A DNA stretch of 64,000 nucleotides from Rebecca billardiae RCC1528. Its lineage: Eukaryota; Protista; Haptophyta. Each line of letters starts with the position of its first letter. The first letter of the stretch is position 1. This document shows, in pieces, positions 1 through 64,000 of the stretch. The stretch is from NCBI GenBank assembly GCA_965240325.2, contig OZ251225.1:2480001-2544000 (forward strand). The letters run 5' to 3'. The translations under genes were made by a program, and so were the position numbers. The notes under the pieces were generated by a model. The model was not told the origin of the DNA. It worked only from the letters and a program-made list of their open reading frames with translations, and searched no databases.

Positions 1-745
1 CGAGCACCGCGCCCGAGCGTCGGAGCGAGTCCACAAACTCGCACGCGTGCTCGTGCGTCGTCACCGTCTCGACGAGCGCGACGCGCTTGAGCGAGCGGAG
101 GCCGCCCATCGCGGCGGTCGCCATGCACAGCGTCTCGGGCGCGCATGCCACCGTGAGCTGGCGCAGCTGCGTCAGCGCGTCGAGTGGGTACATGGCATCG
201 TCGCTCGCGGCGCTCGCCGCATCCACGTGCGGCGCGCACCACGCCATGGCGCGCTTGAGCCGCGCGAGGCGGTGGTCGATGGTGTACCGGTCGGCAACGT
301 TGTTCGCGAGATTCATCAGCTCGAACGTGTCGTGCGTCACGTAGTACTTGCACCACGACGCGCCCGGCGCGCCCGGCGGCGGCGGCGGGGGCGGCAGCTG
401 GATGCGGCTCGCCTCACGATCTGTCGGGAGTGACCAGCGCGACGAGCCATCAAGCGCGTGGACCCACGACGGCAGCGCGAGGGGGGCGGGTCCTGCGCCG
501 GTGGCCAGCACCGCGGAGCCGCCTGCCGCGTCGCACAGCGGCGGGAGCGGCGCGCCGCCGGCCGCGTGCGGCCATCTGTGCTGCGCAGCCTTCTGCCACA
601 CCGCCTCGTGCTCGACGAGGGCCTCCCATTCCGGGTTGGCGCGGCACATTGCGACGAGGTCCCAGCAGTCGAGGAACCGGATGACGTGCAGTATCAGCTC
701 CGACGGGAAGCGACAGCTGAGGAAGTCGTCCATGAGCGTCGCCAT
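1..745 (-). CDS. F-box domain protein (3' end runs off the window)
   Basis: Manual minus-strand translation from ATG 745 gives MATLMDDFLSCRFPSELILHVIRFLDCWDLVAMCRANPEWEALVEHEAVWQ, matching the F-box consensus (xPxELxxxIxxFLxxxDLxxxxxxxxxWxxL...W). The frame is open to position 1, so it is absent from the ORF track. Confidence 0.75.
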   Translation of the reverse strand, partial: MATLMDDFLSCRFPSELILHVIRFLDCWDLVAMCRANPEWEALVEHEAVWQKAAQHRWPHAAGGAPLPPLCDAAGGSAVLATGAGPAPLALPSWVHALDGSSRWSLPTDREASRIQLPPPPPPPGAPGASWCKYYVTHDTFELMNLANNVADRYTIDHRLARLKRAMAWCAPHVDAASAASDDAMYPLDALTQLRQLTVACAPETLCMATAAMGGLRSLKRVALVETVTTHEHACEFVDSLRRSGAVL

Positions 746-1319
746 GGCGATGGTGCGTGAGCGCTGCCGGCCCCAAGAGGGCCGCCCTCCTTAGCCGCAA
801 CCCGGAGAAGGCGCGCAGCCGGACCCTCAAGACCATCCGGATGATCGGCTCGGGATCCGGCCATCGTCCCATCGAGCCTCAATCCGGAAAATGAGCCTCG
901 TTGCCCGGACTCCCGGAGCAACTCCTGAAACTTCAGCGGGTTCCGCTGAAGTTTCGTTCATCACAAGCTTGCCCCAATCGCGCGCTAAAATTGGTCGTGA
1001 TGGACCATTCTGATCGTATTATTTTCAATTTTACTCATAGGAATGCTCCATCGGCCATACTTGATTATGCGGTTACGCTTGCAACGACAGATGATGAGTA
1101 GTGCTATTAGCGCGGCGGTTTTCCACTGCCTCATACAGCGAATGCTTGCCGATGATTATATGCCGACCCAGCAGCGAATGACCAGAAGGCGCGCGATCTC
1201 GCCCGCCGCCGACGACGCGGGGCCTAGACCGCCGGGGCCGCGCCCCGCCCGGAAACACCGCCGAAACCCCACCACCCAGCGTGATTGCTGCACCCAGCAA
1301 GGAGCTGCTGGCTTGCCCG

Positions 1320-4300
1320 ATGGCACGGCGGTCAAGCCGCGGCGCACGGCGCTCGTCGGCGGAGGGGCATGACGGAGGGCGGGAGGCGGTGGCGGAGAGC
1401 GACGGGGCCGCTGAGACCTTCCCCGCCCCCCAACTCTCGCTCAACGTGCTCGACCACCTGCCATCGGCGCTGTGGCTCGGCGGTGGCGGCATCGCGTGCT
1501 GGTGTGTGATTATCACTGCGGTGCTGCGAGGGATGAGCTCGCAGGCGAGCCACCTGCCAACGGCGGAGAAGCAAGCCGCGGAGATCGCGGCGAGTATGCT
1601 CACCACCGCGTGCCTCCTCCGCGCGATTACCACCTTGGCCTCCGCCAGCAACTCCGTGCACTCGGTCATCACCATCCCCATCATGGCCGTGCAGGCGATC
1701 GCCGCGTCGTCCAACTGGGTGATGGCGACGATGGCGGTTCCCGCGCCCGTCGACCCGATCACTGGCTGCCATGTCCAGCTCGTGCGCTACGGCGAGTGGT
1801 TCTGCTGCACGTTCATCATGGCCTTTGTCATCGAGGCGATCGATAACGACGCGAGCACGTTCCCCGTCTATCTCGGCCTCTCGCAGTCCGTTTGCATCCT
1901 CTTCGGCCTCGCGTTGCCGTACGCGCCGGGGCCGGTGAGCTGGGCCGTGCTGCTCGCGCTCTCGTGCATCTTCTTCGGCGCCGTCCACATGCGCCTCTAC
2001 GTCCGCCGCCGCCAGCTATTCGCGCAGCGCGAGCCGACGAGCGTGCTCGAGAGGCTCGCGCTCGACCGGAAGAAGCTCGCTTGCCGGCTGCTGATGACGT
2101 GCTGCGTGACGTGGACGGTCGTGCTCGTCGAGTACGGGGTGGCGTGGGCGGACCACGAGCTGCACTTCTTCAGCCGCTACTACCCACACTGGCACTTCGT
2201 CGTGGAGACCGCGCTCGACGTCGTCGCGAAGCTGATGTACACCAACATTGTCGCCGACCTGCAGCTCGCGGCGCCCGAGCACGCCGAGCGGTGGCAGGAG
2301 CAGAGCCTGCGCGTGATGATGAACATCGCGTGGGAGCACTGCGGCGACGTGATCGTCGTCTCGCAGCCGCGACCGGGCGGCTGGCTGCACACGAGCGCGT
2401 CGCCCTCGCTCAGCGGGCTCCTCGGCGCCGTCCAGTCGCAGCCGTGGGTGACGGGCCAGACGCACAAACGGCTCAAGTTCGCGCAGGAGGCGGGCGAGGC
2501 TGCGAACGCGGGCGAGCGTGCCGCGTCGGGCGCGGCGGCAGCGGCAGCGCGGGCTGGGGCGCCCGCGAGCGCGGGCGGCGCCGCTCGGCCCGCGGCGAGC
2601 TGCTCCCCCGCGGCGTCGGACGACGAGACCTCCTCCCCGTCCCCGTCCTCGCGCCTCAGCCTCGACAACCCGACGCCGCTCAGCAACGAGCTGCCGCCGC
2701 TGCCGGCCGACGAGGACGGCGACGCGCTCGAGCACGCCTTCGGCATGCTCGCGTTCGACCAGCTCGTGAGCCTGGCGTGGCGGTACGTGCGCATGCGGTC
2801 GGACGGCTGCGCGCGCATCGTGTGCACGCTGAGGTCCGCCTCCGACGCGGCGGTCGCCGCGGCGGTCGCCGCGGCGCACGCGGCCGCGGCCGCGCCGGCC
2901 GCCGACGGCGAGGACGTGTCCTCGGCCGGCGCGACGACGCCCGGCCGGCTTGGGCTCGAGAAGCGCTGCGAGATCGACGTGAAGCTCGTGCGCGACACGC
3001 CGGTGGGCGACTCGCTGGTGATCATCGCGCGCGACATCAGCGACCGGATCGAGCGCCTCGAGATGGAGCGCAGCCTCTTCGAGGCCGCCGTCTCGCGGCA
3101 GAAGGACGAGGAGGCCAACCGCTTCAACCGGCACGAGGTGAAGAACGGCGTGCTCGCCGCGCTCTCGGCGTGCGACCACCTGCGCGAGGTGCGCGAGGCG
3201 GGCCTGCGGAGCGAGCTGGTCTCGGAGCGCGCGGAGTACACCTCCAACTTCAACCGCTCGCTCGTCGACCTCTCCGACTCGCTCCACTCCACGCTGAACA
3301 CGGTGCTCGCCGAGGCGATGGCGCGCGACGTCGTGCACGGCACGTACCGGCCGCAGCTCGAGGGCATCCAGCTCGAGGAGCTGCTCGGCTCGCGGCGCAC
3401 GCGGCGGGACACGCGCTTCCGCTTCATGACCGAGCCGCGGCCGCTGCCGCTGCTCGAGCTCGACCCGCGGCTCGTCTTCCACATCTACCGCAACGCCGTC
3501 TCGAACGCGACCAAGTACGGCCGGCCCGGCGGGGTCATCACGACCGAGGTCGAGTTTGCGAGCGAGACGCTCACGCTGCGCGTGATCAACGAGCCCGGCC
3601 CGGACCACGAGGCGCTGCTCAAGGTGGACGCGACGCGAGTGTTCGCGAAGGGGACGCGGCTGCACGGCGGGCTCAGCTCCGACTCGAACTGGTCGAGCAC
3701 CTCCGCGGGCGACGGCGCGTGGATCATGCGCAAGTGCGCCGAGGCGCTCGCGGGCGTGTGCGCGATCCAGTTCCTCGCCGAGTACACGGTGTTTGAGCTG
3801 CGCTGCCCGGCGCGCAAATACGTGGCGGACGTGCAGCTCGAGGGGTTCCACCTGCCCGAGGACGTGCACGGCATCGCGATCGACGACTCGCGCGTGCAGC
3901 GCATGCTGCTCACCAAGATGCTCCAAGTGCTCGGCGTGCCGCGCGAGCGCACCGTCGTGCTCGGCTCGACCTCGGACGAGATCACGTGCGTGCACGAGTA
4001 CATTGTCGACGCGGTGCGCGCCGCGCCGCCGGGGGTGCGCTTCATCGTGATGGCGGATGAGAACCTGGACTACGACGCGGGCGGCGGCGTGATCACGCAC
4101 TCGGGCTCCGCCGCGCTCGCGCGCGCGCGCAAGGCGCTGCGGCCAGAGGAGGAGGCGCGCACGCTGATGCTCGTGCGCTCGGCCAACGACTCGCCGGAGG
4201 ACATCGAAAAGTACCACACGTGCGCGCACGGCGTCGTGCCCAAGGGGCCCTTCTCGCGCACGGCCGTGCTCAAGGCGATCGTGCCTGCGTGGGTGCAGCG

Positions 4301-4895
4301 CTTCGGCGCGCCCGATCACAAGCCAGCCGAGGCCCAGGCCCCGGCGGACGCGTGCTCGAGGTCCACCTCGCGCGACATGTCGTCGTCCGCGGTGGACGAT
4401 GAGATTGTCGAGGCGCTGCGCCAGCTGCTCTCGGGCGTGGACGCGATGCTGGAAGAGTGGAACCACGTGGTGCCCGAGGAGTCGTGGCCGCTGATGTGGG
4501 TGCAGCTGCACCGCATCAAGGGCGAGGTGCTGAGCTTGACCAAGGGCAAGGGCCACTCGACCCTCTCGGGCGAGCTCACCGACGTGGTCAGCAGCATCGA
4601 GGCGATGCGCAATCTCACACGCGCGCCCGCCGACCTCGCGGCGCGCTGGGCGTTGATCAAGCGCGCGATTGGCGCGCACATCCACCTGCGCATGATGAGC
4701 AGGCTCAGCGAGCCACGAACAGCGCCGTCGAGCCCCGAGGTGTCCGATCGGCGCCTTTTGCTCAGTCGGAACCATCGCCGACGAACGGCGGAGTCGCCCT
4801 CCTCCGAGTCGCCCTCCTGGAACAGGGAACTGGAAGGTAACCCCCTACTGCGGGCGGGCTCCGCGAGGTCGAAGGCGACCGACGATGCCGAGTGA
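1320..4895 (+). CDS. Histidine-kinase rhodopsin-like hybrid sensor: 8-TM microbial rhodopsin + degenerate PAS + HisKA + HATPase + receiver + HPt-like C-terminus
   Basis: Helix C RYGEW (1785-1799). Helix G DVVAK with retinal-binding Lys (2229-2231). PAC-like IIARDISDR. H-box RHEVKN (His 3132). N-box RNAVSNATKYG. Receiver IDDS...MADENL...RSAND...VPK. HPt-like LHRIKG (His 4509). First ATG is 1320; the ORF track starts at GTG 1281. Confidence 0.85.
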   Translation: MARRSSRGARRSSAEGHDGGREAVAESDGAAETFPAPQLSLNVLDHLPSALWLGGGGIACWCVIITAVLRGMSSQASHLPTAEKQAAEIAASMLTTACLLRAITTLASASNSVHSVITIPIMAVQAIAASSNWVMATMAVPAPVDPITGCHVQLVRYGEWFCCTFIMAFVIEAIDNDASTFPVYLGLSQSVCILFGLALPYAPGPVSWAVLLALSCIFFGAVHMRLYVRRRQLFAQREPTSVLERLALDRKKLACRLLMTCCVTWTVVLVEYGVAWADHELHFFSRYYPHWHFVVETALDVVAKLMYTNIVADLQLAAPEHAERWQEQSLRVMMNIAWEHCGDVIVVSQPRPGGWLHTSASPSLSGLLGAVQSQPWVTGQTHKRLKFAQEAGEAANAGERAASGAAAAAARAGAPASAGGAARPAASCSPAASDDETSSPSPSSRLSLDNPTPLSNELPPLPADEDGDALEHAFGMLAFDQLVSLAWRYVRMRSDGCARIVCTLRSASDAAVAAAVAAAHAAAAAPAADGEDVSSAGATTPGRLGLEKRCEIDVKLVRDTPVGDSLVIIARDISDRIERLEMERSLFEAAVSRQKDEEANRFNRHEVKNGVLAALSACDHLREVREAGLRSELVSERAEYTSNFNRSLVDLSDSLHSTLNTVLAEAMARDVVHGTYRPQLEGIQLEELLGSRRTRRDTRFRFMTEPRPLPLLELDPRLVFHIYRNAVSNATKYGRPGGVITTEVEFASETLTLRVINEPGPDHEALLKVDATRVFAKGTRLHGGLSSDSNWSSTSAGDGAWIMRKCAEALAGVCAIQFLAEYTVFELRCPARKYVADVQLEGFHLPEDVHGIAIDDSRVQRMLLTKMLQVLGVPRERTVVLGSTSDEITCVHEYIVDAVRAAPPGVRFIVMADENLDYDAGGGVITHSGSAALARARKALRPEEEARTLMLVRSANDSPEDIEKYHTCAHGVVPKGPFSRTAVLKAIVPAWVQRFGAPDHKPAEAQAPADACSRSTSRDMSSSAVDDEIVEALRQLLSGVDAMLEEWNHVVPEESWPLMWVQLHRIKGEVLSLTKGKGHSTLSGELTDVVSSIEAMRNLTRAPADLAARWALIKRAIGAHIHLRMMSRLSEPRTAPSSPEVSDRRLLLSRNHRRRTAESPSSESPSWNRELEGNPLLRAGSARSKATDDAE

Positions 4896-5566
4896 GTGTG
4901 AGACTGTGTTACGGTGACGTATCAGCACCCAGTGCCGGTTGCTGCTGATGATCCAGCACTCGTCATCAATAATATTATTTGGCGCGATCGAGTTACGACA
5001 CGAGGATATATCGCGATCATCTTGACGCCTCGCCCTCTGACGCCCTGACGGTACCCTTATTTACTACTGATGACTTATAATATTAATATATATATTATTT
5101 ATCAATAATTTATTTAAATATTACGTAGAGTTGCGCTCATGCGTCGATCACGCCTCGCGCCCGCCTGTCGGCCGTCGTGCAGTCGCTGGTCGAACCCTAC
5201 TCGGACCAGTGCAAATCATGTACGTGTAGCAGCTACTCCTGGCGCTGCTATGAAGGCGCGCGGTGCCCGACAGACAGCGGTCAGCAGCAGCGGCCCGAAC
5301 GAATCCGCGGCCCCGCACCGTGTTCCCTGGCTGTCAGCTCCACGTGGCCTGGCGTGCACGTGGAGTCGCGCTCATGCGTCGATGACGATCACGCCTCGTC
5401 GCATCCGCCTGTACACAATCGGCGCCACGCCGGCGGCTGCAATGGGCCCGCGCCCGGCGCCGGCGGGCGGCGGCGCGCCGCTGGAGTCTAGTTGTACGGG
5501 CATGCAACTGGTCTGTCAATAGACGACTGCGACGGAGGGTGCACCGCCACCGCGGGCCCCGAACTA

Positions 5567-5671
5567 CGTTCGTTCTACGGAAAAGGACCGCGGCGGAACG
5601 CGGTCATATACTAAGAATAATAAGAGACGCACACAGTATATTGCAGCAGACATAGCGCAGCATCATGGTCA

Positions 5672-5705
<34 letters not shown>

Positions 5706-7295
5706 GCTAGAGAGAGAGAGAGAGAGAGTCTACTCGGATCAGCTCGACCGTTCACGACTATTCTGTAGCCTTACGTACTTATTGCTAGATAGAAAATTCT
5801 GCTCGGTCCGATCATCGCAGCGCGGTCTCGGAGTCGGACAGACGGGACAGTAGTCTGAAAGTTATCTCTGCTGTACGTACTGTAATGACGTATATATATA
5901 TATACGACCGTAAAAGTGCTTCGTGCCCGAGTGGTTAAGAACCGGCACGAAGGCTCAGGCTCAACATATAATTAATAATGCAATAATCGTCATTCAACTG
6001 GTATAGAATGATGACTCAGATGAGTAGTCCGAAGTCATTGGCTGGTCGTTCCGCTTGAGACCGCTGCCAAACTTATTATTATACTATGATTCGCTATAGC
6101 TAGTCGTACTAACAGTCTCAGTCAATATATATAAGTCGTAGCTAGATGCAATCGCAAGTTATTCCGGCGGTGCGGAGCAGATTCCGCCGCGTATAGCTTA
6201 GCTGTCAAAAGCAGCAGCACAGAGTGCGCGCAGACAAAACTGCTCGGTGTCATCAGCAGGTGTGGCCGCAACGACCCGCATGTGATGTATCACTCTGACA
6301 ATACGAAGTGCCCGGTGCTGCTGAGCCCAGGGTGATGCGATCGATGACGCGACAGTAAAATCAATATAATATATGTATATCATAATAGCTATATTACGTC
6401 TCAGTCCCAGTAGTACTGTGTGCGTCTATTCACTCTATTCTTAGTAAACTGTAGCTTGGACCTCACTACTCAACGGTAGCGCGCCTCACTCCTCGACCTC
6501 AGCCGCCTCAAGCCCAAGGGCTCCCGCTTATTCACGGTACCAGTTAGGTGCGGCGCTTCTGTGGATCGCATAGCATCGTTCGTTCTACGGAAAAGGACCG
6601 CGGAACGCGGTCATATACTAATTAAGAATAAGAGACGCACACAGTATATTGCAGCAGACATAGCAGCATCATGGTCATATGATTATTATTATTCTAATAA
6701 TAGCTAGAGAGAGAGAGGGAGTCTACTCGGATCGGCTCGACCGTCACACGACTATACTGTAGCCTTACGTACTTATTGCTAGATAGAAAATTCTGCTCAG
6801 CGGTCCGATCATCGCAGCGCGGTCTCGGAGTCGGACAGACGGGACAGTAGTCTGAAAGTTATCTCTGCTGTACGTACTGTAATGACGTATATATATAAAA
6901 TTAATAATGCAATAATCGTCATTCAACTGGTATAGAATGATGACTCAGATGAGTAGTCCGAAGTCATTGGCTGGTCGTTCCGCTTGAGACCGCTGCCAAA
7001 CTTATTATTATACTATGATTCGCTATAGCTAGTCGTACTAACAGTCTCAGTCAATATATATAAGTCGTAGCTAGATGCAATCGCAAGTTATTCCGGCGGT
7101 GCGGAGCAGATTCCGCCGCGTAGCTTAGCTGTCAAAAGCAGCAGCACAGAGTGCGCGCAGACAAAACTGCTCGGTGTCATCAGCAGGTGTGGCCGCAACG
7201 ACCCGCATGTGATGTATCACTCTGACAATACGAAGTGCCCGGTGCTGCTGAGCCCAGGGTGATGCGATCGATGACGCGACAGTAATGAATCAATA

Positions 7296-7327
<32 letters not shown>

Positions 7328-7514
7328 GATATATTACGTCTCAGTCCCAGTAGTACTGTGTGCGTCTCTTCACTCGATTCTTAGTAAACTGTAGCTTGGA
7401 CCTCACTACTCAACGGTAGCGCGCGCCTCACTCCTCGACCTCAGCCGCCTCAAGGGCTCCCGCTTATTCACGGTACCAGTTAGGTGCGGCGCTTCTGTGG
7501 ATCGCATAGCATCG
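5567..7514. repeat. Tandem duplication of a ~0.94-1.0 kb unit (copy 1 ~5567-6578, copy 2 ~6577-7514)
   Basis: Both copies start cgttcgttctacggaaaaggaccg and end ggatcgcatagcatcg. They are near-identical apart from microsatellite length and small indels. Confidence 0.95.
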
Positions 7515-8911
7515 GGTTGTACAGCGACGCGATCGTGCTCGTTGTCGCTGTGGTTGCCCGTCGCCGGATGCACATCGGCGCCACGCTCTTCGCTGTCGGC
7601 GTTTGGAGCGCTCGCAGGGACATTGCAAGGCGGAATGGCATGTGCTCTCGCTTCCCGGAGCGGTGTATCACATCGCCGCGCAGGATGAGCATGTCTCCTG
7701 CGGCGAGCTGCGGGGTGATGGCCTTGTCGAGCAGCGAGATTGGGAAGGCGCGAGTCTCTCCGCAGCCCGTCGTGTCCCTCTCGATCACCGACATCGGCAG
7801 GCGTGACACGTTGCCCTGCAGAGCGTGCTGATCGAATGTGAACGGATGAGCGCGCACCGCTGCAGACAGACGCTGGTGTGGATTCGCTGGGGTGCCCGAC
7901 CGTTCCATCCTGCCTCGCTGCCCAACGAGATAGCCCTTGGAGACCGACCCTTCGAGCAGCTTCCGGGTGTCGGGCGCAAACGTGGAGAAGGGCACGATAT
8001 CGAGGTTGGAGTCGTCCTTGCGCTCCTGCAGGTGCGCGCAGCGCGGACGCAATTCGTTGATACTGCGTCAGTCGGCAGCAGCTCACAGCTGCGTGGGGTG
8101 GTGGCAGTGGGGCAGGCGCGGGATGGCGCGCCCAATATGGGTGGCAGACCGGGGGTGGCTTCCGCACCTTGTTCACGGCAATGTAGAAGTTCTGTATCGC
8201 GCAGAGGGTGTGCGCGAGGGCGCACATCTCGACGTCAGTCAGCAGGCACGCTGGCAGTGGGACGTGCGCTGGGGCAGGCTTCGGCCGTCGGCACATGCAC
8301 CACACGTGCTGCGCGCGGGCTCATGCGCGCACCACCCATTCGTTCGATGCGTCATGCGTCTTGTCCCAGAGGTACGGGATGTCGGTGTGCCAGTCAAAGC
8401 CCTTGCTGAAGCTGAGTATGTGCGTCGATGTGCGCTTTATCGCTTCTGCTGCTCGCTTGTTAGGGGGATCACCAGACGCAAAGTAATATGCGGTGGCCGT
8501 GCCATCATCACAGTCTGCAGGGTTGATGAGGGTATCGAGACGCATCGCGGTCTGGTGCGAGTGAGTGATGTTGCGCATGATCTTCCGGATCGCCGCTCTC
8601 AGCCCCGCCATCTCGGGCCCGTCGCGCGCCCGGAGCGCTGGCCCAGGAAACTTGACCACGTTCTTGGACCAGCTCGTGGTCACGCGCTCACTCCATGCCT
8701 TCGCGTTGCCTTTGACGAAATGGGGTAGGTGGATGAAGCCCTCCGAGTCGAGTAGTGACCAGTCCGGGGGCTTCCAGTGAGCCGCGTCTGTTGGCGCGAA
8801 GGACCACAGCTCGTCATGGCGGTGCGATGTCGCGCTGCCGAGGCCAGCGAGCGCTCCGAACGTGACGAGCGCAAGCCCGGCCGCAGCAGTAGGTGCTGTG
8901 CCATACACCAT
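7480..8911 (-). CDS. Secreted PhyH-like Fe(II)/2-oxoglutarate dioxygenase; exons 8911-8333, 8191-8168, 8025-7480
   Basis: Hydrophobic N-terminal signal. FDWHTD (HxD). Spliced VNFYIAVNKERKDDSNLDIVPFS fits the PhyH core strand-loop-strand. Distal His in LILRGDVIHRSG, and RLAMSLR. GT-AG introns at 8192-8332 and 8026-8167. Confidence 0.7.
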
Positions 8912-9997
8912 CGTGCCGATGTAGACCACGTGCAGGCGCGCGCGTCGTGCTGCCCAGCCGCTGGTCGGCTTGCTCTGCGCGTCGTCGCCACTACCCACTC
9001 GCGGCACGCCCCACGAGAGGCGGAGTTCTTGCCCACTGGCACGCCCCACCGGAGAGGAGTCGGCTTTGATGCTTGCAAGCCAGCGCGCCCACCTGGATAG
9101 CCAGTGCTCAACCGGACCAATTCTATGATTTAAAGACACAGGCACGAGGGCGCGTCTATTATAATATCCCGGCGCGCAGCAGCTCCGCGCGCCGACTTCA
9201 TCGATTCATTACGAGATTCGAGAACCTGCAGACGCCCAGACGGACGGGAAAACCCCCCATAATATGGGGCTACTCAACTGACTGAGTGACTTCTCAGCTG
9301 ACTAAGTTGAATACCCCCATACTCAACTGACTGAGTGGTAGTAACTTTAGAATTAGTAGTACGGGGGTAGGGTGGATGAGTTTTGTCTTTTGTAGTGATG
9401 GCATCATCAACTGCTCATCACCAAAACCATCCCTCCGCACGGAGAGGCTGGGATGGACGCAAAGATGGGCACCCCTCGCCCTCGCCGTCGAGGACAAGCC
9501 GAGGACGCCCATGTGGCGGCATGTCGGTAACGCACCCGCTGGGGCCGGGTCGCCGCGGCCGCACGTTCTCGCGTCGTCAGGCGCGTTTGAAAAATGACCC
9601 CACCCCAAAAGCAAAACTATAACCCGGGCGGAGGCGCGTGCGGCACGCGCGGCGCGGGCTTGGCCGCTTGGCCTTGTGGGCAGCATTGCTGGCGAAGTGA
9701 TCCGCGCCGCCTTCTGTTGCTGCCCAGGCTGGGGATCTCCCCGCACTCACTCCTGATGAGGCGGAAGCGACGCGCCGAAGCACTCGCGATGCCGCCGAGA
9801 CGGGGCAGCGCCGTTGCCCAGCGTCGCCTACTGTTGTGGGACAGCACCGATGGGCATGATGGCAAGCCGCTTAAAATGGACGACGGCCATGTACCCGTCC
9901 CGCAGGCGACGACCCAGCTGGCGCGCGGCCACCCCAGTGCGGTGCCCAGCGGCGGTACTGCATCGAGTACTTGAAACAGTACGAGCTGCCATATAAG

Positions 9998-10637
<640 letters not shown>

Positions 10638-10928
10638 CATAATATATATATATGTATATATATACATACATACATACATACATATATGTATGTATATATA
10701 TATACATATATATATATACTACGTATATTGTCGTGATGACTTATTTCGATCGAATAGTATCTGTGAGACGTTAGGCGACTGAATCAGCCAACTGAGTGAC
10801 CTCGGGACTGAGTGACCGCAGTGACTGTCGGGCGCCTGTCGTCAGATGCCCGGCGGACTGACTATGCCCGCGCGGCCGCGCCGGCACTCGGCAGGGCTCG
10901 GCCGGCCGCAACCGGCCATCACGATTCA

Positions 10929-13019
10929 TCACGCATTGTCATATGTTCTAGCCGCCTGGCCTGCTGTGGCGGGCGCGCGGCTGAGCGACGGCTGCGCGGC
11001 GGTGGACGCGCCCGGCTCGGCCGACCAGATGATCGGGAAGGCAAAGACCTGCCTGCCGAGCTGGAAGAGCGTGTGCGGCGCCGCCAGCGCGAGCCCAGGG
11101 ACGGGCGCGCCGCGCCGCGTGCGCTCGACTGCGCCGATCGCGCGTGTGCTCGTCACGCTCGGCACGGAGACACCCGCGTGTCTGTACCCGGCAGCCAGAG
11201 CGATCGTCACAATCACGTCCCCCTCGTTCCACACGCGCAGCCCGCCCGCCGGGCGCGCGTGCGCGCGCACGTGGGAGACAAAGGCGTCGCTGCCGACAGC
11301 GGGCGCGCCAAATGTGACGAGCGATGGCCGACGCGCCCAGAAGTGCGCCGCCGCGAGCGTCGCGAGCGCGCCACCCATCGAGTGCCCGACGAAGACAAGC
11401 TCCGCGTCCGCCGGCGCGCGCGCCAGCTCCTGCTCGAGCTGAGGCAGGACGGACTCGAATGCGGCGAGGAACCCGCCATGCACAGACATGGCGGGCGGCC
11501 TGCCCGGCCACGCGCCATCGCCGCCGCCGCCTGCGCCCGCCGCCGCCGCCGGCGCGCCCGCGGACGCCACACGCGCAGGCGGCTTGAACGACCGCGGCAG
11601 GAAGGTCGCGTCCGTGATCAGATCTGGGAAGGCCTCTTTGGTGCCTCGGAACGAGACGACGACCGGTGGGCGCGCGGAGGGCAGCGGCGTGGCCACGTCA
11701 GGCGCAGGCGCAGCAGATGGCTCGCGCTCGCGTGAGCCTCCGGAGGCACCGCGCCCGCCGGTGGGCACGGCGACGAGGGCACATGCTCGCTCCGACTCGA
11801 CCGTGCTGATGTTCACCGGAGCGCTGCCGAGCGCGCGCTGCACCAGTGACTCGATCACGCGCGCCTCGGCGGGCGCAAGACCTCGCTGGATGGACGTGCG
11901 GCGCGCGGCATCCTCGGCTGGAGGCCGGAGCTTGAGGTTGTACGGCGCCTGCGCGAGCAGGAGCGCGGCCTCGATCCAGGCCAGGGTGCTGCCCTCCTCG
12001 GCCGCGCTGAGAGGCCGAGGCGGCGGCGCGGCGGACGTGGCGGCGGGCGGCGCGGCGCGCGGCGCGGACGGCGGAGGCTGTGTGCCGGGTGCAGCCACGC
12101 CACCGGCCGCCGCCGCGGCGGCGCCGACGCGCGACGCCGCGGCTGGCGAGGCACACGCGGCATGCAGCTCCGCGAGCGAGTGCCGCAGGTGCGTCTCCGC
12201 GCCTGACCACGAGACGATCGTTCGGACCTCCTGCGCGCCCGACGCGCGCACGGCCGAGCCGAGCTGCGCCTCGACAGCGGTGCGCGGCACGCCCGACGCC
12301 TCGAGGAGGAGGCCGCCGAGGGGCGCCGGGAGCGCGCGGAGGAAGTCTCGACCGGCCGCGCGCGCGCTCACGCCCGCGAGCGCGCCCTCGAGCGCGAGCA
12401 CGGCCTGCGCAGTCGACAGATTGGCGGCACGCGCGAGCGCAAGCAGCGGCGGCGCGGCCGCGCGCGAGTCGGTGAGCAGTTGGGCCCAGCTGCCGGTTGC
12501 GACGTCGCGCGCGACGCGCGTGAGGTTGGACGTGAGCGCCGTGATGTTTGTGACAGCGTCCACACCGGGCGCGCGCGCGCCGGCGCTCGTCGAGAGCGCT
12601 GCGGGCCTCGCCGTGCGCGGGAGCTCAGCACTCAGCACGGTGCGGGCGGCCTGCTCGACCACCTCGGCGGCTTTCACGAGCTCGGCGAGCTCGATGACGG
12701 CGCCGGAGTCCTTCTTGTTGAGCACGCCAGAGAAAGTGGACAGCGCCCGGCGCACGAGCCGCTGCACACTCAGCGAGAGGCCTGGCACGAGCGTCTCATT
12801 CGCACGAGCAGGCTCGCCCGCCATGCGAATGCAAGCGCGCCGCGCACGGCCGGCGGCGAGCCCGCTCGACAGTGCGAACGCTACCCGCCGCGGACGGGCA
12901 GGGCGTGCGCGCGATCGTATGGGGCTGCGAAGCGCGGGCCCATGCCCCGTGGTCGTCGGAAGCGCCAGCAGCACCAGCGCGAGCACCGCGCACGGCCACC
13001 AGCACCGCGCGGCCGCCAT
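10929..13019 (-). CDS. Class 3 (fungal-type) lipase with N-terminal signal/transit-like presequence
   Basis: VSFRGT, VHGGF, nucleophile elbow GHSMGG, TFGAPAVG, RVWNEGDVI, distal His (APHTLF). Hydrophobic signal followed by an Arg/Ser/Ala-rich stretch. Confidence 0.88.
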   Translation of the reverse strand: MAAARCWWPCAVLALVLLALPTTTGHGPALRSPIRSRARPARPRRVAFALSSGLAAGRARRACIRMAGEPARANETLVPGLSLSVQRLVRRALSTFSGVLNKKDSGAVIELAELVKAAEVVEQAARTVLSAELPRTARPAALSTSAGARAPGVDAVTNITALTSNLTRVARDVATGSWAQLLTDSRAAAPPLLALARAANLSTAQAVLALEGALAGVSARAAGRDFLRALPAPLGGLLLEASGVPRTAVEAQLGSAVRASGAQEVRTIVSWSGAETHLRHSLAELHAACASPAAASRVGAAAAAAGGVAAPGTQPPPSAPRAAPPAATSAAPPPRPLSAAEEGSTLAWIEAALLLAQAPYNLKLRPPAEDAARRTSIQRGLAPAEARVIESLVQRALGSAPVNISTVESERACALVAVPTGGRGASGGSREREPSAAPAPDVATPLPSARPPVVVSFRGTKEAFPDLITDATFLPRSFKPPARVASAGAPAAAAGAGGGGDGAWPGRPPAMSVHGGFLAAFESVLPQLEQELARAPADAELVFVGHSMGGALATLAAAHFWARRPSLVTFGAPAVGSDAFVSHVRAHARPAGGLRVWNEGDVIVTIALAAGYRHAGVSVPSVTSTRAIGAVERTRRGAPVPGLALAAPHTLFQLGRQVFAFPIIWSAEPGASTAAQPSLSRAPATAGQAARTYDNA

Positions 13020-13416
13020 TCCAGCCTAAGCGCGCTGTTGAAGCGGCTGCTCGCCTGCTGTCACGGAAACGCCGCCTCAGCAGCAGCAGCGCAATATAAT
13101 TTCTGAGCAACCACCGCCCTTGAGGAACCGAGCAGTGTCTGTTGTCACAATGAACTGTCTTGACGCGCTCTCTGTGAGTGTGGGGACTACAGTTTATTTG
13201 TTTTAACGTGCGTAAGGCTCACGGTGGCAGGTTGCCGCGCCATCCTTCATCGCACGCTCTCCGAAGAGAGACCTGGAAACTGGTTTTGAACCCACAGTTG
13301 ACTACTGTATGTTTTAACGTGCACACTTGGTTAATTAAGGCGTAGTGATGGACGTTACTGCACAATAACGATAGCTAGCTTACTGTATATATGACACTCC
13401 GCCTCTATGGGCATCA

Positions 13417-16400
13417 TCAGCGAAGGGTGCAGACGCCGAGGAAGCGCACAACGGGCGAGATGATGCGCAGCGAGATGAATTGCTGCACGCCCTTCGGCAG
13501 GCTCGCCAGCGCGTATCTCGCGAGCGGCGAGATGAACGCGACGGCGGGCTCGAAGATGAGCAGCTTGAGCACGCACGAAGTCACGAGCGCCACGAGCAGC
13601 GGGCCCGTCCACGTGTTCAGGTCTCGGAGGATGGGGTTGAAGAGCGAGTACAGGATGAGCAGCGCGTACATGCACAGCCCGAGCAGGGCGTGCACGCTCC
13701 ACGCGAGGACCAGCTTCCACCGGCGCGGGCGCGACCACCACAGCTGCGCAATCTTGAGCGACTTGTCGTCGATGCGCGAGTACGCCTCCACCTCGCTGAT
13801 GTCGGCGACGCCCGCAGGCAGCCGGCGGCGGCGCGAGGGCGAGGGCGGCGGCGCGGCGGCGGCGGTCGAGCCGCCGCCGTCCACCCAGATGTTCTCCTCC
13901 GGCGCGGGCGCCTCGGACGCGGATGCCACCGGCGAGGCGGGCAGCAGACGCGCTGGTGGCTGCCGCTTGAACGCGGCGAGCAGCTGCGCGCGCGCCACGT
14001 CCGGCTCGCAGAAGAGGTCGTCGGTGGTGATGCGCCGGCCGTCGACAAACGGCGAGCCAAACGGCACGGCGAAGACCATGTTCGACTGCTTCTTCGACAG
14101 CCGCGCCGCGGCCTTGGGCTTGATGTGGTAGTAGCGCGTGGCCACCCGGTCCGCGTGCGCGTCGGCCGCCTGGTACACGAGCTGCGCCTGCACGAAGCGC
14201 AGGTCGGGCACGTGCTCCGGACGGTACTCGGCGTGCGGGCTCTCTGCAGCCTCGGCCGCGTCCTCGGCAGCGGCCGAGCCGCGCCGTTGGCGCGGCGTCG
14301 GCATGATCGTGCCAATCACGCGGTCGACGAGGCCGCGGCGCGCCGCCATCGCGGCGCGCTGCTCGAGGAAGCGCTGCCGCGCCACCTCGGTCGCGTCCGC
14401 CACGCCCACGCGCACGAAGAAGCCCACCATCTCGCCGCGGCGCGTGTGCACGGCCATCAGCGCCTTGGCGGGCATGCGGATTGGCGCGCGCGAGCCCATC
14501 TCCGCAATCTCAGCGCCGTTGCGCGGCGCGATGCCCACCTTGGACGGGCAGACGTACAGCAGCTTGTGCGCGCTCGACAGCACCGCGAGCGGCACGCTGC
14601 TGCCGTCGTCGCTCAGCCCGGCGATCTTGCCGCTGCGCTCGGACGCGGACGCGCCCTCCGACGTCTCCGACGCCGTGTCCGCGCGCGAGCTCGTGCGGGC
14701 GGTGAGCGCGCGCCGGGCCGACGACGTGTCCGAGTCGTCGTCGGCGATCAGCTCTTCGATCAGGTCGCGCCAGTCCTCCGGCATGCCGAGCTGCGACGCG
14801 CGCCGGTTGCGCTCCGCCAGGATGGCCTCCTCCGGCTCGCCCTCGTCGTCCGAGTCGGACGCCGCGCCGCCGGGCACGCCGTGCGTGTGCGCCCGGACCG
14901 GAGCGGTGCGGTCGGTGACTGGGCCAGCCACCTGGACCGCGCGCGCCGCGAGGCGCGAGACGCGCCGGCAGCGCGCCGCCAGGATGAGCTCCTCCAACTC
15001 GCCATCGTCCTCCGAGTCGGACGCCGCGGCGGGCGCGCTGTTGGACGGCCGCGGGGCCGGGACGACGCGGTCGGCGGTCGAGCTGGCCGCCTGCTCGCGC
15101 GCGCGCGCCGCCAGCGCGGGCCCAAAGCGCAAGACCCTCGGCCGCGGCGGGCTTGGCGGCGGCGACGGCGCGGGCACGCCCGAAGGCCCGCGCTCGTCGG
15201 CCGAAGCCGCATCGATGTCGTGATCGTCCACCGGCAAGACGCGCGCCCCGCTGCTCGCGCGTGCCGGGCTCAGACCGACTGCCGCAGGCTCCTGCGCCTG
15301 CAGCAGCCCGGCGAGCGCGCCGGCTGGCATCGAGTTGGAGCGCCTCATCGGGCGTCGGCGCGAGGGGTGCGTCGGCGGGCTCGGCGGCGGCGACGGCGGC
15401 GTCGGCGGCGGCAGCCGCGTGCGCGCCATGCGCCGCGCGGGCTCGGAGTCGCGCTCGTCGTCCGAGTCGCCCGGCGAGATGCGCGCACCGCGCTTGAGCA
15501 TCGCCGCCCTGAGCTCGCCGCCGCCCATCGAGTGCGCCTTTGCGAGCAGGCGCGATGGCCGTGGCGGGCTCGGCGGCGGCGATGGCGCGGGCGCGGGCGG
15601 CGGCGGCACCACGGCCGTCATCGGCATCTCCTCGCGCTTGCGGATCGACAGCCGGAACGGCAGCGCGGCGCGGCAGCAGCAGGCGCACGCGCAGAGCCGC
15701 GTCCACAGCGACTGCCGCTTGAGCTCGCGGTTGTACTTTTTGATAATCCGGTGCTTGAGCCGCGCGAGCGGGCGGCGCCGGTTCGCCCAGCGGAAGAGGA
15801 AGTGGATGGCGAACTCGAAGGGCACGGCGAGACCGACGGTGAGCAGCGCCAGCGTGAGCACGTCGCGCGCCAGCCAGGACTCCTGCCCGATGCACGCGAC
15901 CGCGACCAGCAGCTGCGCGAGCAGCGTGTTGTACAGCACGGTGACGCGCTGCCGCGAGGTGACGAGCTCGCCCGGCAGCCGCGTGAGCCACCACGAGAAG
16001 GTCGAGTGCGCGAGCAGCGAGGCGCCCAGCGCGTGGCACAGCCCGGCGTCCTCCTTGCGCTTCCACAGCGGCACGAACGGCTCGCGCTCGACGTGCCGGT
16101 CGTGAATGTGCGCGCAGTAGTAGAGCGAGACGTACGTGATCAGCAGGAAGAACAGGAGCACCTGCGCCGTGTACGCGAAGGCCAGGGAGGAGTCGAGCCT
16201 CACCGCCTGCGCGTCGAGCGGCTGGCCGTCCGCCGCGACGTTCGGATCGACGGACAACTCGGGCTCGGCGCGGTACACGGCGATGAAGTCGGTGAGGTGC
16301 GTGCACTCGCACGTTGTGACGTCGCTGAACGCGTCGCCCGCGTCCACGCAGCCCTCGCTGCCCCACGCGTCGCCCGCCCAGAAGCGGCAGCTGAAGCCCT

Positions 16401-19400
16401 CCGCGTCCTCGTCGCCCGCCGGCAGGATCTTCGGGTCGACCGGGAGATCGATGCGCACGATCGGCGGGAGCTCGCCCGCGGCGGTGAACTGCGTGAAGTC
16501 GATGGCGAGCGGCGCGCCGTTGAGCCACACGTTCACGCTCGTGAGCGAGGCTGCCATCCCGTACCCGTTGAGGTTGCTGAACGCGCGGAAGTTCTTCTCC
16601 CACAGCACGACCGCCACGTGCAACGAGTCGAGCTGCGACGCGTTGGTCGCGTTGAGCAGCCCGCGGCCCAGCATGAACTCGAGCGTGGCCACGGGGATAG
16701 TGAAGGTGGCGTGGGCGAGGGCGTCCCCCACCATCACCTCGGGCGAGTCGACCACAATGTCGGCCAGCCCGAACGTCGCCGGGTGGACGTGCTGGACCAC
16801 GACGGCCGCGCTGCCGTACACCGTGTCCACCGTCTCGCGCAGCTGGGAGCCCGCGCGCAGCGCGCTCAGCTGGCTCGAGATGAACGAGTCCACCGCCTCG
16901 TTGATCTGGTCGGCGCGGTAGCTCGCCTCGCCGTACGCCTCGTCTGCGCCGCCGGGGCCGCCGTCCACGCCGCCGAGGCTCGCGCTGGAGGCGTCGGTCG
17001 TCTCGTCCGGCAGCACGCCCAGGTCGAGCAGCGCCTCCACCGCCTCCTCGATCCAGTCGCCGGGCGGAGGGGGCGAGGGCGGCGGGCTTGGCGGCGGCGA
17101 GGGCGGTGGCGAGGGTGGCGGCGCAGGGCCACCAGGGCCGCCGCCACCTTCCGCGGGCGGCGGAGGCGAGGGCGGTGGCGAGGGTGGCGGCGCAGGGCCA
17201 CCAGGGCCGCCGCCACCTTCCGCGGGCGGCGGAGGCGAGGGCGGTGGTGACGGAGGCGGCGGCGGGCTCGGCGGCGGCGCCGGCGGCGGCGAGGGCGGTG
17301 GCGAGGGTGGCGGCGCAGGGCCACCAGGGCCGCCGCCACCTTCCGCGGGCGGCGGCGGCGAGGGCGGTGGCGAGGGTGGCGGCGCAGGGCCGCCAGGGCC
17401 GCCGCCACCTTCCGCGGGCGGTGGGGGCGAGGGCGGTGGTGACGGAGGCGGCGGAGGCGGCGGGCTCGGCGGCGGCGGGCTCGGCGGAGGCATCGGAGGA
17501 GGCGACGGCGGCGGCGGCGGTGGAGGGCTCGGCGGCGGCGGGCTCGGCGGGGGCATCGGAGGCGGCGACGGCGGCGGCGGCGGTGGAGGGCTCGGCGGCG
17601 GCGGGCTCGGCGGCGGCATCGGTGGCGGCGACGGCGGCGGCGGCGGTGGCGGGCTGGGAGGTGGCGGGCTTGGCGGCGGCATGGGCGGAGGCGAGGGCGG
17701 CGGCGGCGGTGGAGGGCTCGGCGGCGGCGGGCTGGGTGGCGGGCTCGGCGGCGGCGATGGTGGTGGTGGCGGCGGCGGACTCGGCGGTGGCGGGCTTGGA
17801 GGGGGAGAAGGCGGCGGTGACGGTGGAGGCGGCGGAGGAGGGCTCGGCGGTGGCGGACTCGGCGGTGGAGATGGCGGCGGCGATGGCGGTGGTGGCGGCG
17901 GCGGGCTCGGCGGCGGCGGGCTGGGCGGCGGGCTCGGCGGCGGCGATGGTGGTGGTGGCGGCGGCGGACTCGGTGGTGGCGGGCTTGGAGGGGGAGAAGG
18001 CGGCGGTGACGGTGGAGGCGGCGGAGGAGGGCTCGGTGGTGGCGGACTCGGCGGTGGAGATGGCGGCGGCGATGGCGGTGGTGGCGGCGGCGGGCTCGGC
18101 GGCGGCGGGCTGGGCGGCGGGCTCGGCGGCGGCGATGGTGGTGGTGGCGGCGGCGGACTCGGTGGTGGCGGGCTTGGAGGGGGAGAAGGCGGCGGTGACG
18201 GTGGAGGCGGCGGAGGAGGGCTCGGTGGTGGCGGACTCGGCGGTGGAGATGGCGGCGGCGATGGCGGTGGTGGCGGCGGCGGGCTCGGCGGCGGCGGGCT
18301 GGGCGGCGGGCTCGGCGGCGGCGATGGTGGTGGTGGCGGCGGCGGACTCGGTGGTGGCGGGCTTGGAGGGGGAGAAGGCGGCGGTGACGGTGGAGGCGGC
18401 GGAGGAGGGCTCGGTGGTGGCGGACTCGGCGGTGGAGATGGCGGCGGCGATGGTGGTGGTGGCGGCGGCGGGCTCGGCGGCGGCGGGCTGGGCGGCGGGC
18501 TCGGCGGCGGCGATGGTGGTGGTGGCGGCGGCGGACTCGGTGGTGGCGGGCTTGGAGGGGGAGAAGGCGGCGGTGACGGTGGAGGCGGCGGAGGAGGGCT
18601 CGGTGGTGGCGGACTCGGCGGTGGAGATGGCGGCGGCGATGGCGGTGGTGGCGGCGGCGGGCTCGGCGGCGGCGGGCTGGGCGGCGGGCTCGGCGGCGGC
18701 GATGGTGGTGGTGGCGGCGGCGGACTCGGCGGTGGCGGGCTTGGAGGGGGAGAAGGCGGCGGTGACGGTGGAGGCGGCGGAGGAGGGCTCGGTGGTGGCG
18801 GACTCGGCGGTGGAGATGGCGGCGGCGATGGCGGTGGTGGCGGCGGCGGGCTCGGCGGCGGCGGGCTGGGCGGTGGGCTCGGCGGCGGCGATGGTGGTGG
18901 TGGCGGCGGCGGACTCGGTGGTGGCGGGCTTGGAGGGGGAGAAGGCGGCGGTGACGGTGGAGGCGGCGGAGGAGGGCTCGGTGGTGGCGGACTCGGCGGT
19001 GGAGATGGCGGCGGCGATGGCGGTGGTGGCGGCGGCGGGCTCGGCGGCGGCGGGCTGGGCGGCGGGCTCGGCGGCGGCGATGGTGGTGGTGGCGGCGGCG
19101 GACTCGGCGGTGGCGGGCTTGGAGGGGGAGAAGGCGGCGGTGACGGTGGAGGCGGCGGAGGAGGGCTCGGTGGTGGCGGACTCGGCGGTGGAGATGGCGG
19201 CGGCGATGGCGGTGGTGGCGGCGGCGGGCTCGGCGGCGGCGGGCTGGGCGGCGGGCTCGGCGGCGGCGATGGTGGTGGTGGCGGCGGCGGACTCGGTGGT
19301 GGCGGGCTTGGAGGGGGAGAAGGCGGCGGTGACGGTGGAGGCGGCGGAGGAGGGCTCGGTGGTGGCGGACTCGGCGGTGGAGATGGCGGCGGCGATGGCG

Positions 19401-20919
19401 GTGGTGGCGGCGGCGGGCTGGGCGGCGGCGGGCTGGGCGGCGGGCTCGGCGGCGGCGATGGTGGTGGTGGCGGCGGCGGACTCGGCGGTGGCGGGCTTGG
19501 AGGGGGAGAAGGCGGCGGTGACGGTGGAGGCGGCGGAGGAGGGCTCGGTGGTGGCGGACTCGGCGGTGGAGATGGCGGCGGCGATGGCGGTGGTGGCGGC
19601 GGCGGGCTCGGCGGCGGCGGGCTGGGCGGCGGGCTCGGCGGCGGCGATGGTGGTGGTGGCGGCGGCGGACTCGGCGGTGGCGGGCTCGGAGGGGGAGAAG
19701 GCGGCGGTGACGGTGGAGGCGGCGGAGGAGGGCTCGGTGGTGGCGGACTCGGCGGTGGAGATGGCGGCGGCGATGGCGGTGGTGGCGGCGGCGGGCTCGG
19801 CGGCGGCGGGCTGGGCGGCGGGCTCGGCGGCGGCGAGGGAGGTGGTGGCGGCGGCGAGCTGGGCGGCGGCGGCGACGGCGGCGGCGAGGGAGGAGGTGGC
19901 GGCGGCGGGCTCGGCGGCGGCGGGCTCGGCGGCGGGCTCGGCGGCGGCGATGGCGGTGGCGGCGGTGGCGAGCTGGGCGGTGGTGGCGACGGCGGCGGCG
20001 ATGGCGGCGGCGGTGGCGGCGGAGATGGCGGCGGCGGGCTGGGAGGCGGGCTCGGCGGTGGCGAAGGCGGTGGCGGAGGCGGCAAGCTGGGCGGCGGCGG
20101 CGACGGCGGCGGCGATGGCGGCGGCGGTGGTGGCGGAGATGGCGGCGGCGGGCTTGGAGGCGGGCTCGGCGGCGGCGATGGCGGTGGCGGCGGTGGCGAG
20201 CTGGGCGGTGGTGGCGACGGCGGCGGTGATGGCGGCGGCGGCGGCGGCGGGCTTGGCGGCGGAGGGCTTGGCGGCGGGCTTGGCGGCGGGCTTGGCGGTG
20301 GCGGCGGTGGCGAGCTGGGCGGCGGCGGCGACGGCGGCGGCGATGGCGGCGGAGGCGGCGGCGGAGATGGCGGCGGCGGGCTTGGCGGCGGGCTCGGCGG
20401 CGGCGACGGCGGTGGCGGCGGTGGCGATCTGGGCGGTGGTGGCGAAGGCGGCGGTGATGGCGGCGGGGGCGGCGGCGGGCTGGGCGGCGGCGGGCTTGGA
20501 GGCGGGCTCGGCGGCGGCGACGGCGGTGGCGGCGGTGGCGAGCTGGGCGGCGGCGGCGACGGCGGCGGCGAGGGAGGAGGTGGCGGCGGCGGGCTCGGCG
20601 GCGGCGGGCTCGGCGGCGGGCTCGGCGGCGGCGATGGCGGTGGCGGCGGTGGCGAGCTGGGCGGTGGCGGCGACGGCGGCGGCGATGGCGGCGGTGGCGG
20701 CGGCGGGCTCGGCGGCGGCGGGCTGGGCGGCGGGCTCGGCGGCGGCGACGGCGGTGGCGGTGGAGGCGAGCTGGGTGGCGGAGGTGACGGTGGTGGCGAT
20801 GGCGGCGGCGGCGGCGGCGGGCTCGGCGGCGGCGGCGACGGAGGCGGGCTCGGAGGCGGCGACGGCGGGGGCGGCGGTGGCGAGCTGGGCGGCGGCGGCG
20901 ACGGCGGTGGCGATGGCGG

Positions 20920-20954
<35 letters not shown>

Positions 20955-21945
20955 GAGGCGGGCTCGGCGGCGGCGACGGCGGTGGCGGCGGTGGCGAGCT
21001 GGGCGGCGGCGGCGACGGCGGCGGCGAGGGAGGAGGTGGCGGCGGCGGGCTCGGCGGCGGCGGGCTCGGCGGCGGGCTCGGCGGCGGCGATGGCGGTGGC
21101 GGCGGTGGCGAGCTGGGCGGTGGCGGCGACGGCGGCGGCGATGGCGGCGGTGGCGGCGGCGGGCTCGGCGGCGGCGGGCTGGGCGGCGGGCTCGGCGGCG
21201 GCGACGGCGGTGGCGGTGGAGGCGAGCTGGGTGGCGGAGGTGACGGTGGTGGCGATGGCGGCGGCGGCGGCGGCGGGCTCGGCGGCGGCGGCGACGGAGG
21301 CGGGCTCGGAGGCGGCGACGGCGGGGGCGGCGGTGGCGAGCTGGGCGGCGGCGGCGACGGCGGTGGCGATGGCGGCGGCGGCGGCGGCGGGCTCGGCGGC
21401 GGCGGCGACGGAGGCGGGCTCGGAGGCGGCGACGGCGGGGGCGGCGGTGGCGAGCTGGGCGGCGGCGGCGACGGCGGCGGCGATGGCGGCGGAGGCGGCG
21501 GCGGGCTCGGCGGTGGCGGAGACGGAGGCGGGCTCGGCGGCGGCGACGGCGGTGGCGGCGGTGGCGAGCTGGGCGGCGGCGGCGACGGCGGCGGCGATGG
21601 CGGCGGAGGCGGCGGCGGGCTCGGCGGTGGCGGAGACGGAGGCGGGCTCGGCGGCGGCGACGGCGGTGGTGGCGGTGGCGAGCTGGGCGGCGGCGGCGAC
21701 GGCGGTGGCGAGGGCGGCGGCGGCGGCGGCGGAGATGGCGGCGGCGGGCTTGGCGGCGGGCTCGGCGGCGGCGACGGCGGCGGCGGCGGAGGCGAGCTAG
21801 GCGGTGGTGGCGACGGCGGCGGTGATGGCGGCGGTGGCGGCGGCGGGCTCGGCGGTGGCGGGCTGGGCGGAGGGCTCGGCGGCGGCGACGGCGGTGGCGG
21901 AGGCGGCGAGCTGGGCGGCGGCGGCGACGGCGGCGGCGATGGCGG

Positions 21946-21978
<33 letters not shown>

Positions 21979-23718
21979 GGGCGGCGGGCTCGGCGGCGGC
22001 GACGGCGGTGGCGGCGGTGGCGAGCTGGGTGGCGGAGGTGACGGTGGTGGCGATGGTGGCGGGGGCGGCGGCGGGCTCGGCGGTGGCGGGCTTGGGGGCG
22101 GACTCGGCGGCGGCGACGGCGGTGGCGGAGGCGGCGAGCTGGGTGGCGGCGGCGACGGCGGCGGCGATGGCGGCGGCGGCGGCGGCGGGCTCGGCGGAGG
22201 CGGGCTGGGCGGCGGGCTCGGCGGCGGCGACGGCGGTGGTGGCGGCGGCGAGCTGGGCGGCGGCGGCGACGGCGGCGGCGATGGCGGCGGGGGCGGCGGC
22301 GGAGATGGCGGTGGCGGAGACGGAGGCGGGCTCGGAGGCGGCGACGGCGGTGGCGGCGGTGGCGAGCTGGGCGGTGGAGGCGACGGCGGTGGCGAGGGCG
22401 GCGGTGGCGGCGGCGGAGATGGCGGCGGCGGGCTTGGTGGCGGGCTCGGCGGCGGCGACGGCGGTGGCGGAGGCGGCGAGCTGGGCGGTGGTGGCGACGG
22501 CGGCGGCGATGGCGGCGGAGGCGGCGGCGGGCTCGGCGGTGGCGGGCTGGGCGGAGGGCTCGGCGGCGGCGACGGCGGTGGCGGAGGCGGCGAGCTGGGC
22601 GGCGGCGGCGACGGCGGCGGCGATGGCGGCGGGGGCGGTGGCGGAGATGGCGGCGGCGGAGACGGAGGCGGGCTCGGAGGCGGCGACGGCGGTGGCGGCG
22701 GTGGCGAGCTGGGTGGTGGTGGCGACGGCGGCGGCGATGGCGGCGGCGGCGGCGGCGGGCTCGGCGGTGGCGGAGACGGAGGCGGGCTCGGAGGCGGCGA
22801 CGGCGGTGGCGGCGGTGGCGAGCTGGGCGGTGGTGGCGACGGCGGCGGTGATGGCGGCGGCGGCGGTGGGGGGCTCGGCGGTGGCGGGCTGGGCGGCGGG
22901 CTCGGCGGTGGCGACGGCGGTGGCGGAGGCGGCGAGCTGGGCGGTGGTGGCGATGGCGGCGGCGATGGCGGCGGGGGCGGTGGCGGAGATGGCGGTGGCG
23001 GAGACGGAGGCGGGCTCGGAGGCGGCGACGGCGGTGGCGGCGGAGGCGAGCTGGGTGGCGGAGGTGACGGTGGTGGCGATGGCGGCGGCGGCGGCGGCGG
23101 GCTCGGCGGCGGCGGAGACGGAGGCGGGCTCGGAGGCGGCGACGGCGGTGGCGGCGGAGGCGAGCTGGGTGGCGGAGGTGACGGCGGTGGCGATGGCGGC
23201 GGCGGCGGCGGCGGGCTCGGCGGCGGCGGAGACGGAGGCGGGCTCGGAGGCGGCGACGGCGGTGGCGGCGGAGGCGAGCTGGGTGGCGGAGGTGACGGTG
23301 GTGGCGATGGCGGCGGCGGCGGCGGCGGGCTCGGCGGCGGCGGAGACGGAGGCGGGCTCGGAGGCGGCGACGGCGGTGGCGGCGGTGGCGAGCTGGGCGG
23401 CGGCGGCGACGGCGGCGGCGATGGCGGCGGAGGTGGCGGCGGGCTCGGCGGTGGCGGCGACGGAGGCGGGCTCGGCGGCGGCGACGGCGGTGGCGGCGGA
23501 GGCGGGCTCGGCGGCGGCGGGCTGGGCGGCGGGCTCGGCGGCGGCGACGGCGGTGGTGGCGGTGGCGAGCTGGGCGGTGGTGGCGACGGCGGCGGCGATG
23601 GCGGCGGCGGCGGCGGCGGGCTCGGCGGTGGCGGGCTTGGCGGAGGGCTCGGCGGCGGCGACGGCGGTGGCGGCGGTGGCGAGCTGGGCGGTGGTGGCGA
23701 CGGCGGCGGCGATGGCGG

Positions 23719-23751
<33 letters not shown>

Positions 23752-23832
23752 GGGCGGCGGGCTCGGCGGCGGCGACGGCGGTGGCGGCGGTGGCGAGCTG
23801 GGCGGTGGTGGCGACGGCGGCGGCGATGGCGG

Positions 23833-23865
<33 letters not shown>

Positions 23866-23946
23866 GGGCGGCGGGCTCGGCGGCGGCGACGGCGGTGGCG
23901 GCGGTGGCGAGCTGGGCGGTGGTGGCGACGGCGGCGGCGATGGCGG

Positions 23947-23981
<35 letters not shown>

Positions 23982-24402
23982 GCGGAGGGCTCGGCGGCGG
24001 CGACGGCGGAGGCGGCGGTGGCGAGCTGGGCGGTGGTGGCGACGGCGGCGGCGATGGCGGCGGTGGCGGAGGCGGGCTCGGCGGCGGCGGAGACGGAGGC
24101 GGGCTCGGAGGCGGCGACGGCGGTGGCGGAGGCGGCGAGCTGGGCGGTGGTGGCGACGGCGGCGGTGATGGCGGCGGCGGCGGCGGCGGGCTCGGCGGTG
24201 GCGGGCTGGGCGGAGGGCTCGGCGGCGGCGACGGCGGTGGCGGAGGCGGCGAGCTGGGCGGCGGAGGCGACGGCGGCGGCGATGGCGGCGGCGGCGGCGG
24301 CGGGCTCGGCGGTGGCGGGCTGGGCGGAGGGCTCGGCGGCGGCGACGGCGGTGGCGGAGGCGGCGAGCTGGGCGGCGGCGGCGACGGCGGCGGCGATGGC
24401 GG

Positions 24403-24435
<33 letters not shown>

Positions 24436-24972
24436 GGGCGGCGGGCTCGGCGGCGGCGACGGCGGTGGTGGCGGTGGCGAGCTGGGCGGCGGCGGCGACG
24501 GCGGCGGCGATGGCGGCGGCGGCGGCGGCGGGCTCGGCGGTGGCGGCGACGGAGGCGGGCTCGGAGGCGGCGACGGCGGCGGCGGCGGTGGCGAGCTGGG
24601 CGGCGGCGGCGACGGCGGCGGCGATGGCGGCGGCGGCGGCGGCGGAGATGGCGGCGGCGGGCTTGGCGGCGGGCTCGGCGGCGGCGACGGCGGCGGCGGC
24701 GGAGGCGAGCTAGGCGGTGGTGGCGACGGCGGCGGCGATGGCGGCGGCGGCGGCGGCGGAGATGGCGGCGGCGGGCTTGGCGGCGGGCTCGGCGGCGGCG
24801 ACGGCGGCGGCGGCGGAGGCGAGCTAGGCGGTGGTGGCGACGGCGGCGGCGATGGCGGCGGAGGCGGCGGCGGGCTCGGCGGTGGCGGGCTGGGCGGAGG
24901 GCTCGGCGGCGGCGACGGCGGTGGCGGAGGCGGCGAGCTGGGCGGCGGCGGCGACGGCGGCGGCGATGGCGG

Positions 24973-25005
<33 letters not shown>

Positions 25006-25656
25006 GGGCGGCGGGCTCGGCGGCGGCGACGGCGGTGGTGGCGGTGGCGAGCTGGGTGGCGGAGGTGACGGTGGTGGCGATGGCGGCGGGGGCGGCGGCG
25101 GAGATGGCGGTGGCGGAGACGGAGGCGGGCTCGGCGGTGGCGATGGTGGTGGCGGAGGTGGCGAGCTGGGCGGCGGCGGAGACGGCGGCGGTGACGGCGG
25201 CGGTGGCGGCGGCGGAGATGGCGGCGGCGGGCTGGGAGGCGGGCTCGGCGGTGGCGAAGGCGGTGGCGGAGGCGGCGAGCTGGGCGGCGGCGGCGACGGC
25301 GGCGGCGATGGCGGCGGTGGCGGCGGCGGGCTCGGCGGTGGCGGAGACGGAGGCGGGCTCGGAGGCGGCGACGGCGGCGGCGGAGGCGGCGAGCTGGGTG
25401 GCGGCGGAGACGGCGGCGGTGACGGCGGCGGCGGCGGCGGCGGAGATGGCGGCGGCGGGCTGGGGGGCGGGCTCGGCGGCGGCGACGGCGGTGGCGGCGG
25501 TGGCGAGCTGGGCGGTGGTGGCGACGGAGGCGGCGATGGCGGCGGCGGCGGCGGCGGGCTCGGCGGTGGCGGAGACGGAGGCGGGCTCGGAGGCGGCGAC
25601 GGCGGTGGCGGTGGCGGCAAGCTGGGCGGTGGAGGCGACGGCGGTGGCGATGGCGG

Positions 25657-25689
<33 letters not shown>

Positions 25690-28600
25690 GGGCGGCGGGC
25701 TCGGCGGCGGCGACGGCGGTGGTGGCGGTGGCGAGCTGGGTGGCGGAGGTGACGGTGGTGGCGATGGCGGCGGGGGCGGCGGCGGAGATGGCGGTGGCGG
25801 AGACGGAGGCGGGCTCGGCGGTGGCGATGGTGGTGGCGGAGGTGGCGAGCTGGGCGGCGGCGGAGACGGCGGCGGTGACGGCGGCGGTGGCGGCGGCGGA
25901 GATGGCGGCGGCGGGCTGGGAGGCGGGCTCGGCGGTGGCGAAGGCGGTGGCGGAGGCGGCGAGCTGGGCGGCGGCGGCGACGGCGGCGGCGATGGCGGCG
26001 GTGGCGGCGGCGGGCTCGGCGGTGGCGGAGACGGAGGCGGGCTCGGAGGCGGCGACGGCGGCGGCGGAGGCGGCGAGCTGGGTGGCGGCGGAGACGGCGG
26101 CGGTGACGGCGGCGGCGGCGGCGGCGGAGATGGCGGCGGCGGGCTGGGGGGCGGGCTCGGCGGCGGCGACGGCGGTGGCGGCGGTGGCGAGCTGGGCGGT
26201 GGTGGCGACGGAGGCGGCGATGGCGGCGGCGGCGGCGGCGGGCTCGGCGGTGGCGGAGACGGAGGCGGGCTCGGAGGCGGCGACGGCGGTGGCGGTGGCG
26301 GCAAGCTGGGCGGTGGAGGCGACGGCGGTGGCGATGGTGGCGGAGGGGGCGGCGGGCTCGGCGGTGGCGGGCTTGGCGGCGGGCTCGGCGGCGGGCTCGG
26401 CGGCGGCGGCGGCGGCGAGCTCGGCGGCGGGCTTGGAGGCGGAGGCGGCGGCAAGCTCGGTGGCGGACTCGGCGGCGGGCAGGGCAGCTTGGTGTGGAGC
26501 GCGTCGAGCACGACGTTCACCTTCTCCACGTCCGTCTGGTACGCCTCGGACGGCAGACGCATCACGTTGTCCACCATCGTGATCACCTGGCACTTGGTCA
26601 GCGGGTAGTCGTAGCCCGGGTGCGCCGCGTTGAGCACGGCCGCGACCGCGGTGCGCGAGAGCTGCCACCAGGCGTCGCCATTGGCATTCTCGCTGCGTGC
26701 GGCCTGCTGCATCACCTCGAGCAGCTGCCACGCGCCCTCCACCACGCGGTCGTACCACCCCGACTCCGCCTGCGTCACGTGGAAGAAGTCGTTGAACGAG
26801 ATGTTGGTAACGAGCCCCGCGGCGGCCCACCATTCCGTGACGTTCTGCCAGACCGCGGCCGAGCATGCCTCCTTCCCCTGCTCGATCAGCTTGTCGTAGG
26901 TGCTCTCGTTGACGGGCGGCTCGAGGAAGGACTCGAGCTCGGTCTCGTTGAAGAAGCTGTCAATCGGGCACTGCGTGACCGTGCTCTCCCCCGCGAAGAA
27001 GATGTTGCGCCTGCGCGTGCGGCGAGCGGCGAGCGGCGCGCGGAGAGGTGAGTTGCGCAAGGGTTGTTGGTGTCGCGCGCGGCCTCGGCACGCGCGAGCG
27101 CTCACCCTCCGAGAGTGCCGCAGTTGGCCTGCGCTCGACGAGCGTGCGCGCGGCGCGGGTAGGGGGCGGGTGCGGTGAGTGTCGCGACGCGGCCGTCGGT
27201 CAGGCGCGCGACGGCGGCACGGCGGCGCGTGCGCTCACCTTGGTGCACGGCGTGTGCATCGAGAAGTGGATCCGCTCGATGCCGCTGGCGTTGTGCCACA
27301 CGAGGGTGATGGCCGTCCTCTTCTGCACGGACGTGAGGAGGTACTGCTCGTCCTCCGGGTTGGGCGCGTCCTCCGGCTCCTTGGACGTCACGTACAGCTC
27401 GCCCACTTCGCAGTCGGTGATCTGGGGGTACGCCACCTCGTCCGCCACGCCGTCGGGCCGCACGGCGACGCGCTTCAGCGTGTCCTCGCTGACGAGGCCC
27501 GGGTACGCCGGGTTGGGCCCGTCGCGCAGCATGTCCGTCGGGAAGCACAGAATCTCGGTCGTCTGCACAGGGTCGTTCGAGCGCCCCCGGAGGTTGTCGA
27601 CGTCGAAGATGGTGAGCGAGATGGTCGGCACGTCGTACACGGGCGTGAACGTGCCGTCGAATTCTCCGCTCGCGTTCTTGCCCATGCGGCCGACCTGGAG
27701 CTCATAGTTGGTGCGCACGCGATCCGCGTTGCTCGGATCGTTCCGGTCAAAGAACTGCTGGTTGAGCGAGCCGAACGGCGAGTTGTCGATGCTGCCGTCG
27801 ATGATCGGAAACTTGCCGTTCTTCCTCGTGTTGTGCGGGATGTACTCGTTGAGCGCGGTGAGGCGGAGGGCGAGCAGCTCGCAGTTGTGCGAGAGGATGT
27901 TGTCCCAGATCATGAAGTTGTTCTCCGCCATGCAGTTCTGCTGCGGGCACGGAGCCCCGCTTCTGCTGTCGTCAAACGGGATGGTCGCAGCGAGCCAGTC
28001 GAGCCGCGGGTGCGTGATGGGCGTGCAGCTCGAAAACTGCGGGGGCGGCGGTGGTGGGGAGGGCGGAGGCGACGGAGGCGGGCTCGGCGGCGGCGACGGC
28101 GGTGGCGGCGGTGGCGGGCTGGGCGGTGGTGGCGACGGCGGCGGCGATGGCGGTGGCGGCGGTGGCGAGCTGGGCGGCGGCGGCGAGGGCGGCGGCGATG
28201 GCGGGGGCGGCGGCGGCGGGCTCGGCGGTGGCGGGCTTGGCGGAGGGCTTGGCGGCGGCGACGGCGGTGGCGGCGGCGGCGAGCTGGGCGGTGGTGGCGA
28301 AGGCGGCGGCGATGGTGGTGGTGGCGGCGGCGGGCTCGGCGGTGGCGGAGACGGAGGCGGGCTCGGCGGCGGCGACGGCGGTGGCGGCGGTGGCGAGCTG
28401 GGCGGTGGTGGCGACGGCGGCGGCGATGGCGGCGGGGGCGGCGGCGGAGATGGCGGCGGCGGCGACGGAGGCGGGCTCGGCGGCGGCGACGGCGGTGGCG
28501 GCGGTGGCGAGCTGGGCGGCGGCGGCGACGGCGGCGGCGATGGCGGCGGTGGCGGCGGCGGAGATGGCGGCGGCGGCGACGGAGGCGGGCTCGGCGGCGG

Positions 28601-28888
28601 CGACGGCGGTGGCGGCGGTGGCAAGCTGGGCGGCGGCGGCGACGGCGGCGGCGATGGCGGCGGTGGCGGCGGCGGAGATGGCGGCGGCGGGCTGGGAGGC
28701 GGGCTCGGCGGTGGCGACGGCGGTGGCGGAGGCGGGGAGCTGGGTGGTGGCGGCGATGGCGGTGGCGATGGCGGCGGCGGCGGCGGCGGGCTCGGCGGTG
28801 GCGGGCTCGGGGGCGGGCTCGGCGGTGGCGACGGCGGTGGCGGCGGTGGCGAGCTGGGTGGCGGCGGCGACGGCGGCGGCGATGGCGG

Positions 28889-28921
<33 letters not shown>

Positions 28922-29572
28922 GGGAGGCGGGCTCGGCGGTGGCGACGGCGGTGGCGGAGGCGGCGAGCTGGGCGGCGGCGGCGACGGCGGTGGCGATGGC
29001 GGCGGTGGCGGTGGCGGAGATGGCGGCGGCGGGCTGGGAGGCGGGCTCGGCGGTGGCGAAGGCGGTGGCGGAGGCGGCGAGCTGGGCGGTGGTGGCGATG
29101 GCGGCGGCGATGGCGGCGGCGGCGGCGGGGGGCTCGGCGGTGGCGGGCTCGGCGGCGGGCTCGGCGGCGGCGACGGTGGTGGCGGAGGCGGCGAGCTGGG
29201 CGGCGGCGGAGACGGCGGCGGTGACGGCGGCGGCGGCGGCGGCGGAGATGGCGGCGGCGGGCTGGGCGGCGGGCTGGGCGGCGGCGACGGCGGTGGCGGC
29301 GGTGGCGAGCTGGGCGGTGGTGGCGACGGCGGCGGCGATGGCGGCGGTGGCGGCGGCGGAGATGGCGGCGGCGGGCTGGGAGGCGGGCTCGGCGGTGGCG
29401 ACGGCGGTGGCGGAGGCGGGGAGCTGGGTGGTGGCGGCGATGGCGGTGGCGATGGCGGCGGCGGCGGCGGCGGGCTCGGCGGTGGCGGGCTCGGGGGCGG
29501 GCTCGGCGGTGGCGACGGCGGTGGCGGCGGTGGCGAGCTGGGTGGCGGCGGCGACGGCGGCGGCGATGGCGG

Positions 29573-29605
<33 letters not shown>

Positions 29606-32600
29606 GGGAGGCGGGCTCGGCGGTGGCGACGGCGGTGGCGGAGGCGGCGAGCTGGGCGGCGGCGGCGACGGCGGCGGCGATGGCGGCGGTGGCGGCGGCG
29701 GAGATGGCGGCGGCGGGCTGGGAGGCGGGCTCGGCGGTGGCGAAGGCGGTGGCGGAGGCGGCGAGCTGGGCGGTGGTGGCGATGGCGGCGGCGATGGCGG
29801 CGGCGGCGGCGGGGGGCTCGGCGGTGGCGGGCTGGGCGGCGGGCTCGGCGGCGGCGACGGTGGTGGCGGAGGCGGCGAGCTGGGCGGCGGCGGAGACGGC
29901 GGCGGTGACGGCGGCGGCGGCGGCGGCGGAGATGGCGGCGGCGGGCTGGGCGGCGGGCTCGGCGGTGGCGACGGCGGTGGCGGAGGCGGCGAGCTGGGCG
30001 GCGGCGGCGACGGCGGCGGCGATGGCGGCGGTGGCGGCGGCGGAGATGGCGGCGGCGGGCTGGGAGGCGGGCTCGGCGGTGGCGAAGGCGGTGGCGGAGG
30101 CGGCGAGCTGGGCGGTGGTGGCGACGGCGGCGGCGATGGCGGCGGCGGCGGCGGCGGGCTCGGCGGTGGCGGAGACGGCGGCGGGCTTGGGGGCGGCGAC
30201 GGCGGTGGCGGCGGTGGCGAGCTGGGCGGTGGTGGCGACGGCGGCGGCGATGGCGGCGGCGGCGGCGGCGGGCTCGGCGGTGGCGGGCTTGGCGGAGGGC
30301 TCGGCGGCGGCGACGGCGGTGGCGGCGGTGGCGAGCTGGGCGGTGGTGGCGACGGCGGCGGCGATGGCGGCGGCGGCGGCGGCGGGCTCGGCGGAGGCGG
30401 AGACGGCGGCGGGCTTGGGGGCGGCGACGGCGGTGGCGGCGGTGGCGAGCTGGGCGGTGGTGGCGACGGCGGCGGTGATGGCGGCGGCGGCGGCGGCGGG
30501 CTCGGCGGTGGCGGAGACGGCGGCGGGCTTGGGGGCGGCGACGGCGGTGGCGGCGGTGGCGAGCTGGGCGGTGGTGGCGACGGCGGCGGCGATGGCGGCG
30601 GCGGCGGCGGCGGGCTCGGCGGTGGCGGGCTTGGCGGAGGGCTCGGCGGCGGCGACGGCGGTGGCGGCGGTGGCGAGCTGGGCGGTGGTGGCGACGGCGG
30701 CGGCGATGGCGGCGGCGGCGGCGGCGGGCTCGGCGGAGGCGGAGACGGCGGCGGGCTTGGGGGCGGCGACGGCGGTGGCGGCGGTGGCGAGCTGGGCGGT
30801 GGTGGCGACGGCGGCGGTGATGGCGGCGGCGGCGGCGGCGGGCTCGGCGGTGGCGGAGACGGCGGCGGGCTTGGGGGCGGCGACGGCGGTGGCGGCGGTG
30901 GCGAGCTGGGCGGTGGTGGCGACGGCGGCGGCGATGGCGGCGGTGGCGGCGGCGGAGATGGCGGCGGCGGGCTGGGAGGCGGGCTCGGCGGTGGCGACGG
31001 CGGTGGCGGAGGCGGCGAGCTGGGCGGCGGCGGCGACGGCGGCGGCGATGGCGGCGGTGGCGGCGGCGGAGATGGCGGCGGCGGGCTGGGAGGCGGGCTC
31101 GGCGGTGGCGACGGCGGTGGCGGAGGCGGCGAGCTGGGCGGTGGTGGCGAAGGCGGCGGCGATGGCGGCGGCGGCGGCGGCGGGCTCGGCGGTGGCGGGC
31201 TGGGCGGCGGGCTCGGCGGTGGCGACGGTGGTGGCGGAGGCGGGGAGCTGGGTGGTGGTGGCGACGGCGGCGGCGATGGCGGCGGCGGCGGCGGCGGGCT
31301 CGGCGGTGGCGGAGACGGCGGCGGGCTTGGGGGCGGCGACGGCGGTGGCGGCGGTGGCGAGCTGGGCGGTGGTGGCGACGGCGGCGGCGATGGCGGCGGC
31401 GGCGGCGGCGGGCTCGGCGGTGGCGGAGACGGCGGCGGGCTTGGGGGCGGCGACGGCGGTGGCGGCGGTGGCGAGCTGGGCGGTGGTGGCGACGGCGGCG
31501 GCGATGGCGGCGGCGGCGGCGGCGGGCTCGGCGGTGGCGGAGACGGCGGCGGGCTTGGGGGCGGCGACGGCGGTGGCGGCGGTGGCGAGCTGGGCGGTGG
31601 TGGCGACGGCGGCGGCGATGGCGGCGGCGGCGGCGGCGGGCTCGGCGGTGGCGGAGACGGCGGCGGGCTTGGGGGCGGCGACGGCGGTGGCGGCGGTGGC
31701 GAGCTGGGCGGTGGTGGCGACGGCGGCGGCGATGGCGGCGGCGGCGGCGGCGGGCTCGGCGGTGGCGGGCTTGGCGGAGGGCTCGGCGGCGGCGACGGCG
31801 GTGGCGGCGGTGGCGAGCTGGGCGGTGGTGGCGACGGCGGCGGCGATGGCGGCGGCGGCGGCGGCGGGCTCGGCGGTGGAGGGCTCGGCGGCGGGCTCGG
31901 CGGTGGCGACGGCGGTGGCGGCGGTGGCGAGCTGGGCGGTGGTGGCGACGGTGGCGGCGATGGCGGCGGCGGCGGCGGCGGGCTTGGCGGCGGCGGGCTG
32001 GGCGGTGGGCTCGGCGGCGGCGACGGCGGTGGTGGCGGTGGCGAGCTGGGCGGTGGTGGCGACGGCGGCGGCGATGGCGGCGGCGGCGGCGGCGGGCTCG
32101 GCGGTGGCGGAGACGGCGGCGGGCTTGGGGGCGGCGACGGCGGTGGCGGCGGTGGCGAGCTGGGCGGTGGTGGCGACGGCGGCGGCGATGGCGGCGGCGG
32201 CGGCGGCGGGCTCGGCGGTGGCGGGCTTGGCGGAGGGCTCGGCGGCGGCGACGGCGGTGGCGGCGGTGGCGAGCTGGGCGGTGGTGGCGACGGTGGCGGC
32301 GATGGCGGCGGCGGCGGCGGCGGGCTCGGCGGTGGCGGAGACGGAGGCGGGCTCGGCGGCGGTGACGGCGGTGGCGGAGGCGGCGAGCTGGGCGGTGGTG
32401 GCGAAGGCGGCGGCGATGGTGGTGGCGGGGGCGGCGGGCTCGGTGGTGGCGGGCTCGGAGGGGGAGAAGGCGGCGGTGACGGTGGAGGCGGCGGAGGAGG
32501 GCTCGGTGGTGGCGGGCTCGGCGGTGGAGATGGCGGCGGTGATGGTGGTGGCGGCGGCGGCGGGCTCGGGGGCGGCGGGCTGGGCGGCGGGCTCGGCGGC

Positions 32601-33700
32601 GGCGACGGCGGTGGTGGCGGTGGCGAGCTGGGCGGTGGCGGCGACGGCGGCGGCGATGGCGGCGGCGGCGGCGGCGGGCTCGGCGGTGGAGGGCTGGGCG
32701 GCGGGCTCGGCGGTGGCGACGGCGGTGGCGGCGGTGGCGAGCTGGGCGGTGGTGGCGACGGTGGCGGCGATGGCGGCGGCGGCGGCGGCGGGCTCGGCGG
32801 TGGCGGAGACGGAGGCGGGCTCGGCGGCGGTGACGGCGGTGGCGGAGGCGGCGAGCTGGGCGGTGGTGGCGAAGGCGGCGGCGATGGTGGTGGCGGGGGC
32901 GGCGGGCTCGGTGGTGGCGGGCTCGGAGGGGGAGAAGGCGGCGGTGACGGTGGAGGCGGCGGAGGAGGGCTCGGTGGTGGCGGGCTCGGCGGTGGAGATG
33001 GCGGCGGTGATGGTGGTGGCGGCGGCGGCGGGCTCGGGGGCGGCGGGCTGGGCGGCGGGCTCGGAGGCGGCGACGGCGGTGGCGGCGGTGGCGAGCTGGG
33101 CGGTGGTGGCGACGGCGGCGGCGATGGCGGCGGCGGCGGCGGCGGGCTCGGCGGTGGCGGGCTGGGCGGCGGGCTCGGCGGTGGCGACGGCGGTGGCGGA
33201 GGCGGCGAGCTGGGCGGCGGCGGCGACGGCGGCGGCGAAGGCGGCGGTGGCGGCGGCGGAGATGGCGGCGGCGGCGACGGAGGCGGGCTCGGCGGCGGCG
33301 ACGGCGGTGGCGGAGGCGGCGAGCTGGGTGGCGGCGGCGACGGCGGTGGTGATGGCGGCGGCGGCGGCGGCGGAGATGGCGGCGGCGGGCTGGGAGGCGG
33401 GCTCGGCGGTGGCGACGGCGGTGGCGGCGGTGGCGAGCTGGGCGGTGGCGGCGAAGGCGGCGGCGATGGCGGCGGTGGCGGCGGCGGAGACGGCGGTGGC
33501 GGGCTTGGCGGAGGGCTCGGCGGCGGCGACGGCGGTGGCGGCGGTGGCGAGCTGGGCGGTGGTGGCGACGGCGGCGGCGAAGGCGGCGGCGGCGGCGGCG
33601 GAGATGGCGGTGGCGGGCTCGGGGGCGGGCTCGGCGGCGGCGACGGCGGTGGCGGCGGTGGCGAACTGGGCGGTGGCGGCGACGGCGGCGGCGATGGCGG

Positions 33701-33733
<33 letters not shown>

Positions 33734-34954
33734 GGGCGGCGGGCTCGGCGGCGGCGACGGCGGTGGCGGCGGTGGCGAGCTGGGCGGTGGTGGCGACGGA
33801 GGCGGCGATGGCGGCGGCGGCGGCGGCGGGCTCGGCGGTGGCGGGCTTGGCGGAGGGCTCGGCGGCGGCGACGGTGGTGGCGGCGGTGGCGAGCTGGGCG
33901 GTGGTGGCGACGGCGGCGGCGATGGCGGCGGTGGAGGCGGCGGGCTCGGCGGTGGCGGAGACGGCGGCGGGCTTGGGGGCGGCGACGGCGGTGGCGGCGG
34001 TGGCGAGCTGGGCGGTGGTGGCGACGGCGGCGGCGATGGCGGCGGCGGCGGCGGCGGGCTCGGCGGTGGCGGGCTTGGCGGAGGGCTCGGCGGCGGCGAC
34101 GGCGGTGGCGGCGGCGGCGAGCTGGGCGGTGGTGGCGACGGCGGCGGCGATGGCGGCGGCGGCGGCGGCGGGCTCGGCGGTGGCGGGCTTGGCGGAGGGC
34201 TTGGCGGCGGCGACGGCGGTGGCGGCGGCGGCGAGCTGGGCGGTGGTGGCGACGGCGGCGGCGATGGCGGCGGCGGCGGCGGCGGAGATGGCGGCGGCGG
34301 GCTGGGCGGCGGGCTCGGAGGCGGCGACGGCGGTGGCGGCGGTGGCGAGCTGGGCGGTGGTGGCGACGGCGGCGGCGATGGCGGCGGCGGCGGCGGCGGG
34401 CTCGGCGGTGGCGGGCTGGGCGGCGGGCTCGGCGGTGGCGACGGCGGTGGCGGCGGTGGCGAGCTGGGCGGTGGTGGCGACGGCGGCGGCGATGGCGGCG
34501 GCGGCGGCGGCGGGCTCGGCGGTGGCGGGCTGGGCGGCGGGCTCGGCGGTGGCGACGGCGGTGGCGGCGGTGGCGAGCTGGGCGGTGGTGGCGACGGCGG
34601 CGGCGAGGGCGGCGGCGGCGGCGGCGGAGATGGCGGTGGCGGGCTCGGGGGCGGGCTCGGCGGTGGCGAAGGCGGTGGCGGCGGTGGCGAGCTGGGTGGT
34701 GGTGGCGACGGCGGCGGCGATGGCGGCGGCGGCGGCGGCGGGCTCGGCGGTGGCGGAGACGGCGGCGGGCTTGGGGGCGGCGACGGCGGTGGCGGCGGTG
34801 GCGAGCTGGGCGGTGGTGGCGACGGCGGCGGCGAAGGCGGCGGCGGCGGCGGCGGAGATGGCGGTGGCGGGCTCGGGGGCGGGCTCGGCGGCGGCGACGG
34901 CGGTGGCGGCGGTGGCGAACTGGGCGGTGGCGGCGACGGCGGCGGCGATGGCGG

Positions 34955-34987
<33 letters not shown>

Positions 34988-37804
34988 GGGCGGCGGGCTC
35001 GGCGGCGGCGACGGCGGTGGCGGCGGTGGCGAGCTGGGCGGTGGTGGCGACGGCGGCGGCGATGGCGGCGGCGGCGGGGGGGGGCTCGGCGGTGGCGGGC
35101 TGGGCGGCGGGCTCGGCGGTGGCGACGGCGGTGGCGGCGGTGGCGAGCTGGGCGGTGGTGGCGACGGCGGCGGCGATGGCGGCGGCGGCGGCGGCGGGCT
35201 CGGCGGTGGCGGGCTTGGCGGAGGGCTCGGCGGCGGCGACGGCGGTGGCGGCGGTGGCGAGCTGGGCGGTGGTGGCGACGGCGGCGGCGAAGGCGGCGGC
35301 GGCGGCGGCGGAGATGGCGGTGGCGGGCTCGGGGGCGGGCTCGGCGGTGGCGAAGGCGGTGGCGGAGGCGGCGAGCTGGGCGGCGGCGGCGACGGCGGCG
35401 GCGATGGCGGCGGCGGCGGCGGCGGGCTCGGCGGTGGCGGAGACGGCGGCGGGCTTGGGGGCGGCGACGGCGGTGGCGGCGGTGGCGAGCTGGGCGGTGG
35501 TGGCGACGGCGGCGGCGATGGCGGCGGCGGCGGCGGCGGGCTCGGCGGTGGCGGGCTGGGCGGCGGGCTCGGCGGCGGCGACGGCGGTGGCGGCGGTGGC
35601 GAGCTGGGCGGCGGCGGAGAGGGCGGTGGCGAGGGCGGCGGTGGCGGCGGCGGAGATGGCGGTGGCGGGCTCGGGGGCGGGCTCGGCGGTGGCGAAGGCG
35701 GTGGCGGAGGCGGCGAGCTGGGCGGCGGCGGCGACGGCGGCGGCGATGGCGGCGGCGGCGGCGGCGGGCTCGGCGGTGGTGGAGACGGCGGCGGGCTTGG
35801 GGGCGGCGACGGCGGTGGCGGCGGTGGCGAGCTGGGCGGTGGTGGCGACGGCGGCGGCGATGGCGGCGGCGGCGGCGGCGGGCTCGGCGGTGGCGGAGAC
35901 GGCGGCGGGCTTGGGGGCGGCGACGGCGGTGGCGGCGGTGGCGAGCTGGGCGGTGGTGGCGACGGCGGCGGCGAAGGCGGCGGCGGCGGCGGCGGGCTCG
36001 GCGGTGGCGGGCTCGGGGGCGGGCTCGGCGGCGGCGACGGCGGTGGCGGCGGTGGCGAACTGGGCGGTGGCGGCGACGGCGGCGGCGATGGCGGCGGCGG
36101 CGGCGGCGGGCTCGGCGGTGGCGGGCTGGGCGGCGGGCTCGGCGGTGGCGACGGCGGTGGCGGCGGTGGCGAGCTGGGCGGTGGTGGCGACGGCGGCGGC
36201 GATGGCGGCGGCGGCGGCGGCGGGCTCGGCGGTGGTGGGCTTGGCGGAGGGCTCGGCGGCGGCGACGGCGGTGGCGGCGGTGGCGAGCTGGGCGGTGGTG
36301 GCGACGGCGGCGGCGATGGCGGCGGCGGCGGCGGCGGGCTCGGCGGTGGCGGAGACGGCGGCGGGCTTGGGGGCGGCGACGGCGGTGGTGGCGGTGGCGA
36401 GCTGGGCGGTGGTGGCGACGGCGGCGGCGATGGCGGCGGCGGCGGCGGCGGGCTCGGCGGTGGCGGGCTTGGCGGAGGGCTCGGCGGCGGCGACGGCGGT
36501 GGCGGCGGTGGCGAGCTGGGCGGTGGTGGCGACGGCGGCGGCGATGGCGGCGGCGGCGGCGGCGGGCTCGGCGGTGGTGGGCTTGGCGGAGGGCTCGGCG
36601 GCGGCGACGGCGGTGGCGGCGGTGGCGAGCTGGGCGGTGGTGGCGACGGCGGCGGCGATGGCGGCGGCGGCGGCGGCGGGCTCGGCGGTGGCGGAGACGG
36701 CGGCGGGCTTGGGGGCGGCGACGGCGGTGGTGGCGGTGGCGAGCTGGGCGGTGGTGGCGACGGCGGCGGCGATGGCGGCGGCGGCGGCGGCGGGCTCGGC
36801 GGTGGCGGGCTTGGCGGAGGGCTCGGCGGCGGCGACGGCGGTGGCGGCGGTGGCGAGCTGGGCGGCGGCGGAGAGGGCGGTGGCGAGGGCGGCGGTGGCG
36901 GCGGCGGAGATGGCGGTGGCGGGCTCGGGGGCGGGCTCGGCGGTGGCGAAGGCGGTGGCGGAGGCGGCGAGCTGGGCGGCGGCGGCGACGGCGGCGGCGA
37001 TGGCGGCGGCGGCGGCGGCGGGCTCGGCGGTGGTGGAGACGGCGGCGGGCTTGGGGGCGGCGACGGCGGTGGCGGCGGTGGCGAGCTGGGCGGTGGTGGC
37101 GACGGCGGCGGCGATGGCGGCGGCGGCGGCGGCGGGCTCGGCGGTGGCGGAGACGGCGGCGGGCTTGGGGGCGGCGACGGCGGTGGCGGCGGTGGCGAGC
37201 TGGGCGGTGGTGGCGACGGCGGCGGCGAAGGCGGCGGCGGCGGCGGCGGGCTCGGCGGTGGCGGGCTCGGGGGCGGGCTCGGCGGCGGCGACGGCGGTGG
37301 CGGCGGTGGCGAACTGGGCGGTGGCGGCGACGGCGGCGGCGATGGCGGCGGCGGCGGCGGCGGGCTCGGCGGTGGCGGGCTGGGCGGCGGGCTCGGCGGT
37401 GGCGACGGCGGTGGCGGCGGTGGCGAGCTGGGCGGTGGTGGCGACGGCGGCGGCGATGGCGGCGGCGGCGGCGGCGGGCTCGGCGGTGGTGGGCTTGGCG
37501 GAGGGCTCGGCGGCGGCGACGGCGGTGGCGGCGGTGGCGAGCTGGGCGGTGGTGGCGACGGCGGCGGCGATGGCGGCGGCGGCGGCGGCGGGCTCGGCGG
37601 TGGCGGAGACGGCGGCGGGCTTGGGGGCGGCGACGGCGGTGGTGGCGGTGGCGAGCTGGGCGGTGGTGGCGACGGCGGCGGCGATGGCGGCGGCGGCGGC
37701 GGCGGGCTCGGCGGTGGCGGGCTTGGCGGAGGGCTCGGCGGCGGCGACGGCGGTGGCGGCGGTGGCGAGCTGGGCGGTGGTGGCGACGGCGGCGGCGATG
37801 GCGG

Positions 37805-37837
<33 letters not shown>

Positions 37838-37918
37838 GGGCGGCGGGCTCGGCGGCGGCGACGGCGGTGGCGGCGGTGGCGAGCTGGGCGGTGGTGGCGA
37901 CGGCGGCGGCGATGGCGG

Positions 37919-37951
<33 letters not shown>

Positions 37952-38602
37952 GGGCGGCGGGCTCGGCGGCGGCGACGGCGGTGGCGGCGGTGGCGAGCTG
38001 GGCGGTGGTGGCGACGGCGGCGGCGATGGCGGCGGCGGCGGCGGCGGGCTCGGCGGTGGCGGGCTTGGCGGAGGGCTCGGCGGCGGCGACGGCGGTGGCG
38101 GCGGTGGCGAGCTGGGCGGTGGCGGCGACGGCGGCGGCGATGGCGGCGGCGGCGGCGGCGGGCTCGGCGGTGGCGGGCTGGGCGGCGGGCTCGGCGGTGG
38201 CGACGGCGGTGGCGGCGGTGGCGAGCTGGGCGGTGGTGGCGACGGCGGCGGCGATGGCGGCGGCGGCGGCGGCGGGCTCGGCGGTGGTGGGCTTGGCGGA
38301 GGGCTCGGCGGCGGCGACGGCGGTGGCGGCGGTGGCGAGCTGGGCGGTGGTGGCGACGGCGGCGGCGATGGCGGCGGCGGCGGCGGCGGGCTCGGCGGTG
38401 GCGGAGACGGCGGCGGGCTTGGGGGCGGCGACGGCGGTGGTGGCGGTGGCGAGCTGGGCGGTGGTGGCGACGGCGGCGGCGATGGCGGCGGCGGCGGCGG
38501 CGGGCTCGGCGGTGGCGGGCTTGGCGGAGGGCTCGGCGGCGGCGACGGCGGTGGCGGCGGTGGCGAGCTGGGCGGTGGTGGCGACGGCGGCGGCGATGGC
38601 GG

Positions 38603-38635
<33 letters not shown>

Positions 38636-38830
38636 GGGCGGCGGGCTCGGCGGCGGCGACGGCGGTGGCGGCGGTGGCGAGCTGGGCGGTGGTGGCGACG
38701 GCGGCGGCGATGGCGGCGGCGGCGGCGGCGGGCTCGGCGGTGGCGGGCTTGGCGGCGGGCTCGGCGGCGGCGACGGCGGTGGCGGCGGTGGCGAGCTGGG
38801 CGGTGGTGGCGACGGTGGCGGCGATGGCGG

Positions 38831-38863
<33 letters not shown>

Positions 38864-39400
38864 GGGCGGCGGGCTCGGCGGCGGCGACGGCGGTGGTGGC
38901 GGTGGCGAGCTGGGCGGTGGTGGCGACGGCGGCGGCGATGGCGGCGGCGGCGGCGGCGGGCTCGGCGGTGGCGGGCTGGGCGGAGGGCTCGGCGGCGGCG
39001 ACGGCGGTGGCGGCGGTGGCGAGCTGGGCGGTGGTGGCGACGGCGGCGGCGATGGCGGCGGCGGCGGCGGCGGGCTCGGCGGTGGCGGAGACGGCGGCGG
39101 GCTTGGGGGCGGCGACGGCGGTGGCGGCGGTGGCGAGCTGGGCGGTGGTGGCGACGGCGGCGGCGATGGCGGCGGCGGCGGCGGCGGGCTCGGCGGTGGC
39201 GGAGACGGCGGCGGGCTTGGGGGCGGCGACGGCGGTGGCGGCGGTGGCGAGCTGGGCGGTGGTGGCGACGGCGGCGGCGATGGCGGCGGCGGCGGCGGCG
39301 GGCTCGGCGGTGGCGGAGACGGCGGCGGGCTTGGGGGCGGCGACGGCGGTGGCGGCGGTGGCGAGCTGGGCGGTGGTGGCGACGGCGGCGGCGATGGCGG

Positions 39401-39433
<33 letters not shown>

Positions 39434-41338
39434 GGGCGGCGGGCTCGGCGGCGGCGACGGCGGTGGCGGCGGTGGCGAGCTGGGCGGTGGTGGCGACGGC
39501 GGCGGCGATGGCGGCGGCGGCGGCGGCGGGCTCGGCGGTGGCGGGCTTGGCGGCGGGCTCGGCGGCGGCGACGGCGGTGGCGGCGGTGGCGAACTGGGCG
39601 GTGGCGGCGACGGCGGCGGCGATGGCGGCGGCGGCGGCGGCGGGCTCGGCGGTGGCGGGCTGGGCGGCGGGCTCGGCGGTGGCGACGGCGGTGGCGGCGG
39701 TGGCGAGCTGGGCGGTGGTGGCGACGGCGGCGGCGATGGCGGCGGCGGCGGCGGCGGGCTCGGCGGTGGTGGGCTTGGCGGAGGGCTCGGCGGCGGCGAC
39801 GGCGGTGGCGGCGGTGGCGAGCTGGGCGGTGGTGGCGACGGCGGCGGCGATGGCGGCGGCGGCGGCGGCGGGCTCGGCGGTGGCGGAGACGGCGGCGGGC
39901 TTGGGGGCGGCGACGGCGGTGGTGGCGGTGGCGAGCTGGGCGGTGGTGGCGACGGCGGCGGCGATGGCGGCGGCGGCGGCGGCGGGCTCGGCGGTGGCGG
40001 GCTTGGCGGAGGGCTCGGCGGCGGCGACGGCGGTGGCGGCGGTGGCGAGCTGGGCGGTGGTGGCGACGGCGGCGGCGATGGCGGCGGCGGCGGCGGCGGG
40101 CTCGGCGGTGGTGGGCTTGGCGGAGGGCTCGGCGGCGGCGACGGCGGTGGCGGCGGTGGCGAGCTGGGCGGTGGTGGCGACGGCGGCGGCGATGGCGGCG
40201 GCGGCGGCGGCGGGCTCGGCGGTGGCGGAGACGGCGGCGGGCTTGGGGGCGGCGACGGCGGTGGTGGCGGTGGCGAGCTGGGCGGTGGTGGCGACGGCGG
40301 CGGCGATGGCGGCGGCGGCGGCGGCGGGCTCGGCGGTGGCGGGCTTGGCGGAGGGCTCGGCGGCGGCGACGGCGGTGGCGGCGGTGGCGAGCTGGGCGGC
40401 GGCGGAGAGGGCGGTGGCGAGGGCGGCGGTGGCGGCGGCGGAGATGGCGGTGGCGGGCTCGGGGGCGGGCTCGGCGGTGGCGAAGGCGGTGGCGGAGGCG
40501 GCGAGCTGGGCGGCGGCGGCGACGGCGGCGGCGATGGCGGCGGCGGCGGCGGCGGGCTCGGCGGTGGTGGAGACGGCGGCGGGCTTGGGGGCGGCGACGG
40601 CGGTGGCGGCGGTGGCGAGCTGGGCGGTGGTGGCGACGGCGGCGGCGATGGCGGCGGCGGCGGCGGCGGGCTCGGCGGTGGCGGAGACGGCGGCGGGCTT
40701 GGGGGCGGCGACGGCGGTGGCGGCGGTGGCGAGCTGGGCGGTGGTGGCGACGGCGGCGGCGAAGGCGGCGGCGGCGGCGGCGGGCTCGGCGGTGGCGGGC
40801 TCGGGGGCGGGCTCGGCGGCGGCGACGGCGGTGGCGGCGGTGGCGAACTGGGCGGTGGCGGCGACGGCGGCGGCGATGGCGGCGGCGGCGGCGGCGGGCT
40901 CGGCGGTGGCGGGCTGGGCGGCGGGCTCGGCGGTGGCGACGGCGGTGGCGGCGGTGGCGAGCTGGGCGGTGGTGGCGACGGCGGCGGCGATGGCGGCGGC
41001 GGCGGCGGCGGGCTCGGCGGTGGTGGGCTTGGCGGAGGGCTCGGCGGCGGCGACGGCGGTGGCGGCGGTGGCGAGCTGGGCGGTGGTGGCGACGGCGGCG
41101 GCGATGGCGGCGGCGGCGGCGGCGGGCTCGGCGGTGGCGGAGACGGCGGCGGGCTTGGGGGCGGCGACGGCGGTGGTGGCGGTGGCGAGCTGGGCGGTGG
41201 TGGCGACGGCGGCGGCGATGGCGGCGGCGGCGGCGGCGGGCTCGGCGGTGGCGGGCTTGGCGGAGGGCTCGGCGGCGGCGACGGCGGTGGCGGCGGTGGC
41301 GAGCTGGGCGGTGGTGGCGACGGCGGCGGCGATGGCGG

Positions 41339-41371
<33 letters not shown>

Positions 41372-41566
41372 GGGCGGCGGGCTCGGCGGCGGCGACGGCG
41401 GTGGCGGCGGTGGCGAGCTGGGCGGTGGTGGCGACGGCGGCGGCGATGGCGGCGGCGGCGGCGGCGGGCTCGGCGGTGGCGGGCTTGGCGGCGGGCTCGG
41501 CGGCGGCGACGGCGGTGGCGGCGGTGGCGAGCTGGGCGGTGGTGGCGACGGTGGCGGCGATGGCGG

Positions 41567-41599
<33 letters not shown>

Positions 41600-42364
41600 G
41601 GGCGGCGGGCTCGGCGGCGGCGACGGCGGTGGTGGCGGTGGCGAGCTGGGCGGTGGTGGCGACGGCGGCGGCGATGGCGGCGGCGGCGGCGGCGGGCTCG
41701 GCGGTGGCGGGCTGGGCGGAGGGCTCGGCGGCGGCGACGGCGGTGGCGGCGGTGGCGAGCTGGGCGGTGGTGGCGACGGCGGCGGCGATGGCGGCGGCGG
41801 CGGCGGCGGGCTCGGCGGTGGCGGAGACGGCGGCGGGCTTGGGGGCGGCGACGGCGGTGGCGGCGGTGGCGAGCTGGGCGGTGGTGGCGACGGAGGCGGC
41901 GATGGCGGCGGCGGCGGCGGCGGGCTCGGCGGTGGCGGAGACGGCGGCGGGCTTGGGGGCGGCGACGGCGGTGGCGGCGGTGGCGAGCTGGGCGGTGGTG
42001 GCGACGGCGGCGGCGATGGCGGCGGCGGCGGCGGCGGGCTCGGCGGTGGTGGGCTTGGCGGAGGGCTCGGCGGCGGCGACGGCGGTGGCGGCGGTGGCGA
42101 GCTGGGCGGTGGTGGCGACGGCGGCGGCGATGGCGGCGGCGGCGGCGGCGGGCTCGGCGGTGGCGGAGACGGCGGCGGGCTTGGGGGCGGCGACGGCGGT
42201 GGTGGCGGTGGCGAGCTGGGCGGTGGTGGCGACGGCGGCGGCGATGGCGGCGGCGGCGGCGGCGGGCTCGGCGGTGGCGGGCTTGGCGGAGGGCTCGGCG
42301 GCGGCGACGGCGGTGGCGGCGGTGGCGAGCTGGGCGGTGGTGGCGACGGCGGCGGCGATGGCGG

Positions 42365-42397
<33 letters not shown>

Positions 42398-42592
42398 GGG
42401 CGGCGGGCTCGGCGGCGGCGACGGCGGTGGCGGCGGTGGCGAGCTGGGCGGTGGTGGCGACGGCGGCGGCGATGGCGGCGGCGGCGGCGGCGGGCTCGGC
42501 GGTGGCGGGCTTGGCGGCGGGCTCGGCGGCGGCGACGGCGGTGGCGGCGGTGGCGAGCTGGGCGGTGGTGGCGACGGTGGCGGCGATGGCGG

Positions 42593-42625
<33 letters not shown>

Positions 42626-43162
42626 GGGCGGCGGGCTCGGCGGCGGCGACGGCGGTGGTGGCGGTGGCGAGCTGGGCGGTGGTGGCGACGGCGGCGGCGA
42701 TGGCGGCGGCGGCGGCGGCGGGCTCGGCGGTGGCGGGCTGGGCGGAGGGCTCGGCGGCGGCGACGGCGGTGGCGGCGGTGGCGAGCTGGGCGGTGGTGGC
42801 GACGGCGGCGGCGATGGCGGCGGCGGCGGCGGCGGGCTCGGCGGTGGCGGAGACGGCGGCGGGCTTGGGGGCGGCGACGGCGGTGGCGGCGGTGGCGAGC
42901 TGGGCGGTGGTGGCAACGGAGGCGGCGATGGCGGCGGCGGCGGCGGCGGGCTCGGCGGTGGCGGAGACGGCGGCGGGCTTGGGGGCGGCGACGGCGGTGG
43001 CGGCGGTGGCGAGCTGGGCGGTGGTGGCGACGGCGGCGGCGATGGCGGCGGCGGCGGCGGCGGGCTCGGCGGTGGCGGAGACGGCGGCGGGCTTGGGGGC
43101 GGCGACGGCGGTGGCGGCGGTGGCGAGCTGGGCGGTGGTGGCGACGGCGGCGGCGATGGCGG

Positions 43163-43195
<33 letters not shown>

Positions 43196-44530
43196 GGGCG
43201 GCGGGCTCGGCGGCGGCGACGGCGGTGGCGGCGGTGGCGAGCTGGGCGGTGGTGGCGACGGCGGCGGCGATGGCGGCGGCGGCGGCGGCGGGCTCGGCGG
43301 TGGCGGGCTTGGCGGCGGGCTCGGCGGCGGCGACGGCGGTGGCGGCGGTGGCGAGCTGGGCGGTGGTGGCGACGGTGGCGGCGATGGCGGCGGCGGCGGC
43401 GGCGGAGATGGCGGCGGCGGGCTGGGCGGCGGGCTCGGCGGCGGCGACGGCGGTGGTGGCGGTGGCGAGCTGGGCGGTGGTGGCGACGGCGGCGGCGATG
43501 GCGGCGGCGGCGGCGGCGGGCTCGGCGGTGGCGGGCTGGGCGGAGGGCTCGGCGGCGGCGACGGCGGTGGCGGCGGTGGCGAGCTGGGCGGTGGTGGCGA
43601 CGGCGGCGGCGATGGCGGCGGCGGCGGCGGCGGGCTCGGCGGTGGCGGGCTGGGCGGCGGGCTCGGCGGTGGCGACGGCGGTGGCGGCGGTGGCGAGCTG
43701 GGCGGTGGTGGCGACGGCGGCGGCGAGGGCGGCGGCGGCGGCGGCGGAGATGGCGGTGGCGGGCTCGGGGGCGGGCTCGGCGGTGGCGAAGGCGGTGGCG
43801 GCGGTGGCGAGCTGGGTGGTGGTGGCGACGGCGGCGGCGATGGCGGCGGCGGCGGCGGCGGGCTCGGCGGTGGCGGAGACGGCGGCGGGCTTGGGGGCGG
43901 CGACGGCGGTGGCGGCGGTGGCGAGCTGGGCGGTGGTGGCGACGGCGGCGGCGAAGGCGGCGGCGGCGGCGGCGGAGATGGCGGTGGCGGGCTCGGGGGC
44001 GGGCTCGGCGGCGGCGACGGCGGTGGCGGCGGTGGCGAACTGGGCGGTGGCGGCGACGGCGGCGGCGATGGCGGCGGCGGCGGCGGCGGGCTCGGCGGTG
44101 GCGGGCTGGGCGGCGGGCTCGGCGGTGGCGACGGCGGTGGCGGCGGTGGCGAGCTGGGCGGTGGTGGCGACGGCGGCGGCGATGGCGGCGGCGGCGGCGG
44201 CGGGCTCGGCGGTGGTGGGCTTGGCGGAGGGCTCGGCGGCGGCGACGGCGGTGGCGGCGGTGGCGAGCTGGGCGGTGGTGGCGACGGCGGCGGCGATGGC
44301 GGCGGCGGCGGCGGCGGGCTCGGCGGTGGCGGAGACGGCGGCGGGCTTGGGGGCGGCGACGGCGGTGGTGGCGGTGGCGAGCTGGGCGGTGGTGGCGACG
44401 GCGGCGGCGATGGCGGCGGCGGCGGCGGCGGGCTCGGCGGTGGCGGGCTTGGCGGAGGGCTCGGCGGCGGCGACGGCGGTGGCGGCGGTGGCGAGCTGGG
44501 CGGTGGTGGCGACGGCGGCGGCGATGGCGG

Positions 44531-44563
<33 letters not shown>

Positions 44564-44758
44564 GGGCGGCGGGCTCGGCGGCGGCGACGGCGGTGGCGGC
44601 GGTGGCGAGCTGGGCGGTGGTGGCGACGGCGGCGGCGATGGCGGCGGCGGCGGCGGCGGGCTCGGCGGTGGCGGGCTTGGCGGCGGGCTCGGCGGCGGCG
44701 ACGGCGGTGGCGGCGGTGGCGAGCTGGGCGGTGGTGGCGACGGTGGCGGCGATGGCGG

Positions 44759-44791
<33 letters not shown>

Positions 44792-45784
44792 GGGCGGCGG
44801 GCTCGGCGGCGGCGACGGCGGTGGTGGCGGTGGCGAGCTGGGCGGTGGTGGCGACGGCGGCGGCGATGGCGGCGGCGGCGGCGGCGGGCTCGGCGGTGGC
44901 GGGCTGGGCGGAGGGCTCGGCGGCGGCGACGGCGGTGGCGGCGGTGGCGAGCTGGGCGGTGGTGGCGACGGCGGCGGCGATGGCGGCGGCGGCGGCGGCG
45001 GGCTTGGCGGCGGCGGGCTGGGCGGTGGGCTCGGCGGCGGCGACGGCGGTGGTGGCGGTGGCGAGCTGGGCGGTGGTGGCGACGGCGGCGGCGATGGCGG
45101 CGGCGGCGGCGGCGGGCTCGGCGGTGGCGGAGACGGCGGCGGGCTTGGGGGCGGCGACGGCGGTGGCGGCGGTGGCGAGCTGGGCGGTGGTGGCGACGGC
45201 GGCGGCGATGGCGGCGGCGGCGGCGGCGGGCTCGGCGGTGGCGGGCTTGGCGGAGGGCTCGGCGGCGGCGACGGCGGTGGCGGCGGTGGCGAGCTGGGCG
45301 GTGGTGGCGACGGCGGCGGCGATGGCGGCGGCGGCGGCGGCGGGCTCGGCGGTGGCGGAGACGGCGGCGGGCTTGGGGGCGGCGACGGCGGTGGCGGCGG
45401 TGGCGAGCTGGGCGGTGGTGGCGACGGCGGCGGCGATGGCGGCGGCGGCGGCGGCGGGCTCGGCGGTGGCGGAGACGGCGGCGGGCTTGGGGGCGGCGAC
45501 GGCGGTGGCGGCGGTGGCGAGCTGGGCGGTGGTGGCGACGGCGGCGGCGATGGCGGCGGCGGCGGCGGCGGGCTCGGCGGTGGCGGAGACGGCGGCGGGC
45601 TTGGGGGCGGCGACGGCGGTGGCGGCGGTGGCGAGCTGGGCGGTGGTGGCGACGGCGGCGGCGATGGCGGCGGCGGCGGCGGCGGGCTCGGCGGTGGTGG
45701 GCTTGGCGGAGGGCTCGGCGGCGGCGACGGCGGTGGCGGCGGTGGCGAGCTGGGCGGTGGTGGCGACGGCGGTGGCGAAGGCGG

Positions 45785-45817
<33 letters not shown>

Positions 45818-48796
45818 GGGCGGCGGGCTGGGCGGCGGCGACGGCGGTGAGGGCTGCGCAGGCGGCGGGCTGGGCTCGGGCAGCGTGTTGTCGAGCGGGC
45901 ACGGCCACGCGTTGTGCGTGTTGTCGAGCAGTATGTGCAAGCTCTGCACCGCCGCCTGGAAGTCATCGGGCGGCAGCTGCATCGCGTCCTGCACCATCGT
46001 GATCACCTCGGCCGTGGTGTACGGGTACCGCACGTCAGAGTGGCCCGCGTTGAGCACGGCCGCGGCAGCGGTGCGCGAGAGCTGCCACCAGTTGTTGCCG
46101 AGGGCGTTGTTCGATTCGCCGTCATCCTGCATCACCTCGAGCAGCTCCCACGCGCCCGCGGCGCCTGCGCGGTCGAACCAGCCCGACTCTGCGGGCGTGA
46201 GCGCGAAGTGCGCGTTGAACGCGCTCGAGGGCGAGATGGCGGCGGGCCCCCACTGCGGGAGGTGGTTCTTCCAGTAGCCGGGCGTGCAAGCCTCGTAGCC
46301 CCCGGCGGGCGGAGGGCTGCTGAGGGGCGAGGGCGACGAGGAGGGCGATGCTGGAGGCGGTGGCGAGCTGGGCGGTGGTGGCGACGGCGGCGGCGACGGC
46401 GGCAGTGGCGGCGGCGGTGATAGCGGCGGCGGGCTGGGCGGCGGGCTCGGCGGCGGCGACGGCGGTGGCGGCGTGGGCGGCGGCGACGGGCTCGGCGGTG
46501 GCGGCGAGCCGTGCGCACCGATCGGCGGCGGCGGGCTCGGCGGCGGCGACGGCGGTGTCGGCGGTGGCGAGCTAGGAGGTGGCGACGGCGGCGGCGATGG
46601 CGGCGTTGGCGGCGGCGCAGATGGCGGCGGCGGGCTGGGCGGCGGGCTGGGCGGCGGCGACGGCGGTGGCGAGCTTGGCGGCGACGGCAGCGAGGGCTGC
46701 GCAGGCGGCGGGCTGGGCTCGGGCAGCGTGTTGTCGAGCGGGCACGGCCACGCGTTGTGCGTGTTGTCGAGCAGTATGTGCAAGCTCTGCACCGCCGCCT
46801 GGAAGTCCTCGGGCGGCAGCTGCATCGCGTCCTGCACCATCGTGATCACCTCCGCCGTGGTGTACGGGTACCGCACGTCAGAGTGGCCCGCGTTGAGCAC
46901 GGCCGCGGCAGCGGTGCGCGAGAGCTGCCACCAGTTGTTGCCGAGGGCGTTGTTCGATTCGCCGTCATCCTGCATCACCTCGAGCAGCTCCCACGCGCCC
47001 GCGGCGCCTGCGCGGTCGAACCAGCCCGACTCTGCGGGCGTGAGCGCGAAGTGCGCGTTGAACGCGCTCGAGGGCGAGATGGCGGCGGGCCCCCACTGCG
47101 GGAGGTGGTTCTTCCAGTAGCCGGGCGTGCACGCCTCGTAGCCCTCGGCGGGCGGAGGGCTGCTGAGGGGCGAGGGCGATGGCGGTGGCGGCGAGGGCGG
47201 CGGATTCGGCTGGCAGCCGCCGCACGCGCCCCACGCCTCCTCGTCCGTGCACAGCGTGCCCGCGTCCACACCGCCGACCAGGCACTGCGCGGTCGGGCTG
47301 TTCGTCTCGGCGATCGCCTCGCACTTGCCCGCGGTGAGCGCGGCGTTGTCCACAAAGCGGAGGCAGCCGTCGAGGTCGAGCGCGGCCGGGCCGCGCAGGA
47401 GCACCGCGCCGCCCTCGTTGGCCGCAGTGTTGTTCAGGAACGTCGCGTCCTCCAGAAGCACGCGCGCGCCCGTGCCCGTGGCGAAGAGCGCGCCGCCGTC
47501 CCTGCTCGCCGCGCACTCGGACAGCTCGGTGTCGAGCAGCCGCAGCTCGCCCCAGTGCACGTACACGCAGCCGCCGTCCTCACTCGCGCCCGAGCTGGAG
47601 AAGCGGCAGCCCGTGCACGTGCTGTGGTCGTCCTGCGTGGAGAACCACGCGCCGCCCAGCTCGGACGCGCAGTCCTCGAACGTGCCGCCCGTCACGGTGA
47701 GCGCGCTCTGGTCGGAGAAGAGGCAGCCGCCGGAGGCCGAGGCCGTGAGGCGCGCAAAGCTGCAGCTCGTGAGAGCGATCTGGGAGTCGTACGCGTAGAG
47801 GCCTGCGCCCTGGCTGCTCGCCGTGCCGTCGCGGAACTCGCAGTCGCTCAGCTCGATCTCCTCGCTCTTGCTCACGTACACGCCCGAGCCCTGGCCGCCC
47901 GCGTTGCCCGTGAAGGTGCAGCCGCTGATCTGGACGCGCCGCGCGTTCTCGAGCTCGACGGCGCCGTGCGCGGCGTTGGCGAAGGTGAGGCCGTGCAGCA
48001 GCAGGTCGAACGGCGAGTTGCCCCTCTTGTTGCCCACGCGCAGCAGGGGCTCGCTGTCCATGCCCGCCGCCGGGCTCAGCACGCACGCTCCCGAGGGGCA
48101 CGTGACCGAGACATCCTTCTTCTTGTCGATGCGCAGCTGCTCCGGCACAAGGTACGTGCCGGCGGCGAGCACGAGCGTGTCGCAGCCCTTGAGGTCCTCG
48201 AACGCGTCGACGAGGCTGAGCACCGAGGCGACCGGCACGGTGCGGCAGTTCCCGCCGCCGCCGCCGCCGCTGGAGAGCGCGACGACGGCCGGCGGCGGCG
48301 AGGGCGGCGGCGAGGGCGAGGGCGGCGGCGCGAGCGTCAGCACGCCCTCGAGGTTGTCAAAGTGACTGCCGCCGTCGCCCGTGCCGCACACGCCCTGGAT
48401 CTCGTCGTACAGCGAGCTGCGGTCCTCGAGCGAGCCGCGGATGACCACCTGCGCGGAGCACCCCGCGCCCGAGTAGAAGTCGTGCGTGAACGAGTCGTAG
48501 TTGAGCACGTCCATGCTGAGCTCCATCGGCAGGTACACGCGCGACCAGATCTGATCGTACGCGCCGCCGCCGACCGAGGCGAAGAACTTGATGCTGACGC
48601 CCTTCAGGTCGGCGGAGCCGCCGTAGGACGTGGGCGTGAAGGCGAAGGACACGGCCACCTCGTTGATCACGCCCGTCGTCGCCAGCTCCACGTACTCGAA
48701 GTTGTCCGTCGGGTGCGGCTCGCGCTCGCACTCGGAGCCACTGAGCAGCGAGGTGAACACCGCCGGGTCGTCAGGCTCGAGGACGACGTCGCAGCT

Positions 48797-48831
<35 letters not shown>

Positions 48832-50206
48832 AGGGCGGCGGGCTCGGCAGCGGCGGCGGCGACGGGCTCGGCGGCGGCGGCGGCGGCGAGGGCGGCGGGC
48901 TCGGCGGCGAGGGCGGCGGCATCGGCTCGCCCGTGGACGGCGTGAGCCACAGCACGCCCTCGAGGTTGTCAAAGTGGGACGTCTGGTTGTTCGTGCCGCA
49001 CACGCCCTGGATCTCGTCGTAGACGTGCGCGCGGTCCTCGAGCGCCGCGCGGATGATCACCTGCTTGCCGCACGGCACGCCCGCCGGGAACGCGTACGTG
49101 AACTCGCCGTGGTTGAGCTCGTCGAGGTTCATGTGCCCAGGCAGGTAGATGCGCGACCAGATCTGCTCGAAAGCGGCCCCGCCGATCGAGGCGAAGAACT
49201 TCATGCTGACGCCGATGCTCTCGGTGAACGTGCCGAAGGACGTGGGCGTGAAGGCGAAGGACACGGCCACCTCGTTGATCACGCCCGTCGTCGCCAGCTC
49301 CACGTACTCGAAGTTGTCCGTCGGGTGCGGCTCGCGCTCGCACTCGGAGTTGTTGAGCAGCGTGTTGAACGACACGGGGTCGGTGGGATGGAGGACGACG
49401 ATGCACAGCGGCGGCGACGGCGGCGACGGCGGCGGTGGCGGTGAGGGCGGCGGGGCCGGCGGCGGCGGCGGCGACGGGCTCGGCGGCGGCGGCGGCGGCA
49501 ACGGTGGTGGCGACGGCAGCGGCGGCGGCGACGGCGGCGGATTCGGTGGCGCGGATGGCGGCTGGGGGCTGGGCGGCGGCGGCGGGGAGGGCGGAGGCGA
49601 CGGAGGCGACGGAGGCACCGCCTCGCCCGAGGGCGGGATCAGCCGCGCCGTGCCCTCCAGATTGTCAAAGTGGTGGCTGCCATTGCCGCTCGTCGCGCAC
49701 ACGCCCACAATCTCGTCCGTCGTGAGCGAGCGGTCCTCGAGCGCGCCGCGGATCACGACGTCCGCGTCGCAGGACACGCCCGGCGCGAACGTGTACACAA
49801 ACGAGCGGTAGTTCATCTGGTCAAAGCAGATCTTGTCCGGGCCCGTGCCGGGCAGGAAGATCTGCGACCAGATCTCGTCGAAGGGCCCGCCGGCGAGCGA
49901 GGCGAAGAACTTCATGCTGACGCCCTTGCTCTGGTTGAACGTCTCGTACGACGTCGGCCAGAAGGCGAATGAGACGGCGAGCTCGTTCATCACGCTCGTC
50001 GTCGCGAGGACGATGTACTCAAAGTGGTCCGTCGGGTGCAGCTGACGCTCGCACTCCGAGCCGGAGAGGAGCGTGTTGAACGTCGCCGGGTTGGTGGGCT
50101 CCACGACCACGCGGCACGCGCCCGTGACGTTCGTCCCGGTGCCGTTCGTCGACGCGGCGACCGCAGGGAGGAGAAGCGCCCCAAGCGCGACGAGCGCGCG
50201 CACCAT
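13417..50206 (-). CDS. Giant (~12,194 aa) extensin-like GAIN/GPS polycystin-1-like membrane protein; exons 50206-27239, 27128-27106, 27010-13417
   Basis: Signal peptide MVRALVALGALLLPAVAA. GTGAG...GCAG introns at 27129-27238 and 27011-27105 join the 7668-aa and 4562-aa ORFs in frame (22968+23+13594=36585 nt). GPS motif CRFW...W...GC...C.CTHLTDF (16285-16389). PKD1-like TM segments follow it. Confidence 0.85.
17063..26480 (-). repeat. Coding Ser-Pro array 2 (~3,140 aa): 114-bp/38-aa units (~19845-26480), 63-bp/21-aa units in a 189-bp higher-order repeat (~17460-19845), then PAEGGGGPGGPAPPPS repeats
   Basis: Marker gggggagaag recurs every 189 bp from 17801 to 19691 (11 copies). gagctggg recurs at a 114-bp period. 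Confidence 0.95.
28041..45852 (-). repeat. Coding Ser-Pro array 1 (~5,900 aa, ~155 x 114-bp units; SSP6SP3SP3SP4SP7SP3SP4)
   Basis: gagctggg at 30219 and 30333 (114-bp period). Translation is nearly invariant despite third-position variation. Confidence 0.97.
45849..47179 (-). repeat. Recent internal duplication of the EACTPGYWKNH...SRTAAAAVLNA domain (45849-46336 and 46692-47179)
   Basis: ~488-bp copies 843 bp apart, differing at only about four positions by eye. Confidence 0.93.
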
Positions 50207-50514
50207 CGTGGCCCTTCGAGGCCTCCTCAGTAGCCCGGTTCGACTGGGTCCGACGAGCCCGCGCTGGGGGGGTCGGAGTCAACAGCGTGCGGCTCGGATG
50301 GCCCAGTGGCAAGCCAGTGGCCGCCCGCCGAACCACGGCCCTTGACCGAACGTCGCCGTACACGCCGTGCGTGCGTGCGCGCGCACGCACCCGGGCGGAG
50401 CTGGATGCGCTGTTTGAGTATATTTTGATGATGCGGCGGTCCTTTGGTTTGAGATTATTGGTGACGGGCTGACGGCCCCCCTTTTAAACGATGGGTGAGC
50501 TGCTGGCGCTAGCA

Positions 50515-50543
50515 GGCCAATAGGCGGTAGCCGCCTATTGGCC
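50515..50543. promoter_or_regulatory. Perfect 13-bp inverted repeat containing two CCAAT boxes, ~310 bp upstream of the giant gene
   Basis: ggccaataggcgg-tag-ccgcctattggcc. The regulatory role is an inference. Confidence 0.4.
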
Positions 50544-51127
50544 ATTATGTCATTGCTGATTGTGTCGCTCGGAGAGTCGGAGGGACGCTAATTTGGGCGC
50601 CCATTATTGCTGATTGTGTCGCTCGGAGGGCGGCTAATTTGGGCGCCCACTACAGTAGGACTCTCTCTCAGTCTGTACAGTAACCAACTTGGGTGCACCA
50701 ATAGGTCCCTTGAAAGGCCTGGGCTGTCCTTTCGTCCTTTCACGTTCGTCGTCTTGATGAATGATGACACCTCTTGATATACAACATCTCAGGCTCGATA
50801 AAACCGAACTTGAACATCACGACCGAAATCCGTTGAGTAACACCGGTCCGGCTGGTCAGGAGGGTGTGCTCCCTGTCAACCGACTACGGCCGCGGGCGGC
50901 GGCGCCGGCGGGGGCCGGGCGCGGGCCCCGGCCGGGGCGGGCCGGCGCCCGCCAGCGCGGCCCAGCCGCCAGCCGCCGGCCGTCGCGGGTCTGCTTAGAG
51001 TCTGCGGCGCTCCGACATCAGACCGTTACAGTGCTGACGCGGCGCGTCGCCCGCGGCGGCGACCGGCGCGCGGCCGCGCGCCGCGGCGCGGCGGCCGCTG
51101 CGTGCACCGCGCTGGCAGTAGGCGTCG

Positions 51128-51552
51128 GACTGTCAACCGGGCTGTCACTTGTCAGCCGACGGCTGACAGCTGGCTGACACGTGTCAGCCTGTCAGGCGTG
51201 CCGGCGAGTGCGGTCAGCTGACAGTGTCAGCCTGTCAGGCGTGAGGCGAGATGGGCCGCCTGACAGTGTCAGGTCGCAGGTGGGTCACCTGACAGTGTCA
51301 GGCGGCCACCTGACAGTGACACTGTCAGGCAGTCAGGCGACTCTGCCTGTCAGTCAGCTGACAGGTGTCAGGTGATTGTCAGGCGAGGCCTGACATGTCA
51401 GGTGAACTGCCCTGCCGTCCGGGTCCGGAGCACGGGGCAGGCCCGACCAGCTGCTACGGACAATAACTACGGTGCTACCAGCGGCTGAGACTGCCCGGCC
51501 AGCTGACATCCGGACCTGCACCCTCGCCCTCGCTCGGGGCACAGCTGACAGC
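51128..51552. repeat. Dense cluster of TGACA/TGTCA motifs, many as palindromes
   Basis: CTGACAGTGTCAG at ~51218, 51260 and 51289, plus CTGACACGTGTCAG and CTGACATGTCAG. Roughly 25 half-sites in ~420 bp. Confidence 0.85.
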
Positions 51553-51798
51553 AGGTCCAGTGCGTGATGCGAGCTGCGCAGCGCAGGTGGATCGCGCTCC
51601 AGCAGCTGCCAGCTCGAGGCCGCGGCTCAATCAAGCCCTTCGATCGCGGTGCAGGCTATGCTCTGGGCACCACCAACGCCGAGTTCGCGCTGTCCGGACG
51701 ATCGGGCTCTGCTTAAACTGCCGCTGACGAATCCGAGGAGACCTGCCTGCGTCGTCCTACCTAGTTACCTGTCTGGTCGGTAAATCACTATATATATA

Positions 51799-52227
51799 GG
51801 CGCGCTCACTCTCCAAGCCCCTCTTCTGCAGCTGCGCGCCGCTTGCGGCCGGCGCGCGGCGACGCGACACGCGTACTACGACCTCGTCATCCTCATCCAG
51901 GCGCCCACGCGGGCGCACGTGGGCGACAGCCGCGGCTGCCGCTTGCCGGAGCTACTCGCCGCTAGGTCGGCGGGCGGCGACATCGACTACGACCTCACCC
52001 TCATCCAAGTGCTCCGGAAGGCGCTCGGCCGCGGCGGCATCTGCCGTCGCCGCCGCGTGCCCCAGGCCGAGGCGGTGCAGACGGCGGTGCTCCACCCCGG
52101 CCCCGCTCCCGTAGGGGGCAGGGCTGCGGGTGGCGCACTGTCTGACCTGGACGGAAGGCGCGGACGCATTCTATGTGTCTGCTGCACTCTGAGCCTAATG
52201 ACGCTTGTTCGTTGCTGCCACGTCGTT
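51799..52227 (-). mobile_element. Non-autonomous TIR element, arm A (copy A2, inverted)
   Basis: Reverse complement of 10172-10607 with substitutions and indels. Ends ccacgtcgtt. TA runs flank both sides. Confidence 0.7.
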
Positions 52228-52760
52228 GAATATTATATATATATATAATTATTAGTAGTATTGTTTAAATTTCGTGGCACCGCGACTTTATTTACTGTTA
52301 GTCTGATCTGACTATAACAGACGAATCAGTATAGAGTCGTATATCATCATAGCTACTCGGGATGAATAATAAGATGAAGCGAGCCTAGGCTGTCGTATTA
52401 ATAATCGTGGTGCTTCGCCCGCTTATATTAACGCGCCGAACAGCACGCTTAGTGCCCCCCACTTTGCCCCGGGCGCCGTCTTCCAGTTCCGCGTCGCCTC
52501 CTGAGCGCCTAGTGGTCCGTTGTCAGATCAGCACGCAGTCGCATGTGCGCGCCGCCGCTCGATGTCAAGGCACAGGCTTGCTCGGGGCAGACCGCGCGCG
52601 CGTGTGGCGCGCGACTTGGTCGAATCGGGCACTCGTCAGACTTAGCACGCGCGCAGTCAGCCGCCGCTGGGTGTTCACGGTCGTAGCGACCGCATGCTCG
52701 CGCGCGAGGTATCAGGCTGCCCAATGCCTCGTGGGTACTCCGATGTCATCAGCACTCAGA

Positions 52761-54428
52761 TCACAGCTCGTCCTTGTGGTGCCGCGGGTGGACCGGCAGG
52801 CGGTTCCACGGCGCAAACGTGAGCCAGTGCAGGGCTGAGAGCCGCGCCATCTCGGCATCCTCCAGCTGCCACGAGAAGACGTCCGCGTTCTCGACGATGT
52901 GCTCGTGCTTCTCGGAGCGGGTGAGCACCGACACGCCGCTCTGCAACGCCCATTTGATCAGGACCTGCGCCGGCGAGCGGCCGTGCGCCGAGGCGATGTC
53001 GATCACGTGCAAGTCGTCCAGGGGGCTGGCAAGCGCAGGCCACGCGTTGATGGTGGAGTAGCCGGTGAGCTTGATCTCGCGCGCGTACAGCTCGGCAAGG
53101 ACGTCGTCGCCGCCGTAGTTGAAGGACGAGCCCGGCCGGTACACCGAGAACTTGTTCTGCACCACAGCCGGCATCTGCACCGCGTACGCGCGCATCACAT
53201 CGATGTCGCGCGGCATGAAGTTGCTCACGCCGAGGGCGCGGATCTTGCCCTCGGCCTGCGCCTGCTCGAGCCCGGCCCACGTCTGCTGCATGCGCACCGG
53301 GTCGGGGTGGGCGCCGTGCAGCATGTACAGGTCGATGTACGTCGTGTTGAGCCGGCGCATCGAGCCCTCCAGCGCCGCGACCGCCTCCTCCCCGCCGAAC
53401 GACGACTGGTTCGACAGCTTGGTCGCCAGGAACACCTGCTCACGCGGCACGCCCGAATCGCGAAGCGCGGCCGCGACCTGCTCCTCGTTGGCGTAGTTCT
53501 CGGAGGTGTCGATGTGGCGGTAGCCGAGCTCGAGCGCCTGCTTGACGGCGCTGTAGCACGCCGTGCCCGTCAGCGTCCACGTGCCGAAGCCGAGCGCGGG
53601 CATGTGCACGCCGTTCGAGAGCTCCAGCATTGCGGTCGCAGCATCGACCGCGACCGGCGGCTGCGATGGAGGCTGGCGTGGCGGGGGCAGGCTCGGCGGG
53701 CCCCGTGGAGGCGAGCTGGGTGGCGAGGGCGGAGGAGGAGGCTGGCCCGGTGGTGGACTGGGCGGCGGGCTCGGTGGCGGGCTGGGCGGGGCGCCTGGAG
53801 GCACGGGCGGCGTCGACGGCGGCGCATCACCTGGCGGCGGCGGGCTCGGCGGCGGTGGGCTGGGCGGCGGCGGGCTGGGAGGCGGCGGGCTCGGTGGTGG
53901 CGGTGATTGAGGAGGCGTCGGCGGGGATGGCGGCGCACTGGGTGGCGGTGCGACGATCGCCACCACTGCCGCATCGGTGTTGTCGGCCATGCCCGGGAGG
54001 AGATCCATCAGGTTGGGCGGCGCCGTGAGGAGCACGTCTTCAGACGAGTCGAGCGTGGAGTCCAAGCCCTGCTTGGCGAGTGCGCGTGCGAGCTTGGCGT
54101 TGCGGACGGCGAGCAGCGCGGCCTCTGCAAAGTTCTGGTTGTCCTGCGCTGACGAGGTGCACGCGTTGCACGTTGCCCGGCACGCGCTGTTCATGAAGAT
54201 CGGGTTGCTTGTGCACTCGCCCACGGCGGCCCACGACGCGCAGTCCGTGTACGTGTCCATGCAGAAGTTCGTCACATGCTGGCGCAGCTTGGAGGCCGCC
54301 GCTTGCGCGGCGCGTGCGGCATCCCATGCCGGTACGTGCTCGAGAAGGGCCGCCGGCGGCACGGAGGCGTTGACCAGGGTCAGCACGGTGGCGAGGATGA
54401 CAAGCGAGCGGCGGGCGGTGGCCAGCAT
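52761..54428 (-). CDS. Signal peptide + ShK (ShKT) domain + Pro-rich linker + aldo/keto reductase
   Basis: ShKT CMDTYTDCASWAAVGECTSNPIFMNSACRATCNAC. AKR motifs LGFGTW, GYRHIDTSENY (Asp/Tyr), LATK, DLYMLH, IRALGVSNF, SPAQVLIKWALQ. Confidence 0.9.
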   Translation of the reverse strand: MLATARRSLVILATVLTLVNASVPPAALLEHVPAWDAARAAQAAASKLRQHVTNFCMDTYTDCASWAAVGECTSNPIFMNSACRATCNACTSSAQDNQNFAEAALLAVRNAKLARALAKQGLDSTLDSSEDVLLTAPPNLMDLLPGMADNTDAAVVAIVAPPPSAPPSPPTPPQSPPPPSPPPPSPPPPSPPPPSPPPPGDAPPSTPPVPPGAPPSPPPSPPPSPPPGQPPPPPSPPSSPPRGPPSLPPPRQPPSQPPVAVDAATAMLELSNGVHMPALGFGTWTLTGTACYSAVKQALELGYRHIDTSENYANEEQVAAALRDSGVPREQVFLATKLSNQSSFGGEEAVAALEGSMRRLNTTYIDLYMLHGAHPDPVRMQQTWAGLEQAQAEGKIRALGVSNFMPRDIDVMRAYAVQMPAVVQNKFSVYRPGSSFNYGGDDVLAELYAREIKLTGYSTINAWPALASPLDDLHVIDIASAHGRSPAQVLIKWALQSGVSVLTRSEKHEHIVENADVFSWQLEDAEMARLSALHWLTFAPWNRLPVHPRHHKDEL

Positions 54429-55301
54429 CGCGCCTCGTCAGGACGGTCAGGTCGGTCAGGACCCTCGCCCTCCCCGCTCGCTCGGTCGGCACCAGACCAC
54501 CAGTGCGTCGGTGCACCGGGTTCCTGGGCGCGCGTCCGGAACGCGATTCGCGTCGTATTTTTTATTTTTGTCCGGCGCCCGACGCCGGCAATCAAGGCGG
54601 CAACTGGCTCGGGCACTTCGCTGCGCACGTACGCCAGGTCGGCCGGCGGCGCTGTGTGGGCGTGCGAGCCAAGAGGCGCAGCAAGCCCGGAACGGCTGCC
54701 GTACAGGCCGAGCGCGAGCGCCGAGGCGCAGCCGCGGCGCTGGGCTCGCCCTGCCCCGGAGGACCGAGGAGAAGGCGCCCGGCCCGGCAGCGTCGCATCC
54801 TTCATCACTCGGTCTCGGACCGATCAGTCGTCACGCCAGCAGAAACGACCCCGCCACACTATTAAAAACGTTCTGCGCCCAGTTTTGACGACCATTGGGG
54901 ATGATTATATTTAATTCGTATTATTATATATTATTATTGAAACTTCTGCAGGCCGTAGTCGGCAGTGCGCGGCCAGACGGACGGTCGGAGTGCCGCGTGC
55001 TGTCGCTGAGGCTGAGCCCCGTGCCCCGCGGTGGGGCCCCTGACTGCCCTGAGGCTGATGAGTGCCACGGACGCCGGCGGTGCGCGCGCTCTGCTGGGTA
55101 CCGTGACTCAGTTACGACCGTCGTAGCCTGACAGTGGGCAAGTGTGAAGTGACAGTGACGTACAAGCTTATTGCTTCTACTAGTAATAGTTCTAGCAGCT
55201 GATTATTCACTTTCTGATATATATATATATATATGATGATTCGATCATCTGTCGCTCGTCAGCCCAAAAATTTACTCGTTAGTGACAGTAAGTATGAGTA
55301 A

Positions 55302-56699
55302 CTAGTCGTCACAGTCTGAGTCAGACGAATCGCCGACGTCATCTCTGCCGCTGCGCGGCACTGCAACTGGCTGCTGCTGGTCGACGCGGAGGACGCACTC
55401 GCACACTTGGTCGAGCAGCGCCTCGGTCAGGCGCACACAGCAGGGGCCAGACACCTCTGCGAGCAGCCGAGCGGTCGCAGTCGGAGCTCGCAGGGCGTGA
55501 CTCGCACCTGGCACCTGGCCCTTCATCGCCCTGTGGCGACGCCGATGGCCGCGGGTAGAAGGCTGTGCGTCGGCGCGCCCAGCTCGGCTGCCACCAGCGC
55601 TGCGACTCGCAGCCGACCCCGCGACTTCGGCCGCGCACAGCGCGGTGAGAGCATCGGCACTCGAATCGAATGTGGTGGGCGGCGAAGCCGCGGCCGCAGC
55701 CCCTGCGGAGAGTGCCAGTGTGGGTGGCGCGCCGGGCACGGGCGCGGGCGCCGAGCCGAGCTGCGGCTTGCACCACACGTGCACGACGGCATCGCCCGTC
55801 GGGAAAGAGCCAGCAGACGTCCCCACCTTCCTCGGCGCGTAGCCCGGGTGCAGTGCCGGGTCAAAGACCACGCGACCAGCGTACACGAGCGACGGCGCTC
55901 CATCTCGCGCGAGCTGCTCGAGGCCCCACTGGCCAAAGGGCGGCTTGCTCTTGTGCGCGACGTGGACCTCGCCACCGGCCGCCAGCACAGCCGCGGCGCT
56001 CGCAAAGAAGCCGCGCATCAGCGCCTGGTTTGCGCGCATCTCTGCGTTCTGCCCGTCAGCGGAGGCGTCGCCCGACGCGGCCGCGACGCACGGGAAGTTG
56101 AACACGACGCGGTCGAACGGCCCGCCGGCCGGGCGCGTCGCCGACAAGGCCGTCGCGTCGACGCCGTGCTCGACGCGCGCCCCGGCACTCTCGAGGGCGT
56201 GCACCGTCGCGTGGACGGCCGACATCCCGTAAGCGTCCTCGAGCTCCGGCCGCGAGAGGTGCGTCGTGGCCGTGAGTCGGGTGTCGCTCCGGCTGAGTGC
56301 CCGCGCGAGCGCGAGGCTAAAGGTGAGGTCGCCGTCGCCCACAGTGAGCAGGCGCGCGCATCCGGCGTAGAGGCCGCCGTGGCCGGTGTACTGACCGGAG
56401 GCTGCGAGGCTCAGGCGTAGGCACTCCTGGGGCCGCGCATTCTGCCGGAAAGCCGCCTCTGGAGCCGCGTGCAGCCTGGGCGTGACCACGAGCCTGTAGG
56501 CGCACACCGCGCAGCCGGCGTGCGCGCAGCAGAGCGTGTGGCGATGGGCGTGGAGCAAGCCGTCGGCGGTGGGGCGGCAGAGTGCGCGATAGTCCGCCTG
56601 CTCCACCCGTCGCCGGTGCCGCAGCGATCCCTCGCGCAGCGCTGGCAGCGTGGGCACGGCCTTGCGCTTGTGGATGCCCGCGTGGCCCTTCGTCCCCAT
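55302..56699 (-). CDS. BMT5-like (DUF2431) 25S rRNA uridine-N3 methyltransferase family protein
   Basis: LLTVGDGDLTFSLALA, GVDATAL, FDRVVFNFP, NQALMRGFFASA, GEVHVAHK..PF.QW. Confidence 0.82.
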   Translation of the reverse strand: MGTKGHAGIHKRKAVPTLPALREGSLRHRRRVEQADYRALCRPTADGLLHAHRHTLCCAHAGCAVCAYRLVVTPRLHAAPEAAFRQNARPQECLRLSLAASGQYTGHGGLYAGCARLLTVGDGDLTFSLALARALSRSDTRLTATTHLSRPELEDAYGMSAVHATVHALESAGARVEHGVDATALSATRPAGGPFDRVVFNFPCVAAASGDASADGQNAEMRANQALMRGFFASAAAVLAAGGEVHVAHKSKPPFGQWGLEQLARDGAPSLVYAGRVVFDPALHPGYAPRKVGTSAGSFPTGDAVVHVWCKPQLGSAPAPVPGAPPTLALSAGAAAAASPPTTFDSSADALTALCAAEVAGSAASRSAGGSRAGRADAQPSTRGHRRRHRAMKGQVPGASHALRAPTATARLLAEVSGPCCVRLTEALLDQVCECVLRVDQQQPVAVPRSGRDDVGDSSDSDCDD

Positions 56700-56780
56700 C
56701 GTGCGGCGGGCGGGCCCACGAATCACGATCGCCTTTATTATTTGGCTTGTATAATCCGCTCATTAACCGCTATATATATT

Positions 56781-57210
56781 AACGACGTGGTATGCAACGG
56801 GCAAGCGTCAGAGTCAGCAAGCTGTAGTGTCAGCAGATCGAGCAGCAGAGACAAACACCAGGATCAGCGCTCCTCGCCGTCGTCCCCCCCCCCTCGTAGT
56901 CGCCCATCACTCCATCGCCGAGCGGATTGCGGAAGCTCGACGCACCGTCTGGCGTCGACGCGCGCGCGCCACCCGGCCACCGCGGTGGTCGCGGTGCCTG
57001 ACGACGCGTCGTCTCGAAGTAGTCGTCGCATGCAGCGCCCCCGCGGGCGCGTGCCCCCGGGCGCACGTGCGCCATGCGCGCGCGGGCGATGAGCATCTTG
57101 GCCTGGCCACGCAGGCAGCGCATGCCCAGCTCGCGCCGCATGGTGCCGAGCAGCGCGCGCTTGGCGGCGGGGCGCGAGGGCGCGCTGAGGAGTGAGGCGC
57201 GCGACCGCTA
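56781..57210 (+). mobile_element. Non-autonomous TIR element, arm B (copy B1), in (TA)n
   Basis: Begins aacgacgtggtatgcaacgggcaagcgtcag, the same terminus as arm A. Body is homologous to the reverse complement of 60173-60418. TA runs on both sides. Confidence 0.7.
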
Positions 57211-57307
57211 GCTATATATATATATATATTAAATACATATATATATATATACGGCACGGACTGCGTCGTAACGGTCTTCATCAGATGCTGCCGTGGTTCG
57301 ACGAGCG

Positions 57308-59633
57308 TCACATGATCGTGCAGCAGGCGTTCTGCTGCGCCCTCGCCTTTTTGTCGATGCGCACGACGTTGCCCTCCCTGTCAGTCTCGACGTCTTTGAG
57401 GCGGGTCGGCTCACTGATCGGGCATTTGTACCTGCGGCGCGCGCGGCGCGCGGTTGGGGCCAGAGCGAGCGTGCGGCTGAGCGTGCGTGCCGCACGGCCG
57501 CCCGCCACGCGCTGGCGCATGGCGTGGCGCGCCGTCGCGCAGCGTGCGCGCACTCGGGCAGGTCGAGCCCAGCGAACTTCCTCCCGCCCGTCTCATCGGA
57601 GTCCTCGACCTTGACGTACTGGCTGCGCCGCGGCGGGCGCGCGCGCGCGCGCGTGCGCGGTCGGTCGTGAGCGCACGGCGCCGTGACGCCGCGCGGCGAT
57701 GGGTGCGCGTGCGCGCGCCATCTGGCGCGCGCGCGCGCGCGCGCCGCACGCACTCGAACTTGGGGATGATCCAGCGGATGGGCGCGACGAGGTAGACGAT
57801 GAACGCCAGGAGCGAGACGGTGACGAGCAGGTTTCCGAGCATGGAGCCGTGGCCGCCGTGCGGGTTGCCGCCGACGAGCGCGTACTGCACGCAGATGGAC
57901 GCGAAGATGATGCACGCGAGCAGCACCTGGAACGAGTCATTGATCTGCTGGTGCAGCAGCGGCGGCGGGCGGAAGACGCGCAGCAGCGAGTACTTGTTGG
58001 CCCAGTAGGCGATCGCGAGCGACAGCACCGCGATCGGGTACGCGACCGGCAGCGCGGGCCCGTAGATGATGCCGAGCGCAAACGTCTTGCCGATGCCGGC
58101 GTAGAACTCGCCGACCGTCGCGGCCGGCGGCTCGTACAGCTTGTTCATCCGGTCCTGCGTCTTCGCGAACGGCGCGAGGACGTACCGGTTGAGCGCGAGC
58201 TCGGGCGGGAACAGCTTGAGCGGCTCGAGGACGAGCGGGTTGAGCACCATGATGAAGAGCGCCTGGCTCATCACGTTGCCCGCGCTGAACCACTCGTTGC
58301 GGACGGGCTCGACGAAGAGGATCATGAGGCTTTGGTTGAGGATGTACGCGAGCGAGAGCTTGAAGAAGATCGACTCCTCGTACCCCGTGCGCGTGTTCTG
58401 CTTCTCGAATACCGCGAGCCGGTGCACGGCCAGCTTCATCAGCACGTTGACGACCGCGATCACGCCCGCGACGGAGAGCGAGAAGAGCGTGGACATCCGG
58501 GCGAGCCAGACGGGGTCCCACTTGGCATCCTCCGCGGTCTTCGCGTACTTGATGCGCTGGTCGTACTCGTCCAGCTTGCGGTCCTTGTAGTGCGTCACCG
58601 AGACGAGGAAGCCGACCGTGATGCCGAGCAGCACGATCGTCGTGAAGAGCGTGAACAGCGAGCGCGCTCGCACCGACCCTTCGGTGATCTCGAGGTTCTC
58701 CCAGTACACGTCCGACGGCTCGGGCGCCGGGCGGACGAGTAGCTTCTTCCCCTTGTACCGCTGCTCCTCCTTCCCCCAGCACAAGTCCATCAGCCGGAAG
58801 CCGCTCGTCGAGTGCGCGTGCAGGCAGCGGTCCATGGCGGCGCTCGTCTCGAACGTCACAAAGGCCGTGCTCGTCGGCTTCGGCTTGTTCCTCGTGATCT
58901 TGTCGACGACGGCCTGCTTCTCCTCGACGCGCTCTTTCGCCGCCACCACCTTCTTCCCGCCGGAGTGCGTGCGCTCGAGCTCCAGCAGGTCGATCTGCGC
59001 GTCGTCCAGCTCCCCCTTGGCGCGGACATAATCCTCGCACGCGTAGCCGAGCGTGACCGAGTGCACCGGCCCAAACTGCGAGAAGAAGGCGAAGAGCTCC
59101 TCGCCCGAGCGGCCGCGCGAAGGGATTTCGCGCACCTCGAGCGAGAAGTCCGACGTCGTCACGTACCGCTCGTCCAACTCCGCCACCGTGCGCAGCTGCG
59201 CCATCTTGAACACGTAGAGGAAGCCGATGAACATGAGCGTGAGCACCGTCCACAGCACAACCTGCAGGTAGAGCACGCCGCTGCACCAGCCGTGGGGCGT
59301 GGGGTAGCCGTCGGGGCACCAGTTCTCCCACCGGCCGATCGTGATCATCGACGTGTGAGCGTCCGTCGCCGACAGCCCATGCCGCCAATGGTGCAGGACG
59401 TTGAGGCAGGCCATCACAGCGCCGATCACGGACGCGACGCCAAACACCTTCATGCCCATGGTCATCGAGTCGAAGAAGAGCTCGATGCCGATGCCACTCA
59501 GGCCAAAGTCGTGCGGGTCCGCGTTGTACAGGTCCATGAACTCGCCATTGCGGTCCCTGATCCCTGTCTGCTCCTTCGCCAACTCCGCGGCTACCCCTCG
59601 ATTCGGCCCGCCATCACGCGGCACTCTTGACAT
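57308..59633 (-). CDS. OSCA/CSC1/TMEM63-like multi-pass channel; exons 59633-57754, 57622-57554, 57431-57308
   Basis: TSDFSLEVREIP, AFVTFET, APEPSDVYWENL, FEKQNTRT, YWANKYSLLRVFRPP, about 10 hydrophobic helices. GT-AG introns at 57623-57753 and 57432-57553 give the C-terminus ...QQNACCTIM*. Confidence 0.82.
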
Positions 59634-59902
59634 GGCCTCCACCTGAATGGGCAGCCGAGCGTGTCGAGAGGGGAGGGCGGCGCGCATGGGCATGCAGCGG
59701 CGGCACACGCGCCGTTGCGCGCGCGCACAGCCGACCAACCGTCGGCGCGCCAAGGCCGCTGCAGGCGCGCACTCGAAAATCGGGATGATGGGCAGCAGGC
59801 CCGACCGCGAGGGCTGCGCGGCGCCTCTCCACAGAAACCCAATAATGATGACGACGATCCGATGAAACATGAGCCCCCCACGGCTTGCCCGGGCTGCAAG
59901 TG

Positions 59903-60478
59903 GCAAGATATCCGTAACGACGACGTGGTATGCTGCGTATGCAACGGGCAAGCGTCAGGCTCAGAGTGCATCAGACACATCTAGAATGCGTCCGCGCCTT
60001 CCAACCAGGTCAGGCAATGCGCCACCCGCAGCCCTGCCCCTCTTGAGGGAGCAGGGCCGGCCTCGGCCTGGGGCACGCGGCGGCGACGGCAGATATGTGG
60101 CAAGATATGTGATGACATATTTTTTCACATATTCCCAGCGCGAATCTGCGAGGCCGATATTTTTCACATAGCGTACGACGACTACTTCGAGACGACGGCT
60201 GACGACGCGTGGCACCGCGACCACCGCGGTGGCGCGCGCGCGTCGACGCCAGACGGTGCGTCGAGCTTCCGCTCGGCGATGGAGTGATGGGCGACTACGA
60301 GGGGGGGGGGGGGGGGGGACGACGGCGAGGAGCGCTGATCCTGGTGTTTGTCTCTGCTGCTCGATCTGCTGCTACAGCTTGCTGACTCTGACGCCTGCCC
60401 GTTGCATACCACGCCGTTAATATATCTTGCTGACTCTGACGCCTGCCCGTTGCATACCACGTCGTTAATATATCTTGC
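59903..60478. mobile_element. Internally deleted TIR element (MITE-like): arm A left + inverted arm B right, with the right TIR tandemly duplicated (48 bp)
   Basis: Left aacgacgacgtggtatgc...aacgggcaagcgtcagg. Right ctgacgcctgcccgttgcataccacg(c/t)cgtt twice, ending at 60418 and 60466. Confidence 0.7.
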
Positions 60479-61333
60479 AATATCTCACTGGGGCATCCTG
60501 CATCCAGACGCCGCGGACCGCCCGCGGAGCCGCCGTCTACTCGTCCGGCCACGGACGTCCATCCGCGCGCATCGTCTTTGGCTTTGCTCTCACTGCCGAG
60601 CTCGGCTGCGTGCGAGCGCGTGTGGCTCTGCTGCTAAAGATCATGTTCGGCGACTCGCATCAGAAGGCATGCTGCAGGGCTCGCTGATGCTCACGGGTAC
60701 AACAAGCGGCAGCTCTGACGACTGGCTGACGTTGTGAGGAGTAGTGACACGAGGCGTGAGAGTTGGGACTGCGCGCTCGCGGGCGCGCGGGCGGGTCCGC
60801 AATGAACTATGAAGCCGCCAATATTCAGTTCGCCGCCGATATGTAGGCAATATCTGCACTGGTCACTGGAGGCAGGCACATAATCGAATACCATATTTCG
60901 GCCATCTCGAGCACATATCTTGCCAGGGGCAACCCACGGCCGCCTTCTCCCCTCCGCCTGGCCCCCCGGACGGACGGGCGGGCGCGCGGCCCGATCTCCA
61001 GATGCTCGGAAACGGCTGAACGACGGATCGCTCATCGCAGCGCGGCTCCGCGCTCCGGCCCTGCACCGCGGCGGGCCATAACAGAATTACAGTGACAGAA
61101 TTATACCGATAATTTGCTGAGCGGCAGCCGGCAGTGCTGTCTGCTGCCGGTCATTCCGATGCGGAATCCTTGAGGCTCATCATTGGGCATTGCTGTGACC
61201 GCTGCCGCGCCGGAGCCCGCGGATTGCACGCTCGGACCTTGCTCATGCTGGCTCGTCCTCGCGGTCGTTTGGAGCGCGTCGCGGCGTCACATTCGCCCAA
61301 GAGATCCGCGCTCACGTACGCCACCGACGCAGC

Positions 61334-61924
61334 CTACTGTGGCGCGCGGCTCCTCCCAAGCGAGAAGGCGAGACCCGCAGCCAGCGCGAGCATACCGCCG
61401 CCCGCAGCGAGCTGCCATGCTTGTCGGGCGCGCATGCTGTTGGGCGCGACGAAATCGGGCGAGCTCAGGAGATTGCGCAGGGGGACGAACAGCTCGGCGT
61501 CTGGCGTGGCTCGAAGCTCTGCCCATGTGCACCACACCCAGCCCTCACACTTGTGCGGCTCGCAGTTCTTGGGCTCGGCGTTGTGTGGGACGTTCGCGAG
61601 CATAAAGATGGTGACGTAGTGCTTCTGCTCGGCGGGCATCGGGTCGTTGGTGGTGAAGATGTGCTTCGGCTTACCGACGTACAGGCCCGTCTCCTCGATG
61701 ATCTCCCGCTTCGCACACGTGGCGAACGTTTCGCCAAGCTCGAGGTGTCCGCCTGGAAGCGCGAGCATGCCTGCACCATGAGAGCCGCGGCGCTTGCCCA
61801 CGAGCACGCGGCCACGGCTGTCTTGCAGGATCACTGCGACACCGACGCGCACAAAGCCACTCGTCGGCCACTCTGCGAGGTCACCAATGTCCGCGTCCAG
61901 CGAGCCGCGCCGCCGCTGGGTCAT
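61334..61924 (-). CDS. NUDT15/plant NUDX1-like Nudix hydrolase with hydrophobic C-terminal tail
   Basis: VRVGVAV, KRRGSHGAG, Nudix box GGHLELGETFATCAKREIIEETGL, HYVTIFM, EPHKCEGWVW, LFVPL. Confidence 0.9.
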   Translation of the reverse strand: MTQRRRGSLDADIGDLAEWPTSGFVRVGVAVILQDSRGRVLVGKRRGSHGAGMLALPGGHLELGETFATCAKREIIEETGLYVGKPKHIFTTNDPMPAEQKHYVTIFMLANVPHNAEPKNCEPHKCEGWVWCTWAELRATPDAELFVPLRNLLSSPDFVAPNSMRARQAWQLAAGGGMLALAAGLAFSLGRSRAPQ

Positions 61925-62109
61925 CACACTGCCCGGGCAAACGCAGCCAGGCAGCCGCAGCCTCCCTCGCGGTCGGGCAAGCCGAAAGCCTGCCGACCAC
62001 CCTTGCCGTGCCAGCTGCAGGACACCGGCCCGCGTTCGCGAAGGCGCGCGACACGGGCGGACTCGTTCGGACTCGGACGCCCGCCGCCTCGCGGCGCGTA
62101 GCGAGAGAG

Positions 62110-63547
62110 ATGACCAGACTGCTCGCGCTCGTGTTGCTGCTGTGCGCGGCGCGGGCGCGCGCTTGGAGGGCATCGTCCGTGCCCTCCCGGTCCATGGCCA
62201 TCAGCCGGCACGCCGAAGCGCGCCGGCACCTCGTTGCGGCCACACCGGCGCCAGGCACGAGCCCGCGCACGCTCTCAGATGTTGAGCACGCCTTCTTCGA
62301 GCGCTACGCAAAGCCGCTGTACCCGCCGTACTCGACGATGGTGGACGAGATCCTCAGCAGCCTCGCGCTCACGCTGTGCGACTCGCGCTTCGAGTACTCC
62401 AAACTCTTCGCGCTCGGGCTGAGCACGCTCATGCGCCAGGCGCTCGTTATCCCGCCGACGCTCATCGCCGGCGCGCCGGTGCGCGAGCCAAACATCGAGC
62501 TCGCGGAGGCGGTGTGCGAGGCGCTCGAGCTGAAGCGCGCGCAGATAGAGGAGGATGCCAAATGTGCGCGCCGCGCGCGCCGAGCGGCCGCCCAGCGCGC
62601 CTGCGGGCGCCGCCGTGCCACGCGCGGCTCACACGCGACGCGCGCTGCGCGCTGTCGCGCGACGCGCACCTCGCGCGCGCACGCAGCCGTGCGCAACTGG
62701 GCATCGGGCATGACGGAATCGCAGATCCTCGAGGTCATGCGCGCCAGCGACGCGGAAGTCGACGCGGCCTCGACGGCCGACGCCGAAGCAGCCGACGCGA
62801 GTGCCCCCGAGCCTGCCGCCGACGCGCCCGCCCCCGCGGCTGCCACCCCGGGGCCACGGCCCCTTGGCCGGCTACGCTCGCTGTTCGGTGGCGGGCACGG
62901 CGGCGAGATCGCGCGCGAGCTGCGCGGGCTGGCGCAGGCGAAGTACCCCTTCTACCACCGCTGCATCGGCCTCGGCCTCTTCGCGCTGATGGAGCAGTGC
63001 GACGCGTCCCCCAGGCTCGCGGCCGTGAGCCGCTGGGCGACCGCACTCGGCGTCAAGGAGTCGAAGCTTCGCAAAGACTACGAGTGGCAGTTCGACGCGC
63101 TCGAGCGCATCCTGGAGACGGAGGAGCGCCGGCTGGTGCGCGCGGCGCGCTGCCGGCCCGCCCCGCCCGCGCGCGCTCCTCGCGCGCCCACGCGCCGCGC
63201 GCCGTGCCGCGCCGCCGCGCGCGGACGGCGCTCACGAGACGAGTTGCGGGGCCGCGCCGCTGCACGCACGCGCGCGCGGCGCCTTGGCCGCGCGGCCGCA
63301 GGAGGAGGACGTCCGCAAGCTGCAGAAGCGCGCCGACGCGCTCCTGCACGAGGCGGAGGCGGCTCGGCGCGCGGCGGACGAGGCCGAGGGCATCGCGCCG
63401 CCGCCCCCGCCTGCCGCACCGCCCCAGCCCACGCCCGAGACGGCCGAGCAGGCTGCGGCAGCGGCTGAGCTCGGCCAGGCGCTGGCTGATGTCGAGGGCC
63501 TGGGCGAGCCGGGCGCGGACAAGCCGGGGAGTGGCGCGCAGGACTGA
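62110..63547 (+). CDS. THF1: Thylakoid formation 1 / Psp29-like protein, plastid-targeted; exons 62110-62563, 62687-63135, 63302-63547
   Basis: RTLSDVEHAFFERYAKPLYPPYSTMVDEIL...FEYSKLFALGL and YHRCIGLGLFALME match THF1 motifs. Signal peptide ending ARA-W. GT-AG introns at 62564-62686 and 63136-63301. Confidence 0.78.
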
Positions 63548-64000
63548 GGCGGGGGGTGGCTCGCCGCCCTCGCGCCCTGCACCGGCACGTCGCGCACACG
63601 AGCACCCGCGGCTGGCGTCGAGGCGTGGCCCAGCGGTGCCGCCCTGTGTCTCCGAACTCGCCCCGCCTTGTCGCGGCGCAACGTGGACCTCGTTGCAACA
63701 ATGCCACTGGGCCCGCGCTGGAATCACGGCGGACAGTCGCGCGGACCGCCCGCCGCCGTGACGCGGCAACACGGCCCTCCCCGTCGTGCGAACGAGCCAG
63801 CAGCAGGGGCGGCGAAGGCATCCGACAGCGATGAGCGACGTGTACGCTAGGCGCCACGTGACGTCACTTCATCGTCCTGCAATCTGCGCAGCCACTCAGT
63901 GGCCCGTGCCGTGGCGTTGCCGCCCCCGACCCCCGGCCCGGCCCCGAGCAGGAGTGAGCCGAGGAGCCGGAGCCTGCCTGAGTGCACGCCTGAGGCCCGA

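What the first reader, a model, noticed from the sequence alone, without database searches (positions are those of the whole stretch)
1320..4895. All-in-one light phosphorelay: 8-TM rhodopsin-PAS-kinase-receiver ending in an HPt-like domain instead of a cyclase
Seen: eight hydrophobic segments (an extra TM0, as in enzymerhodopsins), RYGEW and DVVAK, an H-box His (3132), a receiver Asp (DENL, 4056), and a C-terminal helical region with LHRIKG (His 4509) resembling the HPt HxLKG motif. Established: characterised green-algal histidine-kinase rhodopsins (2c-Cyclops) end in a guanylyl cyclase, and none is present here. Inference: a His-Asp-His relay in one intronless polypeptide that passes phosphate to a separate regulator, i.e. 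a distinct photoreceptor architecture.
Basis: partly seen in the sequence, partly recalled or inferred. Interest (0 to 1): 0.8.

Follow-up and report, generated by a model that had tools for sequence, protein, structure and literature searches.

The report
Rhodopsin-kinase-receiver gene with HPt-like tail
This intact, intron-free gene of a very GC-rich haptophyte alga fuses a retinal-type light-sensor membrane domain to a histidine kinase, a receiver and a probable phosphotransfer (HPt-like) four-helix tail. It belongs to a large haptophyte and diatom family that standard domain searches miss and that I found described in no paper.

Summary
One ORF (ATG 1320, stop 4893-4895; 1191 aa) carries every motif at the stated coordinates. 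Pfam detects only the ATPase domain, but about 250 strong homologues let each part be tested:
- **Membrane domain:** an 8-helix enzymerhodopsin-type rhodopsin. The family profile hits rhodopsin-phosphodiesterase at E 1e-6, and the retinal lysine is kept in 158/160 relatives.
- **Kinase core:** matches E. coli hybrid kinases (hhalign 97.7%).
- **Receiver:** folds as a CheY-like domain with an odd beta-hairpin insert.
- **Tail:** a confident four-helix bundle with His1064 in an LHxLKG motif (His 87%, Lys 96%, Gly 98% of 205 relatives).

HPt identity is probable, not proven. There are repeated sub-threshold Pfam Hpt hits in the nearest relatives and a UniRef 'HPt domain' name for one homologue. 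Against that, the query itself gives no Hpt hit, the fold matches are generic, and the His was lost at least 12 times in the family.

The nearest relatives are pavlovophyte haptophytes and diatoms, not green algae, and cyclase-less rhodopsin kinases (Ostreococcus Rhod-HK) are already known. The PAS assignment is only weakly supported.

This scan has already reported at least eight paralogues elsewhere in this genome. No RNA data exist for this gene.

The parts
1320..4895 (+). Complete single-exon coding sequence, 1191 codons plus stop (4893-4895)
   Evidence: ORF list and first ATG. All family-conserved blocks are present in one frame.
1458..1541 (+). Extra N-terminal transmembrane helix (TM0), aa 47-74, preceded by an Arg-rich N-terminus that is probably cytosolic
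   Evidence: Hydropathy. The family profile aligns to rhodopsin-phosphodiesterase from chain residue 18 onward, a stretch I take to include its TM0.
1575..2255 (+). Seven-helix rhodopsin core, aa 86-312. Helix C carries R156/E159/W160 (RYGEW, nt 1785-1799). Helix G carries D300 and the Schiff-base Lys304 (DVVAK, nt 2217-2231).
   Evidence: Family profile against PDB: Rh-PDE 7cj3/7d7q at E 1.3e-6 and bestrhodopsin 7pl9 at E 4e-4. The single sequence aligns RYGEW to RFVDW and DVVAK to DIASK of a cyanobacterial chloride pump. Lys is kept in 158/160 relatives, Arg in 139/142, Glu in 135/143.
2256..3086 (+). Helical linker and PAS-like region, aa 313-589. It is interrupted by Ala/Ser/Pro-rich low-complexity inserts at about aa 385-470 and 505-545.
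   Evidence: The sequence pattern resembles PAS (consensus 'SSDVI..SV' at the start, 'RDISER' at the end). Pfam PAS_9 matches 3 of 32 relatives, best E 0.0076. Language-model features of the Diacronema homologue's region point to PAS families. Neither the query nor the family profile matches anything in PDB. Inconclusive.
3087..3299 (+). Dimerisation/phospho-acceptor helices with the H-box (FNRHEVKNG). His605 codon is 3132-3134.
   Evidence: F602, H605, E606 and N609 are invariant in 32 relatives. The motif resembles the HisKA H-box 'SHELRTP' of E. coli kinases. The hhalign local alignment did not cover this part.
3462..3809 (+). Catalytic ATP-binding domain (HATPase_c), aa 715-830. The N-box (N725, N729), F-box (F775) and G2-like box (GDG, 797-799) are present. 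The G1-box Asp position holds Asn757 (nt 3588-3590).
   Evidence: Pfam HATPase_c scores 26.5 bits against a cut-off of 26.4 when the domain is scanned alone. hhalign against the ArcB/BarA/EvgS/TorS cores gives probability 97.7%, E 2e-12.
3852..4310 (+). Receiver domain, aa 845-997, with D855/D856, phospho-acceptor D913 (nt 4056-4058), S954 and K975. A beta-hairpin insert follows D913 directly (aa 915-928, nt 4062-4103).
   Evidence: AlphaFold model with pLDDT 93-98 across the domain. All top Foldseek matches are CheY/NarL-type receivers, E 4e-5, target TM-score 0.7-0.8. The DD, D, S and K positions are invariant or nearly so. Pfam and PDB sequence searches find nothing.
4371..4691 (+). HPt-like four-helix bundle, aa 1018-1124. 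His1064 (nt 4509-4511) lies in the middle of helix 2 within LHRIKG.
   Evidence: AlphaFold model with pLDDT 88.8 and four helices. Motif conservation in 205 relatives: His 87%, Lys(+3) 96%, Gly(+4) 98%. Weak Pfam Hpt hits on the same module in P0183, P0184, P0015 and P0004. hhalign puts His1064 in register with the HPt His, P 0.015. Fold searches are generic.
4692..4892 (+). Low-complexity tail of 67 aa (aa 1125-1191), probably disordered and not conserved in relatives
   Evidence: No Pfam hit. Most relatives end at the bundle.

Best explanation
The gene encodes a membrane photoreceptor of the enzymerhodopsin type. An eight-helix retinal-binding domain (Schiff-base Lys304, counterions Glu159 and Asp300) is joined through a helical linker and a PAS-like region to a hybrid histidine kinase. 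The proposed mechanism is as follows. Light-driven changes in the rhodopsin alter autophosphorylation at His605. The phosphoryl group passes within the protein to Asp913 of the receiver, then to His1064 of the C-terminal four-helix bundle, which acts as a tethered HPt domain. From there it goes to a separate, unidentified response regulator. This is the His-Asp-His scheme of bacterial 'unorthodox' sensors such as ArcB, BarA, EvgS and TorS. Shown here: the domain architecture, the folds of the receiver and the tail, and the conservation of every key residue. Inferred: retinal binding, the direction of light regulation, and every phosphotransfer step.
For: Rhodopsin: the family profile hits rhodopsin-phosphodiesterase at E 1.3e-6 and bestrhodopsin at E 4e-4. 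Lys304 is kept in 158/160 relatives, and the Arg, Glu, Trp and Asp positions are also conserved. Kinase: hhalign gives 97.7% to E. coli hybrid kinase cores, and the H-box His is invariant. Receiver: confident CheY-like model, and Asp913 is kept in 228/230 aligned relatives. Tail: confident four-helix bundle. The motif L-H-x-L-K-G matches the HPt signature, with His 87%, Lys 96% and Gly 98% in 205 relatives that are only about 25% identical overall. Pfam Hpt is the top or only hit on this module in the four nearest relatives (E 0.003-0.008). UniRef names the Diacronema homologue 'HPt domain-containing protein', and that protein has no room for another HPt. In a language-model search, 26 of 30 named hits for that module are Hpt clusters. 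hhalign against six E. coli HPt domains aligns His to His with score 19.0; only 2 of 200 column shuffles reach this, and a Pfam-significant haptophyte HPt scores just 22.9 against the same small profile. The module sits directly after a receiver, as in ArcB-type kinases.
Against: The query's own tail has no Pfam Hpt hit. The family profile finds no HPt in PDB and no canonical HPt protein in the 5.8-billion-protein set. Structure searches rank many unrelated four-helix bundles above HPt entries; the HPt entries score Z 8.5-9.1 against a top Z of 10.9. The His is less conserved than the neighbouring Lys and Gly and was lost at least 12 times independently. The module is absent from 32 of 175 relatives. 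One close relative, from Pavlova gyrans, carries a second, canonical HPt after the module. The G1-box Asp that contacts adenine in GHKL ATPases is replaced by an invariant Asn, so normal ATP use is not assured. No RNA data exist for this gene.
Confidence: 0.58

Rival explanations
1. The relay ends at Asp913. The C-terminal bundle is a pseudo-HPt, or a docking or regulatory module that binds the receiver or a partner (for example shielding or destabilising the phospho-Asp). It does not itself carry phosphate, and a separate soluble HPt protein passes the signal on, as proposed for Ostreococcus Rhod-HK.
For: Lys(+3) and Gly(+4) are more conserved than the His. The His was replaced at least 12 times independently, most often by Gln (12 of 26 cases), while the module was kept. 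This recalls His-less pseudo-HPt proteins. A Pavlova gyrans relative adds a canonical HPt after the module. Nothing links the module to HPt at a significant level.
Against: 87% retention of a His that is probably surface-exposed, in a module only about 25% identical across the family, points to selection on that residue in most lineages, this gene included. Every weak family-level hit points to Hpt.
Confidence: 0.27
2. The eight-helix domain is a rhodopsin relic that no longer binds retinal. The protein would then be a chemosensory or constitutive hybrid kinase, not a photoreceptor.
For: Pfam Bac_rhodopsin does not match. The single sequence is only marginally similar to solved rhodopsins (E 0.1). 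Helix F lacks the bacteriorhodopsin Tyr185/Pro186 equivalents.
Against: The Schiff-base Lys is kept in 158/160 relatives. The Arg, both carboxylates and both pocket Trp positions are also kept. The Glu counterion motif aligns with 'RYAEW' of the light-active rhodopsin-phosphodiesterase.
Confidence: 0.08
3. This copy is a silent or decaying paralogue of the multi-copy family. Its long ORF would be kept open only by the scarcity of stop codons in 70% GC DNA.
For: Long spurious ORFs do occur here, for example a 919-aa antisense ORF at 2016-4775. No transcript evidence exists. At least eight paralogues are present in the genome. Unusually long low-complexity inserts sit in the linker.
Against: Every catalytic and structural residue that is invariant in the family is intact in this copy. 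GC content is higher in the ORF than in the flanks.
Confidence: 0.05

Closest known systems
Ostreococcus tauri Ot-HKR / Mamiellales Rhod-HK ('non-canonical' histidine-kinase rhodopsins)
   Same: Rhodopsin fused to a histidine kinase and a receiver, with no cyclase. The output is presumed to run through a phosphorelay to separate response regulators (PMC4343026, PMC12704426, PMC7693036).
   Different: The Mamiellales proteins are drawn with recognisable rhodopsin, HisKA, HATPase and REC domains and are paired with a separate HPT protein. Here Pfam detects only HATPase_c, the receiver has a hairpin insert, and an HPt-like bundle is fused to the C-terminus. I had no Ot-HKR sequence, so direct sequence kinship was not tested.
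Chlamydomonas/Volvox HKR1 and 2c-Cyclop (Cop5/Cop6)
   Same: Rhodopsin - histidine kinase - receiver in a single chain. These are enzymerhodopsins, a class reported to carry an extra N-terminal helix TM0 (PMC13739731).
   Different: They end in a guanylyl cyclase that the receiver controls (PMC12558739). This gene has no cyclase and has a helical HPt-like tail instead.
Rhodopsin phosphodiesterase of Salpingoeca rosetta (PDB 7cj3, 7d7q)
   Same: It is the best solved-structure match to the membrane domain. The alignment covers the N-terminal part, which I take to include TM0, and the helix C motif with a Glu counterion (RYAEW against RYGEW).
   Different: Its output domain is a phosphodiesterase, not a two-component relay.
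Bacterial unorthodox hybrid kinases ArcB, BarA, EvgS, TorS
   Same: The domain order kinase - receiver - HPt in one membrane protein, with a His-Asp-His relay. The kinase cores are demonstrably homologous.
   Different: Their sensors are periplasmic or PAS domains, not a rhodopsin, and their HPt domains are clearly recognisable by sequence. Among eukaryotes, a fused REC-HPt has been reported for some Physarum kinases and for multi-PAS kinases of an oomycete, with similar multi-PAS kinases in Guillardia and Emiliania (PMC6324907).

Membership tests
Microbial (type-1) rhodopsin, enzymerhodopsin type | Seven-helix core plus an extra N-terminal helix (8 TM) | tested here: met
   Hydropathy plus motif placement gives eight helices. 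The family profile aligns to Rh-PDE from chain residue 18 to 200.
Microbial (type-1) rhodopsin, enzymerhodopsin type | Schiff-base Lys in helix G and the Arg/carboxylate counterion set in helices C and G | tested here: met
   K304, D300, R156 and E159 are aligned to the corresponding residues of solved rhodopsins and are conserved in the family.
Microbial (type-1) rhodopsin, enzymerhodopsin type | Significant sequence similarity to known rhodopsins | tested here: met
   The single sequence gives only E 0.1 and Pfam gives nothing. The 31-sequence family profile gives E 1.3e-6 to Rh-PDE and E 4e-4 to bestrhodopsin.
Microbial (type-1) rhodopsin, enzymerhodopsin type | Binds retinal and shows a photocycle | not testable with these tools
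   Needs expression with all-trans retinal and spectroscopy.
Histidine kinase (HisKA + HATPase_c) | H-box with the phospho-acceptor His | tested here: met
   RHEVKNG with His605. H, E and N are invariant in 32 relatives. This rests on the motif; the hhalign alignment did not cover this part.
Histidine kinase (HisKA + HATPase_c) | N, G1, F and G2 boxes of the ATP-binding domain | tested here: inconclusive
   Homology is clear: hhalign 97.7% and Pfam at threshold. The N, F and G2 boxes are present, but the G1 Asp aligns to an invariant Asn757.
Response-regulator receiver (CheY-like) | (beta-alpha)5 fold with the acidic pair, phospho-Asp, Ser/Thr and Lys | tested here: met
   AlphaFold pLDDT 93-98 across the domain, and all Foldseek top matches are receivers. 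D855, D856, D913, S954 and K975 are conserved. Sequence models fail, probably because of the hairpin insert after D913.
HPt phosphotransfer domain (Pfam PF01627) | Four-helix bundle with a His in the middle of a helix within an HxxKG motif | tested here: met
   Model pLDDT 88.8, with His1064 in the middle of helix 2. L-H-x-L-K-G is conserved in 205 relatives. Solvent exposure was inferred from the hydrophobic pattern and was not measured on coordinates.
HPt phosphotransfer domain (Pfam PF01627) | Significant sequence or profile similarity to known HPt domains | tested here: inconclusive
   Query: no hit. Relatives: sub-threshold Hpt hits of 16.9-18.3 bits against a cut-off of 24.6. hhalign P 0.015, with 2/200 shuffles as high. 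Nothing in PDB or the large protein set. A UniRef name supports the assignment for one homologue.
HPt phosphotransfer domain (Pfam PF01627) | Structure closer to HPt than to other helical bundles | tested here: inconclusive
   HPt entries 1tqg, 7c1i, 4euk_B and 3myf score Z 8.5-9.1, but unrelated bundles score up to 10.9. The Foldseek and Atlas lists are mixed.
HPt phosphotransfer domain (Pfam PF01627) | Accepts phosphate from a receiver Asp and passes it on | not testable with these tools
   Needs in vitro phosphotransfer assays with His and Asp mutants.
Two-component cyclase opsin (2c-Cyclop) | C-terminal guanylyl cyclase domain | tested here: not met
   No cyclase hit anywhere in the protein. 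The ORF ends 67 aa after the bundle, and the relatives end at the bundle.
PAS domain | Recognisable PAS fold or profile match between rhodopsin and kinase | tested here: inconclusive
   PAS_9 matches 3/32 relatives, best E 0.0076. Language-model hits for a homologue point to PAS. The query gives no hit and the family profile finds nothing in PDB.

The most novel reading that the evidence does not exclude
Diatoms, haptophytes and pelagophytes possess a large, so far undescribed class of sensory rhodopsins. In this class a membrane-anchored protein runs a complete light-controlled His-Asp-His phosphorelay, so the response regulator must come to the membrane rather than being reached through a soluble HPt shuttle. 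The kinase would also have an altered nucleotide pocket (invariant Asn in place of the G1-box Asp). Family members in which the His is replaced, often by Gln, would then be built-in negative regulators.
Probability: 0.4. Interest if true: 0.8.

Novelty: new variant of a known kind. Interest (0 to 1): 0.6.

Why it matters
Diatoms and haptophytes carry out a large share of ocean photosynthesis. In the reviews I read, the sensory photoreceptors described for stramenopile and haptophyte algae are flavin- and bilin-based (LOV proteins such as aureochromes, cryptochromes, phytochromes), and I found no rhodopsin-histidine kinase reported for these groups. A rhodopsin-driven two-component relay present in many copies per genome would add a retinal-based input, probably green or blue, to their light signalling. 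It would also give optogenetics a light-gated kinase with a self-contained relay. The family shows too how far standard domain models can miss real domains: here they miss the rhodopsin, the receiver and the HPt-like tail. That would explain why a survey of eukaryotic histidine kinases that required two recognisable Pfam domains (PMC6324907) would not pick it up.

Tried and rejected
- **Full-length word-based homologue search:** found nothing. The words came from the poorly conserved, low-complexity first 500 residues. The exhaustive search and a search restricted to residues 560-1125 did work.
- **Exact-sequence look-up of the protein:** not on record.
- **Receiver and mid-region profiles against PDB sequences:** no hits.
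- **Tail profile against PDB and against 5.8 billion proteins:** only unrelated helical proteins, or fragments of the same family.
- **Structure searches with the tail model:** they cannot tell HPt from other four-helix bundles.
- **Pfam DUF7032:** it matches 11/32 tails, best E 4.7e-5 and below its cut-off. It is a domain of unknown function, so this adds nothing to the interpretation.
- **Green-algal origin:** rejected. The nearest named relatives are Pavlova gyrans and Pavlovales sp. CCMP2436 (45% identity), then Diacronema, Chrysotila and many diatoms. Only one green alga, Cymbomonas, appears.
- **A hidden cyclase or second HPt in the tail or downstream:** rejected.
- **A second copy in this window:** none.
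- **Expression:** only one public run holds fragments of the locus. It is not RNA, and coverage is a few short contigs.
- **Language-model search on the query's own parts:** failed because the service was busy. A homologue was used instead.
Full report
**Observation.** The + strand holds one open frame from 1281 to 4895. Its first ATG is at 1320, which gives a protein of 1191 residues. Hydropathy gives six clear membrane segments. Helices C and G carry charged residues and were placed by their motifs, which makes eight in all. GC content is 0.67-0.72 across the frame and falls to 0.51-0.60 downstream. The window holds no second copy.

**Why standard tools see almost nothing.** Pfam finds only HATPase_c, at the threshold (23.5 bits in the whole protein, 26.5 bits for the domain alone, cut-off 26.4). 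NCBIfam gives only faint kinase matches. A language-model search of the whole protein returned hybrid histidine kinase / response regulator clusters. The exhaustive search of 1.8 billion cluster representatives found 779 relatives, 248 of them below E 1e-30. They are typically 1000-1250 aa and 33-46% identical, and their alignments usually run to about residue 1117, that is to the end of the helical tail. All domain tests below use alignments of these relatives.

**Membrane domain.** On its own, the sequence is only marginally similar to a cyanobacterial chloride-pump rhodopsin (E 0.1), but the alignment pairs RYGEW with RFVDW and DVVAK with DIASK. A 31-sequence family profile hits the rhodopsin phosphodiesterase structures 7cj3/7d7q at E 1.3e-6 and bestrhodopsin 7pl9 at E 4e-4. 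The Rh-PDE alignment starts at chain residue 18, so I take it to include the extra N-terminal helix. It pairs the family's 'RWaEW' with 'RYAEW' of that enzyme, so the counterion is Glu rather than Asp. Among 164 relatives, counting only those with a residue at each position:
- the Schiff-base Lys is kept in 158 of 160;
- the Arg in 139 of 142;
- the Glu in 135 of 143;
- the helix F Trp in 154 of 156;
- the helix G carboxylate is Asp or Glu in 151 of 160.

The position of the bacteriorhodopsin proton donor is hydrophobic, as expected for a sensor and not a pump. I read this as a retinal-binding, enzymerhodopsin-type domain. Pigment formation itself is inferred.

**Linker and 'PAS'.** After helix G comes a conserved helical stretch and then a region whose start ('SSDVI..SV') and end ('RDISER') resemble PAS domains. 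Support is weak:
- PAS_9 matches 3 of 32 relatives, best E 0.0076;
- language-model features of the Diacronema homologue's region point to PAS clusters;
- the family profile finds nothing in PDB.

In this gene the region is interrupted by long Ala/Ser/Pro-rich inserts.

**Kinase.** The H-box (F602, H605, E606, N609) is invariant in 32 relatives. The catalytic domain aligns to the ArcB, BarA, EvgS and TorS cores with hhalign probability 97.7%, E 2e-12. The N-box Asn residues, the F-box Phe and a G2-like 'GDG' are conserved. The G1-box Asp aligns to an invariant Asn757. From general knowledge of GHKL ATPases, that Asp contacts the adenine amino group, so nucleotide use by this family deserves a direct test.

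**Receiver.** Sequence models fail. The AlphaFold model built with the family alignment is nonetheless very confident (pLDDT 93-98 across the domain). It shows a (beta-alpha)5 fold with a beta-hairpin inserted right after the phospho-acceptor. All top Foldseek matches are CheY/NarL-type receivers (E from 4e-5, target TM-score 0.7-0.8). D855, D856, D913, S954 and K975 are invariant or nearly so, and Asp913 is kept in 228 of 230 aligned relatives.

**The tail.** Residues 1018-1124 fold, with pLDDT 88.8, as four helices, and His1064 lies in the middle of helix 2. In 205 relatives the motif is L-H-x-L-K-G-D-L: His 87%, Lys at +3 96%, Gly at +4 98%. Overall identity of the module is only about 25%. 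H-x-x-K-G is the signature of HPt domains and is present in all six E. coli examples I aligned except for single replacements.

Evidence for HPt kinship:
- Pfam Hpt is the top or only hit on this module in P0183, P0184, P0015 and P0004 (E 0.003-0.008, 16.9-18.3 bits, below the 24.6-bit cut-off), and it matches 7 of 32 members at E<10.
- UniRef calls the Diacronema lutheri homologue 'HPt domain-containing protein'. That protein has only 48 residues after the module, so the name must refer to the module.
- 26 of 30 named language-model hits for that module are Hpt clusters.
- hhalign against six E. coli HPt domains puts His on His with score 19.0 (P 0.015). Only 2 of 200 column shuffles reach this. 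A Pfam-significant HPt from Pavlova gyrans scores just 22.9 against the same small profile, so this test has little power.

Evidence against:
- The query's own tail has no Hpt hit.
- The family profile finds no HPt in PDB or in the 5.8-billion-protein set.
- Structure searches rank unrelated bundles (Z up to 10.9) above the HPt entries (Z 8.5-9.1).

**Family-level behaviour of the tail.** On a tree of the kinase-receiver region (175 rows, FastTree), the His was lost at least 12 times by well-supported branches. The module is absent from 32 rows, some of which may be truncated gene models. The commonest replacement is Gln, in 12 of 26 cases. The Pavlova gyrans relative has the module at 919-1008 and a second, canonical Hpt domain further on (27.7 bits when scanned alone, above the Pfam cut-off). 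These facts keep open the rival view that the module is mainly a receiver-docking or regulatory pseudo-HPt. Still, 87% retention of one residue in so divergent a module argues that it is functional in most members, and this gene has it.

**Organism and family range.**
- Nearest named relatives: Pavlova gyrans and Pavlovales sp. CCMP2436 (45% identity over the kinase-to-tail part; both also represented by MMETSP transcripts).
- Other haptophytes: Diacronema lutheri and Chrysotila/Pleurochrysis.
- Diatoms: many, including Cylindrotheca, Seminavis, Nitzschia, Fistulifera, Epithemia, Cyclostephanos, Mayamaea, Ditylum, Amphora and Rhizosolenia.
- Others: Pelagophyceae sp. CCMP2097 and one green alga, Cymbomonas.

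On the tree the query sits in a well-supported clade of 29 rows (support 97) together with the pavlovophyte sequences. The source is therefore a pavlovophyte-like haptophyte, not a green alga.

**Comparison with what is known.** Histidine-kinase rhodopsins without a cyclase are already known. Ostreococcus Ot-HKR/Rhod-HK and its Mamiellales relatives are drawn as Rhod-HisKA-HATPase-REC and are thought to signal through a separate HPT protein to TOC1 and other regulators (PMC4343026, PMC12704426, PMC7693036). A 2026 survey separates 'canonical' from 'non-canonical' HKRs and also lists 17 clusters that contain only uncharacterised rhodopsins (PMC13739731). Fused REC-HPt kinases have been reported in eukaryotes for some Physarum kinases and for multi-PAS kinases of an oomycete, with similar multi-PAS kinases noted in Guillardia and Emiliania (PMC6324907). 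That survey required two recognisable Pfam domains, a filter this family would fail. In four full-text searches and the papers and reviews I read I found no description of a rhodopsin-kinase family in diatoms or haptophytes, nor of an HKR with a fused HPt. An open-ocean metatranscriptome study reports that rhodopsin-histidine kinase transcripts were not detected (PMC8017926).

**Earlier findings of this scan.** The scan has already reported at least eight paralogues of this family on other pieces of the same genome. The follow-up agents reached similar readings, and one paralogue has a His-less tail. This gene is therefore one more member, with the His intact. My tests were run independently on this locus.

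**Limits.** No RNA run holds this gene. A single public run, not recorded as RNA, contains a few short low-depth contigs, two of which match exactly inside the gene. Retinal binding, kinase activity and every phosphotransfer step are inferred.

**Verdict.** The gene is a new variant of a known kind: an enzymerhodopsin-type hybrid histidine kinase with a probable fused HPt. Confidence in the architecture is about 0.9, and in a working His-Asp-His relay about 0.55-0.6.

Noticed in passing
window 17432-45847: A tandem array of about 28 kb made of GGC-rich units (period 114 and 342, about 250 and 52 copies). It has GC 0.86 and GC skew +0.43. It may encode a giant Ala/Pro/Ser-rich repeat protein, or it may be non-coding satellite.
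   Followed up: partly
window 3588-3590 (Asn757): In the hhalign alignment to E. coli kinases, the G1-box Asp of the ATP-binding domain (DxGxG) aligns to Asn ('NxPG'). This Asn is invariant in the 24-32 relatives aligned. It may change nucleotide binding or specificity.
   Followed up: partly
window 4062-4103 (aa 915-928): The receiver carries a confidently modelled beta-hairpin insert directly after the phospho-acceptor Asp, flanked by invariant Glu-Asn and Gly-Ser. This probably explains why Pfam Response_reg fails, and it sits where it could affect phosphotransfer or dephosphorylation rates.
   Followed up: partly
protein P0183 (Pavlova gyrans transcriptome), residues 919-1008 and 1101-1175: This close relative carries the family's helical module and then a second, canonical Hpt domain (27.7 bits when scanned alone, above the Pfam cut-off). 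Only one other of the 205 relatives has a long tail with a further HxxKG motif.
   Followed up: partly
family alignment of 205 tail modules (position of His1064): Where the His is replaced, the commonest substitute is Gln (12 of 26 cases), with Lys and Gly retained. This recalls His-less pseudo-HPt proteins and the amide residues used by some phospho-Asp phosphatases.
   Followed up: no
window 2016-4775, minus strand: A 919-aa antisense ORF overlaps the gene. Its Arg/Ala/Gly/Pro-rich translation looks like a by-product of 70% GC DNA, not a gene.
   Followed up: no
window 2472-2729 and about 2832-2954 (aa ~385-470 and ~505-545): Long Ala/Ser/Pro-rich low-complexity inserts lie inside the linker/PAS-like region. 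They put this paralogue's linker at the long end of the family range (245 aa against 142-277).
   Followed up: no

Follow-up and report, generated by a model that had tools for sequence, protein, structure and literature searches.

A Giant Haptophyte Gene Predicted to Encode a 12,194-Residue Stalked Membrane Glycoprotein With a GAIN Domain and a Polycystin-1-Like Base

Gene Structure and Reading Frame

The window analysed here is a 64-kb stretch, without any N, from the GC-rich genome of the haptophyte Rebecca billardiae RCC1528, probably a pavlovophyte. Its minus strand contains a gene that runs from 50206 to 13417 in three exons (27239-50206, 27106-27128, and 13417-27010). The coding sequence of 36,585 nt corresponds to a product of 12,194 aa and 1.19 MDa with 62% Pro and 18% Ser; an earlier sequence-only reading of the locus gave ~12,200 aa. 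All the domain elements listed in that reading could be found, on the minus strand. The gene ends with TGATGA at 13417, and the neighbouring next gene is an unrelated lipase.

27239..50206, minus strand: exon 1, 7,656 codons, with a phase-0 end (...HTPCTK) followed by a GTGAGC donor
27129..27238, minus strand: intron 1, 110 nt, GT...AG, from the sequence and the paralog alignment
27106..27128, minus strand: mini-exon, 23 nt, which together with the first base of exon 3 encodes ANCGTLGG
27011..27105, minus strand: intron 2, 95 nt, GTGAGC...CAG, from the sequence and the paralog alignment
13417..27010, minus strand: exon 3, ending at the TGA TGA stop

Exon 1 was defined from the ORF list, the translation and the junction DNA, and an identical exon end is present in the paralog L002 from the same sample. 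In L002 this exon end is followed by the same 23-nt mini-exon, flanked by AG and GT, and by the next acceptor, and the introns around the mini-exon have diverged from those of the giant gene. Since L002 keeps the exon end, the mini-exon and the acceptor, it supports the join of the two long ORFs. Both the logic of the sequence and the comparison with the paralog support the proposal of one spliced frame from a signal peptide to a transmembrane (TM) anchor, but the two ORFs join in frame across two introns and not one, with the reading frame restored solely via the mini-exon. Splicing in vivo would be expected to follow the same pattern.

If intron 1 were retained, or if the transcript ended near 27200, the locus would instead give a secreted glycoprotein of 7,668 aa, with the downstream half separate or silent. 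Read-through of the first donor does meet a stop after 12 codons. Yet in the downstream ORF (ORF B) no start codon is accompanied by a signal peptide, even though this ORF encodes more than 3,000 aa of ectodomain. The mini-exon and acceptor kept in L002 connect the middle domain with the domain after it, and array 2 and the anchor are still under protein-level constraint. We regard two separate products as highly improbable.

The Distal Head

The N-terminal part of the protein consists of a signal-peptide-like segment, three repeats, a β-helix and two domains with a CTPGYWKNH motif.

50150..50206, minus strand: signal-peptide-like N-terminus, MVRALVALGALLLPAVAAS, with the ATG at 50206, identified by eye in the translation
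48323..50149, minus strand: three head repeats of ~165 aa with 4 conserved Cys and short Ser-Pro linkers between them, from alignment
47207..48259, minus strand: right-handed parallel β-helix (Pfam PF13229 Beta_helix, E 5.3e-12, aa 740-886)
46724..47149, minus strand: CTPGYWKNH domain 1, helical, Cys-bracketed and similar to the PDF1 C-terminal domain (AF2 model, pLDDT 82)
45881..46306, minus strand: CTPGYWKNH domain 2, 99% identical to domain 1 in both protein and DNA

The head repeats are 58-60% identical to each other and have no Pfam match at E ≤ 10; searches in the Atlas gave weak leads only. Both of the CTPGYWKNH domains previously noted were found, and their near identity indicates from the sequence that domain 2 is a recent duplicate of domain 1. 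When the model of this domain was searched against Swiss-Prot with Foldseek, the sole significant match was Arabidopsis Protodermal factor 1 (Q9S728, residues 188-300), with a probability of 1.00, a TM of 0.65, an E of 3.6e-3 and 17% identity (next match E 0.6). Atlas structures matched at TM 0.73-0.80, including a cluster carrying PF27764 (TM 0.73) and also bacterial surface-repeat proteins. By these structure matches the domain has the PDF1_C (PF27764) fold, with the Cys-bracketed helical character.

The Ser-Pro Arrays

Two long Ser-Pro arrays make up most of the remaining ectodomain.

28028..45874, minus strand: Ser-Pro array 1, aa 1445-7393, ~155 units of 38 aa with higher-order repeats
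17056..26484, minus strand: Ser-Pro array 2, aa 7840-10982, 38-aa units passing into 21-aa units

The repeat unit is SP3-SP3-SP4-SP7-SP3-SP4-S-SP6. In array 1 the identical 38-aa sequence is found in 148 of 153 units, written in 57 different DNA versions, and only 6 of 5,940 residues are neither Ser nor Pro; TRF gave periods of 114 and 342 nt. Array 2 ends with four Met-containing and four Gly-rich units. The units are nearly identical as protein and ~7% different as DNA, and the variation across ~200 units is synonymous, including AGC/TCN serine swaps. Diversity at codon positions 1, 2, and 3 is 0.021, 0.021, and 0.219, respectively. The arrays are therefore under protein-level selection, as nearly all DNA variation sits at third codon positions, and judged by their sequence they are not chance low-complexity stretches. 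A scan for the consensus donors GTGAG, GTAAG, and GTGCG found none inside the arrays.

Runs with at least 90% Ser/Pro comprise ~9,300 residues, and the rods account for 76% of the chain. At 0.31 nm per residue this corresponds to a contour of ~2.9 μm if fully extended, in line with the rod length estimated before. If expressed as predicted, the protein would rank with the longest polypeptide chains known apart from the PKZILLA synthases of haptophytes and the muscle proteins of animals, and its rod would surpass all other predicted polyproline-II rods in length.

The longest exact repeat in array 1 is 1,925 bp, and the array length therefore rests wholly on the long-read assembly. Repeats of this size (up to 1.9 kb), the many genes with similar Ser-Pro arrays in the genome, and a middle-domain module that can start a gene alone, as in L002, could all be taken to mean that the assembly inflated the arrays or fused two stalk genes within a Ser-Pro array, so that no product of 12,194 aa exists. 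Several observations speak against such an artefact. Of ~96 unit versions at the DNA level, just 2 occur in both arrays, and the higher-order pattern differs between the arrays. Within array 1, both halves contain unit versions 0, 4, 9, 10, and 16-19. The junction between array 1 and the middle domain is clean and in frame with no signal-peptide remnant, and the window contains no N. An assembly error of this kind is very unlikely in our judgement.

The Middle Node

Between the two arrays lies a globular domain followed by a third PDF1_C-like domain.

27239..28045, minus strand: middle globular domain, aa 7388-7656, with a 66%-identical paralog (P0001)
26461..27009, minus strand: third, divergent PDF1_C-like domain, 48% identical to domain 1, with both Cys kept

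The middle domain has no Pfam match, and a search for the window's own middle region did not find it among the called proteins of the public collection. Feature matches in the Atlas were to haptophyte clusters (0.92-0.93) and to CshA_NR2/GbpC adhesin domains (0.89-0.91), and the domain possibly has a lectin-like adhesin fold. The third CTPGYWKNH-like domain had been anticipated and is indeed present, but the GYWKNH motif itself is missing from it.

The GAIN Domain and the Five-Helix Base

The C-terminal part of the protein contains a GAIN domain, TM helices and a cytosolic domain.

16270..17064, minus strand: GAIN domain, with the GPS motif at 16285-16389 (Pfam GPS, E 1.7e-5)
15805..16185, minus strand: TM1, a ~55-aa cytosolic loop, TM2 and TM3, from hydropathy and a model (pLDDT 75-94)
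13954..14496, minus strand: conserved cytosolic α/β domain in the ~700-aa TM3-TM4 loop (pLDDT 81-88)
13552..13695, minus strand: TM4 and TM5, then a C-terminal helix, from hydropathy, the model and the polycystin-1 alignment

The Pfam GPS match, the structural matches and the family profile agree that the membrane-proximal fold is a GAIN domain, as had been proposed. The top seven Foldseek matches to this region in the PDB are adhesion-GPCR GAIN domains, VIA gave Z 12-15, and the family profile matched the PDB with an E of 9e-10. The predicted cleavage site HL|T is intact at aa 11236|11237 (HLT at aa 11235-11237), 36 residues before TM1. Hydropathy analysis gave five clear TM helices and a possible sixth, consistent with the earlier count of about five.

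The closest structural match to the TM1-5 bundle among 48,161 chains was polycystin-1 (8z6b_A; Z 16.5, rmsd 3.7 Å), with an alignment covering 184 residues (PC1 residues 3068-3610) at 18% identity. The next helical-bundle match was far lower (~Z 6.7). The base model, which has a mean pLDDT of 56, thus resembles polycystin-1 TM1-5 in structure, a likeness that is not proof of homology, and a profile search against the PDB gave no sequence-level match to the membrane part of polycystin-1. The cytosolic α/β domain has no Pfam match, and its motifs are conserved with the relatives P0002 and P0003.

Paralogs, Relatives and Origin

P0002 and P0003 share the entire module of GPS, five TM helices and cytosolic domain with the giant gene, and the loop motifs WWLTRLPGE, YVCP...GEMVGFFV, and LWWS.P..WK are common to all three. 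Among relatives the HL|T motif is kept, and the cytosolic domain and loop motifs are conserved at 29-35% identity. In paralogs from the same sample, including L008 and L010, the same TM module is preceded by a poly-Pro end, TIG, REJ, and GPS. In L003, a Ser-Pro run lies immediately upstream of the GAIN domain. REJ is present in L008 and in the relative P0013.

The same genome contains many genes with a stalk and a GPS base, with similar Ser-Pro arrays and varied heads. Sequence comparison places the gene in a lineage-specific family of stalked receptors that are polycystin-1-like but have no channel. The family is undescribed, and among its members seen to date this gene is the largest. With stalks of 0.2 to ~3 μm and different heads, the family offers a natural length series for probing rod-based sensing or holding at a distance.

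L002 opens with a signal peptide of its own that is followed at once by the middle domain, and its start coincides with the point at which array 1 stops in the giant gene. This suggests that the giant gene arose by fusion. The partners were most likely a gene with a head and a rod and an L002-like gene, in which a signal peptide leads into the middle domain, a PDF1_C-like domain and further parts.

Proposed Architecture and Mechanism

We consider it probable, with some reserve, that the locus is a real and intact nuclear gene for one 12,194-aa, type-I-like stalked membrane glycoprotein of the channel-less polycystin-1-like receptor family. At its tip this protein would carry a head cluster of three novel Cys-containing domains, the β-helix and two PDF1_C-like domains. 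Below this would follow a Ser-Pro rod of ~5,950 residues, the middle node with its adhesin-like and third PDF1_C-like domains, and a second rod of ~3,100 residues. At the membrane we would expect the GAIN domain with its HL|T autoproteolysis site, then the polycystin-1-type five-helix bundle with the cytosolic domain between TM3 and TM4.

Hydroxylation and O-glycosylation of the prolines may turn the arrays into semi-rigid polyproline-II rods, which would keep the binding domains up to micrometres off the membrane. A literature search found no hydroxyproline glycoproteins documented for this haptophyte lineage; haptophytes possess a GT47 whose nearest counterpart is the extensin arabinosyltransferase ExAD (PMC5371791). 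Self-cleavage of the GAIN domain would leave an extracellular fragment of 11,236 aa held non-covalently on a membrane fragment of 958 aa. Pulling on the stalk might then free the extracellular fragment or uncover a tethered strand, an event that could be relayed by the cytosolic domain together with the five-helix base.

The same protein might instead be a purely structural fibre, either a surface or flagellar hair or a component of a thick barrier or spacer glycocalyx, with the base acting as anchor and release point and not as a sensor. This would fit the large share of the chain taken up by the rods, and a Pfam search of the cytosolic part gave no match to an EF-hand, IQ, or further signalling domain. 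The numerous paralogs, with their differing heads, would jointly make a coat, and in Mstax of Chlamydomonas a polycystin-type anchor likewise holds a structural shaft. On the other hand, relatives conserve the HL|T motif, and the conservation of the cytosolic domain and loop motifs suggests an intracellular partner. We find a fibre without sensory function unlikely.

The most far-reaching version of the receptor reading is that each molecule forms a two-tier filament of ~3 μm, a single-molecule cell or flagellar hair whose load is read by GAIN dissociation at the channel-less base, and which together with the other heads of the paralogs would constitute a new kind of long-range contact or mechanosensory organ in protists. 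We think it quite unlikely that all of this holds.

Comparison With Known Systems

The sequence-only reading could name no protein in which these features had been described together. This is overstated, as the gene is one of many of its kind in its own genome and Chlamydomonas Mstax is a near-analogue, in which lectin domains and a heavily glycosylated Hyp-rich shaft of ~8,000 residues (0.30-0.32 nm rise per residue) are fixed to the membrane by a PKD2-like anchor (bioRxiv 10.1101/2024.12.24.630281). The concept is therefore not unprecedented. Compared by description, both are giant single chains with distal N-terminal binding or lectin domains, a long extended shaft and a polycystin-family anchor with a cytosolic part. 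The Mstax anchor is, however, PKD2-like and of the channel type, with no GAIN/GPS in the part of the description available, whereas the giant gene has a GAIN/GPS and a PC1-type five-helix base. The Mstax repeat, described as Hyp11-(X2Hyp)n-Hyp12 and sheathed by Mst1, also differs from the 38-aa Ser-Pro unit, and neither this repeat nor the channel-type anchor was found in the giant gene. Compared with Mstax as described, the giant gene has two rods and a middle node and is ~50% longer.

The earlier label of a polycystin-1-like anchor stands for the TM1-5 arrangement but not for strict family membership. As in polycystin-1, PKD1-like proteins and sea-urchin REJ proteins, a GAIN domain with HL|T is positioned directly before TM1 and the TM1-5 bundle can be aligned, and same-sample paralogs carry REJ and TIG before the same base. 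In the giant gene itself, Pfam gave no match for REJ in the ectodomain and none for PLAT/LH2 at E ≤ 0.1, the TM1-TM2 loop being merely ~55 aa. The six-helix TRP-like channel half is absent, as the ORF stops after TM5 and one further helix (polycystin-1 has eleven TM), and the TM3-TM4 loop is occupied by an unrelated conserved domain. Like adhesion GPCRs, the protein has a GAIN/GPS autoproteolysis module between an extensive adhesive ectodomain and its membrane portion, and their tethered-strand logic could by analogy apply here. There is no 7tm_2 match for a secretin-type 7TM, and five PC1-like helices are found instead. If true, the combination of GAIN autoproteolysis with a channel-free polycystin-1 N-terminal helix bundle in a haptophyte would bear on the evolutionary assembly of both polycystins and adhesion GPCRs.

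Ser-Pro(3-7) motifs throughout the rods, including the repeated Ser-Pro(3-5) motifs typical of extensins, resemble those of extensins and green-algal hydroxyproline-rich glycoproteins (HRGPs), and in the sexual agglutinins of Chlamydomonas a polyproline-II shaft likewise carries globular heads. Unlike those proteins, the giant gene has no Tyr cross-linking motifs (YXY, VYK), with no Tyr in either array, and it has an integral membrane anchor and is ~ten times longer. Its host is a haptophyte and not of the green lineage, and hydroxylation is predicted here.

In both PDF1 and the giant protein the PDF1 C-terminal domain follows a proline-rich region. The low identity sets the two apart, as does the occurrence of the domain three times inside a giant receptor. 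If the assignment is true, this plant epidermal domain would be tied to proline-rich surface proteins far beyond plants.

Two long open reading frames with a predicted mini-exon join

A 28-kb stretch of the window with 85–86% G+C and a strong GC skew is covered by two very long minus-strand ORFs, 50206..27200 (7,668 codons) and 27105..13417 (4,562 codons). Translation and Pfam analysis showed that the first ORF runs from a signal-peptide-like start through three ∼165-aa repeats with short Ser-Pro linkers and a right-handed β-helix (PF13229, E 5e-12) to two domains that begin with CTPGYWKNH, a near-pure Ser-Pro array and a 270-aa globular domain (the middle domain). In the second ORF, a diverged version of the CTPGYWKNH domain precedes another Ser-Pro array, a GPS-containing region and hydrophobic helices. 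The predicted gene is composed as follows:

27239–50206 (−), exon 1
28028–45874 (−), array 1 (aa 1445–7393)
27239–28045 (−), middle domain
27106–27128 (−), exon 2 (mini-exon)
13417–27010 (−), exon 3
17056–26484 (−), array 2 (aa 7840–10982)

The last codons of exon 1 read ...HTPCTK, in phase 0, and a GTGAGC donor (27238) comes next. A join by a single intron from this donor is ruled out, since the acceptor at 27011 would bring in one extra base and break the frame. The 23-nt segment 27128–27106, which has AG on one side and a second GTGAGC on the other, restores the reading frame exactly, and the join then reads ...HTPCTK-ANCGTLGG-RNIFFAGEST.... The predicted spliced CDS of 36,585 nt encodes 12,194 aa (1.19 MDa; 62% Pro and 18% Ser), with ∼9,300 residues held in Ser-Pro runs. 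Judged from the genomic sequence, the single spliced frame of ∼12,200 aa proposed in the sequence-only reading holds in its architecture, all observed elements of which are confirmed, and the gene model is refined to a predicted 12,194 aa with the 23-nt mini-exon.

The Ser-Pro arrays are under selection as protein

Tandem Repeats Finder gave array periods of 114 and 342 nt. Array 1 consists of ∼155 copies of one 38-aa unit; 148 of 153 units are identical as protein, with 57 DNA versions and a mean DNA identity of 92.6%. Across 204 units from both arrays the diversity at codon positions 1, 2, and 3 was 0.021, 0.021, and 0.219, and the variation at the first two positions was AGC/TCN serine switching only. 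Such synonymous-only, phase-specific variation points to selection on the translated Ser-Pro frame, unlike what is expected of a satellite, an intron or an antisense frame. It rules out that the arrays are introns or non-coding satellite and marks the antisense plus-strand ORFs over them as composition artefacts. No GTGAG, GTAAG or GTGCG donors were found within either array. Only 2 of ∼96 unit versions are common to arrays 1 and 2, and the higher-order pattern is distinct in each. Exact repeats reach 1,925 bp, so the arrays can be assembled only with long reads and their lengths are as assembled.

A paralog suggests a fusion history

A search of 5.8 billion clustered proteins with the middle domain returned one match, P0001 (66% identical), which is encoded on the 2.6-kb contig L002 from the Logan sample ERR14847148. 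The same sample gives a contig 100% identical to the lipase gene of the window.

L002:1441–2592, paralog gene; the contig stops 54 nt into the next exon

The paralog keeps the exon end TPCTK|GT, a counterpart of the 23-nt mini-exon (between CAG and GTGCG) and the acceptor followed by RNIFFAG, whereas the introns of the two genes have diverged. L002 supports, independently, the predicted mini-exon join of the two ORFs. Its signal peptide lies directly before the middle domain (...ARARA|QFPSCTP), and no Ser-Pro array is present in the 1.4 kb upstream of the gene. In the giant gene, array 1 passes straight into QFSSCTP at the residue that matches QFPSCTP of L002. No initiator or signal peptide was found in the downstream half (second ORF) of the giant gene. 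These observations also speak against two independent genes at the locus. The simplest reading of these sequences is a fusion of a head-plus-rod gene with an L002-type gene, and such a fusion would account for the unusual two-tier layout.

The membrane base resembles that of polycystin-1

The second ORF contains the GPS motif CRFW...C...CECTHLTDF (Pfam, E 1.7e-5), and hydropathy-type calls placed five hydrophobic helices around a ∼700-aa hydrophilic stretch (second-ORF residues):

3641–3668, 3721–3739, 3749–3767, helices before the hydrophilic stretch
4471–4489, 4500–4518, last two helices, after it

A first homology search with the C-terminal module gave no match, probably because the query opens with Ser-Pro words that swamped the candidates. 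Of 1.84 billion representatives, only 15 were recovered as relatives when the GAIN-to-TM3 region was used in an index-free HMMER search. The best two, the proteins P0002 and P0003, have the entire module in common with the giant gene: GPS, TM1, a WWLTRLPGE loop, TM2-3, the cytosolic motifs YVCP...GEMVGFFV and FVQ, LWWS.P..WK, and TM4-5. On the P0002 contig a Ser-Pro run adjoins the GAIN region on its upstream side. Other relatives are ERR14847148 paralogs, in which the same five-helix base follows a poly-Pro end, TIG, REJ, and GPS; their HLT codons are directly followed by an intron that is absent from the giant gene. Members of this poly-Pro/TIG/REJ/GPS family are:

L008:52–7385 (Logan ERR14847148)
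L010:2–3689 (Logan ERR14847148)
L003 (SRR30872635)

The last 1,198 residues were modeled with AlphaFold2 using 12 aligned relatives (m83dddd62c32b). The mean pLDDT of 56 is lowered by a disordered loop; the GAIN region, the helices and a cytosolic α/β domain are modeled well. With this model as query, the top seven Foldseek matches in the PDB were GAIN domains of adhesion GPCRs (E 3e-5 to 4e-4), and matches in AlphaFold DB and the Atlas were GPS, PKD/REJ-like, and adhesion-GPCR proteins. The family profile also matches the GAIN/GPS sequences of ADGRG6 and ADGRL3 (E 1e-9). In a Foldseek-independent search of 48,161 chains, polycystin-1 (8z6b_A) ranked first (Z 16.5, 184 residues, 18% identity), with model residues 274–1161 aligned to PC1 3068–3610 (TM1–TM5), while the next helical-bundle match reached only Z ∼6.7. 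The term polycystin-1-like, proposed earlier from sequence, is accordingly justified for the predicted GAIN domain plus five-helix bundle; the gene lacks PLAT, REJ, and the channel half and is for this reason not filed as a polycystin-1 family member. Further downstream exons supplying the channel half are ruled out by the TGATGA double stop that ends the second ORF at 13417, the AT-richer tail after it and the next gene, which encodes an unrelated secreted class-3 lipase and starts with a signal peptide of its own.

The HL|T triad is intact in the giant gene and in its relatives. Cleavage at the GPS, which we infer from this sequence, would leave an 11,236-aa extracellular and a 958-aa membrane fragment. 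The cytosolic α/β domain in the TM3–TM4 loop is confidently modeled and conserved:

13954–14496 (−), cytosolic α/β domain with the motifs YVCP, GEMVGFFV, and FVQ

The loop had no Pfam match at E ≤ 10, and the domain had no structural counterpart among the top matches. Residues 4–251 of the model, in the GAIN region, also match the axonemal doublet-microtubule chains 9fqr_Hn, 8glv_AE, and 9y6s at Z 10–12, which hints that an axonemal protein may contain a GAIN- or ZU5-like fold.

Domains of the head and the middle node

The CTPGYWKNH domain is a ∼135-aa unit between two invariant Cys residues. By sequence it is related only to a few small secreted proteins and to loci in Pontibacterium and an actinomycete MAG, and a scan of bacterial genomes with the domain alignment found only four loci, all from these two sources. 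For the structural model (pLDDT 82) the sole significant Swiss-Prot match was Arabidopsis Protodermal factor 1, in its C-terminal domain (probability 1.00, TM 0.65; next match E 0.6). Atlas matches at TM 0.73–0.80 include one cluster annotated with PF27764 (PDF1_C) and bacterial surface-repeat proteins; sequence and fold searches of the PDB gave nothing matching the domain. PDF1, too, is an extracellular protein rich in proline, so the pairing of a CTPGYWKNH-type domain with proline-rich sequence recurs. The second copy in the head is of recent origin:

45500–47400 (−), second CTPGYWKNH domain and flanking Ser-Pro linker, a recent ∼830-bp tandem duplication (identity 90% overall, 99% inside the domain)

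Language-model features of the middle domain matched haptophyte clusters at 0.92–0.93 and lectin-like domains of streptococcal adhesins (CshA_NR2, GbpC) at 0.89–0.91. The relation to such adhesins is a lead and not a demonstration. A metagenome scan with the middle-domain alignment found no relative. The head repeats, the middle domain and the L002 paralog had no Pfam match at E ≤ 10, and the three N-terminal repeats belong to no recognisable family.

Rod length and comparison with Mstax

In the ∼8,000-residue Mstax chain of Chlamydomonas, a Ser-Hyp segment is combined with lectin domains, a glycosylated Hyp shaft 660 nm long and a PKD2-like anchor. Mstax is a precedent for the giant protein, and the view that no described protein has this combination was overstated. 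The two differ in repeat unit, size and lineage, in layout (two rods with a middle node in the giant protein) and in anchor, which here is GAIN plus PC1-type five helices without a channel. The Mstax structure has 9.6 Å per three residues and 64 residues in 19.4 nm, which supports the 0.31 nm per residue used in the sequence-only reading. The computed rod contours are then ∼1.84 + 0.97 μm and the total contour is ∼2.9 μm, the greatest length that a semi-flexible chain could span. Since a haptophyte GT47 is closest to the extensin arabinosyltransferase ExAD (PMC5371791), Hyp-glycosylation of the stalk is plausible but unproven.

The proposal of a micron-scale, sheddable surface receptor is thus partly supported: the sequence bears out its architecture and polycystin-1-like base, and its physical and functional parts are still inference. 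The giant protein combines known kinds, a GAIN/polycystin-type anchor and a Hyp-type shaft. Our literature searches found no paper on GAIN or polycystin-like stalked proteins in haptophytes, and nothing relevant for polycystin with hydroxyproline-rich and GPS or for pavlovophyte hairs. Among the members found to date of a family that appears undescribed in the literature searched, the giant protein is the largest.

Genomic surroundings

The neighboring genes include one for a thylakoid-formation protein. The background G+C of the window is 65–72%. An origin from a GC-rich, probably pavlovophyte haptophyte fits the genome of Diacronema lutheri, which has 73% G+C and 45% single-exon genes (PMC8379373), and the haptophyte Atlas matches of the middle domain. 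Other features of the window are:

1281–4895 (+), 1,204-codon ORF with a histidine-kinase ATPase domain
6000–8000, G+C down to 51%, against the background
9870–10270, compound (TA)n/(CA)n microsatellite
52764–54428 (−), ORF joining a ShK toxin-like domain with an aldo/keto reductase domain
57414–59951 (−), OSCA/TMEM63-like protein (PHM7_cyt, RSN1_7TM, weak anoctamin match)

The last of these genes, from a family that includes mechanosensitive channels, lies ∼7 kb from the start of the giant gene.

Follow-up and report, generated by a model that had tools for sequence, protein, structure and literature searches.

A predicted GAIN and polycystin-1-like five-helix module at the C-terminus of a giant Ser-Pro rod protein in a haptophyte

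Introduction

Can the front half of polycystin-1 stand as a module in its own right? Polycystin-1 is a kidney-disease protein whose 11 helices are commonly regarded as one unit; the five at its N-terminus lie next to a channel-type voltage-sensor-like domain (structures 6A70/8Z6B), and the role of these first five helices is obscure. The question is raised by a locus in a stretch of 64,000 nucleotides from the haptophyte Rebecca billardiae RCC1528 (contig OZ251225.1, positions 2,480,001 to 2,544,000; hereafter the window, in whose numbering all coordinates are given). A sequence-only reading of this locus had proposed a polycystin-1-like membrane module without the PLAT domain and the channel half. 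All features described below lie on the minus strand, with the protein running from higher to lower coordinates.

Results

The module opens with a GAIN domain (16276-17061; model pLDDT 83-93), whose fold matches the GAIN domains of CD97, CELSR1, BAI3, GPR56 and latrophilin with a Foldseek probability of 1.0, and is likewise recovered in the structure comparison (VIA, Z 12-15). Within it lies a GPS motif (16285-16392), which had been recognized earlier and scores above the Pfam cut-off (PF01825; 25.7 versus 22.5 bits, E 1.7e-5; residues 237-272 of the translation of 13420-17100). The characteristic H-L|T/S, four cysteines and two tryptophans are all present, and the pattern CRFW...W...C...CECTHLTDF is invariant across 16 paralogues. 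Mapping on the minus strand places the HLT triplet at 16291-16299, as previously given; judged by this motif, H-L|T is the predicted autoproteolysis site, with the cut falling between 16294 and 16293. The post-cleavage stalk (16186-16293), comprising TDFIAVY... and about 30 disordered residues, is a candidate tethered peptide. It leads directly into the membrane: the first helix begins 36 residues past the cleavage site.

Hydropathy and the AlphaFold model both show five membrane helices: TM1 (16111-16185), TM2 (15886-15957), TM3 (15784-15861), TM4 (13639-13722) and TM5 (13531-13620). Their plan is the one first put forward, namely TM1, a TM2-TM3 hairpin (15784-15957) ending in PFEF...FLFRWANRRR, a long cytoplasmic loop, and a TM4-TM5 hairpin (13531-13722) that is preceded by WWSRPRRWK and has the expected ...LLIFEP at its end. 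A cytoplasmic juxtamembrane motif, STFSWWLTRLPGELVTSRQR (15916-16005), runs into TM2 and is homologous to HIWLSIWDRPPRSRFTRIQR of polycystin-1. When the modelled TM1-TM5 was compared exhaustively with 48,161 solved chains, polycystin-1 (8z6b_A) ranked first with Z 17.3, aligning over its residues 3069-3610 (rmsd 3.1 Å, 180 residues, 19% identity); the next helical match in this set had Z 6.8. A family profile of TM1-TM3 (A5) searched against the PDB likewise returned polycystin-1 chains as its top three matches (6a70_B, 8z6f_A and 8z6b_A; E 2.3e-7), and aligned on the FTRxQR segment, the very resemblance that had been noted after TM1. Neither a haptophyte-only profile (A1) nor a profile of TM4-5 (A6) reached polycystin-1 by sequence; the sequence link is therefore transitive, via more distant relatives. 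Judged from the structural match and the TM1-TM3 profile, the five predicted helices correspond by homology to TM1-TM5 of polycystin-1, its N-terminal transmembrane domain.

The membrane fold matches this part of polycystin-1 and not its channel half, and it has no channel of the kind found in MST3. PLAT and PKD_channel have no Pfam match in the module at E<=1, and the AlphaFold model consists of the GAIN fold and five membrane helices, with neither a PLAT domain nor a six-helix channel unit; the absence of both, claimed at the outset, thus stands. With about 55 residues the TM1-TM2 loop leaves no room for a PLAT domain, and it is modelled as two short helices. No REJ domain was matched anywhere in the gene that contains the module. 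The predicted protein stops 37 residues past TM5, in a segment (13417-13530) with an amphipathic helix and a cysteine at position -4 (CTLR, CaaX-like) before the stop codon (13417-13419). Paralogues conserve both this stop and the C-terminus, and the next same-strand gene begins 400 nt after the end, with its own signal peptide; hence channel-encoding exons further downstream, an eventuality that the sequence-only reading had allowed for, are excluded.

The loop between TM3 and TM4 had been described as about 650 residues of low complexity. Disorder and the PSPPPSPP and SDS(E/D)D repeats are indeed there, but they are confined to approximately residues 471-842 (14587-15690), a region that also holds a conserved RRASQLG motif (14785-14805). 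The part that follows (13936-14586, residues ~839-1055) is a folded cytoplasmic domain, conserved and about 200 residues long, for which a search detected no relative of known fold or family.

The module is not a whole protein; it occupies the last tenth, at the C-terminal end, of a much larger gene. The segment 13417-17061 probably encodes the membrane anchor that closes a single gene, 12,194 codons long and read from 50206 to 13417 by sequence. An ATG with a signal peptide is found only at 50206: it is the first ATG of the ORF 27200-50206, and its translation begins with the predicted signal peptide MVRALVALGALLLPAVAAS (50150-50206). The ORF that runs from the second rod to the stop at 13417 has neither an ATG nor a signal peptide of its own. 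The two giant ORFs would be joined by two predicted GT..AG introns with identical donors: intron 1 (27129-27238, 110 nt) and intron 2 (27011-27105, 95 nt), each of the form GTGAGCGC...GCGCAG, flank a predicted micro-exon of 23 nt (27106-27128, ANCGTLGG) that holds the ORFs in frame; the joined sequence has 12,194 codons and only one stop. We consider this single-gene model likely, and hold the identity of the individual parts (signal peptide, head, rods, GAIN domain and five helices) with high confidence.

From its N-terminus the protein has the signal peptide and a globular head; two Ser-Pro rods follow, separated by a small globular node, and after them come the GAIN domain and the five helices. 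The head (45905-50149) has its parts joined by short proline-rich linkers: three copies of a domain of about 200 residues and two copies of a 'GYWKNH...WWQLSRT' domain, both without family assignment, and a right-handed beta-helix at approximately 47549-47998 (Beta_helix, 46.2 bits). Rod 1 (28000-45904) has 5,969 residues, 79% proline and 21% serine, encoded by tandem DNA units of 114/342 nt. It is followed by a non-repetitive segment (27239-27999), which closes exon 1 at AAG|GTGAGC, and beyond the introns by a globular domain (26506-27010) that is a third copy of the 'WWQLSRT' type. Rod 2 (17062-26505) consists of 3,039 residues of PSPPP-type repeat, followed by some 100 residues of AEGGGGPGG/PPPS variants. 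These rod lengths hinge on the assembly of tandem repeats of 9-18 kb. Both rods are extensin-like in composition (79% Pro, 20-21% Ser) and in their long Ser-(Pro)n repeats, a sequence that could form glycosylated polyproline-II helices, with hydroxylation and glycosylation putative.

Coding evidence comes from base composition: GC in the module's frame is 0.71/0.53/0.95 by codon position, and the high GC3 (95%) singles out the reading frame. Comparisons of paralogues yield a Nei-Gojobori dN/dS of ~0.6-1.2, which gives no positive sign of constraint and is probably an artefact of that GC3.

Conserved copies of the module recur in the same genome, in about 10 close paralogues (53-68% identity) and in some 30 less similar ones; such TM1-3 modules number about 40 in this genome. 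None of these is fused to a PKD channel or adjoins a PKD_channel match. GPS-bearing giant ORFs number about 100 in the genome, and their ectodomains vary. PLAT has just two genomic matches, both elsewhere. Many paralogues carry REJ domains; in several the domain lies 1-2 kb upstream of the GPS, and REJ is present in L012, L014, L033 and L035, which share the TM module. Homologues of the full module are present in contigs of other organisms. Distant relatives have ectodomains of the type PKD-REJ-EGF-GPS, and their TM3-TM4 loop contains a RhoGAP domain; one of them terminates past a pair of TM helices with a weak match to TM4-5 of polycystin-1.

Discussion

No paper describing this design was found in the literature, and the closest known systems each share a part of it. 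With polycystin-1 (8Z6B/6A70) the protein has in common a GAIN/GPS with HL|T directly before TM1; the sequence of TM1, TM2-3 hairpin, long cytoplasmic loop and tight TM4-5 hairpin; and the motifs W-L-S...P...T-R-x-Q-R before TM2 and P-x-x...FLFR after TM3. It differs in lacking the PLAT domain between TM1 and TM2, the channel half (TM6-TM11) and the TOP domain; in having a novel domain in the TM3-TM4 loop; and in an ectodomain of two Ser-Pro rods in place of REJ, PKD, LRR and lectin domains. Human PKD1L3 is also devoid of REJ (PMC1934368). The main target of the stalk agonist in polycystin-1 is the channel half's TOP domain (PMC11458180); as the algal protein has no TOP domain, this activation route cannot be shared. 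Reduced PKD1/REJ family members are known from sea urchin (SpREJ1/2/7-10) and Ectocarpus (Esi0130_0068), with REJ/GPS ectodomains, fewer than 11 helices and no channel half (PMC1934368, PMC4700764); thus 'receptor-only' members of the family have precedent. However, these have 0, 1, 2 or 6-7 helices and some retain PLAT; no exact TM1-5 module has been described among them, and none of them is carried on micrometre-scale proline rods or belongs to an expansion of about 100 genes. Chlamydomonas MST3, the mastigoneme axial protein, is another giant surface protein with hydroxyproline-type polyproline-II rods, spanning hundreds of nanometres and tethered by a polycystin-type membrane domain (PMC11015965). 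MST3 has a PKD2-like channel domain that is incomplete by itself and is made whole by SIP, and it lacks a GAIN domain (PMC11015965), whereas the algal protein has the complementary part, GAIN plus polycystin-1 TM1-5, and no channel fold. Adhesion GPCRs (class B2) share the GAIN fold, the GPS motif and a hydrophobic T-x-F stalk past the cleavage site, but carry a 7-TM domain that is absent here; the GAIN-7TM linkage is reported to be a holozoan invention (PMC12716839).

We favor the reading (probability roughly 0.6) that GAIN and TM1-5 form the anchor of a giant rod protein, in which they would act as a force-sensitive joint that signals to the loop domain. The polyproline rods and polycystin-type tether of MST3 are a precedent for such an anchor (PMC11015965). 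The GAIN domain would cut itself at HL|T, with the two fragments held together non-covalently, and would thereby fix a micrometre-scale glycosylated rod on the cell or flagellar surface through a force-sensitive joint. A pull on the rod could then strain or strip the N-terminal fragment and expose the TDFIAVY stalk, and the five-helix bundle would relay this change to the conserved cytoplasmic domain, at whose loop position distant relatives have a RhoGAP. We regard cleavage and force sensing themselves as tentative, with somewhat less than even odds.

It is less probable that the five helices bind in trans to a separately encoded PKD2-like channel, with rod, GAIN domain and channel rebuilding a polycystin-1/polycystin-2 type mechanosensitive complex. 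This would accord with the about 30 genomic PKD_channel matches, every one in a gene apart from the GPS-bearing ones; with the position of the five helices of polycystin-1 next to a channel-type voltage-sensor-like domain; and with one PKD_channel gene (C7:2129050) that sits between two inverted paralogues. MST3 also links a proline rod to PKD2 (PMC11015965). However, gene adjacency is inconsistent (distances of 16-80 kb), and polycystin-1 is held in its tetramer by contacts of the channel half, a part that the algal protein lacks. The need for a separate channel partner, as originally advanced, is pure inference.

A purely structural device, in which GAIN and helices hold or release a surface fibril, scale-binding or wall glycoprotein without signalling, is rather unlikely. 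Extracellular rod and head do make up about 90% of the 12,194 residues, the GPS-bearing giant ORFs with their varied ectodomains resemble a surface-coat repertoire, and sea urchin REJ proteins with 1-2 helices are reduced anchors within the family (PMC1934368); yet a mere anchor would not need the conserved cytoplasmic domain, RRAS-LG motif and C-terminus, and relatives place RhoGAP in the corresponding loop. An adhesion-GPCR-like seven-helix receptor, already largely refuted, or a non-functional or mis-assembled locus is very improbable: the GPS motif is by sequence nearest to adhesion GPCRs and long ORFs readily arise at 75-86% GC, but five helices only are predicted, Pfam gives no 7tm_2, the best 7-TM structures reach Z<=6.6 versus 17.3 for polycystin-1, the codon-position GC signal is strong, and conservation with paralogues and foreign homologues is block-wise. 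The seven-helix topology, which the sequence-only reading had named as a refutation, is excluded.

On the favored anchor reading, a surface rod protein of about 12,000 residues shifts the likely biology: the two Ser-Pro rods could span some 2.8 micrometres (at ~0.31 nm per residue as polyproline-II) and end in a self-cleaving joint. Gene finders that stop at two short introns or shun repeats of 86% GC will split or miss such genes.

A large conserved protist family with exactly GAIN plus TM1-TM5 means that this half of polycystin-1 can stand alone, and suggests that the front half of polycystin-1 is an old, free-standing module. A bolder scenario, which we think doubtful, is that an ancient autonomous GAIN and TM1-5 module was later fused to a TRPP channel, with PLAT inserted, to give animal polycystin-1, while the dozens of free-standing algal copies, each with a different ectodomain of up to micrometre scale, serve as anchors for hairs or fibrils and sense force, docking in trans on separately encoded PKD2-like channels or passing the signal on via the novel loop domain. 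If true, it would imply a combinatorial mechanosensory surface, complementary to the MST3-SIP-PKD2 system of Chlamydomonas. Relatives have RhoGAP or a novel domain in the cytoplasmic loop. The family thus makes the assembly of polycystin-1 open to test, and it is a natural minimal system for the role of the GAIN stalk and the N-terminal bundle without a channel.

A GAIN domain followed by five membrane helices

The minus-strand open frame at 13417..27105 (4,562 codons) contains a membrane module, 13417-17061, in which a GAIN domain with its GPS is followed by five transmembrane helices. The features of this module described in the sequence-only reading were confirmed. GC content by codon position in the module frame is 0.71/0.53/0.95; hence, the frame across 13417-17100 is coding. 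Ordinary genes of the window have 60-75% GC, and its two long repeat tracts 81-86%. The source genome, that of a photosynthetic eukaryote, comprises 72 Mb in 41 contigs, and a Thf1 homologue is present.

A Pfam scan of the translated 13417-17100 returned a single match: the GPS (PF01825; residues 237-272), which scores 25.7 bits (cut-off 22.5). It has the canonical cleavage motif, and mapping of the translated sequence places the HLT at 16291-16299, precisely where it had been reported. Hydropathy and the AlphaFold model agree on TM1 (16111-16185), the TM2-TM3 hairpin (15784-15957) and the TM4-TM5 hairpin (13531-13722), all on the minus strand; a C-terminal amphipathic helix comes after TM5, followed by the stop codon (13417-13419). 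The same scan found neither PLAT nor PKD_channel at E<=1, and there are five membrane helices only, in line with the claim that the PLAT domain and the channel half are absent. A further downstream exon encoding a channel is rejected: close paralogues end at the same position, and the next downstream gene on the minus strand codes for a secreted class-3 lipase.

This lipase (10929-13019, minus strand; Lipase_3, 73 bits) has 696 residues with a long Ala-rich N-terminal region. Another neighbor, 52761-54428 on the minus strand, shows an unusual pairing of an aldo/keto reductase (152 bits) with an N-terminal ShK toxin-like domain (35 bits). At the very C-terminus of the module, a cysteine at position -4 (13420-13431) is kept in the close paralogues L025, L027-L030 and L032, with the terminal tetrapeptides CTLR, CTFQ, CAFH, CTIH, CAIY and CAIH; the distant paralogues lack it. 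This CaaX-like box could indicate prenylation of a multi-pass membrane protein.

The membrane helices correspond to TM1-TM5 of polycystin-1

In polycystin-1, a cytoplasmic loop leads from TM1 to the TM2-3 hairpin, and a second cytoplasmic loop, of ~215 residues, from there to a TM4-5 hairpin whose turn is very short: the helix pattern is the same as that of the module. We modelled residues 28-1227 of the piece with AlphaFold, using an alignment (A3) of 29 paralogues and homologues. The pLDDT was 83-93 in the GAIN region, 83-97 in TM1-3, 75-92 in the conserved domain of the TM3-TM4 loop and 87-97 in TM4-5. Foldseek with the whole model recognized the GAIN domain and nothing else, its matches being solved GAIN domains of CD97, CELSR1, BAI3, GPR56 and latrophilin (probability 1.0, E 1e-5 to 1e-3); the helix bundle was recovered only by an exhaustive VIA search.

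This VIA-align comparison with 48,161 representative solved chains, which addressed the proposed relationship to PKD1, ranked polycystin-1 (8z6b_A) first, at Z 17.3 and rmsd 3.1 A; chance Z for helical bundles can reach ~13-14, which this match exceeds, standing 10 units above the next helical match. The 180 aligned residues (19% identity) pair model positions 277-1163 with polycystin-1 3069-3610, that is TM1-TM5. GAIN domains followed at Z 10-15, and the next helical bundles, including the 7-TM domains of adhesion GPCRs, at Z 6.8 or less; with five helices by both hydropathy and the model, a 7-TM GPCR reading is rejected.

Profile searches of the PDB approached the same relationship from sequence. 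A profile of 12 haptophyte paralogues alone (A1) matched adhesion-GPCR GPS motifs only, with no polycystin-1 at E<=10. When distant relatives were added to a TM1-TM3 profile (A5), the top three matches were polycystin-1 chains (6a70_B, E 2.3e-7, 33.7 bits), aligned from the motif before TM2 (polycystin-1 HIWLSIWDRPPRSRFTRIQR against STFSWWLTRLPGELVTSRQR in the window gene) through the end of TM3. Therefore, the resemblance to the FTRxQR segment, which had been noted by eye, is real homology, established transitively via the distant relatives. A TM4-5 profile (A6) gave insignificant Sec61 matches only and did not reach polycystin-1; the correspondence of TM4-5 to the same helices of polycystin-1 derives from the structural alignment of the model.

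The TM3-TM4 loop contains a conserved folded domain

The cytoplasmic loop between TM3 and TM4 had been described as low-complexity. This holds for residues 450-815 of the model, which are disordered, but not for residues ~839-1055 of the translated piece (13936-14586, minus strand), which are conserved across paralogues and foreign homologues. Modelled alone, this loop domain adopts a confident fold (mean pLDDT 77, with 94 residues reaching 90 or more). Pfam, the PDB searched by profile and by Foldseek, and the Atlas searched by features returned no relative with a known family or fold. Searches by shape gave no usable match either: the best VIA wide hit, Z 4.6, lay on one long helix, and the ESM Atlas yielded TM<=0.31.

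Upstream of the domain, an RRASQLG motif (14785-14805), which conforms to the basophilic-kinase consensus R-R-x-S, is kept in nearly all paralogues within the otherwise disordered loop, and is followed by P-x-DW-x-DLI. Upstream of this motif the window gene additionally carries a duplicated acidic SDSEDD-helix unit.

The module as the tail of a predicted giant gene

The exon structure suggests that the module is not a whole protein but the tail of a larger predicted gene. The 4,562-codon frame lacks its own ATG and signal peptide, and its GTG start is the GT of a predicted splice donor. Upstream on the same strand, a frame of 7,668 codons (27200..50206) starts with an ATG and a clear signal peptide and ends in AAG|GTGAGC. 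Two predicted introns of 110 and 95 nt, which share a GTGAGCGC donor and a GCGCAG acceptor, surround a 23-nt micro-exon; their removal joins both frames into 12,194 codons with one stop. From these signals we infer a single gene with two introns and a micro-exon. For the joined 12,194-residue protein only length and composition were computed, and searches were made per exon or domain. In the predicted order, a globular head with a beta-helix is followed by a rod of 5,969 residues (79% Pro, 21% Ser), a small node and a second rod of 3,039 residues, which precedes the GAIN domain and the five helices.

The giant protein has three copies of a ~150-residue domain (CTPGYWKNH...GWFDR...WELLEVMQ...WWQLSRTAAAAVLNA), all directly preceding a Ser-Pro rod (45950-46950 and 26506-27010, minus strand); this domain has no Pfam match. 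Three more repeats of ~200 residues lie at about 48800-50100, with no family assigned.

Expansion of the family in the genome

At least 97 GPS matches were found in the genome, nearly all within open frames of thousands of codons, along with 103 REJ matches, most of which share their frame with a GPS 1-2 kb downstream, and only 2 PLAT matches. The TM1-3 piece after the GPS recovered 33 places, the C-terminal 367 residues more than 40, and the family profile ~40 modules. About 10 paralogues share 53-68% identity across the complete module and have their C-terminus at the identical position; in more distant ones (25-32% identity) the parts come in the same order, with REJ upstream (L012, L014, L033, L035). 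The subfamily of the window gene is without REJ, and the Ser-Pro rod leads straight into the GAIN domain.

The cytoplasmic loop domain, the RRAS-LG motif and the C-terminus are conserved. Between paralogues, the TM and loop-domain blocks show 1.5-2 times less non-synonymous divergence than the disordered loop. Nei-Gojobori dN/dS is ~0.6-1.2 in every block of 13420-17061. We regard this ratio as uninformative, since dS is probably depressed by the GC3 of 95%; diversifying selection or gene conversion may also operate among the paralogues.

Three paralogues, L038 (G000:C7:2317400-2321000), L039 (C23:851700-855300) and L040 (C3:333000-336200), show a frame break right after the HLT (HLTG...), with TM1-3 resuming some hundreds of bases later in a different frame, a pattern that fits an intron positioned exactly at the GPS cleavage site.

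The sequence-only reading supposed a separate channel as partner of this protein; a separately encoded PKD2-like channel would be a candidate. Genes for such channels do exist in the genome (~30 PKD_channel matches, in separate, smaller frames), but nothing connects them to the GAIN-TM1-TM5 family: none is adjacent to any of the ~40 modules, the nearest being 16-80 kb off. The sole loose genomic association seen between the two families is an inverted paralogue pair, L031 and L024 (47-48% identical to the window gene; G000:C7:2103100-2148100), which flanks a PKD_channel gene (C7:2129050-2129697).

A possible mechanism

The GAIN domain would self-cleave with its fragments remaining associated, by analogy with polycystin-1 and adhesion GPCRs (PMC3321182). 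The rods could be glycosylated polyproline-II helices like those of the Chlamydomonas mastigoneme proteins; there, the helices extend over hundreds of nanometres, with a polycystin-type membrane domain as their tether (PMC11015965). Tension on the rods would then strain the GAIN joint, and the five-helix bundle would relay this to the cytoplasmic domain. The main target of the stalk agonist of polycystin-1 is the TOP domain in the channel half, and covariation also links the agonist to the outer ends of TM2-3 and TM4-5 (PMC11458180); by analogy, the latter could be the only polycystin-1 stalk contact possible in the window protein.

Relatives in other organisms

Reduced members of the PKD1 family are already known: sea urchin SpREJ proteins with 0, 1, 2 or 6 helices, some of which lack PLAT (PMC1934368), and a brown-alga REJ-GPS protein with 6-7 helices (PMC4700764). 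GAIN domains are also known from Tetrahymena and Dictyostelium (PMC3321182). Our literature search found no published description of a family with GAIN and TM1-TM5 only, of its haptophyte expansion, or of this unit anchoring micrometre-scale Ser-Pro rods.

A GAIN-to-TM3 profile (A2) gave 2,784 matches at E<=1e-3 among 1.84 billion representative proteins. Seven proteins from Logan/JGI contigs contain the module in full, with both the loop domain and TM4-5. GAIN-TM1-3 with other ectodomains (PKD-REJ-EGF-GPS) and other loops occurs in the database relatives P0017, P0038, P0064 and P0139 and in one Amorphochlora amoebiformis protein. P0017 ends after a helix pair; the sole PDB matches of this pair, weak at E 0.16, are to polycystin-1 TM4-5. 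In the metagenomic REJ-GPS-TM1-3 proteins P0038 and P0139 (L042), a RhoGAP domain occupies the cytoplasmic loop after TM3, where the window gene has its loop domain; this domain content suggests an output to Rho-type GTPases in that branch. Therefore, protists seem to have channel-less relatives of polycystin-1 widely, with the TM3-TM4 loop behaving as a slot for an output domain.
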